Shown here piece by piece: positions 1 through 64,000 of a DNA stretch of 64,000 nucleotides; the stretch's first letter is position 1; the number at the start of each line of letters is the position of its first letter. The stretch spans positions 103,225 to 167,224 of the forward strand of contig CAWJNS010000005.1 in assembly GCA_963844275.1 (NCBI GenBank), read 5' to 3'. The DNA comes from an uncultured Verrucomicrobiae bacterium (GTDB lineage: Bacteria; Verrucomicrobiota; Verrucomicrobiia; Chthoniobacterales; UBA10450). The translations under genes were made by a program, and so were the position numbers. The notes under the pieces were generated by a model. That model was not told the DNA's origin. It did not search any database and saw only the letters and a list, made by a program, of their open reading frames with translations.

Positions 1-217
1 CGCGAAAGTGAAACAGCTGGCGGCCGTGGCCGATGACCTCGGGACCACGCTGCCGCGTCTCGCGCTCGCGTGGTGTTTGAAAAACGCCAACGTCAGCACC
101 GTCATCACCGGCGCGTCGAAGCCGGCGCAGGTGCGGGAGAATATGCAGGCAGGTGAGCTCGTGGATCAGCTGACGGATGAAGTGATGCAGCGGATCAGCG
201 GCATTCTCGATGGCTAA
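1..217 (+). CDS. aldo/keto reductase, C-terminal fragment (5' end upstream of window)
   Basis: ORF 8..217 stays open to the window edge. It carries the LALAWCL...VITGASKPAQVREN block typical of AKR/Kv-beta-like C-termini. Confidence 0.7.
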   Translation, partial: AKVKQLAAVADDLGTTLPRLALAWCLKNANVSTVITGASKPAQVRENMQAGELVDQLTDEVMQRISGILDG

Positions 218-1081
218 TCGCCGGTTCCCGCCCAGCTGCTAAGAAACGCGTCGATCAGCTCCGGCAGTTCATCGCTGTAGCCGCCCTCGAGGATGGCACC
301 GGCAGGCGCGCCGCAATCGCGTAGCCATTCGCCAAGGGTCGCGAAATCCTCCTGCTCCAGTGTCATCTCCATGATCGGGTCGCCTTGGTAGGCATCGAAG
401 CCGGCGGAAACGAGCAGCAGATCGGGATGGAATCCGAGCAAGCCGTCGAGCGCCCTGCGGATCTGTTCCATGTGCGCAGCGCGCGAGGCGCCCGGCGCCA
501 CGGGGTAGTTGCTGATGTTATCGAAGGATCGCGTGCCAGTGCCGGGCCAGCCGGGATATTGATGAATCGATGCGAAGGCGATGCGCGCATTCCCGTGCAC
601 AATCGCTTCCGTACCATTGCCGTGATGTGCATCGAAGTCCCAGATTGCCACCCGCTCCGCGCCTTGTTCGAGCGCGTCGAGCGCCGCGAGCGCGATGTTG
701 CTGAAGTAGCAAAATCCCATCACCTGATCGCGCGTGGCGTGATGTCCGGGCGGTCGCATCAGCGCGAAGCTGGCCTCACCATTTTCCGCGGCCTGCGCCA
801 CCTCCAGCGCCGCACCGGCAGCGCGCACCGCATGATGGTAGATGCCGCCATAGGCTGGGCAATCCGCGTCGAAATCTCCAGTCGGCGCGCGCACCGACTC
901 GAGATGCGCCGCTCGTGTGCGCTCGGAGCAGGGTCGCCTCTTCCGCTGGCGCCGGCGCCCGCCATTCCCACTCCGGGTGACGCTCCTTCAGCAACGGGAC
1001 GGTGCGCGTGATGCGCGCGGGCCGTTCCACATGGCCAGCGCGCCCGTACTCGGCGCAGTGCGGATCGTGGAAAATGATCAT
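214..1081 (-). pseudogene. histone deacetylase/acetoin-utilization (AcuC-like) family protein, one frame change
   Basis: The N-terminus lies in ORF 776..1081 (MIIFHDPHCAEYG...LLRAHT). The catalytic part lies in ORF 214..894 (MRPPGHHA, DFDAHHGNGT). The two frames join near 885-900. Confidence 0.85.
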
Positions 1082-1205
1082 GGCGGTGCTGAACGGTCTG
1101 CGCTGCGGTCCGCGCTTGCAATCGCGCGCTGCGCCCGGCGAGTGGAGCGGCGGCTATTTGAGTTGCGCGAAGCCGGCACGAGCAGAGCCATTCCGCCATC
1201 GAACG

Positions 1206-1532
1206 ATGGTTGATGCTCTCAGCAATTCGGTCTGGAACGCCAGCCGGAAAAGGCGTCTAATGGGTTATATGAAAAGGACACCCGAGGAAGTCGCAGATAC
1301 CATCGAGGCTCTTGTGAACGGCACTGGCAATCAATGGGCGTGGGACGATTTCACTTCGATCCGTCTGGATAATCCCGAGTTGGAGTCGATTCGACAGCAG
1401 GTTGTCTCGATCCCGACGGAGTTTCCGCCTTCGAACCTGCGGGACTATTGCAACGAGGCCGGCATGGACAAGATGCGGCAGATCGTGCGCGATCTCAGGG
1501 CACGCGCCGGTGGTGCGGCGCGGGCGGTTTAA
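1206..1532 (+). CDS. hypothetical small protein (orphan); start may be 1260
   Basis: This is the 3' part of ORF 1002..1532. Codon usage looks coding only downstream of ~1206. I recognise no family. Local GC is ~50-55% by hand count over 1261-1380. Confidence 0.4.
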   Translation: MVDALSNSVWNASRKRRLMGYMKRTPEEVADTIEALVNGTGNQWAWDDFTSIRLDNPELESIRQQVVSIPTEFPPSNLRDYCNEAGMDKMRQIVRDLRARAGGAARAV

Positions 1533-1544
1533 TCTGACGCGGCC

Positions 1545-3785
1545 TTACGGCTTCGGATTCTCCGGCGGAATGTCTCCCTTTGCGGCGGCGGGTGGTGTCT
1601 CTTTTAAACCGCGGCGTTCGAGGAGCGGGGCAACATCGGGGTCGCCGCCGGTGAAGTTCTTGAATTGCTGAAGCGGATCTTCACTCCCGCCGCGGGAAAG
1701 CAGCGTGCTGCGGAAACGATCGCCGTTCTCGCGCGTGAGGCCGCCATTCTCCTTGAACCACTTCACCGTGTCCGCATCGAGGACCTCGCTCCAGATATAG
1801 GAGTAATAGCCGGCCGAGTATCCGCCCGCGAAAGCGTGCGAGAAATACGAGCTGCGATACCGCGGCGGGACGGGCGGGAAATCGACGCCGGCGCTTTTAA
1901 GCGCCTGCGCTTCAAAGCCGAGCACATCCTTGGAGACCTGATCCGGCTTGAGTTGATGCCACGCCTGATCGAGCAAGGTGGCGGCGAGATATTCGATGGT
2001 CTTAAAACCCTGGTCGAACTTCTGCGAGTCGAGCATCTTCTGCAGCAGCTCGGGCGGCATCGGCGCACCCGTCTGGTAATGCATGGCGTAGTTCTTCAGC
2101 ACGGACGGCCAGACGGCCCACATCTCGTTTACCTGGGACGGAAATTCGACAAAGTCGCGCGGCACATTGGTCCCGGCGACGCGCGGGTATTTTACATTCG
2201 AGAACATGCCGTGAAGCGCATGGCCAAACTCATGAAACGCAGTCGTGACTTCATCGAAAGTCAGGAGTGTCGGCTCGCCCGCGGGCGGCTTCGGGATATT
2301 GAGATGATTCCCCACCACGGGCTTGAGCTTGAAGAGATCGCTCTGCGAGACGTATTCGTTCATCCACGCGCCGCCGCGTTTTGACGGGCGCGCGTAGTAA
2401 TCGAGGAGGAAAAGGGCGAGCGGCTGGCCACCGTGATCGAAGACTTCGAAGACGCGGACGTCTTCCTGGTAGACGGGGAGGTCTTTGCGTTCCTTGAACG
2501 TGAGGCCGTAGAGCTGGCCGGCGGCGAAGAAGACACCGTCGTTGATCACCCGGTTCATTTCGAAGTAGGGACGCAGCTCTGATTCGTCGAGCTGGTAGCG
2601 ATCCTTCTTCACCTTCTCGGAGTAAAAGGCCCAGTCCCAGGGTTCGACGGTGAAATCGCCGCCTTCCTTCTTGATCATCGCGTCCAGGTCAGCGGCTTCG
2701 CGTTTCGCATTTGCAACGGCGGGGGGCGCCAGCTCGCTGAGCAGTTTGTTGACCGTGCCGACGTTCTTGGCCGTCTGGTCATCGAGCTGATAGGCGGCGT
2801 GGTTTTCAAAGCCGAGCAGCTGCGCGCGTTCGGCCCGGATCCGGGCGATCCGGCTGACGCTCTCGCGCGTGTCGAACGAGCCGCCGTGGCTGTTGCGGGC
2901 GAGGGAAGCTTTTGTGATCCGCTCGCGCAAGGCGCGGTTCTGCAATGACGCGACGGCTGGCTGGCCGCTCGTGTTTTGCAACGCAATCAGAAACTTGCCT
3001 TTCTTTTTGTCTTCCTCGGCCGCTTTCGCGGCGGCGGCGATTGCGTTGTCCGCCATCCCGGCCAGGTCCTCGCGTTTGTCGACCACGATGGCGGCGGCGT
3101 TCTTTTCTTTCAGCACGTTCTGCGAGAATTTCGTCTCCAAACTCGCGAGCTCCGCGTTCATCGCCTTTAGCTTCTTCTTGTCGGGCTCGGAAAGTTTGGC
3201 GCCGGCGCGGACGAAATCCTTGTAGTAACGCTCGAGCAGATACTTCGACTCGGCGTCGGTCAGCTCGTTGCGTTTGTCGTAGATTGCCTGCACGCGGGCG
3301 AAGAGTTTTCCGTTCAGGAAAATCGCGTCCTGATGCGCGGCGAGTTTCGGCGCGATGTTGGTCTCGACCTCCTGGATCTCCGGATTGGTGTGAGCGCCAG
3401 AGAGGTTGCTGAAGACGTTGCTGACGCGCGTCAGCGGGACGCCAGATCGTTCCATCGGGAGAATGGTGTTGTCGAACGTCGGTGCTTCCGTGCTGTTCGC
3501 GATCGCTTCGATTTCCTTCAGATGTTCCGCGAGTGCGACGGTGAAGGCCGGTGCGTAATGCTCGTTCTTGATCTTGTCGAAGGGCGGCATCTGATACGGC
3601 AGCGTGCTTTCCACGAGCAACGGGTTCCCGGCTGAGGTTGCGTTCTTTTCGTTGCCGGCGGCGGATTTCTTCTGGGCATGCATGGAGGTGGCGAGAAGGA
3701 TCGCGCCGCAGGCGACGGTCACGGCGCGGAGGCGCGAGGAATGACGAAAGAAGCGGCCGGGCAGGTGAAGTCGGAACGTAGGCAT
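1545..3785 (-). CDS. dcp: peptidyl-dipeptidase Dcp / M3 family zinc metallopeptidase
   Basis: Single 774-aa ORF with the HEFGHALHG zinc motif and M3 family similarity throughout. A signal-like N-terminus begins at the internal ATG MPTFRLHLPG (3785). Confidence 0.9.
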   Translation of the reverse strand: MPTFRLHLPGRFFRHSSRLRAVTVACGAILLATSMHAQKKSAAGNEKNATSAGNPLLVESTLPYQMPPFDKIKNEHYAPAFTVALAEHLKEIEAIANSTEAPTFDNTILPMERSGVPLTRVSNVFSNLSGAHTNPEIQEVETNIAPKLAAHQDAIFLNGKLFARVQAIYDKRNELTDAESKYLLERYYKDFVRAGAKLSEPDKKKLKAMNAELASLETKFSQNVLKEKNAAAIVVDKREDLAGMADNAIAAAAKAAEEDKKKGKFLIALQNTSGQPAVASLQNRALRERITKASLARNSHGGSFDTRESVSRIARIRAERAQLLGFENHAAYQLDDQTAKNVGTVNKLLSELAPPAVANAKREAADLDAMIKKEGGDFTVEPWDWAFYSEKVKKDRYQLDESELRPYFEMNRVINDGVFFAAGQLYGLTFKERKDLPVYQEDVRVFEVFDHGGQPLALFLLDYYARPSKRGGAWMNEYVSQSDLFKLKPVVGNHLNIPKPPAGEPTLLTFDEVTTAFHEFGHALHGMFSNVKYPRVAGTNVPRDFVEFPSQVNEMWAVWPSVLKNYAMHYQTGAPMPPELLQKMLDSQKFDQGFKTIEYLAATLLDQAWHQLKPDQVSKDVLGFEAQALKSAGVDFPPVPPRYRSSYFSHAFAGGYSAGYYSYIWSEVLDADTVKWFKENGGLTRENGDRFRSTLLSRGGSEDPLQQFKNFTGGDPDVAPLLERRGLKETPPAAAKGDIPPENPKP

Positions 3786-3880
3786 GATGGTGATGGTTGA
3801 ATTGACGCAGCGACGCCTTGCGCGGTCCGCGCGGGTCACAACCCTCGACAGGAGGCGACGTACTGACAAGGGCGGGCCCG

Positions 3881-3907
3881 CAAAAATAATGGCGCGGCTG
3901 CGGCGCC
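3881..3907 (-). terminator. possible rho-independent terminator downstream of the TonB-dependent receptor
   Basis: On the minus strand, GGCGC-CGCAGCC-GCGCC (5-bp GC stem) is followed by ATTATTTTTG. The stem is short, so this call is weak. Confidence 0.3.
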
Positions 3908-3930
3908 CTGTAATCCGCTCGCCCCTGCGG

Positions 3931-6220
3931 TCAGAACGTCAGCGCGAGACCGGCGTAGCCGTTGATTCGCGGCGCCGGTTCAATGCCGTTGCCGAACACC
4001 CGGTTATAGTACTTTTTCGTCCCCCAAATTCGTGATCCCGGCGAGGATCCGCACGTTCTTGGTGATATCGTATTGTCCGGTCAGATTCACAACGACATAC
4101 GACGGCACTTTCGCTGGAATCAGGTCGTTGGCGGACGGGAGATTGGAGTCCTGCCAGTACTGCGATGAGACGTAGATACCGGAGAGGCTGATGTTGCAGC
4201 GCCGGTCGACGCGATAGGTGAGTGAGAACTTCGCCAGCACGGCAGGCGCAAAGGCCGGGGTGTTGCCGACAAAACTGCGCCCATTCGCGACCTGCGTGCT
4301 TTTGGTAAACTCCGCATCGAGCAATTGCAGGTTGGCGGCGACGATCAGGTGGCTGCCGGCCAGGGTCGGATTGTCGAACGGGGCGAAGAGATCGTAGGAA
4401 GCTTCACCCTCAAAACCGCGGTGCCGCGAGGAGCCGCTGTTGGCCAGAATGGTGTCGTTATTGACTCCGGGATTCACGAATTGCGTTTCCGTCCGGTTAT
4501 CGAATTCCATCCAGAACAGACCCACGTCGTACCAGAAGCCCTTCAGCGGAGTGCCGTGCACGCCGGCTTCGAAATCGAGGGAGGTAAACGGATCGCTCGG
4601 CTGCCCCGGCACAAAGGTCGCGGAGAAGGGCGAGACGACATCGAAATAGCGGAGCGGCCGCCATCCCGACGAAGCGTTGAAGTAAGTCTCGTTCGCTTTG
4701 CCAAAATCGTTCCCGAAGCCAATGCCCCAGAGCGGGACGGTGCGATTGACCGAAAGATCGGCGAGGGGCCGGCCCGGACGAGGACGGAAAGGTGAGATTA
4801 CCTCACGCACAGCCACCGTCTCGTGATCAAGCCGGAACGACGGCACGATGTGGAATTTTCCGAAGCGAAAGACGTTTTCGATGAAGACCGCTTCGTAATC
4901 GGAGTGCCGTTCCTGATCGAGTCGCGGCACGCCGGAGCGATCGTCACGGTCGACCGAAAGTCCGGCCGGATTCCCGATCGTGAACTGCTCGAAGGGCGCG
5001 TTACTGTGGTAGTAAACGCCGCCCGCGGTCAGGGCGCTGCCACGGCCCCATTTCAGGCGCGTCCGCACATCAGCGCCGAAGTTCTCGAAATCTTCGTTCT
5101 GCAGCTGGGTCGTCGCGGGCGGTTGGCCGGTGACGAGGTTGTTGTTACCCGCCGTCCGGCTGTCGAGCTCCAGGGTCGTGTAGTAGAGCTTCGTCTGGAG
5201 GAGCAGGTTCTCCGTCAACTCGCCGTCATATCCGAGCGAAATGTTGTAGCGGTCGACCCACTCGTGATTGTAAGGCGTGAGTGACTGGGATTCGTCTTGA
5301 TCGAAGAGAGCTTTGCTCGGGAGACGGCCGGGACTGCCGGCGCTCACGGAGTAGCCTTTGAAATCGAGGTAAAGCAGGTGCTTCTCGGCGGGTTGGTAGC
5401 CAACGAAAAGCGAACCGGTGTAAAGATTCGATTCCGAGTTCGTCCGCTGTCCGTCGCTGTGCAGGTAGCCGAAGTCCGCCCGATATGCGAGCGGGCCAGC
5501 GGTTCCTTCAGTGAAGTTGTAGGTCGAGTAGAGCCCGTTTCCGCCGCCGATCTGCTCGGTCGAAATCGTGAAGGGCGATCCCGGAACCGGCCGGCGGCTC
5601 ACATAGTTAATCGCCGGGGCAGGCTCCGGGCCATAGAGCAGGCTACTGCCGCCACGGATCACCTGGATTTCCGAGATGCTTTGCGGGAGTGGGAGGTAGT
5701 AAAGGGTGGGGAACCCGATCCAGTCGCTCATCAGCGGCACGCGGTCCTGCAGGACCGTGACGTATTCGGATTCCTGCGGATTGCCGAGGCCGCGGTAGCT
5801 GATGTTGAACTGGCTCGGCGTGTTTTGCTCGCTGATGAACACGCCCGGCGCGCGATTGAAAACGTCCTGCTGGTTGTTGTTAATGATCTGTGGCTGGAGG
5901 TCGAGTTTGATCGCGGTCGCCTTCTTCGTCACCGTGATCTCCGCGCCTGAGACTTCGCGCATGATGTGATCGAGCTTTGGCCGGAAATCATCGTGCGGGT
6001 GCGGAGTGGCCACTTCAGCGCCGGTGACAACGATGCGCGGAGCTTCGGAGGTGACCGCTTCCGTCGGGGCGTCATCGCCCCGTCGCGGGGAAAGGGAGCG
6101 TCTACTGGCAGGCTGTTGGGCGCGCGCGGGGGCGGCGCAGACGAGCAGAGTGGCGGTGAGAATCAGGGTGGCGCCGGCGGAGGTGAGGTTGGCGAAAAGG
6201 TTGCGGGAGATCTGTGGCAT
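3931..6220 (-). pseudogene. TonB-dependent outer-membrane receptor, frame change 80 nt before the true stop
   Basis: ORF 4004..6304 has a signal peptide from MPQISRNLF (6220), plug motifs (VLQDRVPL, IRGGSSLLYGPEP) and a beta-barrel. The canonical C-terminus YYNRVFGNGIEPAPRINGYAGLALTF* is in the adjacent frame (stop 3931-3933). The frames meet at the T5 run 4013-4017. Confidence 0.9.
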
Positions 6221-6229
6221 GCGGGGCGA

Positions 6230-6245
6230 ATTACAAAATTGTAAT
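6230..6245. promoter_or_regulatory. perfect 16-bp AT-rich palindrome ATTACAAAATTGTAAT, candidate operator in the divergent TBDR/GT2 intergenic region
   Basis: The half-sites ATTACAA/TTGTAAT are exact reverse complements. The site lies 10 nt upstream of the TBDR start codon and is strongly AT-rich in a GC-rich genome. Confidence 0.5.
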
Positions 6246-6330
6246 CTAACGCGCAATCTTTTTCTGGCAGGAACAAAACAACCTTGCTCCGCGGGCCGGT
6301 GCAATCGCCTCCGTCAGTGCGCGCTTGTGA

Positions 6331-7113
6331 TTGACGACGGCACCCTCTTCGCCGCGATTATGCGGCGTGCTGCGAAATTCCAAAATCGTGGTCGTGATGC
6401 CGGCGTATAACGCCGCCCGCACGTTGCGCCGTACCTATGACGAAGTCATGGCGCAAGGCGTCGTCGATCACGTTATCATCGTCGACGACGCGAGTAGCGA
6501 CGAGACGGAGCAGATCGCGCGGGGATTGCCGGGCGCGCAGGTGGACGTGCTCCCGCAGAATCGCGGCTATGGCGGCAACCAGAAGAGATGTTACCGCCTC
6601 GCGCTGGCGGCGGGCGCGGACATCGTCATCATGATCCATCCGGATTATCAATACACTCCACTTCTGATCCCTGCGCTTGCCGGACTGGTGGCGAGCGGAC
6701 TGTATCCCTGCGTGCTCGGCTCGCGCATTCTCGGCGGAAGCGCACTCCACGGCGGAATGCCGTGGTGGAAATACATCTCAAACCGCGTTCTCACCCTGCT
6801 CGAGAATCTTCTCCTCGGCGCGAAGCTGTCGGAATATCACACCGGTTACCGGGCTTTCTCGCGGGCCTTGCTCGAACAGCTTCCGCTCGAGCAAAACTCC
6901 GACGATTTTGTTTTCGACAACCAGATTCTCGCACAGGTGATCTGGCTCCGGCATCCCATCGGCGAGGTAACCTGTCCCGCAAAATATCTCGCCGATTCCT
7001 CGTCGATAAATTTCCGACGCAGCGTCCGCTATGGGCTCGGCTGCCTGGCCGTCGCTGCCCGCTTCCGGCTGGCGCGCTGGGGCCTGGCGGCGTCACCGGT
7101 GCCGCGAAACTAG
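6331..7113 (+). CDS. family 2 glycosyltransferase
   Basis: Contains VVMPAYNAARTL...VIIVDDASSDETEQIA and a later DxD-like region, which matches the GT2 fold signature. The exact start is uncertain (TTG 6331 or GTG 6367). Confidence 0.8.
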   Translation: MTTAPSSPRLCGVLRNSKIVVVMPAYNAARTLRRTYDEVMAQGVVDHVIIVDDASSDETEQIARGLPGAQVDVLPQNRGYGGNQKRCYRLALAAGADIVIMIHPDYQYTPLLIPALAGLVASGLYPCVLGSRILGGSALHGGMPWWKYISNRVLTLLENLLLGAKLSEYHTGYRAFSRALLEQLPLEQNSDDFVFDNQILAQVIWLRHPIGEVTCPAKYLADSSSINFRRSVRYGLGCLAVAARFRLARWGLAASPVPRN

Positions 7114-7124
7114 CGCGGGTTTCT

Positions 7125-8546
7125 TCAGGATGCGCTGATTATCGACGGGCGAGGGGCCGGCGACGGGAACATCAGGGTCACGGCGGTTCCGCGGCCTCCA
7201 TGACTCTCCACTTCCGCCGTGCCGCCGTGCAGATCCATGATCGACTTTACAAGCGCGAGTCCGAGCCCGGTGCCCTGCGAACTGCGCGAGGAATCGCCCC
7301 GGTAAAAACGATCGAACACGCGCGGCAAATGATCGGCCGGAATGCCCGGTCCGTTGTCGCGTACGGTCACACGCGTGCCGCGGTCGGTTGCCGAGACGGC
7401 GACGGAGATCGTGCCACCGTCGGGCGTGAAGCGCAGGGCGTTGTCAAGAAGGTTGCTGAGGGCGCGGCCGAACAGCATCTCATCTGCGTGCACCTGCCCC
7501 GCACCTTCGCAATGAATCTTCACGTGCCGCTCCTCCGCGAGCGTCTTGTAATATTCCGCCAGCTTCTCCAGCGCCGCCCGACCGTCGAAGGGCACCGGCT
7601 TGACCGGTTCCCGCGCCGACTCCGCGCGCGCCAGAAACAAGAGGCTGTCGATGATCGCGGAAAGTCGTTCACATTCGTCAACGCTTGATTCGATCACTTC
7701 GCGGTATTCCTCCGGGGCGCGTAAGCGCGTCAGCGCCACTTCTGACTCACCGCGCAGATTCGCGATCGGTGTGCGCAATTCATGCGCCAGATCAGCCGAG
7801 AACTGCGACAGCCGCGTAAACGAATCCTCCAGCCGGTCGAGCATTTCATCGAAGGCGATCGCCAGCGGTTGCAGCTCCCGCGGCCAGCCCGCGGGCGCGA
7901 CACGCTCGTTCAAGTGTGTCGGCCCGGTTCGGCGCAATGACTGCGTGATCTCGGCCAGCGGCCGCAGGGCGCGCTTGGTCACGCGGATCGCGACCACCGC
8001 CGAAACGATGATGCCAGCAAACAAAACGCCGAGAAAGAGCAGGCCAAATTCCTTCGTGAAATCGCTGTCTGCCGACCGGTCCTGCGCGACCTGCACCGTG
8101 TAGACCTGCCCGTCCGCTTCTTCGGTCGCCGCGACCAGCGCGAAGAGCTTGTCGGCGGAACGGTGATTGCGAACCTCGCGCAGTGGTCCGGTGTGGGCCG
8201 TGGGGGCGGGAAAAATCTCGCGCGGGAGCAAGGTCCCCATGCCCGGCGACTCCGCCACGGTGACACCCGCAGCATCAAACACGCGGATCCAGTAGGTTAC
8301 GCGTTCGCCGCTGCGCATCAGGCGCAGCTCGCCGCCCAGAAGTTGTGCGCCCCGGGTATTGTCGAGCTCGGCGCGCACGGCCGCGAGTTTGTCCGCCAGC
8401 ACGGCATTGTCTTCCGCAAACGCGTGCCGGATGACCATCCAGTACAGAATGCCAAGCCCGCAGCAAAGCACGACCGCCGCCGCAAGCGTGAAGAGGATGA
8501 CGAGCTGCGATGCGATCGAGCGCGGATTAGCCGGCTTTGAGAACAT
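7125..8546 (-). CDS. sensor histidine kinase, CusS/heavy-metal-sensor-like
   Basis: Has two TM segments plus a HAMP domain. H-box is HELRTPIANLRGE, N-box LLDNALRFTP, G-boxes DNGPGIP and GTGLGLALV. The likely start MFSKPANP at 8546 overlaps the regulator stop. Confidence 0.85.
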   Translation of the reverse strand: MFSKPANPRSIASQLVILFTLAAAVVLCCGLGILYWMVIRHAFAEDNAVLADKLAAVRAELDNTRGAQLLGGELRLMRSGERVTYWIRVFDAAGVTVAESPGMGTLLPREIFPAPTAHTGPLREVRNHRSADKLFALVAATEEADGQVYTVQVAQDRSADSDFTKEFGLLFLGVLFAGIIVSAVVAIRVTKRALRPLAEITQSLRRTGPTHLNERVAPAGWPRELQPLAIAFDEMLDRLEDSFTRLSQFSADLAHELRTPIANLRGESEVALTRLRAPEEYREVIESSVDECERLSAIIDSLLFLARAESAREPVKPVPFDGRAALEKLAEYYKTLAEERHVKIHCEGAGQVHADEMLFGRALSNLLDNALRFTPDGGTISVAVSATDRGTRVTVRDNGPGIPADHLPRVFDRFYRGDSSRSSQGTGLGLALVKSIMDLHGGTAEVESHGGRGTAVTLMFPSPAPRPSIISAS

Positions 8547-9198
8547 AACCGACCCCGCGAATCGTCTGCACCAGCTTGCGCTCAAACGGATCGTCCACCT
8601 TCGACCGCAACCGCCGCACCACCACGTCGACGACGTTCGTACTCGGCTCGAAAGCCATGTCCCACACCTGCGACACGATCTCTGCGCGCGACACTGCCTC
8701 GCCGCCGGCACGCGCCAGATGCGCGAGGAGCAGAAACTCCTTCGGGGTGAGGTTGAGCGCCACCCCGGCCCGCACCGCGCGGTTGCGGCGCGTGTCGATT
8801 TCCAAATCCTCCACCCGCAGCAACTCCTCGGTCCCCGCCGGGGAGCGCCGCAGCAGCGAACGCACTCGCGCCATTAGCTCGGAAAACGCGAACGGCTTCA
8901 CCAGGTAATCATCCGCGCCCAGCTCCAGACCCTTCACCCGATCGGGCACACTATCGCGCGCAGTCAGAAACAGGATCGGTGTCGTCACCCCCGCTTTGCG
9001 CAACTGCGCCACGACCTGCCAGCCGTCGAGCTTTGGCAGCATCACATCCACGACCAACAGATCGAAGCGGGTCGCGCGTGCCGCCTCGAAGCCACTTTCC
9101 CCATCGTGCGCCACCTCCACGGTGAGGCCCGCTTCCCGGAGCCCTTTTGCCAGAAAGGCTGCCGTCTTCTTTTCGTCTTCCACCACCAGGATGCGCAT
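8527..9198 (-). CDS. OmpR-family response regulator, CusR/CopR-like
   Basis: Receiver domain: MRILVVEDE...DLLVVDVMLPKLDG...DDYLVKPF. A winged-helix C-terminus follows. Confidence 0.9.
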   Translation of the reverse strand: MRILVVEDEKKTAAFLAKGLREAGLTVEVAHDGESGFEAARATRFDLLVVDVMLPKLDGWQVVAQLRKAGVTTPILFLTARDSVPDRVKGLELGADDYLVKPFAFSELMARVRSLLRRSPAGTEELLRVEDLEIDTRRNRAVRAGVALNLTPKEFLLLAHLARAGGEAVSRAEIVSQVWDMAFEPSTNVVDVVVRRLRSKVDDPFERKLVQTIRGVGYVLKAG

Positions 9199-9260
9199 CA
9201 GAGCGCCTTTATAGACGCTGCGCAGGATACCTCAACAACTCCGCGCCAAGCGCCTGCGAT

Positions 9261-11669
9261 TTAGTCTTTCGGCGCGAGTCGAGTCACGATCTGCTCGAAT
9301 CGGGGATCGCTGCGCATCGGATCCCAATAGGGGTGCAGGCGGAGATTACCGTAGCTCCAAAAGCTCGGCACCCCGGTGGCGATCTCGAGTTGCTCCAGCG
9401 CCAGATCCTGCTCGCCGGTCCACGCGTAGATGATGGCGAGAAAACCGACGAGGAGGGGACCGTTCAACGCGTCTTTGGCGGTCGGCAGCAAATCGACCGC
9501 GCGCCGGCCTTCGCGAATCGCGTCGTCTTTCCGCCCGAGCATGGCATCGGCCAGCGCCAGCACGCAGACCGCGCCGGCATTATCCGGCGCCTGTTCGATG
9601 AGGTGCGCGGTCTCGTCCCGCGCCTGGGCGAACGCCTGTTGGGCTGCCTCTTTGTCGTTACGCAAGCGCGCGGCCCATCCTTCGCACCAGCTGGCGGGAA
9701 ACGGCAGCGCTTCCGTCTGGCAGCCTCCGTCGCGCGCATCCGCCAGCGCCCTGGCCGCTGCGGACGGGTCCCGCTTGAGGAGCGCAAGATCGATGCGGTG
9801 ATCGACGATCTTGCGCGCGCTCTCCGGGTCTTCCGCCAGGGCCGCCTCCACCACGGCATGGAGGCGGGCCGTGTCCGCGCGCCAGTCCACGTCCACCGCC
9901 GCTCGTTGCGCGCGCGCGACGATGTCGCCCGGGGAGAGGCGAACGACACGATCGAGCACCTGCGCCATCTCGGGGAATCGGCGCTGGTTAAAATAGGTCA
10001 ACGCAATCTGTTGCAGGATGTAGCGGTTGTTCGGATCCAGCTCGAGCGCGAGTTGCAGGTTGCGCGTCGATTCTTCCCACCGGCCCTGACGGCGATCGAG
10101 GTATCCTCGGACCAGTGGGATGGTCGGGTCGTTAGGCAAGGCGCCTTCCGCGAGGGCCAGTTCCGCCCGCGCCATCTCGTAATCGCCCTGCCCCCAGTAG
10201 AGATGCTTGGCACGGGCAAGGTGCGCTTCGCCGGAAGCGGGCTGCAGTTGTTCGACCTTGCGAATGGCTGCCTCCGCGGCCGTCAGACGCGCCGGCGTGG
10301 GGTCAAAGCGCAGGTAAAGCTGATCGTGCGCGTGGGCCAGCTGGTAGAAGGCGAGCATGAATTTCGGATCGAACTCGCCGGCCTTGGTGAGCAACTCGAC
10401 CGCGCGCAGCAGGTCTTCCCGGGCGGTGGCGCTGAAGACGGCGGCGTCGATCAGATCCTTCGCCTCCACGTAAAGATCATGGGCCACGACGTTCTCCGTC
10501 GATTGCCTTTGGATCGCAGCCCGTTCCTTGGGTGAGAGCCGAATGCGCAACTGGGCGGTGATTTGCCGCGCGATCTGGGTTTGAATCGCCAGCGAGTCGT
10601 TCAATTTCTCATCATAGCTGTCCGCCCAGATGGTGGTGTCTGTCGCCGCCTCGACCAGCTGCGCCCGGACCCGGACGGAAGGGCCCATGCGCTGCACGCT
10701 GCCTTGGAGAACGTGTGTGACGCGCAGGTCCTTCGCGATGTCGCGGAGGTTGCGCTGGAGGTTGGCGGCATATTGCATCGCCGAGGTTCGGTTGATGACC
10801 TTGAGCCCGCTGATGCGCGACAGATAAGTGAGGATGTCGTCCTGCACGCCGTTCGCGAAAATCGTGTTAGTCGGGCCCTCGCTGACGTCGGCAAACGGCA
10901 GCACCGCCAGGCTGTAGCCGGTGGGCCCCGGGCGCAGAAACCACCACGCTGCGAGCGCCAGCGCCGCGACGAGGAGCGCCCCGACGGCCACGGTTCTCCG
11001 CCGGGCCGCCGGCCGCCGCTGCAATCTCGCGGCCGCCCCTGCGTCCGCATCCTGCTGCGCATGTTGCTGCTGCACCTTCTGCGGCAGGGTCGGATTACCG
11101 ACATTGTCTTTGCACAAGTTGAAGAGGTGAATTCGCAGCCCGTGCTTCACCTCGCACTCGCCGATGTCGCGCAGGTAGGGGTGCCACTGGCGATAGGAAC
11201 TGAGGTCCTCCGCCACGCGTTTCGACACGAGAATGTGCCCCGCGTCGGCGCAATCCAGCACCCGCTGCGCAACGTTAATGCCAGCGCCGGCGAAATTGGC
11301 GCGGTCGTTGACATCGGATACCTCCTTGATGGGGCCACTGTGCACCCCCATTCGCAGGAGCAGGTGCGGGAACTCCTGCGCCGCCGAGCTGATTTCGAGG
11401 GCGCATTGGACCGGCGCCTCCGGGCTGTCGAAGAACAGGAGTGCCATCCCATCGCCAGTCGGCAGGCGCGTGAGCTGGCCGCTGGCTTCGGCGTCCCGGA
11501 AGCGGGTGGCGTTGCGCACCACCTGGTTGAGCTGTTGCAGCACCTCGATCTGCTCGTTCACGAGCAGTTTGGAGTAACTCACGACGTCGATCAGCAGGAC
11601 GTGAGCGATCTCCGGCTTCAGATCGGCCCCGTTGTCAGTAGTTGTCTGCAAGGGATTTCCTCCAGCCAA
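9261..11669 (-). CDS. class III adenylate/guanylate cyclase domain - TM - TolB-like periplasmic domain - TPR repeat protein
   Basis: Intact 802-aa ORF. The cyclase-like N-terminus has LIDVVSYS, PTGDGMALLF, RMGVHSG and INVAQRV. One TM segment follows, then LAVLPFADVS...VLQGSVQR (TolB_N-like) and a long TPR region. Confidence 0.8.
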   Translation of the reverse strand: MAGGNPLQTTTDNGADLKPEIAHVLLIDVVSYSKLLVNEQIEVLQQLNQVVRNATRFRDAEASGQLTRLPTGDGMALLFFDSPEAPVQCALEISSAAQEFPHLLLRMGVHSGPIKEVSDVNDRANFAGAGINVAQRVLDCADAGHILVSKRVAEDLSSYRQWHPYLRDIGECEVKHGLRIHLFNLCKDNVGNPTLPQKVQQQHAQQDADAGAAARLQRRPAARRRTVAVGALLVAALALAAWWFLRPGPTGYSLAVLPFADVSEGPTNTIFANGVQDDILTYLSRISGLKVINRTSAMQYAANLQRNLRDIAKDLRVTHVLQGSVQRMGPSVRVRAQLVEAATDTTIWADSYDEKLNDSLAIQTQIARQITAQLRIRLSPKERAAIQRQSTENVVAHDLYVEAKDLIDAAVFSATAREDLLRAVELLTKAGEFDPKFMLAFYQLAHAHDQLYLRFDPTPARLTAAEAAIRKVEQLQPASGEAHLARAKHLYWGQGDYEMARAELALAEGALPNDPTIPLVRGYLDRRQGRWEESTRNLQLALELDPNNRYILQQIALTYFNQRRFPEMAQVLDRVVRLSPGDIVARAQRAAVDVDWRADTARLHAVVEAALAEDPESARKIVDHRIDLALLKRDPSAAARALADARDGGCQTEALPFPASWCEGWAARLRNDKEAAQQAFAQARDETAHLIEQAPDNAGAVCVLALADAMLGRKDDAIREGRRAVDLLPTAKDALNGPLLVGFLAIIYAWTGEQDLALEQLEIATGVPSFWSYGNLRLHPYWDPMRSDPRFEQIVTRLAPKD

Positions 11670-11722
11670 CCAATCGTCTCAAGCCGTTAGACTGCCGTCG
11701 AGCCGAAAGAAAGCCGGGCGAC

Positions 11723-12655
11723 TCACGCGGGAACCGCGTCCGCGCCCTCGGCTACCGATTGGCGAGGAACGCCCTGAGCAGGACCAAACGCGGCGACGTT
11801 CATCACGATCATGACTACCGCGAAGAGAGGCATCCCCATTGCAAACCCGATGCCGAAGTGCATCAAACAGATCAACCCCAGCCAGAGAAGCCGCGTCTGC
11901 CGCGGCCAGATCAGGACCGGATAGCAGAGCTCGATCAGCCAGACGCTGATGCCAAGAGCCGGGAGCAGCGCTTTCCAGCTAACCACGACGTCCAGGGGAA
12001 GCACATCAAAGGGTGCCCGAGTGAGCGCCCGCCAGAGATTCTCCCCGTTCCACCAGCCGCTTCCCAGCGCTTTCGTCAACCCGCCAAAGAAATAGATGAT
12101 GCAGAGATGTAACTGCAGCACGCGCCGGAAGAAGCCCAGCAAGTCTGCGCTCCGCCCACGGTTCTTCCAAATCCAACGGTCCAGGGTCCACCGATCCGGC
12201 AATGGCGCGAGCATGAGGTAAAACAATCCAATCGTCATAAAGTTATCGAGACCGTAGGAGACGAGCCCGCCGCTCTTCGAGACACAGAGGTGCAGCAACC
12301 AGCAAGTCACCGACGCCGCGCGACTGCAGAGGCCGGTCAAGAGAAGCAGCCCCGCGAAGAGGAGAGCCAACCAAAGGAGGGAGAGCGTGGTTTCCTCGCG
12401 CAGACCGAGATGTTGCGCGGCATCGATGAACCAGCCGAGCCGCGGAATGAATGGACTCTGCAGCCTGGTGAATGCTTCCGAAACTTCGCGCCCGATCAAG
12501 CCCCCGCCGCTCTTTGCCAGCAAGGAACTCCAGCTGTCCTGCAAGGAAATGCAATACGCGATCACCTCCACCCCGAGGCCGACGCGCAGAAAAGCGAGCC
12601 AGGCGTCTGTCTCGTTGGCAAAAAAGAATGCGGCAATCCGCGGGCGCCAGCGCAT
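11723..12655 (-). CDS. HTTM-domain (vitamin-K carboxylase-like/SdpB-like) integral membrane protein
   Basis: 310-aa polytopic ORF. The N-terminal pattern (AWLAFLRVGLG...) and its length fit the HTTM family. The assignment comes from recall of the family, not from a search. Confidence 0.6.
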   Translation of the reverse strand: MRWRPRIAAFFFANETDAWLAFLRVGLGVEVIAYCISLQDSWSSLLAKSGGGLIGREVSEAFTRLQSPFIPRLGWFIDAAQHLGLREETTLSLLWLALLFAGLLLLTGLCSRAASVTCWLLHLCVSKSGGLVSYGLDNFMTIGLFYLMLAPLPDRWTLDRWIWKNRGRSADLLGFFRRVLQLHLCIIYFFGGLTKALGSGWWNGENLWRALTRAPFDVLPLDVVVSWKALLPALGISVWLIELCYPVLIWPRQTRLLWLGLICLMHFGIGFAMGMPLFAVVMIVMNVAAFGPAQGVPRQSVAEGADAVPA

Positions 12656-12658
12656 CCT

Positions 12659-13258
12659 TTATCTCTCGATCAGCTGTCCCGTGGTCTCACGGGTAAAGGT
12701 GTAGCCATAGGCGAGCTCAAAGCCCGGCTCGAAAGCGGAGCCCGCTTCCGCCAGTTTCGCCTGCCGGATTCTCTCCACCGTCACGTCGAGGCGGACCGCG
12801 GCAGGATGCTCAGCAAGCAGAGACTTCCCCATCAGTTGAAACATGATGTCCCGCACATCGCCCGCGGGTCGCCGCCCGACCGCATCCAGAAAGCTCGCCA
12901 GCCGCACACCAGTTTCGCCCCGACGCGGTGAAAGAACCCCTCGCTCGACGGTACCGTCTTTGTCCAAAAGCTCGATCGTGAGTCGGTAAGCCGGCGGAAT
13001 ATTCGGCGCAAAGTAGCCGTAGCCAGCTTCGATCCCGGCGAGGTGGAGATAGGTGAGCGCGACGGGTCGGAGGGCATTTCGACTTTCGCCAGCAGCGGGG
13101 GCCGGCGCGGCCGACGTTGCTGGCCGCGCGGGCAGGATCGTAAGCCCGTCTTGAATTAAACGGCCGGTTCCCAGCAGACATACCGTCAGGAGCGCCGCGA
13201 AATGCAGCGCTGCGGCCGACAGCACGGCTACCAGTCCCCAGGTCGCTGGTCGTGCCAC
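12659..13258 (-). CDS. hypothetical membrane-anchored protein, apparently co-transcribed with the HTTM gene
   Basis: 199-aa ORF with one N-terminal TM segment. It ends 4 nt before the HTTM gene start on the same strand. Confidence 0.5.
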   Translation of the reverse strand: MARPATWGLVAVLSAAALHFAALLTVCLLGTGRLIQDGLTILPARPATSAAPAPAAGESRNALRPVALTYLHLAGIEAGYGYFAPNIPPAYRLTIELLDKDGTVERGVLSPRRGETGVRLASFLDAVGRRPAGDVRDIMFQLMGKSLLAEHPAAVRLDVTVERIRQAKLAEAGSAFEPGFELAYGYTFTRETTGQLIER

Positions 13259-13268
13259 ATCGAGCTGC

Positions 13269-13700
13269 TTACGGACAATTCGGAAAAGTCGGGCACAGCT
13301 CGAGCGCCTCGAGGAAGTTCTTTCTATCGTTCGCGCCGGAATCCGCGGCGAACTCCACCATCTGACTTACGTGGATGGCGCCACGGTCCCATCCTGCGTC
13401 GCACGGAGTGATTGGATCCATCGTTGATTCAATCTTATGGCACCAATTCTCGCTCGGCCCATGGCCGATGAAAATGGTCTTGAAGGGGCCCTTCCTGTTG
13501 CCGAGCGCCGCGATATACTTGAATAGCCGCTGCGGGTCATCCGCGTTGGCCGGCAAAGTACGCATAACAATCTGCGTATTCTTGAAGATGATTGGCTCAA
13601 GAACAAACGGCTCGGGCTTACATGCCTGAATGAGGAGGATAAACACGCCGGTTATCAACACCGGCAATAACAGCCTGCGATAAATATCTGGGGAGTGCAT
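13269..13700 (-). CDS. hypothetical lipoprotein (lower-GC orphan)
   Basis: ATG at 13700 gives MHSPDIYRRLLLPVLITGVFILLIQAC with a lipobox. The longer ORF to 13859 runs into tRNA-Val and is rejected. GC is ~45-57% by hand count. Confidence 0.55.
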   Translation of the reverse strand: MHSPDIYRRLLLPVLITGVFILLIQACKPEPFVLEPIIFKNTQIVMRTLPANADDPQRLFKYIAALGNRKGPFKTIFIGHGPSENWCHKIESTMDPITPCDAGWDRGAIHVSQMVEFAADSGANDRKNFLEALELCPTFPNCP

Positions 13701-13801
13701 AACTCTGTTGTGGGAGAAGCATCTGCGGCTGCCAAGCACAAACTTCCCGGCTGCAGTCCGGGCTTCACGCCTGACAAGAGCGAAATTGTCCTTCCGGGCC
13801 G

Positions 13802-13873
13802 TGCGCGATGCAGGGTTCGAACCTGCGACTTCTTGCGTGTGAAGCAAGCGCTCTACCACTGAGCTAATCGCGC
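13802..13873 (-). tRNA. tRNA-Val (anticodon CAC)
   Basis: Manual fold: acceptor GCGCGAT/ATCGCGC, D-arm GCTC-AGTGGTA-GAGC, anticodon arm CTTGC-TTCACAC-GCAAG, T-arm GCAGG-TTCGAAC-CCTGC, discriminator A. CCA is not encoded. Confidence 0.9.
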
Positions 13874-13986
13874 GTGCCCGGTGACGGAACGCTGAAGATA
13901 AGGATCGTTCGCGCCGGCGCCAGAAAAATTGCGCGAGTGGATTCGTGGGGTTGCAGCGCGCTCGTGTCCAGCGTCAATTCCCGCAC

Positions 13987-14184
13987 GTGAAACAGAACAT
14001 CGATTCCACCGGACGCGCCGCGCGTGGCGGGATCGGCGTTCTCTTCCTCCTCGCCGGCGGTTGCCTGATTCCCGTGAACGGAGTTCTCGCAGCGCTCTTT
14101 GCCCTTGTGGGCCTCTTCGCGCTTTGGGAGGCCCTCAAGGGCTGGTGCGTGTTGCGTGCCTGCGGCATCAAGTTGCCATTCTAG
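13987..14184 (+). CDS. DUF2892 (YgaP-like) small membrane protein
   Basis: VKQNIDSTGRAARGGIGVLFLLAGG...LKGWCVLRACGIK matches the N-x-G-x-x-DR...G-x-C-P/x...GI pattern of DUF2892. An alternative start is at 13945. Confidence 0.65.
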   Translation: MKQNIDSTGRAARGGIGVLFLLAGGCLIPVNGVLAALFALVGLFALWEALKGWCVLRACGIKLPF

Positions 14185-14254
14185 CCGCGAGCCGCTCGTC
14201 GGTACGGCAAACTGCGGGCAGAGCACGCCCTGCCGCAGTTGTGCTGATGGATCG

Positions 14255-15055
14255 TTACCTACTGGTCCGGTGTGGCGGTCGGCGTGGCGTGGGCCTTTGC
14301 CTCCTCGCGCGACTCCGACCAAACTGCGAGTTTTGCTCGCCGGTCGTGCGCGTTGTCGCATCTCCCTGCTGATGACCGAACTCGGAATTGCCGCGCGCCG
14401 TTTGTTCATTCGCGTCATCGCGCGAATCCGTCGCTGCCGCCCCACGGGATGCGCTTCTGCCGCCCGAGCTTGACCGAAGCCGTTGTTTTGCGACCCAGTG
14501 GTGCGCGTGGTCTGCATCGCCCTGTCGGTGGCCGAAGTCTGAATTCCCGCGCGTCGTTTCGAGCGCGCGCAAGTCTGCGGAGTCACTGCTCGCGGTTGCA
14601 GACGCTTTTGCCGAGGCAGAACGTGCCTTGCCGAAAGCGTTGTTCTGCGATCCTGTCGTGCGCGTCGCCGGGTCACCCTGTTTGTGGCCAAACGCGGAGT
14701 TGCCGCGCGTGGCTTTTGTCACCCGCTGGCCATTTCGCGCGCGTTTCGCCTTTGCTTTAGCCGAGGCAGCCGCCTGCCGATCCGCGCGGGCGCGCGCTTT
14801 ATCTGCGCGGGTGTGGCCGAAGAACGAGTTACCCGAGCCCGTCTGCGGATTTCCGATCTGCGCGCGGCCGAACGCGGAGTTGCCCCCGCCAAATCCATGG
14901 GCGCCGCCGCGCATGCCCCCGCCCATTCCCATGCCGCCGCCCCCGCCACGACCACCGCCACCGCCACGACCTTGCGCGAGGGCGGTTGAAGTTGAGCCGA
15001 TTCCGACGCAGCACGCTGCGACAATTGCCAATCCTCGAGCTGTTTTGAGTAACAT
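14255..15055 (-). CDS. secreted Gly-rich tandem-repeat protein with GNSxFGH motifs (probable internal frame errors)
   Basis: Strong SD (GGGGAGG) lies 6 nt upstream of the ATG at 15055. A signal peptide is followed by a GRGGGGGRGGGGGMGMGGG tract and 5 GNSxFG motifs. Three motifs fall in 156-nt tandem units (anchors 14376, 14532, 14688). Part of one unit reads in the frame of ORF 13864..14691. Confidence 0.65.
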   Translation of the reverse strand: MLLKTARGLAIVAACCVGIGSTSTALAQGRGGGGGRGGGGGMGMGGGMRGGAHGFGGGNSAFGRAQIGNPQTGSGNSFFGHTRADKARARADRQAAASAKAKAKRARNGQRVTKATRGNSAFGHKQGDPATRTTGSQNNAFGKARSASAKASATASSDSADLRALETTRGNSDFGHRQGDADHAHHWVAKQRLRSSSGGRSASRGAAATDSRDDANEQTARGNSEFGHQQGDATTRTTGEQNSQFGRSRARRQRPTPRRPPHRTSR

Positions 15056-15281
15056 AATGTGCCTCCCCTATTCAGTTTAGGTGCGCCGCGGCGGTTTTGC
15101 CGCCGCGGCAATCCCGCCTCTCTCCCTCTTGGAACGAGCAAAATTCATACGAGAAGCGTGTGGAAACTGAATCGGCCGGCGTGCTTCCGCTGCGGGTATT
15201 AGCGGCCCCCTCCCTGCTGCTCCTTTCGACCCAAAACCGGCGACCAGCTTGCAGTTCAACCGGCGCGATTTATACAGACGC

Positions 15282-15728
15282 ATGTCCGAACACAAAGCCA
15301 CTCTTCGTTGGGAACGCGGCGACGCCGAATTCAGCTATCAAAAATATCCGCGCGATCATTCCTGGAGCTTTGACGGCGGTCACACCATGACCGGCACCGC
15401 GGCGCCGGCATATCTGGGTAATCCGGCGAATGTCGACCCGGAGGAAGCCTTCGTGGCCTCGCTCGCCAGCTGCCACATGCTCACTTTTCTGGCGATCGCC
15501 TGTAAGCAGAAGTTTATGCTCGACTCCTACGAGGACGAAGCGGTCGGTCACATGGAAAAGAACGCGCAGGGGAAGCTGGCGATCACGCGCGTGGAGCTGC
15601 ATCCGAAGATCACCTGGAGCGGCGAGCGCACTCCGACGGCGGAGGAGTTGGAGAAAATGCATCACGCCGCCCACGAGAATTGTTTCATCGCCAACTCGGT
15701 CACGACCCAGGTGACGGTGGCGAAGTAG
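15282..15728 (+). CDS. OsmC/Ohr family peroxiredoxin-like protein
   Basis: Starts MSEHKATLRWERG. Contains EEAFVASLASCHMLTF and HENCFIANS, with the two conserved Cys positions of the OsmC family. Confidence 0.8.
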   Translation: MSEHKATLRWERGDAEFSYQKYPRDHSWSFDGGHTMTGTAAPAYLGNPANVDPEEAFVASLASCHMLTFLAIACKQKFMLDSYEDEAVGHMEKNAQGKLAITRVELHPKITWSGERTPTAEELEKMHHAAHENCFIANSVTTQVTVAK

Positions 15729-15885
15729 TCGCCGCCATTGCGTCGACGAGATCGCACCTACTCTTGCCCCGTCGCACGTCGCGGCGATCCGTGCGCCACA
15801 GGATCGCCAGGAGCGCGAGGGCAATGACGTCGTAGAGGAGACCGAGAAGCCGGGCGTCGCGGTCCGCGCCGGATCGGGGTGTTCG

Positions 15886-16119
15886 TTAGACGCGATCGTC
15901 CACTCCGCGCACGCCCGATTCACTGGCGCAATACGCGCAGCAGAACATCCTCCCATCGGCTTCCGCACCGTGCCCGATGATGCGGCAGCCGCAGTGTTCG
16001 CATTTCGGCGCCAGCATATGGATCGCGCACTCGAAGCTGTCGAAGGTGTGTTCCCGTTCCCCCTGACGGATCGTGAACGCCTTGTCGTAGTCGTTGCCGC
16101 ACGTGTCGCATTTGGCCAT
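15886..16119 (-). CDS. small Cys-rich (9 Cys/77 aa) putative metal-binding protein
   Basis: MAKCDTCGNDYDKAF...FECAIHMLAPKCEHCGCRIIGHG...FCCAYCA. This belongs to a conserved small-protein family that I recall without an established function. Confidence 0.6.
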   Translation of the reverse strand: MAKCDTCGNDYDKAFTIRQGEREHTFDSFECAIHMLAPKCEHCGCRIIGHGAEADGRMFCCAYCASESGVRGVDDRV

Positions 16120-16251
16120 AAATAAGATCTCCTTCGTCTTAAAATCGCTGGCCAGGCGGTGATTGGCTGCAAATCAGCATCCGGATCGTTGCTCGACCTG
16201 GCGGGAGCGTGCGGTCCTTGCAATCGCGCTGCGCTCGCGTTTCCGCACCTC

Positions 16252-17874
16252 TTATTTTGGATTCGGCAGGGCCGGCACGGCGCGATAAAATCGCCGCTCG
16301 AACTGAGCCGCGTCTGCATCGACAAACTCCCAGACCTTGCCGGTGAAAGCATGCGTCTGCAGCGGCGTCCACGTCAGAAAATCCGTCGTGGCCTCCACCG
16401 TCACCGCTTGGCCGGGAGCGGCGTGGACATCGAAGCGCACCACACCGTTGTCGCGCGCCAGTGACGCCGCATCGATGCCCGGCGCCTGGGGCGCGGGCGT
16501 GACGACCAGCCGTTGCGCGGCATAAAGGTGGCGGCTGCGGCCGCCGTCGTGCAGCCGCGCGCAAACGGCGTAGCTCCCCGGGACCACCGCGGCACCGTTG
16601 ACGAATGCGGTCAGGCCATGGAGCAATACCGCGTTCGTTCCGCTTCGGGCGAGGGTCCGCTGCTCGACCGCGATTTCGTTTCCATTGTAGGGATTCGAAT
16701 CGGGATCGAGCAGGACAGTGAGATCGACCGTGCCGGAGGCGGTCGCGCCCGCCTGGTAACGCAGCGTGGCCTCGAACGATCCACCGGGCGGGATCGTGCC
16801 TGGACCCGTGAGCGCGAAACGAATTGGATTCGGCCACGCGCCCGTATTCGACGGCAACACGGTCCGATTCGCCGCCAGACCGCCGCCCAGATCCCAGTTC
16901 TTGTTAAACCCGTCGCTGACCCGGCCGTTGCCCGCGCCGGCCGGTTCGACATTGCTCAGACGATCACCGCCGCCAATCAGGCTGTAGAAAAAGCCCGACG
17001 CCGCGCCCGCCATCTCGGTTGTGGTCCACCACGCCGCGCGCTGGGTCGCGTTGATCGTGGCCTGGGTATCGTTCGTCGGCGTCGCCAGATCGATCGTGCC
17101 GTGATACCAGAGATGCACATCGCTGTGGCTCGACGAATAGCCGCCGCTCAAGTCCAGCAGTTTCCGGTTCCATGCGCCGAAAACAGCCTGCCCGTTCGGG
17201 ACAATGAGGCCGTCGCCCATTGTCTGCCAAAAATTGTCCGCGAAGAGCACGTTGGCCCAACTCGTCACCGCTGCGTCGCCGAATTGCGTGACCGGCCGCG
17301 GGTCGAGGGTTGTGACGTGGTCCACCCACACGCCCTGCGCGCCGAGCAGACGCGCCATCTCGGTGATGACCGATCCGCCGCGGCTGTGACCGACCAGATG
17401 CAATGGCAGCTCCGCCAGCGGTCGCCCGCCCAGATCCGCAATCAGATTCGTCGCCAGCAGGGCGTTAACCGCAGTCTGCGCGATCGTTGTCGTGGAAGGC
17501 CCGCCCAAGCCCGAGAGCGTCGACCAGTCCAGCTTGACCACGATTTCTCCTGAATCAGTGAGCAGCGGAGGTGTTCCGCCAATCCAGGTTGCGGCGGCGA
17601 CGTACTGACCCGAGCCGTTACGCGTGATCGAGATCTGGTAGCAACTGTAAGTGGCGCCGGGAAACCCCGGATAACCTCCGATCCTTCCCGCCATCGGGAT
17701 AATCCAGTCGGTGACGTTCGAGTTGAAGCCGTGAGTGATGATCGTCACACCGCCCCCACGGGCTGAGCCTGCCGAAAGGAGAGCGAGCAGGACGATCGCG
17801 AACAAGCGACGCCACCCCGGCGCGAATCGAGACGCGGAGTGACCCGAAGCAGAGTGCACGCGTTCCACGGTCAA
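16252..17874 (-). CDS. secreted alpha/beta-hydrolase (lipase/esterase-like) with C-terminal beta-rich domains
   Basis: Intact 540-aa ORF with a signal peptide and the nucleophile elbow LVGHSRGGS. Confidence 0.7.
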   Translation of the reverse strand: MTVERVHSASGHSASRFAPGWRRLFAIVLLALLSAGSARGGGVTIITHGFNSNVTDWIIPMAGRIGGYPGFPGATYSCYQISITRNGSGQYVAAATWIGGTPPLLTDSGEIVVKLDWSTLSGLGGPSTTTIAQTAVNALLATNLIADLGGRPLAELPLHLVGHSRGGSVITEMARLLGAQGVWVDHVTTLDPRPVTQFGDAAVTSWANVLFADNFWQTMGDGLIVPNGQAVFGAWNRKLLDLSGGYSSSHSDVHLWYHGTIDLATPTNDTQATINATQRAAWWTTTEMAGAASGFFYSLIGGGDRLSNVEPAGAGNGRVSDGFNKNWDLGGGLAANRTVLPSNTGAWPNPIRFALTGPGTIPPGGSFEATLRYQAGATASGTVDLTVLLDPDSNPYNGNEIAVEQRTLARSGTNAVLLHGLTAFVNGAAVVPGSYAVCARLHDGGRSRHLYAAQRLVVTPAPQAPGIDAASLARDNGVVRFDVHAAPGQAVTVEATTDFLTWTPLQTHAFTGKVWEFVDADAAQFERRFYRAVPALPNPK

Positions 17875-17964
17875 CGCCGGTTTGTACGCCGGGCGGGCGA
17901 GGCGAACCAGCAGTATCTTTCGCCGCCCAATGCACCGACCGCCGAAGCCAACACCGTCTTTCGG

Positions 17965-18345
17965 TTACGTCGCCTTGATTCGCCGGAGCCCTGCCCCCAC
18001 GAAACAGAAAGGAACGAGGAGCGCCAGGAAAGTGAGGTGATACCAAAACGGCATCAGGTGCCAGACCTGTATTTGGACGAAGATGCCGGTGGCCAGCAGC
18101 AGCGAGCCAAGAAAAAGGACGGCCAGATGCCGCCGCGCCCCACTGATGGCGGCAGTGAGGTATCCCGCGATGATCGACAGGACGAAGCTGCCGAGCAACA
18201 GCGCCAGCAGCACCTTCGGATCATGAACCTTCTGAGTCTGATCGGAGGAGAGCAGACCGAACTTCTGGAGGAGAGGATTGAAACCGACCCAGGCAACGGA
18301 CCAGAAGACGTAACCGACAATCGCGGCGAGGATTTGCCTTAACAT
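17965..18345 (-). CDS. hypothetical 4-TM membrane protein
   Basis: 126-aa ORF with four hydrophobic segments. No family recognised. Confidence 0.5.
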   Translation of the reverse strand: MLRQILAAIVGYVFWSVAWVGFNPLLQKFGLLSSDQTQKVHDPKVLLALLLGSFVLSIIAGYLTAAISGARRHLAVLFLGSLLLATGIFVQIQVWHLMPFWYHLTFLALLVPFCFVGAGLRRIKAT

Positions 18346-18435
18346 AAGCGGAAAGGACGGTGCGTGACGAGCGGAGCCTATCCGTCCGGGTCCTCCCGCC
18401 GCAAGGCTTCTTTGTTAGGAATAAGAAGCGGCGAT

Positions 18436-21049
18436 CTATTCCGTGCGGAGCGCTGTCAGGGGGTTGACGCGCGTGGCGCGGCGAGCCGGCAGCCACGTCG
18501 CGATCAGCGTTGCAATCCCGAGCAGCAGCGGGGCGCAGGCGAATGCGATGGGATCGAGCGCGCCCACTTCATACAACATCCCGGCGAGCAGCTTCCCGGT
18601 CGCGGCGGCCAGGAGCAGTCCCAGCGCAATGCCCGCCGCGAGCATGAACGAGCCTTCACGGATGATCATCCATTGCACGCCCTGGGGCTCCGCGCCAAGC
18701 GCCATGCGGATGCCGATTTCGCGCGTGCGGCGCGCCACGGAATAGGCCTTCACGCCGTAGACCCCGACGATGGCGAGGAGGAGCGCGAGCGCTCCGAAGA
18801 CCGAGAACATGGTCGCGCCGGCGCGCACGATCCACATCTCCATGTTGCCATCGAGGTGCTGCGGGAAGGTCTTGAGCGAAAGCACCGGCAACGTCGGATC
18901 GGTCTCGCGCACGGCGCGGCGAACAGCGTCCGCCATCGCAGAGACGTTCCCGGGGTTTAACGACTGGAACTGCACGAAAAAGAACGCATTGCTCTGAAAG
19001 CCACGCGCAAAAGGCACGTAGATGCTGCCGCGCGGCTGCTTCTCGAACACGCTCGCGCGAGAGGTGGCGACGATTCCCACCACCTCAATCGGCTCCTCCG
19101 GCTGAATGCTGGTGTTAGCGCCGCTGCTAATTCCCATCCCGCCGCCGCCATCGTCCCGCTTCGCCCGCGGTGCGTAGTCGGTTGCGATCTGGATGCGTTG
19201 CCCGAGGGCGTCACCTTCCGGCCAGAGTTTCTTCGCGAGCGCTTCGTCGATGATGGCCACGGCCGGCGTGCCCGGTTGCGTCGCTTCGGTCGTGGAAAAC
19301 TCCGGCCGCGCAGGATCGGCAAACCGACGGCCGCAAAGTAGTCGGCACCGACGCTGTTGTAGCGCGAACTAATCGCCAGGCCTTCCGCTGCCGTCGCGGG
19401 CTTGTCGTCCTTGCCGACGTGCATCCCGCCGCGCTGGATCGCTTTGCCTAACGACACTAGCCCGAACGGCACCGTCGCGGAGATGCTCACATGCTGTGCG
19501 CCCGGGAGTGCGCCGAGTCGATCATTAAGTGTGCGATAAAGTTGCTCCGCACGCGGCTGATCGAACCCGCCAAGGTTCGCATCGACCTCGAGCAGGAGAT
19601 CGTGGTCGACGCGTAATCCGGTCTCAAGCGCCGCGGCTTTGGTGGCGCCGCGGATGAAGAGCGCGGCCGCGGTCAGCAGGGCGAGCGAGAACGCGATCTG
19701 CACGACGACGAGCGGATTGCGCGGCAGGAAACGCCAGCGCCGCCCGACGGCGTCTTCGCCGGCCTGTTCCTTCAGGTCGCCGATCACGCTGTTACGCGAT
19801 AACTTCAGCGCTGGCCCGAGCGCGAAGGCGAGCGTGCCGAAGAGGCAGAAGGCAAACGTCATTGCGAGGATCGGCAGATTCGGACCGGAATTCCAGACCA
19901 AGTCGATCGGCATCAGGGCGCGCATCGAAGTGGCCAGGAGCGTCGATGACCACAAGCCGACCACCAGCGCCGGCGGCGCCGCCGAGGAGCGCAAGGAGAA
20001 ACCCTTCTGTCAGAAGCTGCCGAACGATCCGCCAGCGGCTGCTGCCGAGCGCGAGTCGAATCGCGATCTCCTTGCGCCGCGCCGTCCCGCGCGCCAGGAG
20101 CATGTTGGCGAGATTGAGGCAGGCCACCAGCAGCACCACGGCCGCCATTCCCATCAGCATCGGCGCGAGGACGGCCAGTTGGCTGTCGTCCGGCGGATCA
20201 TCGCTGATCGAGAAACGCGAGAGCCCAGCCGTCATGAACGTCTGGTCCTTTTGCTCGACGGGGAACGCGCGCTCCAGGTTCGTGGCCAGGGTCTTGAGGG
20301 CGGGCTCGGCCGCCGCGGGGGTGAGACCTTCCTTTAAACGTGCGATCGGCATCAGGTGACGCCCGGTGCGACTCGACAATCCCTCGCGGCTGCTGCTGGC
20401 AAAATCGTTGATCACCAGATCATACGCGCTGAGCGGCACCCACACTTCGGGCGACATTACGGCCAGCGTGCCGGTAAACGTGCGTGGCAGCACACCGATG
20501 ACCGTGTAAGGGAGGCCGTTGATCTGAATCTGTGATCCGAGGATTGAGGCATCGCGACCGTGTCGCGCCCAGTGGCTGTAGCTGACGAGCGCGACCGCCG
20601 CCGCCTGTCCGGGCTTTTCCTCCTCCGCCGTAAACGCGCGGCCGAGGACCGGTGTCACGCCGAGGACCTCGAAATAGTTCGCGGTCACGATGTCGGCAAA
20701 CGTGCGGCGCGTGTTGTTTTTCTCCCCGATGCCGACGAGCGAGACATTGTGGGCCGCGACGCCCGAAAAGACGGAGTTCTGCTCGCGGATATCGAGCAAG
20801 GTCGGGTAGGAGAAGGAGCGAAACGTTTTCGGGTTCTTCGTATCCTGCGAGAAGATCTGCACCAGCTCGTGCGGGCGTGCATAGCCGGGCGGCTGCGTAG
20901 AGCAGGGTATGCACGAGGCTGAACACCGCCGTGTTAGCCCCAATGCCAACGGCCAGCACCAGCACCGCCGCGACCGTAAAGCCCGGCGCCTTGATCAGCT
21001 GCCGGAGCGCGAACCGAAAATCATGCATCATCTTGGCAATGAGATGCAC
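18436..21049 (-). pseudogene. ADOP-family duplicated FtsX/MacB-type ABC permease, 3 frame changes
   Basis: Four consecutive ORFs (20420..21049, 19792..20949, 18957..19994, 18436..19260) join into one ~870-aa permease. The N-terminus is FALRQLIKAPGFT...GIGANTAVFS. Joins are near 20930, 19990 and the A4 run 19296-19299. Confidence 0.85.
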
Positions 21050-21072
21050 GCCCGGCCGCGTTTGGATTCAGA

Positions 21073-21861
21073 TTAATTGCGCGCCTTAGTGCGCAACCAG
21101 CCGCCGGTCGCCTGGATTGGCTCGATCTGACCGGCTTCCGTCACCCAGACGGCGAGCGCTTCCGGCGCTGCGGAATTCTGTGACGAGGCTTTGGCTGGGA
21201 GATGGAGTTGCTTCGTCTCCGCGTCCAACGGTTCGCTCGTGAGCGAAAGAACCACGAAATCGTGCCGCAATTTCCGCCCACTGTTCTCTCCCGCCTTCAC
21301 CTCGATCTGCAGATCGAAGCCAAGCCGCGCGAGGTGCAGAACATATCGCCGGCCGTCTGGTGTCTCGGGCGTAAAACGTGCCGTCACCGCTCCACCTTCC
21401 GCCACCGTGATCTGCAGAACGCCCGGCTTCTCCGTCGACGCCGGGGGCAAGGCGCTGTTTCGCCATTCCCGGCCGTCCAAAACGAAACCTGGCGTGTAGA
21501 CGCTGCCGCTCTTCCACCGCGCGGAGTAAACGTATTGTCGCGCCGTCCACTGCTTCGTGGCCAAAGGATCGCGCCAGCCGAGTCGGTCCCAGTAATCCAC
21601 GTGAAACGCGATCGGAACAAAGTCGCGCCAGAGTCGCGGTTCATTCTTGAGCTTGCTCAGCCAGGCTTCTGCGGGCGGGCAACTGCTGCAGCCCTCCGAC
21701 GTAAAAAGCTCGATCAGATGCGTCCGGCGCGGCCCGCTTTCGAATATCACCTCCGAACCGAACGCGGTCCGCGGGGCATTTAGCACCAACGCGAGCGCAG
21801 CCACGCGCCCCAAGTTGCAGGTAATCAGCGCAACCACGGCCGGCCGCCACCTACTTCGCAT
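21073..21861 (-). CDS. DUF1223 domain-containing secreted protein
   Basis: ELFTSEGCSSCPPAEAWL signature, with an N-terminal signal/TM segment. Confidence 0.8.
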   Translation of the reverse strand: MRSRWRPAVVALITCNLGRVAALALVLNAPRTAFGSEVIFESGPRRTHLIELFTSEGCSSCPPAEAWLSKLKNEPRLWRDFVPIAFHVDYWDRLGWRDPLATKQWTARQYVYSARWKSGSVYTPGFVLDGREWRNSALPPASTEKPGVLQITVAEGGAVTARFTPETPDGRRYVLHLARLGFDLQIEVKAGENSGRKLRHDFVVLSLTSEPLDAETKQLHLPAKASSQNSAAPEALAVWVTEAGQIEPIQATGGWLRTKARN

Positions 21862-21939
21862 CGGCTGCCTGCTGCAGTTTCGCGATCGCCATGTGAGAAC
21901 ATGCCGACCGCCGATTTCAAGGCAAGAGACGGCATCAGT

Positions 21940-22395
21940 CTAAAGCTCTTTGGTCATGAAAAAGCTGTTGGGATCTTTGGTGTAATCGGCGAACGGACCG
22001 CAGGATGTGAAACCGGAGTGGGCGTAGAGCGCGCGCGCCGGCGCGAAAGCCTCCATCGAGCCAGTTTCGAGGCTCAGGCGGCGATAACCGCGGCGCCTCG
22101 CTTCCGCGAGGATGTGATTTAGCAGAGTCTTCGCCACGCCTTTCCGGAGGTGGCGCGAAGAAGTGCGCATCGATTTGATCTCGGCATGCCGACGATCCAG
22201 CTCCTTCAGCGCGCCACAGCCCAGCAACTCGCCGTTCTCCCAGACGGTCCAGAAGGTAATCCCGGGCGCGCGTAACCCCTCGAGGGGGAGGGCGTGCACA
22301 CTTTCCGGTGGTGAGAGCTGCCGCATGCTGGCCAGGTGTTCCTGCAAGAGCGCGCGGATTTCGGCACCGCTGAGGTCGTCTAGTTTGATGTCCAC
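21940..22395 (-). CDS. GNAT family N-acetyltransferase
   Basis: Contains LLGCGALKEL...RHLRKGVAKTLLNHILAEARRRGYRRLSLETG (acetyl-CoA binding motif A). The start is taken at GTG 22395 (VDIKLDDL). The ORF extends to 22443. Confidence 0.8.
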   Translation of the reverse strand: MDIKLDDLSGAEIRALLQEHLASMRQLSPPESVHALPLEGLRAPGITFWTVWENGELLGCGALKELDRRHAEIKSMRTSSRHLRKGVAKTLLNHILAEARRRGYRRLSLETGSMEAFAPARALYAHSGFTSCGPFADYTKDPNSFFMTKEL

Positions 22396-22534
22396 GGTCG
22401 GATTTGTTCGCCCCTCAGAGCGGCGCCTCGTTCCCCGGTCCAACCTGTGCGACGGCGCCCTCCGCGAAAAGCTTCAAGGGCACGAAATCTGCACTGGAAG
22501 GGAGATTGTGTCAGCCGCCGCGCCAACGATCGAG

Positions 22535-24174
22535 ATGCCGACAACCAGACTGGTAATTGGTCCGGAATTTCCCGACGACCCCCGGAAATGGGACGGCTGG
22601 AGCCATTACCTCTCGGAAAATCCCTACAAGCGTCTGTGCCTGGATCCCCACTCGAATCCCACCAATCTGCAAATTCTGCAGCACTACAATGCGCTTCTCC
22701 ATTGGTGGCAGAAGAAACTCCCGCTGAGGAACCAGCCGAGCAATCCGGTCGCGCAGTTGCTCGGACGCGGGATCCTGGAGGCTGCCCGCTATCTGGCCCA
22801 AGCCCAACTGCTACTGCTCGACCCGGTGCGGCGCCGCCAGGTCGATGAGCAATTGGCGGCCGCGGCGCAGGAGGAAGTCGCTGGGAGATTTTGCCAAGTA
22901 CGTCGCATTTTCCCTCCAGGCTGGCGTGCTGACGCCGGAAGCGGAGGTGAATCTGAAGGAGTTTGGGCGGAACAGCTGGTTAACCGACGATCAGATCAGC
23001 GCCTGCATTGAGCAGGCGATGCGGCAGAAGAATGTCCAGCGCCTGGCTCCCAGCATGGCGGCCCCCGCCGGCGACAGTTCGACAGTGCACGTTGACGCGG
23101 ACGCGGCCCGGAAGTTCCTCCGCATCCTTCGGCTCAGCGAGGTGAATATGGGTCGGGCGACGGACAGTGTGCGGGGGATCTTTGCCAGTATCGCTCATAA
23201 TTTGGGAATCGACTTCGAGAGCGGGAAAAACCTGCTCGAGGACTATTTGGAGGAGGAGGAGCTGGCTCTCTGCAGTCTGCTCATGCGCGATAACGGCGCG
23301 GCGGCGCGGTCGATCGGCCCGGCACCGGCCGAGGCGGAGTCGAACTGCCTGCCCACCAGGTTCGACCATCCGCTCGGAGCCCCGATGCTGCTGATTCCGA
23401 CCGGCGAGTTCATGATGGGCAGCGAAGAGGTCGACGCCGCCCCTAACGAAAGCCCATTGACGCCGGTGACGCTCAGTGATTTCTACATGTCGCTCCATCC
23501 GGTAACGAACGCGCAGTACCGAGCAGTTCGATCGCAGTCACCGGCGCAAACGCATGGCCGGCGCGGGCGATGATCATCCGGTCGTCTACGTCAGCAGCTT
23601 CGAGGCGGTGAACTTCTGTCAGTGGCTCGAGAAGCAGGACGGGAGGAAATACCGGCTGCCTACGGAGGCCGAATGGGAGTACGCGGCCCGCGGGACGGAC
23701 GGCCGAAAATATCCCTGGGGGAATGACGACGGCCGCGGGGACGTCGCCAACTTCGCGGATGCGAGCACGACCCTCTCGTGGCGCCATCCGCTCCTCAACG
23801 ACGGCTACGCGGAGAGCTCGCCGGTGGGAGCGTTTCCGGCGGGGGCCAGTTTCTTCGGAATCGAAGGCATGGCGGGCAATGTGTGGGAATGGTGCCTCGA
23901 ATTCCTCCAGCCGCTCTCGGGACGGCCGAAACGAAATCCGCGCGGGGCGGCCGTCGGGAGTCAGCGGGTTTGCCGCGGCGGAAGCTGGAAATCTCGCTTC
24001 TCGAGTCTGCGCACTACGGCGCGTTCGTCGAATGCTCCTAATCACTCCAGCAATGATCTGGGTTTTCGCATCGTCTGCGAAGTTGCGCCGACTCCAACCG
24101 CGAAAAGCGGTGTCGGTCCCCGGTCCGAACGCAGGGGCATCCGCGGCGACGAAGAAGAGAGCGACCTCGGGTAA
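22535..24174 (+). pseudogene. multidomain protein with C-terminal formylglycine-generating-enzyme (SUMF1/FGE-sulfatase) domain, 2 frame changes
   Basis: Three ORFs (22163..23011 from ATG 22535, 22845..23573, 23554..24174) join near 22870 and 23540. FGE motifs are present: [26 protein letters not shown]. The ~300-aa N-terminal region is unassigned. Confidence 0.8.
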
Positions 24175-24307
24175 GCCTGCGATTCCATCGCCCAGATGGA
24201 CGCGGCGGCGCTCCTAACCGCAAATCCGGCGACGCACGCCTGCGCTACGATGGCGAACAAGCGTGGCAACAGCGTTTGTCGCCGCTCCCTTGGCGGGTTG
24301 CGCGGAA

Positions 24308-24628
24308 TTACTTCTTCTTGGGAGAAGCCGCCGGGCTGGCGTCCGCTTTCTCTCCCTTCGCCGCCTTTTCGGTTTTCACTTCCACGTCTTTTGCGGTCAT
24401 CGTGTAGTTGATCGTGACCTTGTCGCCGACCTTCACGTCGCCAGGGACTTTCGTCGATGAGTCACGATCGATTTCCCACTTATCGTTGCCCTTCATGACC
24501 GTGATCATCTTGTCGGTCACGTCCACGACCGGGCCGGTGACCTGATACGTTTTCGCGCCGGCGAATGCCGCGCTGTTGAGGGCGAGCGCCGCCACGGCGA
24601 ACAAACCCAACAATATTTTCTTGTTCAT
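24308..24628 (-). CDS. hypothetical secreted protein with Lys/Ala-rich tail
   Basis: Signal peptide MNKKILLGLFAVAALALNSAAFA followed by a beta-rich body. Confidence 0.55.
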   Translation of the reverse strand: MNKKILLGLFAVAALALNSAAFAGAKTYQVTGPVVDVTDKMITVMKGNDKWEIDRDSSTKVPGDVKVGDKVTINYTMTAKDVEVKTEKAAKGEKADASPAASPKKK

Positions 24629-24652
24629 GCGCCCAGAGAAACGACTTCGCGC

Positions 24653-24997
24653 CTATGTTTCAAGCCTTCTCGCTGGCCGCCTTCTTGGGCGTGCCGAGGT
24701 AGGCGGGCGCGCCTTCTTGCGCTCCGGCGTGTAGTGCCACCACGGACGAGGGGGCGCTCCTTCCATGAAGCGCACCGCCGAGATAAAGGCGTCGAGCACG
24801 CATGGATCCTGGCGGGAACGAGTGCGGACGCAGAGCGCCTGGTAAAGGCCGTGGGGATCGCGGCCAATTAACTCGGTCGGCTGGTTGATCCCGAGCAGCC
24901 GCAGATCTTGCGCGAGCGACCGGCCGATGTTTGGGATCGCTTCCAGGACAGTGGCGGCCCGGCTCTCCGTGGCCTTCAGGATTCGGGAATGGGACAT
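24653..24997 (-). CDS. helix-hairpin-helix domain protein (Cdd1/mitomycin-resistance-like)
   Basis: LEAIPNIGRSLAQDLRLLGI...DPHGLYQALC pattern. Confidence 0.6.
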   Translation of the reverse strand: MSHSRILKATESRAATVLEAIPNIGRSLAQDLRLLGINQPTELIGRDPHGLYQALCVRTRSRQDPCVLDAFISAVRFMEGAPPRPWWHYTPERKKARPPTSARPRRRPARRLET

Positions 24998-25166
24998 GGG
25001 TGGGTTTGGGTTGGGCTCAGCATTCGCCAGCTCGCGGTCGGGCGCAAAGTCTCGCTTCTCGCGTCATACGCGACCCAGGGCGAAGTCATTGATTCAGCTG
25101 CGCGGCGGCGGACGAATGCCGCAATTCGTTTGCTAAAGCGGAGGTGCTGTCCCAGTTATTGCCCCG

Positions 25167-26537
25167 ATGAGCGCCGAGAAACAGACAGATCCGCAGCGAA
25201 TGGAGAGAATCGTCAGCCTTTGCAAGCGGCGGGGGTTCATTTTCCAGGCGGCAGAAATCTACGGCGGACTTAACGGCGTGTGGGATTTTGGTCCGCTCGG
25301 CGCGGAACTGAAGCGGAACCTGAAGGACTACTGGTGGCGCATGATGGTGCGCGAACGGGACGACGTCGTCGGACTCGACGGCTCCATCTTGACGCATCGC
25401 GCGGTCCTGAAAGCGAGCGGGCACGAGGACACGTTCAGCGATCCGATGGTCGATTGCCGGACGTGCAAGGCACGGCTGCGGGCGGATCAGCTCCCGGAGA
25501 AGAACGGCGCGAAGCAGTGTCCGAATTGCGGCGGCAAAGGACCTGACCGAGCCGCGTGCATTCAATCTGATGTTCCGGACGAACATGGGCGCATCGGAGG
25601 ACGAGTCTTCGATCGCGTATCTGCGCCCGGAAACAGCGCAGTCGATCTTCGTGCAGTTCAAGAACGTGCTCGATACCGCGCGGAAGAAGCTGCCGTTCGG
25701 GATCGCGCAGATCGGGAAGGCGTTCCGGAACGAGATCAATCCGCGCAATTACATCTTTCGCTCCCGCGAGTTTGAGCAGATGGAACTGGAGTATTTCTGT
25801 GCACCGGAAGACGGGATGCGGTTGCTCGATTACTGGCTGGAGGAGCGGCTTCGGTTCTACGAGAACATCGGCATCCCGCGGTCGAAATTGCATGTCCTGA
25901 CAGTGCCGGATGCGGACCGCGCGTTTTATTCCAAGGGGACCTACGACATCGAGTATGAGTTCCCGTTCGGCGTGCAGGAGCTGGAGGGCGTGGCGTATCG
26001 GACCGATTACGACCTGACGCAGCACCAGAACAGCGAGCGGGAAACCGCTGGAGTATTTCGACGAGGAGACGAAAGCGAAGTTTGTGCCGCACGTGGTGGA
26101 GCCCAGCGCGGGTGTCGATCGCACGCTGCTGGCTTTGATCTGCGAGGCGTACGACGGAGGAGACGGTGACGGACGAGAAGGGGAAATCGGAGACGCGCAC
26201 GGTGATGCGTTTCCATCCGCGCATGGCTCCGATCAAAGTGGGCGTGTTCCCGTTGCTCAAGAACAAGCCGGAGCTGGTGGCGAAAGCGCGCGAAGTGCAT
26301 GCGCTGCTGAAGCCGCACATGATGACGTTCTACGATGAGGCGGGCGCGATCGGGCGGCGCTATCGGCGGCAGGATGAAGCGGGGACGCCGTTTGGCCTGA
26401 CGATCGATTTCGAGACGCTCGGCGAACGGGGCGATGAGCTACGCGATACGGTGACGCTGCGGCACCGCGACTCGATGCAGCAGGAGCGGGTCAAGATCAG
26501 CGATCTGCCCAGTCGTCTGCTGCCGCTGGTGAGTTGA
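25167..26537 (+). pseudogene. glyQS: glycine--tRNA ligase (class II, alpha2 GlyQS type), 3 frame changes
   Basis: Frames 25167.., 25570.., 26084.., 26166.. read in order as [78 protein letters not shown] and [17 protein letters not shown]. Joins are near 25540, 26034 and 26156. Confidence 0.95.
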
Positions 26538-26573
26538 CGCATCTCCGGACCGGGCGGCGCCCGAATACGTGGT

Positions 26574-28169
26574 ATGGCCACGCATCAGCATCAAACGGAA
26601 CGGGCAGGGGAGAGGATTTCGCTGTGGGAAGCGACCAGCGACGCTGGTCAGCTCAACCCACTGCGGGAAGACATCACGACCGATGTGTGCATCGTGGGCG
26701 CAGGCATATCCGGGCTCTCGGCCGCCTACACGCTCGTGCGGGATGGCCGGAAGGTGGTGGTGATCGATGACGGACTCGTCGGTCGCGGCATGACGGGTCG
26801 CACCACCGCGCACATCGCCAGCGCGCTCGACGATCGCTATTACGAAATCGAGAAGCTACACGGCGCGGAAGGCGCGCGGCTGGCGGCGGAAAGTCACACG
26901 GCGGCGATCGCGCGTGTGGAGGAAGTGGTATGCGCGGAGCGGATCGAGTGTGACTTCGAGCGGCTGGACGGCTACCTCTTCGCGCCACCGAACGAACCGG
27001 TCGACAATCTGCGCGAGGAGTTCGAGGCCTGCGGCCGGGCAGGCCTGGAGGTGGAATGGGTGGAACGCGCGCCGGTGTCGGGGTTCAACACCGGTCCGGC
27101 GATCCAGTTCAAGAACCAGGCGCAATTTCATCCGCTGCAATACCTGCACGGGCTGGCGGCTGCGATCGAACGATACGGCGGCAAAATTTACACCGGCACG
27201 CGAGTGGTCGACGTGCAGGAGAGCGAGGAGGGCGTCGCGAAGACGCAGGAAGGTCACACCATTCGGGCGCAGGCATTTATCGTCGCGACGAACACGCCGA
27301 CAAACAATCGCTACGTCATTCACACGAAGCAGGCGCCCTACACGAGCTACGTGATCGGCTTGCGCGTGCCGCGGGGCGCGGTCACGCGGGCGCTCTTTTG
27401 GGACACCGCTGAGCACGCGGGGCAGGAAGACAAGCCGCTCGGCGTGGTACCGTACCACTACGTACGGGTCGCGGGCGGTAAGGGCGGCGACGAGGTGCTG
27501 GTGATCGGTGGAGAAGATCACAAGACCGGGCAGGCGGACGATTTCGAGCAACGCTACCAGCGGCTGGAGGATTGGGCACGCGTGCGCTGGCCGCAGGCGG
27601 ACGAGGTGGTCTACCGCTGGTCGGGGCAGGTGATGGAGACGGAGGATTATCTGGGCTTTATCGGGCGCAATCCGTCGGACAAGGAGAACGTCTACATTGC
27701 GACGGGCGATTCCGGGAACGGAATGACGCACGGCACGATCGCGGGGATTTTGATTCCGGACCTGATCGCAGGGCGCGAGAATCCATGGGCAAAGCTCTAC
27801 GATCCGTCGCGGCTCAGCTTTAAGTCGGCGGGCGATTTCCTGAAGGAAAACCTGAACGTCGCCGCGCAATTCCGCGATTGGGTGACGGGTGGCGATGTGA
27901 CATCCGTTGCTGAAATCAAGCCGGGACAGGGAGCGGTCTTGCGGCGCGGGTTGAAGAAGATGGCGGTCTATCGCGACGACTCGGGCGCGCTGCACGAGAT
28001 GACGGCGGTCTGTCCGCACCTCAAGTGCATCGTGCACTGGAACCGGAATGAGAAGACGTGGGATTGCCCGTGCCACGGGTCGCGCTTCGATGCGATGGGG
28101 CACGTCATGAACGGACCATCGATCTCTGATCTGGCGCCGCTGGATGGCAGTGACGGCGCGAAGAGTTAA
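26574..28169 (+). CDS. FAD-dependent oxidoreductase fused to a C-terminal Rieske [2Fe-2S] domain
   Basis: Intact 531-aa ORF. Dinucleotide fold is VCIVGAGISGLSAAY. Rieske motifs are CPHLKC..H and CPCHGSRF. Confidence 0.85.
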   Translation: MATHQHQTERAGERISLWEATSDAGQLNPLREDITTDVCIVGAGISGLSAAYTLVRDGRKVVVIDDGLVGRGMTGRTTAHIASALDDRYYEIEKLHGAEGARLAAESHTAAIARVEEVVCAERIECDFERLDGYLFAPPNEPVDNLREEFEACGRAGLEVEWVERAPVSGFNTGPAIQFKNQAQFHPLQYLHGLAAAIERYGGKIYTGTRVVDVQESEEGVAKTQEGHTIRAQAFIVATNTPTNNRYVIHTKQAPYTSYVIGLRVPRGAVTRALFWDTAEHAGQEDKPLGVVPYHYVRVAGGKGGDEVLVIGGEDHKTGQADDFEQRYQRLEDWARVRWPQADEVVYRWSGQVMETEDYLGFIGRNPSDKENVYIATGDSGNGMTHGTIAGILIPDLIAGRENPWAKLYDPSRLSFKSAGDFLKENLNVAAQFRDWVTGGDVTSVAEIKPGQGAVLRRGLKKMAVYRDDSGALHEMTAVCPHLKCIVHWNRNEKTWDCPCHGSRFDAMGHVMNGPSISDLAPLDGSDGAKS

Positions 28170-28178
28170 TGTCCTGAG

Positions 28179-28550
28179 GTGGAGGTTGACGCGTTTCGTG
28201 ATTACTGCCTGAAGAAACGGGGCGTGACGGAGGGCGCGCCGTTCGGTCCGGAGCACATCGTGTTCAAGGTCGGCGGGAAGATGTTCGCGTTGCTGGCCTT
28301 CGAGGAAGTGCCGCCGACGGCCAACCTAAAATGCGATCCCGATCGCGCCCTCGAACTCCGTGACCGCTACGAGGAGGTGCGCCCCGGTTACCACATGAAC
28401 AAAAAGCACTGGAATACGGTAGTGATCGCCGGCGCAATTCCGGACGCCGAGATCAGGGCCATGATCGACCACTCTTATGAATTGGTGCTGCGAGCGCTGC
28501 CGAAACGCGCGCGGGCCGGGCTCGCGTTGACTATATCTGGCGCAGTTTGA
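28179..28550 (+). CDS. MmcQ/YjbR family DNA-binding protein
   Basis: Contains EGAPFGPEHIVFKVGGKMFALL...YHMNKKHWNTV. GTG start at 28179. Confidence 0.8.
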   Translation: MEVDAFRDYCLKKRGVTEGAPFGPEHIVFKVGGKMFALLAFEEVPPTANLKCDPDRALELRDRYEEVRPGYHMNKKHWNTVVIAGAIPDAEIRAMIDHSYELVLRALPKRARAGLALTISGAV

Positions 28551-29351
28551 TTTCGCCGAGTTCGAGGTGCAGCGCCGCATCCGCGATTTGAAGAAACGCG
28601 TCTGGCGGATCGGTCAGCGCTACCTCCAACGCACCCTTGTTCGGGGGGACGGCTCGCAGGCTTTCTCTTTCGAGCAGTTCGCGCACGGCGGTCGCGCAGT
28701 TTTCCGCCGAGTCCACCAGCGCGACGTCGTCTGCCCAAGAGCCGCCGAATCGCGGGCCGGAGCAGGGGATAATGCGTGCAGCCGAGCACCAGCGTATCGA
28801 CGCCGTCGTCGAGCAACGGTTGCAGGTATTGCATCAGCACTTTGTCGGTGACGTCACTATTGAGCCAGCCTTCTTCGATCAGCGGGACGAGGAGGGGACA
28901 CGCCCGCGCGGTCAACTGCACATCCGGATTCAAGGCGCGCAAAGCCTGTTCGTACGCGCCGCTCTTGATCGTGGCGCGGGTGCCGATCACTCCAATGTGC
29001 TGGTTGCGCGTGGCGGCGATCGCGGCGGCGGCCCCGGGAGCAATCACCCCCGTGACCGGTGACCGGCAGCTTCTCTTTCAGGACCGGGAGGGCGAGCGCC
29101 GAGGCGGTATTGCATGCGACCACAATGGTCTTCGCGTTCTCGCCGAGAAGGAGCGACGCAATTTCCAGGCTGTAGCGTTGCACGGTGCTCGGACTCTTTC
29201 CGCCGTAGGGAACGCGGGCGGTATCGCCGATATAGTAGATGGACTCGTCGGGCAGGACGCGGCGCAAAGCGCTCACCACCGTCAGCCCGCCGATGCCGGA
29301 GTCGAAGACGCCGATTGGGCGCGGATCACCGGTCTCAAGGTGCGCGACCAT
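28531..29351 (-). pseudogene. murI: glutamate racemase, 2 frame changes
   Basis: [13 protein letters not shown] and VVACNTAS are in ORF 28857..29402. LGCTHYPLL is in ORF 28475..29047. The C-terminus is in ORF 28531..28716. Joins are near 29040 and 28720. Confidence 0.9.
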
Positions 29352-30462
29352 GGAGCGGGTCTGCCGGTTCTTCTGGCGTGTTGTTACTGGCCATGGCCCC
29401 ATCCGCGTGGAGTGGCTCGGTGATTGATTTTGTGTGCGGCGGAAGCGTGCGCACCACGGCGAAGGTGGATTCCGAGGAGCGGTAATTCACCGCCGTGTTG
29501 TAGTTTTGCAATTCCCTGCGCGATCGCCACGCCGAGTTGTTGACGGTATTCCGCAGTCGCAATCCGTCGGGCTTCCGCGGGATCATTCAGGAAGCCGGCC
29601 TCGAGCAGAAGCGCAGGGATCCGGATGTTCCGCAGGACCTTGAACCGCGCCTGCCGCACTCCGCGATCGTAGGCCGCGACGCGGGAGATGACGGCGGCGT
29701 GCACGGCAGCGGTGAGAGCGATGTTCAAGCCGTCCTGAGCGTTGCCGGGGTTCGCCCGCGTCTCAGGGTCGGACGCGTGCTCTTCCCCCTCGGACGCGCT
29801 CGAAGAGATGCCCTCCGGCGCCAGGGCGTAGCTCTCGATGCCGGCGGCTCCGCTGGCGGAATTAAAGTGAATGCTGACGAAGACGGCGTCGCTAAAACGG
29901 TTGGCGAAGTCGACCCGCTCCTCCAGCGAAAGGCCGGTATCGGTCGTCGCGTGTCATTTCCACTTTGAATCCTGCGCGCAGCAGCTCCTCGCGCGCGATG
30001 CAACGCCACGTCGAGCGCAAAAGCCTTTTCCGATGCCCCAGCTGTTGGCGGTGCCCTGGTCGGTGCCACCATGGCCCGGGTCGAGCACGACGGTCTCGAC
30101 CCGCTGCGCGTCGTGGATGCGGCTCGGGCGCAGGATGGGCTCGAGCAATTTGCCGACATCGAAGGCGGAAATGAGCTGGCCGTCGCTGTTCTCGACAAGC
30201 GGGTGGTAGGTGAAGAAGCGCACGCCGTTGATGTAGATCTCGCTCGCGCCGACCCGCGCGCGGATGCCGCGATGTTCGCTCCGGAGCGAGATTGTGCGGT
30301 TGGCGTCGCTGTAATCGCGGAAGTGGTAGAAATCCGCGACATTCTTGAAGCTGACGTAGTCGCGGTTCTGATGGCGGATGACCTTCCACTCGACGGCGCG
30401 GGCGGCGGCTCGTAGCAGAGAGCGAGAGCCAGGCAAAGGCCGAGGAGCTTGGCGCCGTCCAT
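29335..30462 (-). pseudogene. N-acetylmuramoyl-L-alanine amidase (Amidase_3), at least 4 frame changes; 3' end 29335 or 29384
   Basis: The pieces sit in alternating frames. They are the signal peptide MDGAKLLGLCLALAL, then VVLDPGHGGTDQGT, EKAFALDVAL, AREELLRAGFKVEMTRDD and PALLLEAGFLNDPAEARR. Confidence 0.85.
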
Positions 30463-30580
30463 GAACGCCGAACGTGGCTGGCCCTGCGCAGAGTGGCAAG
30501 TCTTCTAAGCCGGGTCGAGCGAGTTTCCCGCCCGGCTTTTGTTTTGCATTCGAAGCGGTCGTCTGGATGATTCCAGCCCG

Positions 30581-33213
30581 ATGTCCGAGTTGCCCAAAAA
30601 TTACGATCCCGGCGCCGTTGAGCCGAAGTGGTATCAGCGGTGGCTGGAGCGCGGCTATTTCCATGCCGATGCGAAGTCGGCCAAGCCGCCGTTCTCGATC
30701 GTCATTCCGCCGCCCAACATCACCGGCGTCCTGACGCTGGGTCATGTGTTGAATAACACGATCCAGGACATTCTCGCGCGTCGCGCGCGGATGCTCGGCT
30801 ACGAAGTGCTCTGGCTCCCGGGGACGGATCACGCGGGACTCGCCACGCAGACGGCGGTCGAGAAAGCGCTGCGCAAGGCCGAGAAGGTGACGCGGCACGA
30901 CCTCGGCCGGGAGGAATTCGTGCGGCGCACGTGGGAATGGCGGGAGAAACACGGGCGGCATCATTTTTGAGCAACTGAAGCGGCTCGGCTGCTCGTGCGA
31001 TTGGTCGCGGGAACGCTTCACGCTCGACGCAGGTTACGCGCGCGCCGTGCAGCAGGTGTTTGTCGATCTGCACGCGAAAGGGCCTGATCTATCGCGGCCG
31101 GCGCATGATCAACTGGGATCCGGCGGCGCTGACGGCGTTGTCCGACGAGGAAGTGATCCCGACGAAGCAGAAGGGCACGCTTTATTTCGTGCGCTACGAG
31201 CTGGTCGAGGAGCCGGGGCGTTTCATGGAAGTGGCGACGACGCGGCCGGAGACGATCATGGCGGACATGGCGCTCGCCGTGCATCCCGGAGATGCGCGCT
31301 ATCGCGATGTGATCGGCCGCAAGGTCTGGCGCCCGCTCGTGCGCGAGCAGCTGCCGGTCGTCGCCGATGACGGCGATCGATCCGGAGTTCGGCACCGGCG
31401 TGCTGAAAGTCACGCCCGCGCACGACAAGGTCGATTTCGAGATCGGGCAGCGGCACAGGCTGCCGGTCATCGACGTCCTGCATCCGGACGGGCGGATCAA
31501 TTGCCCCGCGCTGCCGGAGCTGGACGGGCTGGACCGTTTCGAGGCGCGCAAGACGAGCCGCGGAGCTGCTGCGCGAGCGCGGCCTTCTCGGCGAAGGAGG
31601 AGCCGCACGAGAACACCGTCGGCTTCAGCGAGCGCGCCGGCGTCCCGATCGAGCCGCGGCTGAGCGAGCAGTGGTTTCTGCGTTATCCGAAAACGGAGGA
31701 AGCGCTCGCCGTCGTGCGCGAGCACCTGATCCGGTTCTTCCCGACGCATTGGGAGAAGGTTTACGAGCAATGGCTGACGAACATTCAGGATTGGTGCATC
31801 AGCCGGCAGGTCTGGTGGGGCCATCGCATTCCGGCGTGGTATGGGCCTGACGAGCGAGATCCGCGTGCAATTCGAATCGCCGGGCGCGGAATGGCGGCAG
31901 GACGAGGACACGCTCGATACCTGGTTCTCGTCGTGGCTCTGGGCTTACGAAACGATGGATGCGGAGACGCGGGCGAAGTTTTATCCGACGTCGGTGCTGG
32001 TGACCGCGCCGGATATCATTTTCTTCTGGGTGGCGCGCATGATCATCGCCGGGCTTGGAGTTCAAGCCGGGAAAATCCGAGCGCGTCGAAGACAACATTG
32101 CCGTTCCGCGACGTCTATTTCACCGGGCTGATCCGCGACCGCGAAGGGGCGGAAGATGAGCAAGTCGTTAGGCAATTCGCCCGACCCGCTCGAGCTGATC
32201 GGCGAAGTATGGCGCCGACGGGTTGCGCTTCGGTCTGATGCGGATCGCGCCGAGCGGCCAGGACATTCGCTTCGACGAGAAGCAGATCGAAGAGGGGCGC
32301 AACTTCGCAACCAAGCTTTGGAACGCCGCGCGCTTCCGGCAGATGCATGGTCCCAGCGCGCGCGAGGTGAAGCTGGCGGAATACCCGCTCTCGATTTACG
32401 CCCTCGAGGTGCTGGCGCGTCTCGATGAGTCGATCGCGGCGATCGAAACCGCCTACGCGGAATATCGCTTCAACGAAGTGGTGCAGCGGCTCTACGATTT
32501 TTTCTGGAACGACTACTGCGACTGGTTCATCGAAGCGGCCAAGACGGATATTTTTGCCGAGGACGCCGCGCGCAAGGCCGCCGTTCTCGCGGTCATGGAT
32601 CACGTTCTCTGCGGCGGTGCTGCGGTTGCTGCATCCGTTGATGCCGCATATCACGGAGGAGCTCTGGGCGTTGCTCGGGTTTGCGCAGACCGCTGACGAC
32701 ACGATCCAATTTACCGCCCCACCGCAGCCGAGCGCGATCGAGTCGGCCGAGGCTCGCCGCAAGGTGAATTCCATCTACAACACTGTCCGGGCGGGACGCA
32801 ACCTGCGGGCGGAATCCCGGGTGCCGTCGAACAAGCGGGTGCCGTTTGTCCTCCGCGCGGGTGATTCCACCGTCGCGGAAGAGTTGCCAACCCTGGCGCG
32901 TTTGCTGAACGCCGAGCAATTGTTGATCGAGCCCGCCTATACCGCGGCCACAGGTGTGCCGGTGGCTGTGACCGACCTTGGTGAACTCTATCTCGTCACG
33001 GAGATAAACGCCGATGCCGGCGCGGAGCGGGAGCGTCTCGAGAAGGAAATTGCGAAGCTCGAAAACGAGCTGAAAGCGACGAACCGGAAGCTGGCGAACT
33101 CCTCGTTCGTCGACCGTGCGCCGGCGGACGTGGTCGAGGAACACCGGCAGCGGGTGGTCAAGTTTACCGAGAAGCTGGCGCAGTTGCGGACTGCGCGAGA
33201 AGGGCTGCAGTAA
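30581..33213 (+). pseudogene. valS: valine--tRNA ligase, 11 frame changes
   Basis: Includes PPPNITGVLTLGHVLN (HIGH region), ...[15 protein letters not shown] and KMSKSLGNS (KMSKS), and ends in a C-terminal coiled coil. The reading passes through frames 2,0,1,2,0,1,2,0,1,2,0,1 (coordinate mod 3). Confidence 0.95.
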
Positions 33214-33910
33214 GCGTGACGCGATGCCGGTCGATCTCGGCGGCGCGCCTGGCGAAATAATCGCGCAGCTCGGGCGTGTACCAGGTTCCATCGAACTCGC
33301 GGTTAAATTCGAGGTGAATGCGGCCGGTCGGCCGAAGATGGTGCAGCGCATCAGCGAGGAAAAAGTTCCACTCGGCGGGACCCCAGACGCGCTCGGTCTT
33401 GTGATCATTGAAACAGATCATATGCGCGGTGATGAGATCGAATTTTTCTCCCAGATCGGGGAGCGCGACGTGACGCTCGATTCGCCAGATCACGCGCGGA
33501 ACGCCGAGCAACTTCGTGATGTCGGTAAACATCGGCGACTCGTCGAGGTCGAGGCCGAGCACATCGTGACCGAGCCATTTGCAGATGTAGAGGAAGTAGC
33601 CGGCGCCGCAGCCGATATCGAGCACGCGCTTGCGGAAGCCGAAGTCGAGTTCGAGATCCCGCACCCGCCGGATGTTCCGTTCCACCCAAGGGTGAATCGC
33701 GAGGTATTTCTCCGGAGCGTCGCCCGGATTTTCGACCCCGTGCCGCTCTTGAATGGCCTCAAATTCCTGTCGATCGACACTTGCGATAATCCGCTCTGGA
33801 TCGACGCGAAACACAAACCGGCGGGTCAGAAAAAAGCGGCCCGCGTGTCGCCGCATGCTCGTGAGCAAGCGTGGGTCCACGAGCTTCTTGATTTTATGCG
33901 TGAGGTGCAT
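33164..33910 (-). CDS. class I SAM-dependent methyltransferase
   Basis: Intact 248-aa ORF with motif I VLDIGCGAGYF. Its 3' end overlaps the valS 3' end by 50 nt (convergent). Confidence 0.75.
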   Translation of the reverse strand: MHLTHKIKKLVDPRLLTSMRRHAGRFFLTRRFVFRVDPERIIASVDRQEFEAIQERHGVENPGDAPEKYLAIHPWVERNIRRVRDLELDFGFRKRVLDIGCGAGYFLYICKWLGHDVLGLDLDESPMFTDITKLLGVPRVIWRIERHVALPDLGEKFDLITAHMICFNDHKTERVWGPAEWNFFLADALHHLRPTGRIHLEFNREFDGTWYTPELRDYFARRAAEIDRHRVTLTAALLAQSATAPASR

Positions 33911-34028
33911 TCGAGAGCGGTTTCCGTAAGTGCAGCGCGGCGCGAAGTCAAAGAATCAGCGCCGCAAGCGCAATCGCTTGGAGTCTGCCTCGGCTTTCCA
34001 CTACATTTGCGCCAACCATGAGCAAGAT

Positions 34029-36085
34029 ATGAGTCTCTGGAAACGAATCCTCTGGATTCTGGTCAGTGTGCTCGGGCTGGGCGCGGTCGCGGTCCTGGCG
34101 ATGAGTCGCGGTGAGCCGGTCAACGCCCTCTGGATCATCGTGGCGGGGGCGTGCGCGTTTGCGATCAGTTACCGCTTCTACAGCAAGTGGCTGGCGACCA
34201 AGGTTCTCGTCCTGAATGACGAGCGCGCCACGCCGGCGATCGTGCAGGAAGACGGCAAGGATTTCGTGCCGACCAATCGCTGGATGGCCTTTGGTCATCA
34301 CTTCGCGGCGATCGCGGGGCCCGGGCCGCTGGTCGGGCCTGTCCTGGCCGCGCAGTTCGGCTTTCTGCCCGGGAACGCTCTGGATTCTGATCGGCGCCAC
34401 GCTGGGTGGCGGCGTGCACGATATGATCGTGCTTTTCGCTTCGGTGCGACGGCGGGGCAAGACGCTGGGGCAGATGGTGAAGGAGGAGATCGGGCGCGGA
34501 GTCGGTGCGCTCGCGCTGATCAGCGTCCTCGCGATCATGATCATTCTGATGGCGGTGCTGGCGCTGGTGGTCGTGCAGGCGCTCGCCAAAAGTCCGTGGG
34601 GCGTCTTCACCATCGCGACCACGATTCCGACGTCGCGCTCATCATGGGACTCGGCACTGCGCAGCGGGCGGGTCAATGTCGGCTGGATGACGCGCGTTCG
34701 GACTGGTGGCCTTGGCGTTCGGCGTCTGGGGCGGGCAATTCCTCTCCCATTTCCCGCATGCTGCAGAGCTGGTTCATGCGCGATGAGAAATGGCTGGCGT
34801 GGGCGCTGATGATCTACGGCCTTCGCCGCTTCCACTTTGCCCGTCTGGCTGCTGCTGACGCCGCGCGATTATCTGAGCACGTTCCTCAAGCTCGGCACGG
34901 TGGCGGCGATGGCGATCGCGGTGGTGGCGCTGATCGGCCAACGCTGCTCATGCCGTCCATCTCGCGCTTCATCGACGGCACCGGTCCCGTCTTCGCCGGC
35001 CCGGTGTTTCCATTCGTCTGCATCACGATCGCCTGCGGAGCGGTCTCGGGATTCCACTCTCTGATCGCCTCCGGGACGACGCCGAAGATGCTGGCGCGCG
35101 AATCGCGCATCCGCGACATCGGCTACGGCGCAATGGTGATGGAAATGATGGTCGCGCTGATGGCGATGATCGCCGCCTGCGTGCTGGAGCCGGGCGCAGT
35201 ATTTCGCGATCAACACCAAAGGCGCGCCGGCGGAAGTGGTGGCCAGGATCAGCGCCGCCGGGTTTCCCGTGACCGAAGCAGGCATGCAACAGCTCGCCGC
35301 CACGCTGGGCGAGAGCACGATGTTCGGGCGGGCCGGCGGAGCGCCGACTTTCGCCGTGGGCATGGCGCACATGTTTGCGCAGGTCTTTGCCAGTCCGACG
35401 GCGCTCGCCCTTTGGTATCACTTCGCGATCATGTTCGAGGCGTTGTTCATCCTGACGACGCTCGATGCCGGGACGCGCGTCGGTCGCTTTCTGCTTGCAG
35501 GATTTGCTCGGCAACATCTGGCGACCGCTCGGTGACACGACTGCGCTGGGGCGCGAATCTGCTCGCGAGCGTGTTGCTGGTCGCGGCCTGGGGCTGGTTT
35601 CTTTATCAGGGCGTGATCGATCCACTCGGGCGGGATCAACAGCCTCTGGCCGCTCTTTGGCCTCGCCAATCAGCTGCTCTCCGTGATCGCGCTTTGCCTC
35701 GGCACGACGTTGCTGATCAAGATGGCGAAAGTGCGCTACGTCTGGGTCACGCTCGTGCCGCTGTGCTTCATGTGCGTGGTCACGTTCTCCGCCGGCTACA
35801 TCAAGATTTTCTCGCCGGACCCGAAGGTGGGTTTTCTCAGCGGCGCGGCGGCCCTGACCGAGTCCGCGGCCGCTAGACGCACCCGAGAAAGCGGCCGCCC
35901 TGATCCGGCAGGCGGGCGTGTGGCGCCTCGATGCTCTGGTCGCGTTTGCCTTCCTCGCGCTTGTCAGTCTGATCGTCGCCGGCTCGGCATTGGAGTGGTG
36001 GCGGCTGCTGCGCGGAACCAAGCCGATCGTGCTGCACGAAGGCGAGTTCGTGCGACTCACCGCCGCGGAAACTGCCGGGACCTAA
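34029..36085 (+). pseudogene. cstA: carbon starvation protein A (CstA family transporter), at least 10 frame changes
   Basis: CstA-typical blocks are spread over all three frames. They are [81 protein letters not shown] and [26 protein letters not shown]. Confidence 0.9.
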
Positions 36086-36087
36086 CC

Positions 36088-36528
36088 CTAGCGCCGCCGC
36101 AGGGGCACCACGATTTCCTGATCGCGACGCCCCAGAATCACCTGTCCGTCTTGGATCGCTTTCACGGTGATCTGATACGTCTGGGTGCCGATCTGCAATC
36201 CGAAGGCCTGGCCTTCGTTCATGACCTTGCCATTGATGATGGCATAGCGTCCGCTGGAATCGACCGTGATTGAAGTGACGGCGAAGGCAGAGGCTTGCAC
36301 GTCGGGACCGCCATGATCGCCGGCGCGGTTTTGGACCGGGGCCGGTTTCCAACCGATCGGCCAAAATGGACTGCGGGCGTTCTCTTCGAGCACGAAGGAC
36401 GACTTGTATTTCAGTTCGAGCCTCGGCCGATCGCTCGCCGAGATCGCGGAAGGATCCACCGCATTTTCAGCAGCAAGGATTCGGAGAGAACAAACTCCCA
36501 AAGCGACGGTGCAGGTTAGTTTCTTCAT
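36088..36528 (-). CDS. PilP-like / pilus-assembly accessory protein (secreted)
   Basis: This is the fourth gene of the pilMNO cluster. It has a signal peptide and a C-terminal beta domain ([15 protein letters not shown]...). The assignment rests on position and weak similarity. Confidence 0.5.
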
Positions 36529-37094
36529 CGCTTGGTGATGGTTGAGTGCGCGACCAGGTTCACCTGCTGGAATTGCGGATTTTCAGCGCTGGCGCGAATC
36601 GTGAGGCGGGTCACGGCCAGGAGGGGGTCGGTGTTTTCCAGCTCCGCAAGGGCTTTGCCGACAGTGGCGAATTCGGTCTGCGGAAGATCGATCACCCACG
36701 TATAGCGCGACCACTGTTCCAACTCCGGCTCCTTGAAGGCGCCGGTAGTGTCGAGCCGCGCGTTGGAGCGGTCGATCCGCTGATTGGCAAAGAAGGCTTT
36801 CAGGCGCGGTGGGAACCAGGCGATCGGGGCGCCTTCCGGACTTAGGGCCTGCAGGGCGGCGAACCGGGTCGTCGCGCTGCTGGCCTCTCTCTCCAGCTTG
36901 GCTGCCCTGTCCATTTCAGTCTTGGAGGAAGCGAGTTTGTGCTGCAGATCGGCCATGGTTCGCTCCGCATTCGCGCGGCCGTTGTTGAGCGGCCCAAGGA
37001 AAAAGGAGAAGTAGACGTAAAGGAGGGCGACGAAGCCGATTGTGCTGAGCGCGAGCTTCTGAATCTGGTCCTTGGTTAATCTGTTCTCGTTCAT
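36525..37094 (-). CDS. pilO: type IV pilus assembly protein PilO-like
   Basis: One N-terminal TM segment, a coiled coil and a C-terminal domain. Its stop/start overlaps both neighbours. Confidence 0.65.
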   Translation of the reverse strand: MNENRLTKDQIQKLALSTIGFVALLYVYFSFFLGPLNNGRANAERTMADLQHKLASSKTEMDRAAKLEREASSATTRFAALQALSPEGAPIAWFPPRLKAFFANQRIDRSNARLDTTGAFKEPELEQWSRYTWVIDLPQTEFATVGKALAELENTDPLLAVTRLTIRASAENPQFQQVNLVAHSTITKR

Positions 37095-37747
37095 TTCTTG
37101 GAGCCGCCTGGCGTGGAGTTGGCGGCGGCTTTCGGGGCCTCCGGGTTGAGCGGCCTAAGAGTGACGCTGATGTTATAGCGTGCCATGGCCATGGTCACGC
37201 CGGCCACGCTCACCACCGTGTCGAGATCCTCCAGCGTCTTGAATTCCACTTTCACGTCGGTGTAGCGCTGGGCGAGTTGCTCGCTCAGGAGTTGGCGCAG
37301 TTCCTCGGCGGCGGAGCGCGGCTCGCGGCCGGCGGCCGTGCCGTCCAGGTTGAGGGTCACGGTCTTACGGTCTTCCGAGAGGGCGCCATCGAAGGCGGTC
37401 AGTTGCGCATTCGGCGCGACGCAACGCGAGAGAGTCTGCAGCAGCGGGGCCCAGTAGAACCGCTCATCGATCATACGATCGAGGACCTTGGTGGTGCTAA
37501 TGATGTGGGTCAGCTCCGTGGACCGCTTTTGCGCGGCGGTGACGCTTGGCTCCACCTTGGCCCATTCCCGTTGCACGCCCGCAAGGCGGTTCTTGATCGC
37601 GAGCGTCTGGTAGCCTTTCCACACGTAGAAGAAGGCCATGAGCACTCCGACCACGACCAGCAGCATCATGCTGATCTTGAGCGGATCGCGCTGGCGCTGG
37701 CGCTCGGCCGAAATTTCCTCGTGCAGGAGGTTGAGGTGCAGAGCCAT
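37091..37747 (-). CDS. pilN: type IV pilus assembly protein PilN-like
   Basis: N-terminal LNLLHEE (INLLP-like motif), one TM segment and a periplasmic domain. Confidence 0.65.
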   Translation of the reverse strand: MALHLNLLHEEISAERQRQRDPLKISMMLLVVVGVLMAFFYVWKGYQTLAIKNRLAGVQREWAKVEPSVTAAQKRSTELTHIISTTKVLDRMIDERFYWAPLLQTLSRCVAPNAQLTAFDGALSEDRKTVTLNLDGTAAGREPRSAAEELRQLLSEQLAQRYTDVKVEFKTLEDLDTVVSVAGVTMAMARYNISVTLRPLNPEAPKAAANSTPGGSKK

Positions 37748-37750
37748 GAC

Positions 37751-38812
37751 TCAGTTCCGCAGGTACTCGAAGGCCGCCCCGCAGGCGACATTGAGCGAGA
37801 CGAACTCGCTTGGCAGGGCCTGGCGTTTCGCCGCCGGCAGGGCGACTTCACAGCACTCCAGCGGGTCCCAGATTTCACACGGCAGTCCGAGCTCATCGCT
37901 TAGGATCTGCAGAACGGTCTCGGTGCGTGCGAGACCGCCGGAAACAAAGACGCGGTGAATGCTTTCTTCGCGTTGCCCTTCGAAGAAGCCGATTGAGTTA
38001 CGCACTTCAGTGGCGAGGCGGACAAGGGAGGTGCGGCAAATCTCGGCCATCCCGGGATCGCCTTCGGTCATCATCAGCTGCGCGGCCCCGGCCTCGAGCG
38101 CGCCGTCGGCGGTGAGTGCCTGCAGCAGCGCTTTGCCGCCGTAATCAATCCCGCGCACGAGCACCAGTTCCTTCTTGCTCCCGATCAGCACCGTGCTTTG
38201 GAGGTGCCCCATGTCGAGGAGCATGAAGGTGTCGTTGGCAAAAGTTTCGGGGTAGGCGCACTCGAACGCATTGAAGGAGCAGACCGGCGCCAGCTGCAGG
38301 ATATCGACCGAGACCCGCATCTTGCTCATCGCATCGGTGATCTGCTTCACGGCCGGCCGCAGCATTCCGCCGACGAGGTATTTCTTGGCCACGACGGCCG
38401 TCGCGACGCCGCCTTCGCGCGGTGACTCTGGCGCATGGCCATTGCTGCCATTCGCGGTGACGGGCGCGCAATCGAGCACAAAATCCTTACACTCCTGGTT
38501 CAGAACCGCGAGGCCGTTCAGGCGCAGCGCATTGCGGAGCAGATCTACGGGCGTATCCGGTTGCTCGATGATCCGGAGGAGCGCGTCCGGATCGGAAACG
38601 CCGATCGCGCATCCGCTCGCGGTCCCGAGATCTCTCAGCAGCACCTTCAGCTCCTGGGCGAGGGCGTCGGCCGTTTGGAGTTGTTCAGGAATTTCGCGGG
38701 AGGAATAACTCGTGAGAACGTAGCGGTTGTCGCCCTTGCGCTGGAGCAAAACGCCTTTCAGCGCGTGCTTCCCGAGGTCGATGCCGATGACAGAATTGCC
38801 GCGTTTCGCCAT
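37751..38812 (-). CDS. pilM: type IV pilus assembly ATPase-fold protein PilM
   Basis: Starts VIGIDLGKHALKGVLL. Actin-like fold of 353 aa, intact. Confidence 0.8.
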   Translation of the reverse strand: MAKRGNSVIGIDLGKHALKGVLLQRKGDNRYVLTSYSSREIPEQLQTADALAQELKVLLRDLGTASGCAIGVSDPDALLRIIEQPDTPVDLLRNALRLNGLAVLNQECKDFVLDCAPVTANGSNGHAPESPREGGVATAVVAKKYLVGGMLRPAVKQITDAMSKMRVSVDILQLAPVCSFNAFECAYPETFANDTFMLLDMGHLQSTVLIGSKKELVLVRGIDYGGKALLQALTADGALEAGAAQLMMTEGDPGMAEICRTSLVRLATEVRNSIGFFEGQREESIHRVFVSGGLARTETVLQILSDELGLPCEIWDPLECCEVALPAAKRQALPSEFVSLNVACGAAFEYLRN

Positions 38813-38902
38813 GGTCGTGTCAAACCATGTAGCGGGAAGCGTGCCGACACTGCCGCTTTTCCCGGTTTTGGCGCCGGCTCCAGCGTAAAAAGATGCGCGT
38901 GC

Positions 38903-40316
38903 CTACACCGCCGCCTCGGCGCGATAACCAAAAAACTGGCGCGCCTTTATGATCTGCACCACCTCCGGCGGCACCATCGTTTCCCACGATGGATCGCCGG
39001 ATTGCAGCTTCTCCAGCGCCACCGGCGGATGGATCCGCAGGTAATCCGGATTGTAGTCGGTGATTTCCTGGATGAACTGGTTGTCGATCAGATATTGGAA
39101 AAGGGAACGGAGATTCGGGGCCACGTCGAGGCTGGTTGCGGTTACCAGCTGGCCGCTTTCCTCATCGATCATCGGATAGACGTAGAGTTTCAGCCCGCCT
39201 TTGAACATTCGGCCGAGCGCCTCCAGAATCCCGCCTTCCAGGTTCAGGTAATACTTCTCGTCGAAGATCTCCATTAACGTCGGGACGCCCATGACGAGGC
39301 CGATCATCTTGTTGGTGTAGCGCGCGAGATAGGCGGCCAGCCGGTAATATTCACCAAACTTCGAGATCAGCACCGTTCGCCCGAGCGCGCCGAGAATGTC
39401 GACCCGGGCGAGGAAATCGGCGTGGTTCAGTTGCCCTTCGGAGAGGAGGTTCTCGAGCGTCATCTCCATCAGCACGACCAGATCTTCCTCGGAATACCCG
39501 TACTGCTGCAGAAAGAGCGCCGCGCGCGCCGTTCAGCATGTCGTTCGTCGCGTAGGTTACCGGCCGGAAACTGCCGCGTTCCACGAGGATCGCTTTCTTG
39601 TAGAAAACTTCCGCCGGTTGCACCGTCTCGCCGTCGGCGGTGAACATGATGGCATCGGTCAATCCCTGGCTCACCAGCTGCAGACTCATCAGTCGATTGT
39701 CGACCCCTGCGTAGGCCGGCCCGGAAAACTTGATCATGTCCACCTGGATGCGGTTGTCGGCCAGGTTCTCCTGAAGCGACGCGATCAGCTGCTCCGGCTG
39801 GTGATGGTAAAACGCGCCGTAGAGCAGATTCACGCCCACGATGCCGAGCGCTTCCTGCTGCTCGACGTTTTCTTGATCGAGCATCCGCACGTGCACGATG
39901 ATCTGACTCGGTTCGCCGCGCGTTTCGGTCTGGAAACGAACCCCGAGCCAGCCGTGCGATTCGTTGTGCTGCTTGAAGCTGCGCGCCGCCACCGTGTCGG
40001 CGAAGACGAAGAACGTCCGTTCACCGCCGAGCTTCTGGTCGAGGCGCTCGACCAGCAGCTTGTATTCGTGATCGAGCATTGTCTGCAGACGACTGCGGCT
40101 GACATAGCGGTCGGCGGTGCCGTAGATCGCGTCGCTGAAGGTCATGTCGTAGGCCGACATCGTTTTTGCCACCGTGCCCGAGGCGCCGCCGACATGAAAA
40201 AAACGACGTGCCACCTCCTGTCCCGCTCCGATCTCGGCAAACGTGCCGTATTTCGGGGGATCGAGATTGATTTGGAACGCCTTCTTGTTCGTTCCCACAT
40301 TCATCTCCGCGCTCAT
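38903..40316 (-). pseudogene. conserved hypothetical protein (~470 aa), one frame change near 39500
   Basis: ORF 39351..40316 (LDPPKYGTFAEIGAGQEVARRFF...) continues in ORF 38903..39475 via ...GARGALFLQQYGYSEEDLVVLMEMTL. I recognise the family as conserved but know of no established function. Confidence 0.6.
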
Positions 40317-40382
40317 TGGTTCTCAAGATGTGGACAATCGCAGCGCTTCTCAACCCGTCGCCGATCACCCGCGCGGGGCTGG

Positions 40383-41446
40383 TCAAGCTTCCGAGGCCGG
40401 CTCGGCGATTTCGACGGTCGCGGGCTCCTCCGCGATGGCGCGTCGCGGTTTCGAGGCCGAAACGCTGCGCCACGTCGGGCGCATAGCGTTGCAAATCGCG
40501 CCGCAGCCGGATCAGCGCCAGATCCTTCGACTTCGCCTCCAGCATCACATCGAAATCACGTCCCTCTAGCATCCGCATGAAGGCGATGAATTCGAACGGC
40601 TGCACGAAATCCGCATGTCCGGTCCAGATCGGCGGCTGGAGAACGATCGTGCGCTTTCGAGTTTTGCGGTCCTTGCGCTTCAACTCCCGCAGTTCCGTGC
40701 GCGGTGAAGAGAAATGGATTTTCGGTCGCACCCCGCGTGGCCAGGTCTTGAGGAAGCGGAGCGCCGTTTCCCGCAGTTCGAGTTGCTCCGGATTGAAACA
40801 CCAAAAATGTTGGTGATCGAAGATCAGCGGCACGCCGGTGGCATCGTGGATCTTCAGCACGTCGGCCGCGCTGTAGCGCAGATCGTCATTCTCCAGCACG
40901 AGGCGTCGGCGCACTCGGTTCCGGCAGTTTCTTGTAAATCGCGCTCCACCGCTTACACCCGCTCTCGCGGTCGCCGTAGGTGCCCCCGGCATGCACCACC
41001 ACCACCGCCTCGGAGTCCAGCTCCATCCGGTCCAGCATCTCGCTTTGCGCCGCCAGGTCCGCGATGCTCTTCCGCACGAGCACGGGGTCGGGACTGTTCA
41101 GAACGATGAATTGCGAAGGATGGAACGAGAGCCGCAGCCCAAGCGTCCGCGCGCGGCGGCCGATCGCGCGCAATTCCGCCGCGCACTCGCGAATCTGGCC
41201 GTGGAACTGCGGCATGTCCGGATGGGTCACATACGGCGCGAGATCGGACGTCATCCGGTAGGCCCGGATATCGTTCGCTTCCAGGTGATCAAAGATGCGA
41301 TCGAGGTAGCGCAGCGAAACGCGCAGATGCGGATGCTGTTGCCAGCGCCGGGCGTCGTTACTCTTCAAGCCGGCGGTGCCGAGCACCTTGACCGCAAACC
41401 CTAGCTTTTGCGGACGCGACGCCGGGCGCACATTTTTCCTTCTCAT
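40383..41446 (-). pseudogene. uvdE: UV damage endonuclease UvdE, 1-2 frame changes (3' end uncertain)
   Basis: LGFAVKVLG, YRMTSDLAPY, LSFHPSQF and VVVHAGG are in ORF 40886..41584 from ATG 41446. LENDD...HFSSPR is in ORF 40021..40992. A shifted frame gives a plausible stop at 40383. Confidence 0.8.
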
Positions 41447-41501
41447 GCTCGGATCGTTTTCGTTACGAGCCAGAGCCGAGCTTGGACGCGGGAAATTCCG
41501 C

Positions 41502-42236
41502 TTACAGACGCACCCGTTCGGCGCTGTCGGCGGGAATCCAGCCGCGCAGCCCATTCGGAAGGGCCGCGTAGCTCCAGTCGCCACGGGTGCTCAGGATCGC
41601 GATTTCGCTGCCGGCCGGCAGCGCGAGCACTGAACCCGCACTGTCGGCGGTGGCGAGCCGGGCTTCGATCTTTGGCGACGTGACAATGGCGAAGGAGCGG
41701 CCCTTATCGCCAGTCTCAAGCCGATACAACGCCGCGACCGCGCCCGCTAAGACCAGCACTGCCGCGAGGCCGAGCGCCACGAGGGCGCCGGAGCGTCGCG
41801 GCCGAAAGGAAAACACCGCGAGCGCGAGGAGGGCGATCCAAAGGGCCGCCGCGGCCGCGATCGTGTAGTGGTTCGGTTGAATCCGGCCAAGGAGTTGGTC
41901 CAGCCTGCTCCCGATCAGCTGGAGCGCCCGCGCCTTGTCCCGCGCCACCTGCAGGTTTGCCTGCGCTTCGGGATGGCCGGGCTCGAGCACCAGCGCTCGT
42001 TCGTAGTTCAGGATCGCCCTGCCGAAATCGCCCCCGCGGAACCACGCGTTCCCTGTGTTGTAAAAGAGCGGTGCGCTGGTTTCGCCTGCCTTAATGGCGC
42101 TGTCGTAAAGCTCGGCTGCTTCCTGAAAACGTCCGGCGCGGTAAGCATCGCCCGCGCGACCGATTTCCGCCGGCGATTGCGCGAGCGCGGTCGAGCTGAC
42201 ACACGCCAAAAAGAGTAATGCGGTCGCGAATCTCAT
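41502..42236 (-). CDS. batE: BatE-like TPR + TM + SH3 domain protein
   Basis: Intact 244-aa ORF with a signal peptide, TPR repeats, TM segments and a C-terminal SH3-like region. It is the last gene of the Bat operon. Confidence 0.7.
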   Translation of the reverse strand: MRFATALLFLACVSSTALAQSPAEIGRAGDAYRAGRFQEAAELYDSAIKAGETSAPLFYNTGNAWFRGGDFGRAILNYERALVLEPGHPEAQANLQVARDKARALQLIGSRLDQLLGRIQPNHYTIAAAAALWIALLALAVFSFRPRRSGALVALGLAAVLVLAGAVAALYRLETGDKGRSFAIVTSPKIEARLATADSAGSVLALPAGSEIAILSTRGDWSYAALPNGLRGWIPADSAERVRL

Positions 42237-44088
42237 GCGCGCAGGTTCTCCACAAGATCCAAAATCTCCTGCTTTTTTTCCGGCGAGAGCGCCCGCTCCC
42301 CGTTCCCGCGGCCGCTGTAGCGAAGCTCGTCGCTTTGCGCGAAGAGCTGTTGCAGGCGTGCGCGCTTCGCCTCGTCGAGACGAAAAGCCGACGCGGCTGT
42401 CTCCGCATCGACCATGTTGGGATCGACGTTGCCGGCCAGCGCCGCTTTCAATTGCACCACACGGGATGCGTCCGCCACATACTGCTGCGGCGTGCCGCCG
42501 TTGAGTCGCAGCTTGCGTTGCAACTCGGCGGCTTCGCTTTGCAAGCGTGCCACGCGCTGTGCGGCCCGATCAGCGCGGTGCGCACGTCGCAGCTGCCAGC
42601 CCACAAACCCGAGCAATGCCACGAGCGGCAGCGTCTGCGCGACCCAGAACGAACGTTGCGCGTAGAGCGGCGTGAAGCTCTGTCGTCCGACCGTTCGATC
42701 GTCGAGTTGCGTGAGAATGTCCTGGGCCTGCGGTCCCGGCGCCGGAGGCGGCGTGGCCGACGGTGGCGTGTTGGCGGGCGGGGACGCTGCTGCGATGGCG
42801 GAAGGCGCGGGCGCCGCGCCGCCCGTGATTTGCAGCGGAATCGCCTCGCTCCGCAGCGTGACGTAAGTCTCCTTCACAGGGTCGAAATAGCTGAAGACGA
42901 GCGGCGGAAGTTTATCCTTTCGTTCCTTGGCGCTCACCACCGTCTCAAACGTCTTCGCACCGCTGATGCCGACGTCATCGTCCTGCTTGAAGCTGTCCGA
43001 CGGCGGATAAAGATGCCACCCGCTGTCGTTCTCCAGCGTCAGGGGCTGTGACGCGATCGAAGTTGCCCCGGCCGGTCAGGCTCGTGGTGACCGTCACCGG
43101 ATCGCCCACCTGGGCCTTGTTAGGCCGGGCGTCGGCCTTGAGCGAGAACATCCCAACCGCCCCGGCAAAGCCCGGCGGCGCCTTGGGCGGGAGCGGTTTC
43201 ACTTCCAGCGTGGTGGGCTTGCTCGCCAGCTTGACCTCCCTCGCCACCGAAGGCGCGAATGACGGATCGTTGAAGAACTGGTTGAAAATGTCGAACGGAT
43301 CGTCGGGCCGGTTCCGCTGGAATCCCCGGTTCTGGAGCGCCGGCCGCGGCACTCGCACGACCGGATTGATTTCGGCCGGTCCGATCTCGAGCGTGCCGGC
43401 GCGCGCCGGGCGAGATCGCGGTGTTGAAAATGAACACCTGATAAGTCTGGCCATTGATCGTCTCGATCGTCTGCCGCGGCTCGGTCATCTTCTGAGTCGT
43501 GAAACCCTGACCCGCGATCTGCACCCCTTGGTTGAGCGATTCGACGGGTGCGCGCATGTTCAATCCGAGCCGCACCTGCACTGGCACCATTTCGCCGACA
43601 TAGGCGACCGATTTCGGCAGCAGCATTTCGAGAAACCCGATCTGCGCCGGGTCGACGTCGGGGTTGTCGGTGGTTCGGCTGCCCCTTCCGGAGCGAGAAG
43701 ACTGACGTGAAGACGCGGCGACGTTCAACGTCAGCTCGGGCGTCTGAAACGTTTTGCCGCTCACTTCGACCGTTTGCGGCGGGATTTTGAACGTCCCGAC
43801 CTTCAGCGGCATGATGGTGTAAGTGCAGGTGAAGCTGTAGCTGACGTTGAAGTTGTTCATCTGCACCTGACGCGAAGTGCCCGCCGCCCGGATGTCCAGC
43901 CCGTCGACCTGAATTTCGCTCGGCGGCCTCGGATTCGACGCGCCCGTGATCTGAATCTCCAGCTGCACCGGCCGGCCGACGACGGTTTCCGAGTCAGTCA
44001 GAACTGCGGTCACGCTTGGCTCCGCCGCCCGGGCGGCGGTTGCGAAGCTCAGCACGAGCAGGATGAGAATAGGGCGCAGGACACGCAT
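42233..44088 (-). pseudogene. batD: BatD-like oxygen-tolerance protein, at least 2 frame changes
   Basis: Pieces in ORFs 43120..44112, 42975..43454 and 42233..42940 join in order. It has a signal peptide, beta-rich repeats and a C-terminal TM segment plus a helical region. Confidence 0.7.
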
Positions 44089-44130
44089 CAGTTTTCTTCC
44101 ACCCTCAAACATTCCATCGAGCCTGCCGCC

Positions 44131-45289
44131 TCACCAGTCGTTATAGACACGGCGAGCCCTCTTGCGTTCATCGAGCTGCACCCGGCGTTCCTCATCTTTC
44201 ATGGAACGCAGGAGCCGCTCGGCTTGTTCTCCGCTCATCTGCCCTTCCTGCACCGGCTCCGCTTCGGCGCCCGCTTCGCCCTGCTGCTCCGATGGATCTT
44301 CAGCAAGCGCCTTTCACTTCGCCGCGATTTCTTTCGTCCGGCGTGGCCGTCGGCGAGGGGGATTCGCCCGGGCCGCTCCCGCTTTCGCCCTCTCCTTCAC
44401 CGGGCGAGGGCGAGGGGCTGGCGCCCTGCTCCGACGGACTCGGGGAAGCGTTCGCTCCCTCGCCCGGGGAAGGGGTGGGCTCGGACCCGCTCCTTCGCCG
44501 GGGGAGGGGCTTGCCTCCGGCGAACTGCCCGGCTGCGGACTGGCGAAGGAGATTGGCCGGGCTGTTGTGCGTTGCTGCTGATCGCTCCCGTCTTTGCTGA
44601 TCCTTGTTCTGCTGTTGTTGCTGCTGGTCTTCGCTGATCCTTGTTCTGGTCCTGCTTCTTGTCTTCACCGCTGCCGCTTTGATCCTTCTGTTGCTGGTCC
44701 TGCTGCTGCTTTTTCTTGTCCTGCGGGCTTGGCGAAGGCGAGGGCGTCGGGCTTGGCTGCTCTTCCTGTTTCCGTTTCAGCTCCTCGATCTTCTTCTTCA
44801 CGAACTCGGAGTTTTCCTTCGCCTCCTTGTTCTCGGGCTCGATGCTTCAGCGTCTGCTCGTAATGTTGCAGAGCGTTCGTCCAGTCCTTGAGCTTCTCGT
44901 CCGTTGCCTTTCTGCGTTTCGCCGCGCTGGTAAAGAGTGTTGCCGAGATTGTAATGACTGCGGCTCTGCAACGGCAGATCGGGTGAAAGCAGCGCCTGGC
45001 TGAATGATTGCAGCGCCTTGCCGTAATCCTTCATCTTGTAAGCCGCCGCGCCGGCATCGAACTGGATCTTGTCGGCTGCGCGGGTGTTCGGATGCTTCTG
45101 CAGGGTCTGCTGAAATTCCTCGTAAGCTTTGCCGAACTGTTCGTTGCGATACGACTCCAGGCCCGGTGCGTCACCGCGGGCGGCGAGCGTGGTGCAGAGC
45201 AAAAAGAGCCCGACCGCCGCCGGGACGCGGGCACGCTCCGACGCCTTTGGCCGGGCACCGTTCGGCGCCGCCGACCGCCTCGTGCGGCC
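44131..45289 (-). pseudogene. batC: BatC-like TPR protein with long Q/K/D/P/S-rich low-complexity region; boundary with batB unresolved
   Basis: TPR block: YRNEQFGKAYEEFQQTL...YNLGNTLYQ. The low-complexity stretch 44300-44800 is split over 3 frames. The conserved C-terminus AERLLRSMKDEERRVQLDERKRARRVYNDW* has its stop at 44131-44133. Confidence 0.65.
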
Positions 45290-46303
45290 CCGCTCGCTGA
45301 TCGAGCATCGACATCGCCAGGAGCGAGAATCGCCGCGCCCAAGGGCCATTGATAGCGCTCGATCGGCTGCCGCGACACCCGGGCATCGATCTCCGCCGCC
45401 TGCATATTCGCCGAGGCCTTCGTCGTAGAGTTGCCGCATCGTCGCCGGCCCGCTCGCGAGCGGAAGGAATACGTCCCACCGGTCGCCTCTGCGATTTCAC
45501 GCAGCCGCTTTCGTCGAGCTTTGATTTCACGACCTGCCCGCTCGTGTCTTTCACGAACGCACGTCCCGCCACCGTGAGCCGGCAGCGGAATCAGCGAACC
45601 TTCCGGCGTGCCGACGCCGACCGTGAAGATGCGCACCCCCGCATCGGCATGCCGCCTTCGCGACCTTGACCGCATCGCCTGCAAGTTCTTCGCCATCGGT
45701 GAAGATGATCAGCGCGCGATTACCGATCGCGGATTTACCGAAGGTCTGGGTCGCGAGCGTGATCGCTTCGGAAATGTTCGATGCCGCCTTCGGGGATGAT
45801 GTTCGTGTCGAGATCGTTAAGCGATTCGACCGCGGCGTCGTAATCGATCGTGAGCGGCGCCTGCAGAAACGCGCGACCGGCGAACGCGATCAGCCCGATG
45901 CGATCGCCGCGCAGTTCGCGCATGAGATCCTGCGCGGCAAGCTTCACGCGCTGGAGACGATTCGGCGGCACGTCGTTCGCGAGCATGCTGCGCGAAGTGT
46001 CGACCGCGACGATGAGATCGAGGCCCTCGGCGTTTGACTTCTTCGTAGGTGTAACCCCAGCGCGGCTGCGCCAGCGCCGTGATGGCGAGCGCGATGCCCG
46101 ACAAGAAGAAGCGCGAAACGAACGATGCGCCGGCAGCGGATTCACCGCCGCGCCGAGCTGCGGCAGCAGGCGTGGCGAGACGAACGCGCGCGAGGCGTTT
46201 CGCGCTGCGTCGCTCGCCGCGGACAGAAGAGCAGCGCCAAGCGCCGGGAGCACGAGCAGCGCCCAGAGCCAATGCGGAGCACCGAAGTGAAGCTGCGTTT
46301 CAC
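45290..46303 (-). pseudogene. batB: BatB-like VWA domain protein, several frame changes
   Basis: The GTG start at 46303 overlaps the batA stop (GTGA). Contains N-terminal TM segments, MIDAS LIVAVDTSRSM, ...TVGVGTPEGSLIP, and a C-terminal RYQWPLGAAI TM segment. Confidence 0.75.
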
Positions 46304-47362
46304 GGCAGCTTTTTCCAGACGGTTTGCGCTAAGAGCAACTGCGCGAGCAGCAACCCGCAGCCCGGCCATGATGCAGACCGGGAAGAGATCGCGGTATTGC
46401 TGGAACTTCTTCATCGTCACGGTCGATTTCTCGAGCTTGTCGATCTCGTCGAAGATCTGCTCGAGCGATTTCGTGTCGGTCGCGCGGAAGAACTTCCCGC
46501 CCGCGATTTGCGCCATTTCCTTCAGGCCGGCTTCGTTAAAATGCACCGGCTGATTCTGGTAGAGGTAGTTGCCGGAGAGATCGGTGAGGAATCCGCCGCG
46601 TCGATCCGGCACCGGCGCGGGCGCGATGCCGTTGATGCCGGCGCCGATCGCATAGAAATTGAATCTTCAGCGCCTTGATCGCTTCCGCCGCGGTCGTGGG
46701 CGGGACTTTGCCGGCGTTGTTTTCGCCGTCGGTGAGCAGAACGATCGACCCGGCTCTTCGACTTCTTTGTCGTTGAGCCGGTTTGCCGCCGCCGCGCATG
46801 CGGAACCGATCGCGGTGCCGTCTTCCACCAGACCGACTTTCATGCGATCGAGGTTCTGGAGGAGCCAATCGTGATCGAGCGTCATCGGGCTGACGACATA
46901 CGGCCGACCCGCGAAGGCGATGATGCCGATGCGGTCGTTCGGCCGGCCTTCGATGAACTTGCCGCGTCACCTCGCGGGCCGCTTCCACCCGCGTCGCCTG
47001 GTCGCCGCCGACCGTGAAGTCCTTGATCAGCATCGAGCCCGAAACATCGAGCACGAGCATGATGTCGATGCCGCTCGCTTCCACTTGGGTCAGGCTCTTG
47101 CCGAGCCGCGGCCGGGCCAGCGCGACGATGAAGATCGCGAGGCTGACAAACAGCAGCGCGCGGAGAAGTTTGCCGACCCGCGACTGTGCTGCGCCTTGCC
47201 GAGGCCGCGCAGCACAGTCGTCGACGAAAAAATCAGCGCCGCGGCCGGCCCGCGCTGCCCGCGCAAGTAGGCGAGCAGCGGCAGCGCGAGCAGCAGCAGG
47301 AGCAGCCACGGATTCGCGAAGGAGAGCGCGGTGTCTTCCGGCAGCCAGTTACGCAGGTTCAA
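46300..47362 (-). pseudogene. batA: BatA-like VWA domain protein, several frame changes
   Basis: N-terminus FANPWLLLLLLALPLL. MIDAS IMLVLDVSGSM, then IVLLTDGENNAG. The C-terminal TM segment ends ...LLLAQTVWKKLP* in a shifted frame. Confidence 0.8.
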
Positions 47363-47867
47363 GCTGGCCTCCTTCCACGAACCGCGTCGCTTCCTCGAGC
47401 AGTAACTCGCTGTCGGCGGTGGTCGCGTCGTAGCGCGCGAACTTGATCAGGTCGCAGCGATTCAGAAAATCGCTGAGCAGCGACCGTCTCGTCTTCCGAA
47501 AACTCGGCGACGCGCTGCGAGCGCATTCGAGAAACTCCACCGACGTCTGCCGCGTCGACCGGCAACTGATACTGCTCGCATCACGTACCGCCGCAGAATG
47601 TCGGAAACGCGGATGCTGAATTCGATACGGCGTAGCTCGCGTTGATCTCGCCGCGCACGCGCTCCAGCAGCTCGAGCGCGCGGGCGCGCGGTGTCTGCTC
47701 CGGCTTCGGCCGGCGCAGCCAGCGCCGGATCGAGCCAGCGCGATCAGCCCCGAGGAGCGCGAGCGCCGCGAAGGAGCGCCGCAGGAAGATCGACCCACGT
47801 CGGCACGCAGCGAGTAATCGACCGGCGGCGCGATATCGTGCAGCTCCTGGGCGAGAAAGAACCGCAT
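47349..47867 (-). pseudogene. DUF4381-like small membrane protein of the Bat operon, frame changes
   Basis: It has the LHDIAPPVDY N-terminus and holds the conserved position between DUF58 and batA. The middle part reads in the frame of ORF 47581..48093. Confidence 0.55.
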
Positions 47868-47879
47868 GCGTCGGAAGGT

Positions 47880-48784
47880 TCATCGCACGGCCATGCGGCG
47901 TTCGCGTTGCTTGAAAAATGCGCGCAGGCCAGGCAGATAATCGTGTCCGGTCTGGAGCGAGATCGTGTCGATGTTGCTGCGGTGCAGCGTGCGTTTCAGC
48001 TCCGCCGCCTTGCGCTTCGGCCAGCTCGCGCGAAATGCGTGCGCGTGGACCGATCGGCGGTGTTGATCTCGATCTGCTCGCCGGTCTCGGCATCTTCCAG
48101 CGTGATGATGCCGACGTTCGGCAACACCTTCTCGCGTTCGTCCTGCACGTGGATCGCGATGAAATCGTGCCGCCGCCCGCTGACCGCCAGCTCGCGCGAA
48201 AAATCGCCGGTCTGAAAATCGGAGATGAAGAAAACGACCGCGCGGCGGGTCACGACCTGGTTCAGATAATTGCAGCGCGAGCGCCGGATCGGTCCGCGCC
48301 CCTGCGGCTCGAAGAACAGAATCTCGCGGATCAACCGCAGCGTATGCGAGCGGCCTTTCTTCGCCGGGATGAAAAGCTCGACGTGATCGGTGAACAGGAG
48401 CAGGCCCGACCTTGTCGTTGTTCCGGATCGCGCTGAAGGCGAGCAGGCACGCCACTTCCGCCGCGAGTTCGCGCTTCGATTGCGACGACGCTGCCGAAAC
48501 TGCCCGACGCGCTCACATCGACGACGAGCATCACGGTCAGCTCGCGCTCTTCCGTGAACTTCTTCACGAACGCGGTCGCCGAGCCGCGCCGTCACGTTCC
48601 AGTCGATCGCGCGGATTTCGTCGCCCGGCTGATACTCGCGCACTTCCTCGAAGTTCATCCCGCGCCCTTTGAAGACGCTGTGGTAATCGCCGGCGAAGAC
48701 CGTCTGCACGAGACCCTTCGTCTTGAGCTCGAGCGCGCGGATCTTCTTCAGGATTTCCGCGGGCGTTTGCTGCGTTGCTTCCAT
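47880..48784 (-). pseudogene. DUF58 domain protein (MoxR-associated), several frame changes
   Basis: YQPGDEIRAIDWNVTAR signature in ORF 47996..48784. MLVVDVSASGSFG is in the frame of 48331..48567. The C-terminus is in 47880..48455. Confidence 0.8.
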
Positions 48785-48796
48785 CCGCGGCTGTGC

Positions 48797-49788
48797 TTAC
48801 GGCACCGGCAGGCCGGCGAAGATCCGCTCGATGATCTGTCTCGCTCGTGATCGTCTCCGCTTCCGCTTCGTAGCTGACGATGATGCGGTGGCGCAGGACG
48901 TCGGTGCCGATGCTCTTGACATCCTGCGGCGTGACGTAGCCGCGGCCGTTGAGGAACGCGTGGGCGCGCGCGGCGAGCGCGAGGTAGATCGTGGCGCGCG
49001 GCGACGCGCCGTAGCGGATCAGGCCGTCGAGCTTCAGGTTGTAGGTCGCCGGCTCGCGCGTCGCCCAGACCACATCGACGATGTAATCCTTCACCCGATC
49101 ATCGATGTAGATGCTGTTCACGACGGCGCGCGCGGCGATGATCTGCTGCGGGATCGACCACCGGCGAGACGCTCAGGTTCGGCGCGGACGTGGCCATCAG
49201 ATCGAGAATGCGGCGCTCCTCCGCCTTCGTCGGATAGCCGACGTTCAGCTTCAACATGAAGCGATCGAGCTGCGCTTCCGGCAGTTGATAGGTGCCCTCC
49301 TGCTCGAGCGGATTTTGCGTCGCGAGGACGAGGAACGGATCGGAAAGCGGATACGTCTGTGTCGCCGATCGTGACCTGCCGCTCCTGCATCGCTTCGAGC
49401 AAGCGCGCTCTGCACTTTCGCCGGCGCGCGGTTGATTTCGTCGGCCAGGATCAGGTTGGAAAAGAGCGGGCCGAGCTTGGTCGTGAACTCGCCGCTGCGC
49501 GGATTGTAGATCAGCGTCCCGATCAAATCGGCGGGCAGCAGATCGGGCGTGAATTGCAGCCGCTGAAAGCCGGTCTGGATCGCGGCCGCCATCGTTTTGA
49601 CCGTCAGCGTTTTCGCCAGGCCCGGCACGCCTTCGAGCAGGATGTGGCCATTCGCGAGCAGGCCGAGCAACAGCCGATCGACGAGGTATTTTTGCCCGAT
49701 GACGACATGGCCGACTTGCTCGCGCAGCGCGGGAATCCATTGCGCCCAGTTCCTGCACTTCGCGCGTGATTTCCTGCGTCGATTTCAT
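48797..49788 (-). pseudogene. MoxR-family AAA+ ATPase, several frame changes
   Basis: Walker A region [54 protein letters not shown] and GASPRATIYL are spread over three frames. Confidence 0.9.
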
Positions 49789-49877
49789 AAGAGAACGGTT
49801 GAGACAGGTGCGGCCGGAGGAATGTTCGATCAAACCTCCCGCGCACGGACTCTGTGCCGGAAAGTCGCCGGCGTCGA

Positions 49878-51274
49878 CTACTCTTCCGGTCTGCTCCGCG
49901 GCGCGACAGGTAAGGAGGACGGGCAAACCGGGATACGGCTCGGCCTGCCGGATGCGGCTTTCGATGATAGCGAGCGTAGGTGTCGCTGAGGAGCTTCGGC
50001 TGATTGACGAAGAGGATGAATTTCGGCGGATCGATCGCGCGCTCATCGTCCCCGGCGATTGCGCGGCGTAGAAGAGCTTCAGCCGCTTGTTGCCGATCGT
50101 CGGCGGCAGGGTCTCGGCTCAAACGCGGCGCGCAGGAGGCGGTTGAGAACGCCGGTGCCGATGCGCACCTCCGCGCCGCGCTGGATATCCGCGATGCGAT
50201 CGAAAAGCTGCGTCGACATTTTCGCCCGTGCGCGGAGGCGACCAGACCGGCGCGTAATCGAGAAAGAAGAGCTGCTCGCGCGTCGTGCGTGATGAGGTCG
50301 TTGCATCGCCGCCTTTGCGCCGCGCGCCGGCTTCACGAGGTCCCATTTGTTCAGAACCACGAGCGACGGTTTGCGCGCCTCCTGGATCAGCCCCGCGATC
50401 TTTTTGTCCTGCGATGTGACGCCGCTGCGTGACGTCGATCACGAGCACGCAGAGGTCGGCGCGGCGGATCGTCCGCTCGGCGCGCATCACGCTGAAGACT
50501 TCGACCGAGGTGGAATGTTTGCTCCGGGCGCGCATGCCGGCGGTGTCGATGAGGAGAAACTTCTCGCCACCGCGTTCGTACGGCAATGTCGACCGCGTCG
50601 CGCGTCGTGCCCGGGATGCTGCTGACGATCGTGCGGTCGTCGTGCAGGATGGAATTGATGAGCGACGACTTGCCGGCGTTCGGGCGGCCGACGATGGCGA
50701 GCGCAAGCGGCGGCCGTTCGATGTTCGTGTCGGACGTTGGGCATTCGGCGCTTCCACCGGCAGCAGCGTCATCGATAATTTCGAGCAACCTCCGAATCCC
50801 ACGTCCATGCGCCGCGCTGATCGGAATGACGTGCGTCGAACCCGAGCGCGCGAAAATCCGACTCCAGCGCTTCGTGTTTCGGATGGTCGATCTTGTTCAC
50901 CACCAGCACCACCGGCGTGCGCGATTTGCGCAGCATCCGCGCCAGTTCCTGATCGATCGGCGCGAGCCCGTGCTGCGCGTCGACGACGAAGAGGATCACG
51001 TCGCTCTCGCGCATCGCCGCGTCGGCCGCCGTGCGAACCTGCGAGGTCAGTTCAGTTTCGCCAGCGCCGCCGATTCCGCCGGTGTCCCAGATCAGGAATG
51101 GCCGTGCGCCGCGCGTGCAGGGCGCGGCCAGTCGATCGCGCGTGATGCCCGGCTGATCGTGCACGATCGCGATGTTGCGCCCGGCCAGCCGGTTGAAGAG
51201 GGCCGATTTGCCGACGTTCGGCCGCCCGACGATCGCAACTTTGCCGGCAGATCTTCGGCGTTCGGTGTGTTCAT
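49878..51274 (-). pseudogene. der: ribosome-associated GTPase Der/EngA, many frame changes
   Basis: Two G domains are present: VAIVGRPNVGKSALFNRL...DTGG...NKID and [19 protein letters not shown]. The KH-like C-terminus has [13 protein letters not shown]. The 3' end is inferred from a shifted frame. Confidence 0.9.
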
Positions 51275-51300
51275 GGGTTGCGCGGATCGCGCACGGGCGA

Positions 51301-51908
51301 TCAGTCGACTTTCGCGTTCGCGTGCCCGCCGGCCTGCAACTGCCGCACGCCGTCGCAGCACGTAGATCATGCCGGAAATGAGGGTGAACAGCCCCGCGGC
51401 CGCGACCACATAGGTCAGCGGGAAGAAATGCAGCTGCAGCATGACCCACGCGATCGCCGCCATTTGCAGAACGGTCGCCACTTTTCCGGTCCAGCTCGTG
51501 CGCACGATGACCGTGCCGTTGAGCAAATGGAGCACCGCGCTGCCGACCAGAATGACGACATCGCGCGTGATCACCAGCACCGGAAACCAGACCGGGAACT
51601 GGCCGTAGTGCGGGATTGCGCTGCTCCAATTGCTGATGCTCAAGGTGATGATGCCGCTCAGCAGCAGGCCTTTGTCGGCGATCGGATCGAGGATCATGCC
51701 GAGCGAGCTGCGCTGGTTGTAGCGCCGCGCGACATAGCCATCGAGGCCATCGCTCGCCGCGGCGACGAGGAAGATGATGATGGCGGTGAAACGCTGCCAT
51801 TCCAGCGGCTCGCCCCTGCGCGACGCTTTGCCCGTAGTAGATCGCCATCGTGACGAAGGCCGGGATCAGCAAAATCCGGACGATGGTGATTTTGTTAGCG
51901 GTCGTCAT
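51301..51908 (-). pseudogene. pgsA: CDP-diacylglycerol--glycerol-3-phosphate 3-phosphatidyltransferase-like (CDP-alcohol phosphatidyltransferase), 2-3 frame changes
   Basis: N-terminus MTTANKITIVRILLIP. The reconstructed motif AAASDGLDGYVARR...ILDPIADK is split between frames. The stop at 51301-51303 is in a shifted frame. Confidence 0.8.
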
Positions 51909-52032
51909 GGCGCGAAGGCTAAGGAGCGAATCGCGCGAGAAGTTGCAACAATTTCTGCCGCCGCGTCTGGCGAGTGCAAGCTCAAATCACTTGGTCTGCG
52001 CGCGCGCCCGAGCGTAAAATGCAACTCGCCCA

Positions 52033-52118
52033 GCCGATGTGGCGAAATGGCAGACGCAACGGACTTAAAATCCGTTTCCGCTTTACGCGGCGTGCGGGTT
52101 CGAGTCCGGCCATCGGCA
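52033..52118 (+). tRNA. tRNA-Leu (anticodon TAA), type II with long variable arm
   Basis: Manual fold: acceptor GCCGATG/CATCGGC, anticodon arm ACGGA-CTTAAAA-TCCGT, variable arm CCGC-TTTA-GCGG, T-arm GCGGG-TTCGAGT-CCGGC (one G.G mismatch), discriminator A. Confidence 0.85.
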
Positions 52119-52146
52119 GCGCGCTCTCTTGCCGGGCGCGCGAGGT

Positions 52147-52776
52147 CTAGCGGCTTCCAGGCGCACCGCCGTAGTTGACTGCCTCAGCTCCGGTGGAGGT
52201 GAGGCGCTCGGTTCTGAGCGCGTCCAAACCGGAATTCTTTCCACCCCGGCGCACGGCCACTCCCTTGCCTTGCAGACTCTCCGGACCCTTGATCTCTGTC
52301 CACTTGTCCTCTTTCAGGACGAGGAGCCGCGCGCAGCCCCAGTAATTCTCCTGATTACCACCGGCGCCATCGAGGTGAATGAAGGACAGAACCATCGTTC
52401 CGTCCGCGATCTGGTAGACCAGGAGGTGCAAGAGGACGGGTTCTCCTCCGTATTGCCGGCCCAGTGAGTTATTCCCCGTCAGCTTCACCTCTTTGGCCAG
52501 TTGCAAGGCGAGTGGATTGTAAAGGCCCCCCAAATCTGAGCGCGTGATCTTGACCCCGGACAGCGTCGCGCCATTGAGAGAACCGCGCGCAGTGATCCAA
52601 CCTTCCAGGGGAGAAACGAGGAGAGACTTGAAGAATTCCGGACTGACAGATCGCTGCAGCACCCGCTGTGGGATCAGGTTGATTTCGCCCAGCTTTCGTC
52701 CCTTGACCGACGATTCCGCCGCCATACCACAGCTCAAGGAGGTAACCAAAACTGCAAGGGTAACGAGCGTCTTCAT
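52147..52776 (-). CDS. hypothetical secreted protein
   Basis: ATG at 52776 gives the signal peptide MKTLVTLAVLVTSLSCGMA. No family recognised. Confidence 0.5.
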   Translation of the reverse strand: MKTLVTLAVLVTSLSCGMAAESSVKGRKLGEINLIPQRVLQRSVSPEFFKSLLVSPLEGWITARGSLNGATLSGVKITRSDLGGLYNPLALQLAKEVKLTGNNSLGRQYGGEPVLLHLLVYQIADGTMVLSFIHLDGAGGNQENYWGCARLLVLKEDKWTEIKGPESLQGKGVAVRRGGKNSGLDALRTERLTSTGAEAVNYGGAPGSR

Positions 52777-53031
52777 AAACTGATTGTGCCCGAATCGCTG
52801 GGTGCCGGCAATCTCATTTTGCCGCGGCAGTCGACCCACACGAGCCTCAAGTGCGTCAGCAAACTGGATGGCTGTTAATTCACCTATCGGGATATGTCTG
52901 CGGGTCGGCCTGAACAGGCCTTGCCGCGAATCAACTCGACTCGCCAGATCCCGCTGGGCAAGTTCCTGATCGAGCATCGTTCAGGGCTGCCCGGGCGCTG
53001 CGTGCCGACCGCTCGAACCTCCGCCGCTTTC

Positions 53032-53388
53032 ATGACCACTAGCCTGCGCGAGTCCGATTTGGAGGAAACGTTCGCGCGTTCCGGGGGCCCGGGCGGGCAG
53101 AACGTCAACAAGGTCTCCACAGCGGTGACGCTGCGGCATCGACCCAGCGGGCTGAGCGTGACGGTGCAGGATTCGCGTTCGCAGGCGATGAATCGCAAAC
53201 TCGCGCGCGAGCGTTTGCTCGAGGCACTCGTGCGCCGGCAGGCCGGCGAGCGCGCCGCGCGCAAGGCGGAGCGCGAGAAGATCCGCCGCCAGAATTCGCC
53301 CCGACCGCGGGCGTTGAAACGGCGCATCCTGGAGACGAAACGCAAGCGTTCGACGCTCAAGAAACTCCGCAGCACAGTCGGCGAGTGA
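53032..53388 (+). CDS. ArfB-like peptidyl-tRNA hydrolase / class I release-factor domain protein
   Basis: The GGQ motif (RSGGPGGQNVNKVSTAV) is followed by a basic C-terminal tail. Confidence 0.75.
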   Translation: MTTSLRESDLEETFARSGGPGGQNVNKVSTAVTLRHRPSGLSVTVQDSRSQAMNRKLARERLLEALVRRQAGERAARKAEREKIRRQNSPRPRALKRRILETKRKRSTLKKLRSTVGE

Positions 53389-54452
53389 AGCGGGCGGGGA
53401 AGCGCAAGCCGGCGAAGATCAATCTCGGCATCATCGGCACTGGCTGGCCGGGCCAGCAGCACGCGCGGGTGACATCCGCGCATCCGGAAGCGCTCGGCTC
53501 TACGCATGCGCAGATCTCGATTCGGAAAGACGCGCGCGTCGAATTCCAGCAAACCTACGCGCCGCGAAGAAGTTTCCGCGATTATCACGAACTGCTGCAG
53601 GATCCGGAGGTCCACGCGGTCGTCATTTGTCTGCCGAACTTCCTCCACTTCCCCGCGTCCCGGGCCGCGCTTGAAGCCGGGAAACACGTCTTCTGCGAGA
53701 AGCCGCCGACTCTGAACGCGGCGGAAATGAAGGTGCTGCACGAGGAGGCGCCGGAAGCGCGGCCTGGTTTATTTTTTCGGCCGACAATTTCGATTCACGC
53801 CCGCGATGCGCGCGGCGAAGAAGCTCGTCGAGGCGGGACGGCTGGGGCAAATCTATCACGCGCAAGCGACATGGGTGCGGTCGCGCGGAATCCCGCAAGG
53901 GGATCGGTGGCTGGTTTACAGCAAAGGAACGTGCTCGGCGGTGGCGCTCTCATCGACATCGGCGTGCATGCGCTCGATTCGGTCGTGGTATTTAATGGGA
54001 ACGCCGACGCCGTTTCCGTCAGCGCTCAGGTTTACCGCAATTTCGAACACCTGGTGCGGGCCCCATCTTCGACGTCGAAGACGCGGCGTTTGGCTTCATC
54101 CGTTTTGACAATGGGGCGGTCGTCCACCTGGAAACTTGCTGGGCCGGCAATCTGCCCGGACGACATTCCGGAGGGGCAGGAATTTGGTCGCGAGATCAAC
54201 AATTCCATCATCTACGGGACTCGCGGGACGATCCGGCTGAAGCCGTTAACCTTGTTCGAAGATCAGGCAGGTGCGCTGGTCACCGTGCCGGTCGAGCTGC
54301 CCGATGAGATCGAGGGTTTCGAGCTTCAACTGCGCAATTTCCTCGACGCAATCAGCGGGCGCGCGGAAGCGATCAATAACGCCGACCAGGCGGTAACGTT
54401 AATGGAAATGCTCGATGCAATCTATGCCTCGAGCGCCTCGGCCGGGAAGTGA
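53385..54452 (+). pseudogene. Gfo/Idh/MocA family oxidoreductase, homology hops between frames although one ORF stays open
   Basis: Frame of the open ORF: NLGIIGTGWPGQQHA, VVICLPNFLH, EKP, GGGALIDIGVHALD. Frame of ORF 53806..54108: MRAAKKLVEAGRLGQIYHAQATWVRSRG and WYLMG. A third frame: FDVEDAAFGFIRFDNGAVVHLE. Confidence 0.75.
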
Positions 54453-54539
54453 CGCTTGTCTAAGCCTCGGAAAAATTCTCCGGGCATACGGCTAACGAGC
54501 GGTTCCGTCTCGAACTGATGGTGGAACAACCACTTAACT

Positions 54540-54725
54540 ATGAAAAAACTTCTCATTCTTGCGCCCGCGCTGGCAGTAGCAGCGACCGTCCTAACCTCGT
54601 GCACGACCGTGGTCGAGACGCCTACGCCAACCACCAGCACCACAACCGTGCGTGAATCCGCGGTCACCACGCGACCTGCCGGGACCAGCACGACGACCAC
54701 CACGAGCGCAACGATTCCGCGCTAA
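54540..54725 (+). CDS. small Thr-rich lipoprotein (61 aa)
   Basis: MKKLLILAPALAVAATVLTSC lipobox followed by a T/S/P-rich tail. Confidence 0.6.
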   Translation: MKKLLILAPALAVAATVLTSCTTVVETPTPTTSTTTVRESAVTTRPAGTSTTTTTSATIPR

Positions 54726-54755
54726 TTGGTTGTCTCGGCGTTCGATATTCAGATT

Positions 54756-54977
54756 ATGAAAAAACTGACGATCCTTGCACCCGCCGCGGCCATTTTCGCT
54801 CTGGTGCTGAGTTCATGCAGCAGCCCCGAGACGATGACGACGACAACGTCGACCACACGTGAGTCCGCTACGATGACTGGCGGAACCACTGGGACCACGT
54901 CCACCACCGTTGGGACCGGTACCCGGGCCGGCGGTGCAAGCGCGACGACTACGACGACGCGCGGCGGCGGCATGTAG
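54756..54977 (+). CDS. small Thr/Gly-rich lipoprotein (73 aa), paralog of the preceding gene
   Basis: MKKLTILAPAAAIFALVLSSC lipobox followed by a T/G-rich tail. Its N-terminus is nearly identical to that of the upstream gene. Confidence 0.6.
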   Translation: MKKLTILAPAAAIFALVLSSCSSPETMTTTTSTTRESATMTGGTTGTTSTTVGTGTRAGGASATTTTTRGGGM

Positions 54978-54999
54978 AACGCAAAAGCTAAAACAAAAA

Positions 55000-55032
55000 G
55001 GGACACGCAGTTCGCTGCGTGTCCCTTTTTTT
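55000..55032. terminator. bidirectional rho-independent terminator between the lipoprotein genes and gyrA
   Basis: GGGACACGCAG-TTCG-CTGCGTGTCCC forms a perfect 11-bp stem. It is flanked by an A-rich stretch (AAACAAAAA) on the left and T7 on the right. Confidence 0.85.
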
Positions 55033-55050
55033 ATGTTGCGGACCCGCTGA

Positions 55051-57643
55051 CTATTCAGCGGCGACTGGTTCGGTCTCTTCGGCCTCCTGGCTCACGACCG
55101 GCGCGATGCCTGCAGCTTCTCGGCGCCCCGCAGATCCATCAGCTTCACGCCCATCGTGTTGCGTCCGACGGCGCGGATTTCCTTCACGCGCGTCCGCACC
55201 ATCTGGCCTTTGTTCGTGATGAGCATCAGTTCGTCGCTATCGGTCACGGTGAGCGCGCCGACGACTTTGCCGGTTTTCTCGCCGGTCTTCATCGTGATGA
55301 TGCCTTTGCCGCCGCGCGATTGCGTGCGGTAATCGTCAAACGGCGTGCGTTTGCCGATGCCGTTCTCGCCCGCCACGAGCAGCATGGCGTTCGGGTTCAC
55401 GATCGCGATCGCGACGATGACGGTCGCCTTTGTCCGGCCGGATGCCCCAGACGCCGACGGTGTTGCGGCCCTGGTCGCGCAGCTGCTCCTCGTGGAAGCG
55501 CAGGCTCATGCCTTGCTTGCGTGATGAGCACGATCTCGTTGTCGCCGTTGGTCAGCTTGGCGTCGATCAGGCAGTCGTCTTCCTCGATCTGGATGGCGAT
55601 GATGCCGCCTTTCCGGACGTTGCTGTAGTCGGAGAGATTCGACTTCTTCACGATGCCGGACCGCGTCGCGAAGACGATGTGGAGATTTTCGTCCCACGTT
55701 TCGTCGACGATGTTCGGCCCGGTGCCGGACTTCTTCGCCTGGACGCGAATCGTGGCGGCGATCTTCTCGTCGCTGCGCAGCTCGAGCAGATTGGCGATCG
55801 AGCGGCCTTTGGCCGCGCGGCCCATCTCGGGAATTTCGTAGACCTTCTCGACGTAGCAGCGGCCCGATTCGGTGAAGAACATCAGGTAATCGTGCGTCGT
55901 CGCGGTGAAGAGATGCTCGACGAAATCGCCTTCGTCCTCCTGCGTGGCGCCTTCGCGCGTCGGTCATGCCGATGACGCCTTTGCCGCCGCGGCGCTGCGC
56001 GCGGAAGGCGCTCACGGCCGTGCGCTTGATGAAGCCGCCATGCGTGATGCTGATGATGCATGCCTTCATTGGCGATGAGATCCTCCATGTTGATCTCGCC
56101 CTCGTCGGGCACGAGCTGCGTCAGGCGCGGGCCGGCGTGCTTGTCGCGGATGTCGCGCAGCTCCTTCTTGATGATCTCGAGCACGCGCGATTCCTTCGCG
56201 AGGATGTCGCGCAGGTCCTGGATCGTCGCGATCAGCGCCTTGTATTCCGTTGATGATCTTTTCGCGCTCGAGACCGGTGAGCTGATAGAGGCGCAGATCG
56301 AGGATCTGGTTGGCCTGGTGTTCGCTGAAAGCGTAACGGCCCTCGACGAGGCGCGCTTCGTTGCGGATCAGGATGCCGATCTGCTCGACCTGCCGCCGGG
56401 TGAACTCGAAGGCGAGCAGCTTGACCCGCGCTTCTTCGCGATTCGCCGAACCGCGGATGATGCGGATGAATTCGTCGAGATTCGCCAGCGCGATGAGATA
56501 GCCTTCGAGCGTCTCCGCGCGGTCCTCGGCCTTGCGCAGCTCGAAGCGCGTCCGGCGCAGCACGACCTCGCGGCGATGCTCGATGTAGGCGGTGTTCGCG
56601 TCCTTGAGTGAGAGCAGCTTCGGCCGGCCGTGGTCGATCGCCAGCATCGAGGCCGCGAAGGAGCTCTCCAGCGCGGTGTGCTTGTAGAGATTGTTGATGA
56701 CGACCTTCGGATTGCGCGTCGCGCTTCAGCTCGATGACCACGCGCGTGTTTTCGTCCGACTCATCGCGGATCGCGGTGATGTCGGTCAGCACTTTCTCGT
56801 TCACCAGGTCCGCGATGCGCTCGACCAGCGTCGCGCGATTCACGTTGTAGGGAATCTCGGTGATGACGATCTGCTCGCGGTTGCCCTTCAGCTCTTCGAC
56901 GCCGGCCTTGCCGCGCACTTTCATGCTGCCGCGGCCGGTCTCGAGATACTGCTGAATGCCCGGCGAGGCCCGAGGATCGCGCAGCCGGTCGGGAAATCCG
57001 GTCCCTTCACGTACTTCATCAGTCCGTCGAGATCGATGTCGGGATCGTCGATCTGCGCGCAGATGCCGTCGATCACTTCGCCGAGATTGTGCGGCGGGAT
57101 GTTCGTCGCCATGCCGACGGCGATGCCGGTGCCGCCATTGACGAGCAGATTCGGGAACGCGGCCGGGAAAACTGTCGGCTCGGTCCGGGTCTCGTCGTAG
57201 TTCGGGACAAAGTCGACCGTGTCCTTGTCCATGTCGGTCATGAGCGCGGCGCCGAGATGCGTCATGCGCGCCTCGGTGTACCGCATCGCCGCCGGCGGAT
57301 CGCCTTCGACCGAACCGAAGTTGCCCTGGCCGTCGACGAGCGTCTCGCGCATGGCCCACGGCTGCGCCATGTGCACGAGGGTGGGGTAGATCACCGCTTC
57401 GCCGTGCGGGTGATAGTTACCGCTCGTATCGCCGCAAATCTTGGCGCACTTCCGATGCTGCCGGTTCGGGAAGAGCGACAGATCGTGCATCGCATAGAGG
57501 ATGCGACGCTGCGAGGGCTTCAGCCCGTCGCGCGCATCGGGCAGCGCGCGCGAGATGATGACCGACATCGAGTAATCGAGAAACGACCTCGACACTTCCT
57601 CGGCGACGTTGATCGGCTCGATTTTTTCGTTGGGATTATACAT
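55051..57643 (-). pseudogene. gyrA: DNA gyrase subunit A, many frame changes
   Basis: N-terminus [52 protein letters not shown], followed by [10 protein letters not shown] (active-site Tyr region). The beta-pinwheel C-terminal repeats lie in alternating frames. The true stop at 55051-55053 is in a shifted frame. Confidence 0.95.
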
Positions 57644-57659
57644 GCGCGCGCGGGATCGA

Positions 57660-60266
<2,607 letters not shown>

Positions 60267-60484
60267 GAACTAGCCAAAAGATAGGCGAGGACCGGGGTCG
60301 GAACAATAACTTTCTCTTCGCTCGAGCGGCCGGTAAACCACTACGGAGTGCGCACCCGCGCCAGCCAAACCGCATTATGTTGTGGCAGGCTCGGATGGCG
60401 GCGAACGTGACCCGCCTCCACCTTTTGCGCTCGCATGCGACGCTTGACCGGCCTGCTCCGGAACCCGACCTTACGCCTCCAAGC

Positions 60485-61115
60485 ATGCGCTGGCAGACAC
60501 TCTATGAAGGTCGCTGGATCTTCGCCATTCTTGCCCTGCTGGCGATCGCCTCCGCCTTCGCAAGTCTCTGGCTGACGCTGCTGTTCGTGGCGCTGATCCT
60601 CTACACGCTCGCGTTCTTTCGGGACCCGGAACGCACGCCGCCGGCGGATGCCGACGGAGTCGTGGCCGCGGCCGATGGGGTGGTGGCCGACATTGTCGAG
60701 ATCGAGGAACCCGATGTCGTGAAGACGCAGGATGAAACGCATCGGCATCTTCCTTTCCGTCTTCGACGTCCACACGAACCGCGCGCCGATCGACGGCCGC
60801 ATCACTTTCCGGGAACACCGCGAAGGTCTCTGTCTGGATGCGCGCAACCCGGAGTGTTCGGGGAAAAACGAGTCAATGATCTGGGCGTTCGAGAATCCGC
60901 GCGCCACGCTGGTGGTCAAACAACTCACAGGCGCGATCGCCCGGCGGATTGTCGCGTGGTCAAGGGTGGGGGACGAGCTAAAGAAAGGTGAGCGTTTCGG
61001 GATGATCCGCTTCGGCTCGCGGACGGAAGTTTATTTGCCGCTCGACGCTACCGTTCTGGTGAAGGTGGGCGACCGTGTGGCCGGCGGAGCGACCTCAATC
61101 GCTCGGCTGCCCTAG
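60485..61115 (+). pseudogene. psd: phosphatidylserine decarboxylase (short, Asd-type), one frame change near 60730
   Basis: The TM N-terminus and FFRDPERTPP are in ORF 60377..60991. IFLSVFDVHTNRAPIDG...MIRFGSRTEVYLP (GS self-cleavage motif) is in ORF 60732..61115. Confidence 0.9.
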
Positions 61116-61116
61116 T

Positions 61117-61950
61117 ATGAGCAACGGCGACCCCAAGATTTACCTGCTGCCGAACTTGATGACGGCAGGCAATCTTTTTTGCGGCTTTGCAGCGACGTTA
61201 AAGATCGTGCAAGGCGCGCTCCTGCAGGGCACCGATCCTGACGGCGCCGCCGTGCTCTTTCACACCGCCATCTGGTACATCCTGGGCGCGTGCATTTTTG
61301 ACCTGCTGGATGGCCGGCTCGCGCGTCTCGGCGGACAGGACAGCCCGTTCGGGCGCGAATTTGATTCGCTCGCTGATACCGTCTCGTTCGGTCTCGCGCC
61401 TGCGCTGATGGTTTACCGCATCGTGCTGGTGGATTTTCCCCGCGTTGGCTGGGTGGTGGCGTTCATTTATCTGCTCTGCGGGGCGCTGCGGCTGGCGCGA
61501 TTTAACTGCATCGCCAGCACGGGCAAGCAGGGCACCGCTGACAAGAATTTCCGCGGCTTTCCCATCCCGGCGGCGGCGGGGCTGATCGCCTCCATCACGC
61601 TCTTCATGCTCTGGTGGCTGGGCGAACGAGATCACGACATCGGCCGCTGGAAATGGGTTCTGCCGCCGCTCATGCTTTTCCTTTCCTTCATGATGTTCAG
61701 CCGGTTCAGCTACCCGAGCTTTAAGGGGATCAACTGGCGGACGACGCGGTCGGTGCCGCGCTTCCTTGTCATCAGCACGGTGCTGATTTTCACCGCCCTC
61801 AACTACGAGTGGATGCCGGCGATCCTGTTCCTTTCCTATCTTCTTTACGGGTTCGTGCGGCCGTGGCTCTCGAAGGCCTGGCGGCGCGAGATCGAGGAGG
61901 AGATCGAGCACGAGTCGGACGCCGCGGAGGGCGCCGAGCAGACGCCGTAG
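61117..61950 (+). CDS. pssA: CDP-diacylglycerol--serine O-phosphatidyltransferase
   Basis: Intact ORF with the CDP-alcohol motif DLLDGRLARLGGQDSPFGREFDSLAD. Confidence 0.9.
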   Translation: MSNGDPKIYLLPNLMTAGNLFCGFAATLKIVQGALLQGTDPDGAAVLFHTAIWYILGACIFDLLDGRLARLGGQDSPFGREFDSLADTVSFGLAPALMVYRIVLVDFPRVGWVVAFIYLLCGALRLARFNCIASTGKQGTADKNFRGFPIPAAAGLIASITLFMLWWLGERDHDIGRWKWVLPPLMLFLSFMMFSRFSYPSFKGINWRTTRSVPRFLVISTVLIFTALNYEWMPAILFLSYLLYGFVRPWLSKAWRREIEEEIEHESDAAEGAEQTP

Positions 61951-61951
61951 C

Positions 61952-62667
61952 CTAGCGGTTCAACTGCGCGAGCACTTCCGGATCGCGCACGTCGGCCCAG
62001 TCGCCGGTTAACTCCAGGGCCTGCACCTTGCGTCCGGCCCGCGCGAGATCGCGCACCGCATCGGTCAGTTCAAATTCGCCGCGCGGTGATCGCTCCAGGC
62101 GCGCGATAAAATCGAAAATGCTGCGGCCGAAACATGTAAACGCCGGCGTTGTACCACGGACTCGTCGGTTCGCCCGGGCGTGGCTTCTCGCGCAGGTCGG
62201 TCATTTCGAATTTGTCGTTCACAAACACGGCGCCGCCCTGGCTCACATCCTCGTTTCGTTTCACGCTGATGATTGCCTCCACGTCGTTCGCGGGGGCTGC
62301 GAGGCGCTGGTAATTGGATGCCTCCACCAGAATGTCGCCGTAGCTGAGAAGGAATGGATCGTCGCGCGCAAAAATCGCGCGCGAGTTCGACCACCTTGCC
62401 GGTGCCATCCTGGACCACCTGGGTGGCGTAGCTGAGGCGGACGTCGAAACGCGCGCCGTCGCCAAAGAACTCGCGCACCATCGCACCGCGCCAGCCTACG
62501 ATCAGCAGCAGCTCTCGGATCTGCGCCTGCCGCAGGCCCTCGATGATGTGCTGCAGAATTGGCCGGCCCTGCACCACCAACATCGGCTTCGGCAACTCAT
62601 TCGTCAGCTCCCGCATGCGCGTGCCGCGGCCGGCCGCGAGCAGCACCGCTTTCGTGATTCCAGCCAT
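61952..62667 (-). pseudogene. sugar-phosphate nucleotidyltransferase (NTP_transferase family), 2-3 frame changes
   Basis: MAGITKAVLLAAGRGTRMRELTNELPKPML (GxGTR signature) comes first. LLSYGDILV...NAGVYMF is in the frame of ORF 62070..62486. The C-terminus ends ...AQLNR* at 61952. Confidence 0.8.
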
Positions 62668-62730
62668 GCCAGAGGTTGGGCGCACGCCTTTGAATTGCAA
62701 TCTGTCTTTGATGCAGTCAGCGTTCCGCGC

Positions 62731-63126
62731 ATGCGGATGGCGTTTTTGGCGAAGTATCGCGAGAGCGGATTGCTGCTCATGCGCGTGGGGCTCGGCGTGC
62801 TCTTCATTATCCTGACCGGCCCGGTGCTGCTCCACGGGGCGGCGCGCTGGGCCAGCTTCGGGAGTGCGATTCGCGCCGTCGGCATGACTTCGCATTACCA
62901 GTTCTGGGGATTTCTCGGCGCGCTCGCGGGTTGTCTCGGCGGGGTGCTCATGATCTTCGGCCTCTTCTTCCGGCCTGGCGTCCTGCTGGTGCTCGCCATC
63001 ACCATCATCCACGCGCTGAACATGCAGGGTCCGTTGCGTGCCAACCTGGCCGCGATCGAACTCTGCGTGATGCTGATCGGCCTGCTCTTCGTCGGGCCCG
63101 GCAAATACAGCGTCGACAAAAACTAG
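62731..63126 (+). CDS. DoxX family membrane protein
   Basis: ATG at 62731. Four TM segments with LLLMRVGLGVLFI...FGLFFRP...GPGKYSVD. Confidence 0.7.
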   Translation: MRMAFLAKYRESGLLLMRVGLGVLFIILTGPVLLHGAARWASFGSAIRAVGMTSHYQFWGFLGALAGCLGGVLMIFGLFFRPGVLLVLAITIIHALNMQGPLRANLAAIELCVMLIGLLFVGPGKYSVDKN

Positions 63127-63303
63127 CGTTTCAGCGGCGGCGTTTCCGGTTCGAGGAAGTCCGGCGGAATCACGCGACCGGTGCCGGGATGTTCAGCTTC
63201 AGGCCGGAAGGCGATCCATCTCCGGCGTGTCGTGCTTTTTCTCCAGCAGGTCGAGATCGCGGCGGAAGCGAACGGCCGTGCCGGCGGGCGCAAGTCGCGG
63301 GCG

Positions 63304-64000
63304 TTAAACGACGTGGCGGATGTGCTCCGCCTCGACGCCCTCAGCCTCGAGGGCATCCGGCAAGGCCGCGTCCACCTCCGCCGCGGAGCGGCTGAGCAGG
63401 CGGGCGCCGAAATAGGATCCGATCACAAGCACGGCCGCTGCGGCCTGGCAGGCGAGCGTTTCCACGGTCGGGAAAACGGCGAACCACATTCCCATCCAGT
63501 CAGGGATATACGGCTCCAGCGCGGGAATCGGAGTGGTCGACATCCAGTTCGCGAGCTGCATTTCCTGGCCCTGCTCGCCCACCATCACCAGCAGCACCAC
63601 GCCGAGGAGAATGCCGGTGAAGATCAGCATTTTTCGGTAGGGCAGCCGTTTCTGGAGCGCGAAGGTCAGGATCGCCACAAAGCCGGAGAGAATGAGGCCA
63701 AGAAGCGCCCCCTGGAGCACGACACCCCCGCCGAGTCGCAGGTTGTAGCTTTGCAGGAACAACACGACCTCGAACCCTTCCCGATACAGCGACGTGAAGC
63801 CGAGCAGGATGAAACCCCAGTAGAGTTTCCGCTGCGAGCTCGTCATGGCGGACGCGTCCGCGAGCAGGGCTTTGCGGCGCCGGTTATGGGCGCGAATCCA
63901 GCCGCCCCAGTAGATCTTGTGGAAGAACCAATTCATGATCACGAGGAGGACCACGATCGCGAGCAGGCCGGTCGCGGCCTGCAGGTCGAGGGCGGGCACG
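63304..64000 (-). CDS. FTR1/EfeU family iron permease (5' end beyond window)
   Basis: Polytopic ORF with the REGFEVVLFL (REXXE) motif. It stays open to the window edge. Confidence 0.8.
   Translation of the reverse strand, partial: VPALDLQAATGLLAIVVLLVIMNWFFHKIYWGGWIRAHNRRRKALLADASAMTSSQRKLYWGFILLGFTSLYREGFEVVLFLQSYNLRLGGGVVLQGALLGLILSGFVAILTFALQKRLPYRKMLIFTGILLGVVLLVMVGEQGQEMQLANWMSTTPIPALEPYIPDWMGMWFAVFPTVETLACQAAAAVLVIGSYFGARLLSRSAAEVDAALPDALEAEGVEAEHIRHVV

Follow-up and report, generated by a model that had tools for sequence, protein, structure and literature searches.

A 64,000-nt stretch of a contig from an uncultured Verrucomicrobiae soil bacterium of the order Chthoniobacterales (hereafter the window) raises the question of whether many of its genes, including indispensable single-copy genes such as gyrA, gyrB and valS, are genuinely interrupted by frame changes or merely appear so in the assembled sequence. 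The evidence points to the second answer. The pattern is very probably a long-read consensus artefact consisting of approximately 90 spurious extra bases, probably produced when both alleles of co-occurring strains were written in tandem. The extra bases occur singly, occasionally in twos, and accumulate in conserved housekeeping genes. Every one of them shifts the reading frame, and as a result about 25 intact genes look broken, while the real genes of the organism are almost certainly whole.

The extent of the frame breaks is apparent from a self-trained codon Viterbi decoding of the whole window, which yields 80 same-strand frame switches, a few of them true gene boundaries, with 1, 2, 6, 10, 10, 18, 16 and 17 switches in successive 8-kb segments. 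Among the approximately 55 recognisable genes, about 25 are verified as requiring a frame change to be read at full length (Table 1), which is about what the initial annotation had estimated (about half of the genes, or at least 28 loci). Intact orthologues from relatives can be placed on the window only as chained pieces in differing frames, as is the case for GyrA, GyrB, Psd, the NTP-transferase, MoxR, Der, PgsA, GlyRS, MurI, ValS, CstA and others. Once stitched across frames, GyrA, GyrB, ValS, GlyRS and Der all become full-length matches to NCBIfam models. The stitched GyrA joins nine frame pieces into a single continuous match to model positions 2-792 of 798 (1091.8 bits). Along its entire length (100%) it shares 90-95% identity with 120 full-length GyrA proteins, and the stitched GyrB spans model positions 5-803 of 803.

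Table 1. Genes and regions of the window, their frame changes and the supporting evidence (coordinates are window positions).
Feature	Coordinates	Strand	Frame changes	Evidence
HDAC-like deacetylase gene	214..1094	-	2 frames, junction ~910-924	Viterbi; three-frame read; 322-aa orthologue (L153) aligns in 2 frames
TonB-dependent receptor (TBDR) gene	3931..6304	-	one extra base in run 4013-4017; last 26 residues lost	Pfam Plug and TonB barrel
Control region (histidine kinase, response regulator, TPR/cyclase gene)	7153..11144	-	no indel	
ADOP/FtsX-type permease gene	18437..21065	-	3, at ~20880, ~19981 and ~19303 (the last net -1 or +2)	Viterbi; three-frame reads
FGE-sulfatase-like gene	22584..23914	+	2 net +1, at ~22874 and ~23517	Viterbi; three-frame read
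glyQS (glycine-tRNA ligase)	25156..26537	+	3 inserted bases: 25539, 26031, 26154	466-aa orthologue (L083) aligns in 4 pieces; stitched GlyRS matches NCBIfam NF003211 (591 bits); 26154 confirmed against contig L166 (97.3% identical)
murI (glutamate racemase)	28534..29376	-	2 inserted bases: 29060, 28732	alignment of relatives; NCBIfam
valS	30561..33213	+	11 inserted bases: 30953, 31074, 31374, 31553, 31592, 31856, 32051, 32100, 32144, 32204, 32609	stitched ValS matches NCBIfam NF004349 (922 bits); intact 905-aa ValS in L085 and L086; 9 events seen directly against L164
cstA	33930..36079	+	12 events, 14 inserted bases: 34367, 34633-34634, 34653, 34691, 34756, 34818, 34933-34934, 35195, 35493, 35553, 35628, 35875	direct comparison with L167; backbone of 25 relatives
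485-aa conserved gene	38904..40316	-	1 inserted base (39517-39522)	
UvdE/AP-endonuclease-like gene	40389..41527	-	at least 1 net +1 (~40903)	383-aa orthologue (L094) in 3 frames; three-frame read
626-aa BatD-like gene	42236..44092	-	2 inserted bases: 43411, 43041	
moxR-bat operon (TPR protein, BatB, BatA, DUF58, MoxR)	44632..49817	-	~25; base-level positions outside 44.6-48.0 kb; 5 resolved insertions in MoxR (49743, 49402, 49359, 49152, 48837); events also in DUF58	Viterbi; NCBIfam BatA and BatB matches extend over several frame pieces
der (GTPase EngA) and pgsA	49888..51942	-	der at least 5 (50856, 50584, 50427, 49965, others); pgsA 2 (51821, 51357)	stitched Der matches TIGR03594 (335 bits); PgsA matches TIGR00560
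Gfo/Idh/MocA oxidoreductase gene	53384..54452	+	at least 3 events	Viterbi; 2 relatives only, confidence lower
gyrA	55107..57650	-	8 inserted bases: 56972, 56965, 56716, 56248, 56059, 55961, 55519, 55421; one net -1/+2 near 55109	see text
gyrB	57661..60314	-	6 resolved inserted bases: 59982, 59632, 59549, 59442, 59423, 58210; 2-3 net -1/+2 (58718, 58347, ~58136)	see text
psd	60464..61115	+	1 inserted base (60729)	
NTP-transferase gene	61953..62667	-	2 inserted bases: 62366, 62128	

With this many interrupted genes, the window could be taken to carry real pseudogenes of a degenerating lineage. Genome decay, however, produces indels of both signs together with nonsense mutations and deletions, and it spares essential genes. 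Here, indispensable single-copy genes are interrupted repeatedly (9 times in gyrA, 9 in gyrB and 11 in valS), and the events are nearly all of the +1 type. The pieces retain 76-95% protein identity to relatives, and the 11,429 aligned codons contain no internal stop codons and no large deletions. In addition, short-read contigs that are 93-97% identical to the window carry the genes intact. Genuine decay is therefore extremely improbable.

These near-conspecific sequences, which are MEGAHIT-style k141 short-read contigs with 93-97% nucleotide identity to the window, allow the direction of the changes to be read directly. Relative to them, the window has 29 bases extra and 1 missing, the latter in non-coding sequence, and so the mixture of extra and missing bases described in the initial annotation is not borne out. 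The individual comparisons give 10 extra and 0 missing bases against L164 (95.6% identity), 2 extra against L166 (97.3%), and 18 extra and 1 missing, the non-coding one, against L167 (93.3%). ValS (a 682-aa partial ORF on L164), CstA (a 657-aa partial ORF on L167) and the C-terminus of GlyRS are all intact on these contigs. In the control region, comparison with short-read contigs L168 and L169 (97.3-98.4% identity) reveals no gaps, and a further contig, L170, has a single gap relative to the window, which lies in intergenic sequence beyond the region (position 7120). Several of these 93-98% identical strains (L164, L166, L167 and L169) reside in one ENA sample, ERZ27267964. When the edge-truncated ORFs of L164, L166 and L167 were used as queries for further strains, they were absent from the protein collection, and a search with the Viterbi-stitched CstA returned no additional near-conspecific strains, its best match reaching 77% identity as a consequence of imperfect stitching in this gene.

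Some apparent 1-nt deletions relative to distant relatives, such as that at cstA 34937, turn out to be 2-nt insertions once compared with a close contig. Thus, the corresponding “deletions” in gyrA, gyrB, der and the permease gene could be either -1 or +2 changes.

The nearly uniform +1 sign could also be expected from programmed recoding, whether by +1 frameshifting on the ribosome at many sites, by slippage during transcription or by RNA editing. This is a most improbable explanation, as the sites occur in the window alone and are absent both from the orthologues of more than 100 relatives and from the near-conspecific contigs. In addition, the sites share no common slippery or stimulatory motif, they are without the long A/T runs needed for transcriptional slippage, and other long-read MAGs are interrupted elsewhere in the same genes. 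It is just as implausible that the organism's DNA truly contains the extra bases and that its essential genes are nevertheless expressed, with translation skipping dozens of +1 sites or the transcripts losing them, which would be a bacterial parallel to the +1 frameshifting that is widespread in Euplotes; the intact contigs used for comparison represent strains 93-97% identical to the window and not necessarily the same cells.

The type of sequencing or consensus error is a separate matter. The four junctions that the initial annotation had traced to the base are located where it placed them (TBDR 4013-4017, valS ~30953 and 31074-31082, and the permease gene at ~19300), and from these it had generalised that the junctions sit in short homopolymers and that the errors are of the homopolymer-length or flow-chemistry kind. 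Neither generalisation extends to the window as a whole. A test set of 54 cleanly resolved one-base insertions was analysed using protein-score candidate sets and simulated nulls, an approach adopted because MAFFT codon-slot positions against distant relatives are too ambiguous. Homopolymer-length miscalling of the nanopore R9, 454 or Ion Torrent type, which would yield indels of either sign, is compatible with the short runs at some junctions (A5 at 4013-4017, GGG at 30953, CCC at 34368 and GGG at 32051) and, in total, with the 22 events (41%) that could involve a run of at least 2. Random insertion, however, would give approximately 50% by the same measure, and for runs of at least 3 the observed and expected values are 22% and 17%, such that neither class exceeds random insertion. 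The remaining 32 of the 54 insertions (59%) involve no run of 2 or more and are not explicable as a change in homopolymer length, and contact with a run of at least 4 is confined to 2 events. Errors in homopolymers usually tend towards deletions or go in both directions. The observed ratio of 29 extra bases to 1 missing, together with a bias in codon phase that such errors would not be expected to generate, makes this explanation highly unlikely.

The four example sites belong to the minority that touch a short run. At the TBDR site, deleting one A from the A5 run restores the C-terminus ...EKYYNRVFGNGIEPAPRINGYAGLALTF and its stop codon, and the site can be described either as an A4 to A5 expansion or as an AAA/AAG third-position pair; the valS site at 30953 is likewise equally readable as a GGG/GGC pair.

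In 38 of the 54 events (70%), the insertion creates a pair of different bases at a third codon position, either of which can be deleted to give the same protein, compared with 36-43% under composition-based nulls and 45% under a null matched for neighbour context (three nulls, P <= 5e-5). The same signature recurs in 18 of 23 insertions from independent long-read relatives. Moreover, both bases of the pair are found at that column among relatives for 34 of the 38 pairs. If each insertion represents a pair of alleles, about one-quarter of the events, located after the first or second codon position, would require non-synonymous polymorphisms.

Random, context-free insertion errors in a low-coverage long-read consensus, unlinked to strain polymorphism, would account for events that are insertion-only and non-homopolymeric, and no 2-4-mer around the insertions, methylation-like or otherwise, is enriched after correction for multiple testing. 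Insertions anchored by near-conspecific contigs are adjacent to a third position in 15 of 21 cases, which is indistinguishable from the two-thirds expected under a uniform distribution among codon slots. Mismatches to these contigs are not enriched beside gaps, although such a test has no power to separate the models. However, the reading frame should be invisible to a random process, and the pair signature appears in two independent sets and survives the neighbour-context-matched null. The extreme clustering of events in particular genes (14 inserted bases within the 2-kb cstA versus none at 7.1-11.1 kb) would also be hard to obtain from uniformly low coverage. This explanation is therefore conceivable, but on balance doubtful. 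Taken together, the predominance of insertions, the lack of homopolymer enrichment and the third-position bias point to a consensus formed over mixed strains.

Such a consensus could arise if reads from co-occurring strains, a few per cent apart, were merged into a single path wherever segments are conserved. The sites that differ between such strains would mostly be synonymous third codon positions, and a consensus or polishing step may then write both alleles in succession (for example, CTG and CTC becoming CTGC), with a net change of +1 that bears no relation to homopolymers. One site, 34367/8, can be viewed in two strains of sample ERZ27267964, the others being covered by a single strain: here, L164 has CTG, L167 has CTC, and the window has CTG-C-CCG. 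Collapse of this kind has precedent in Flye, which merged strains of approximately 98.7% identity into one consensus (Strainberry paper, PMC8302730). Event density correlates weakly with gene conservation (Spearman 0.37, p = 0.04), and divergence from the single available co-occurring strain is no simple predictor of it, in that genes of 87-90% identity have no events.

The assembly types of the relatives also differ in this respect. Of 80 loci of relatives, 18 are of the long-read type, and 9 of these carry one-base insertions in gyrA or gyrB, whereas the approximately 62 short-read loci have essentially no such insertions; long-read type here denotes Microflora Danica (MFD) 'contig_N' MAGs and similar records, as judged from record titles and contig names. 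In other long-read MAGs, the same genes are interrupted at other positions, and the long contigs L081 and L082 have other genes split, such as DAO, which is intact in the window. The MFD long-read MAGs derive from R10.4.1 Nanopore reads that were assembled with Flye and polished once with Medaka but not with short reads, and MFD soils have high microdiversity (PMC12313526). The contig that contains the window is most probably also a long-read-only assembly, given its size, source and error signature. Thus, the initial attribution to long-read consensus indel error rather than biology is upheld by the intact near-conspecific ORFs, the lack of internal stops and the restriction of such events to long-read MAGs among the relatives.

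These observations amount to no biological finding, and their practical value is as a warning to users of long-read MAG catalogues. The public protein collection contains exact copies of the truncated GyrA (240 aa) and ValS (129 aa), derived from the same 233,368-bp NCBI and ENA contig, and so the errors are present in the deposited record. The prediction that automatic annotation would be fragmented has therefore already come true, with gene pieces from the contig circulating as separate public proteins. Completeness, phylogenomic and pangenomic analyses would be affected if marker-gene pipelines use genes such as gyrA, gyrB, valS, glyQS and der. Because the errors are not of the expected homopolymer type, they would escape filters or polishers designed around homopolymers. 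Strain-aware polishing would be the remedy if the mixed-allele explanation is true, and insertion density could then serve to flag strain-collapsed segments of assemblies.

The window resembles several known systems to differing degrees. It shares with the pseudogene-rich genomes of Mycobacterium leprae and recent endosymbionts a large fraction of interrupted genes, but those genomes spare essential genes and carry mixed lesions, whereas the window has essential genes hit repeatedly, by +1 or +2 insertions only and with no stops. It is likewise similar to Nanopore-only assemblies and MAGs (IDEEL test; Sereika et al. 2022, PMC9262707; MFD, PMC12313526), in which one-base indels split genes and fragment gene calls on long contigs that were not polished with short reads, and MFD relatives carry the same kind of event. 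However, the residual Nanopore indels in the literature are attributed mainly to homopolymers, unlike the non-homopolymeric, synonymous-position-biased insertions seen here. In strain collapse during long-read metagenome assembly (PMC8302730), the reported outcomes are mosaic consensus sequences and lost strains, with tandem writing of alleles as a +1 insertion being what we infer for this window; common to both are co-occurring strains, here 93-98% identical, and errors that fall in conserved genes, where collapse would be expected.

The frame breaks reported in the initial annotation are real and affect about half of the genes, some 25 broken genes being verified among roughly 55. Six-frame Viterbi decoding, under a codon model trained on Pfam-confirmed ORFs, yields 80 same-strand frame switches in the window, distributed very unevenly (1, 2, 6, 10, 10, 18, 16 and 17 per 8 kb). 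The intact GyrA (882 aa) and GyrB (883 aa) of the relative L001 each align as at least five consecutive window pieces in differing frames, as do, in multi-frame pieces, the relatives' Psd, NTP-transferase, MoxR, Der, PgsA, GlyRS, MurI, ValS, CstA, a 485-aa protein, a UvdE-like protein and a 626-aa BatD-like protein; the pieces thus belong to single genes. When Viterbi pieces are concatenated and scored against NCBIfam equivalog models, the stitched GyrA aligns without a break to model positions 2-792 of 798 (1091.8 bits, cut-off 902) and GyrB spans positions 5-803 of 803, while ValS, GlyRS and Der score 922, 591 and 335 bits, and PgsA, MurI, CstA, BatA and BatB also match their models. Across its entire length, the stitched GyrA shares 90-95% identity with 120 full-length GyrA proteins.

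The genes of the window (63% G+C) most resemble those of soil Chthoniobacterales MAGs (Verrucomicrobiota, Udaeobacter-like), with a top GyrB fragment identity of 97% at the protein level, about 78-82% nucleotide identity and synteny kept over 48-64 kb. Identical copies of the window's ORF products occur in the public protein collection (NCBI and ENA), all on one 233,368-bp contig, and the truncated ORFs (GyrA, 240 aa, window 56924-57643; ValS, 129 aa; others) are exact entries from that same contig. The errors therefore sit in the deposited sequence, and the fragmented automatic annotation that had been foreseen already exists in public entries.

Some features of the locus stand apart from the frame breaks. 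In the relatives L081, L082 and L083, osmC is followed by glyQS within about 100-200 bp, whereas the window has about 9.4 kb extra between them, a segment with few frame breaks that looks like a strain-specific accessory island. The window also has a predicted low-complexity protein with no family assignment (see table). In another relative, L037 (OZ244652.1), the gyrA stretch delimited by tblastn spans 7.3 kb and contains three large blocks (1135, 1513 and 778 nt) missing from every other relative, which could be insertions, mobile elements or an artefact of region delimitation.

Coordinates of the sites, alignments and segments discussed (inserted bases in brackets)
Feature	Window position	Details
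gyrB insertion	59632	GAG TTT[C]AAG
gyrB insertion	59423	GAG[A]GTC
gyrA insertion	55961	ACC[G]ACG
gyrA insertion	56716	GAC GCG[C] AAT, common to the window and L078; relatives alternate GGC / GCG
Proposed tandem alleles	34367/8	window CTG-C-CCG; L164 CTG CCG; L167 CTC CCG
A5 run	4013-4017	removal of one A brings back the canonical TonB-dependent-receptor end ...YAGLALTF and stop
Intergenic extra bases	38853, 38887, 38900; 28522; 7120	first three within 50 nt upstream of the 485-aa gene
Contig L164	31154-34610	95.6% nucleotide identity; 10 window-extra, 0 missing bases
Contig L166		97.3% identity; 2 window-extra bases
Contig L167	34096-39978	93.3% identity; 18 extra, 1 missing base (36086, non-coding)
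Control contigs L168, L169	7153-11144	zero gaps against the window
Extra osmC-glyQS segment	15773-25155	lipase-like, ADOP permease, DUF1223, GNAT, FGE-sulfatase-like genes
Low-complexity protein	14319-14939 (-)	repeated motif T-R-G-N-S-x-F-G-H-x-Q-G-D with Ala/Lys/Arg-rich linkers between

The most telling comparison is with near-conspecific contigs, found through 90%-identity protein clusters and short-read in style by their MEGAHIT 'k141_' names. They encode ValS in an unbroken ORF of 682 aa and CstA in one of 657 aa, and their alignments to the window are listed in the table. The ENA sample ERZ27267964 contains several such relatives of the window, 93-98% identical. Gene by gene, identity to L167, one co-occurring strain, ranges from 87% to 97.6%, a variation that suggests strain recombination or a mosaic consensus. 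For genes with many intact orthologues, the window was added to the relatives' codon alignment and window-specific indels were listed; nearly all events are single inserted bases, the majority outside homopolymers, and indispensable genes carry 9-12 events each. An apparent 1-nt deletion in cstA relative to distant relatives is a 2-nt insertion relative to a close contig, so +2 events may likewise underlie the handful of "deletions" still listed for gyrA, gyrB, der and the permease. Because extra bases relative to the near-conspecific contigs also occur between genes, the process extends beyond coding sequence, although some of these bases could be true strain differences.

Several findings speak against a biological cause for the breaks. 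Indels apart, not one of 11,429 aligned codons is an internal stop, and the gene pieces are conserved to the same degree as intact orthologues; the insertion sites are not common to orthologues, nor is any motif enriched around them. Among 80 relatives' loci, nine MAGs of long-read type (L023, L026, L027, L036, L040, L050, L054, L076 and L078) carry one-base insertions in gyrA or gyrB, with nine in the gyrB of L027 alone, and essentially none of about 62 short-read assemblies does, these classes being taken from record titles and contig names. Different genes are split in L081 (JGI, 185 kb) and L082 (ENA, 63 kb) than in the window: DAO is split there and whole in the window, and murI the reverse. 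Taken together with the intact short-read-style contigs, these observations make it very probable that the frame breaks are an assembly or consensus artefact, as had been proposed.

Two coincidences among independent long-read assemblies are also seen, the gyrA insertion common to the window and L078 and a one-base insertion in the same or an adjacent codon of gyrB in L023 and L076, and they indicate that polymorphism or error recurs at particular sites. Homologues of the ValS N terminus, among the best 120 listed, are all 312-569 aa long against a full length of about 905 aa; several lie within contigs of 0.2-1.3 Mb, many of the rest are contig-end fragments, and split valS genes seem common in long-read assemblies of the lineage.

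The mechanism first suggested, error in short homopolymers, does not fit the base-level evidence. The four junctions originally traced lie at the positions reported, but those examples come from the smaller share of events that lie at a short run. For each of 54 single-base insertions that could be cleanly resolved, all single-base deletions restoring the best protein alignment to the relatives were enumerated, and random insertions into intact relatives, treated identically, served as the null. Runs of identical bases, even of length two, play no part in 32 events (59%); runs of at least two are compatible with 41%, against about 50% for random insertions, and runs of at least three with 22%, against 17%. 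There is thus no homopolymer enrichment.

The insertions also bear a signature tied to the reading frame. In 38 of the 54 events (70%), the ambiguity involves two different bases, the codon third position and the base just after it, such that the protein is the same whichever is removed. Frame-blind random insertion errors, the competing account of the artefact, would give 36-43% such pairs, depending on base composition, or 45% if inserted and flanking bases are matched to those of the observed events (P = 3e-5). Both bases are found at that column among relatives in 34 of the 38 pairs, and the signature recurs in independent long-read relatives, in 18 of 23 single-base insertions (P = 2.6e-4). 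Sequencing error should be blind to reading frame and natural polymorphism is not, which suggests that, where strains differ, the extra base is the other allele, placed in tandem after the first. At one site both alleles are seen directly (34367/8), the two contigs that differ there coming from one ENA sample, ERZ27267964. On the other side, the 21 conspecific-anchored insertions alone have a codon-slot distribution indistinguishable from uniform, and about a quarter of events would require non-synonymous polymorphisms if alleles were written in tandem. Clustering of events per gene tracks conservation only weakly (Spearman 0.37, p = 0.04), and divergence from the one co-occurring strain compared does not account for it. 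Given an artefact, then, these sequence patterns lean somewhat toward tandem writing of mixed alleles, with frame-blind insertion a possible but less probable source.

There is no new biology here, and the point is a methodological one: conserved genes of long-read MAGs can carry a class of error that is non-homopolymer, insertion-only and biased to synonymous sites. The Microflora Danica long-read MAGs come from soils of high microdiversity; R10.4.1 Nanopore reads were assembled with Flye and given a single Medaka round, with no polishing by short reads (PMC12313526). Flye merges similar strains into a single consensus (PMC8302730).
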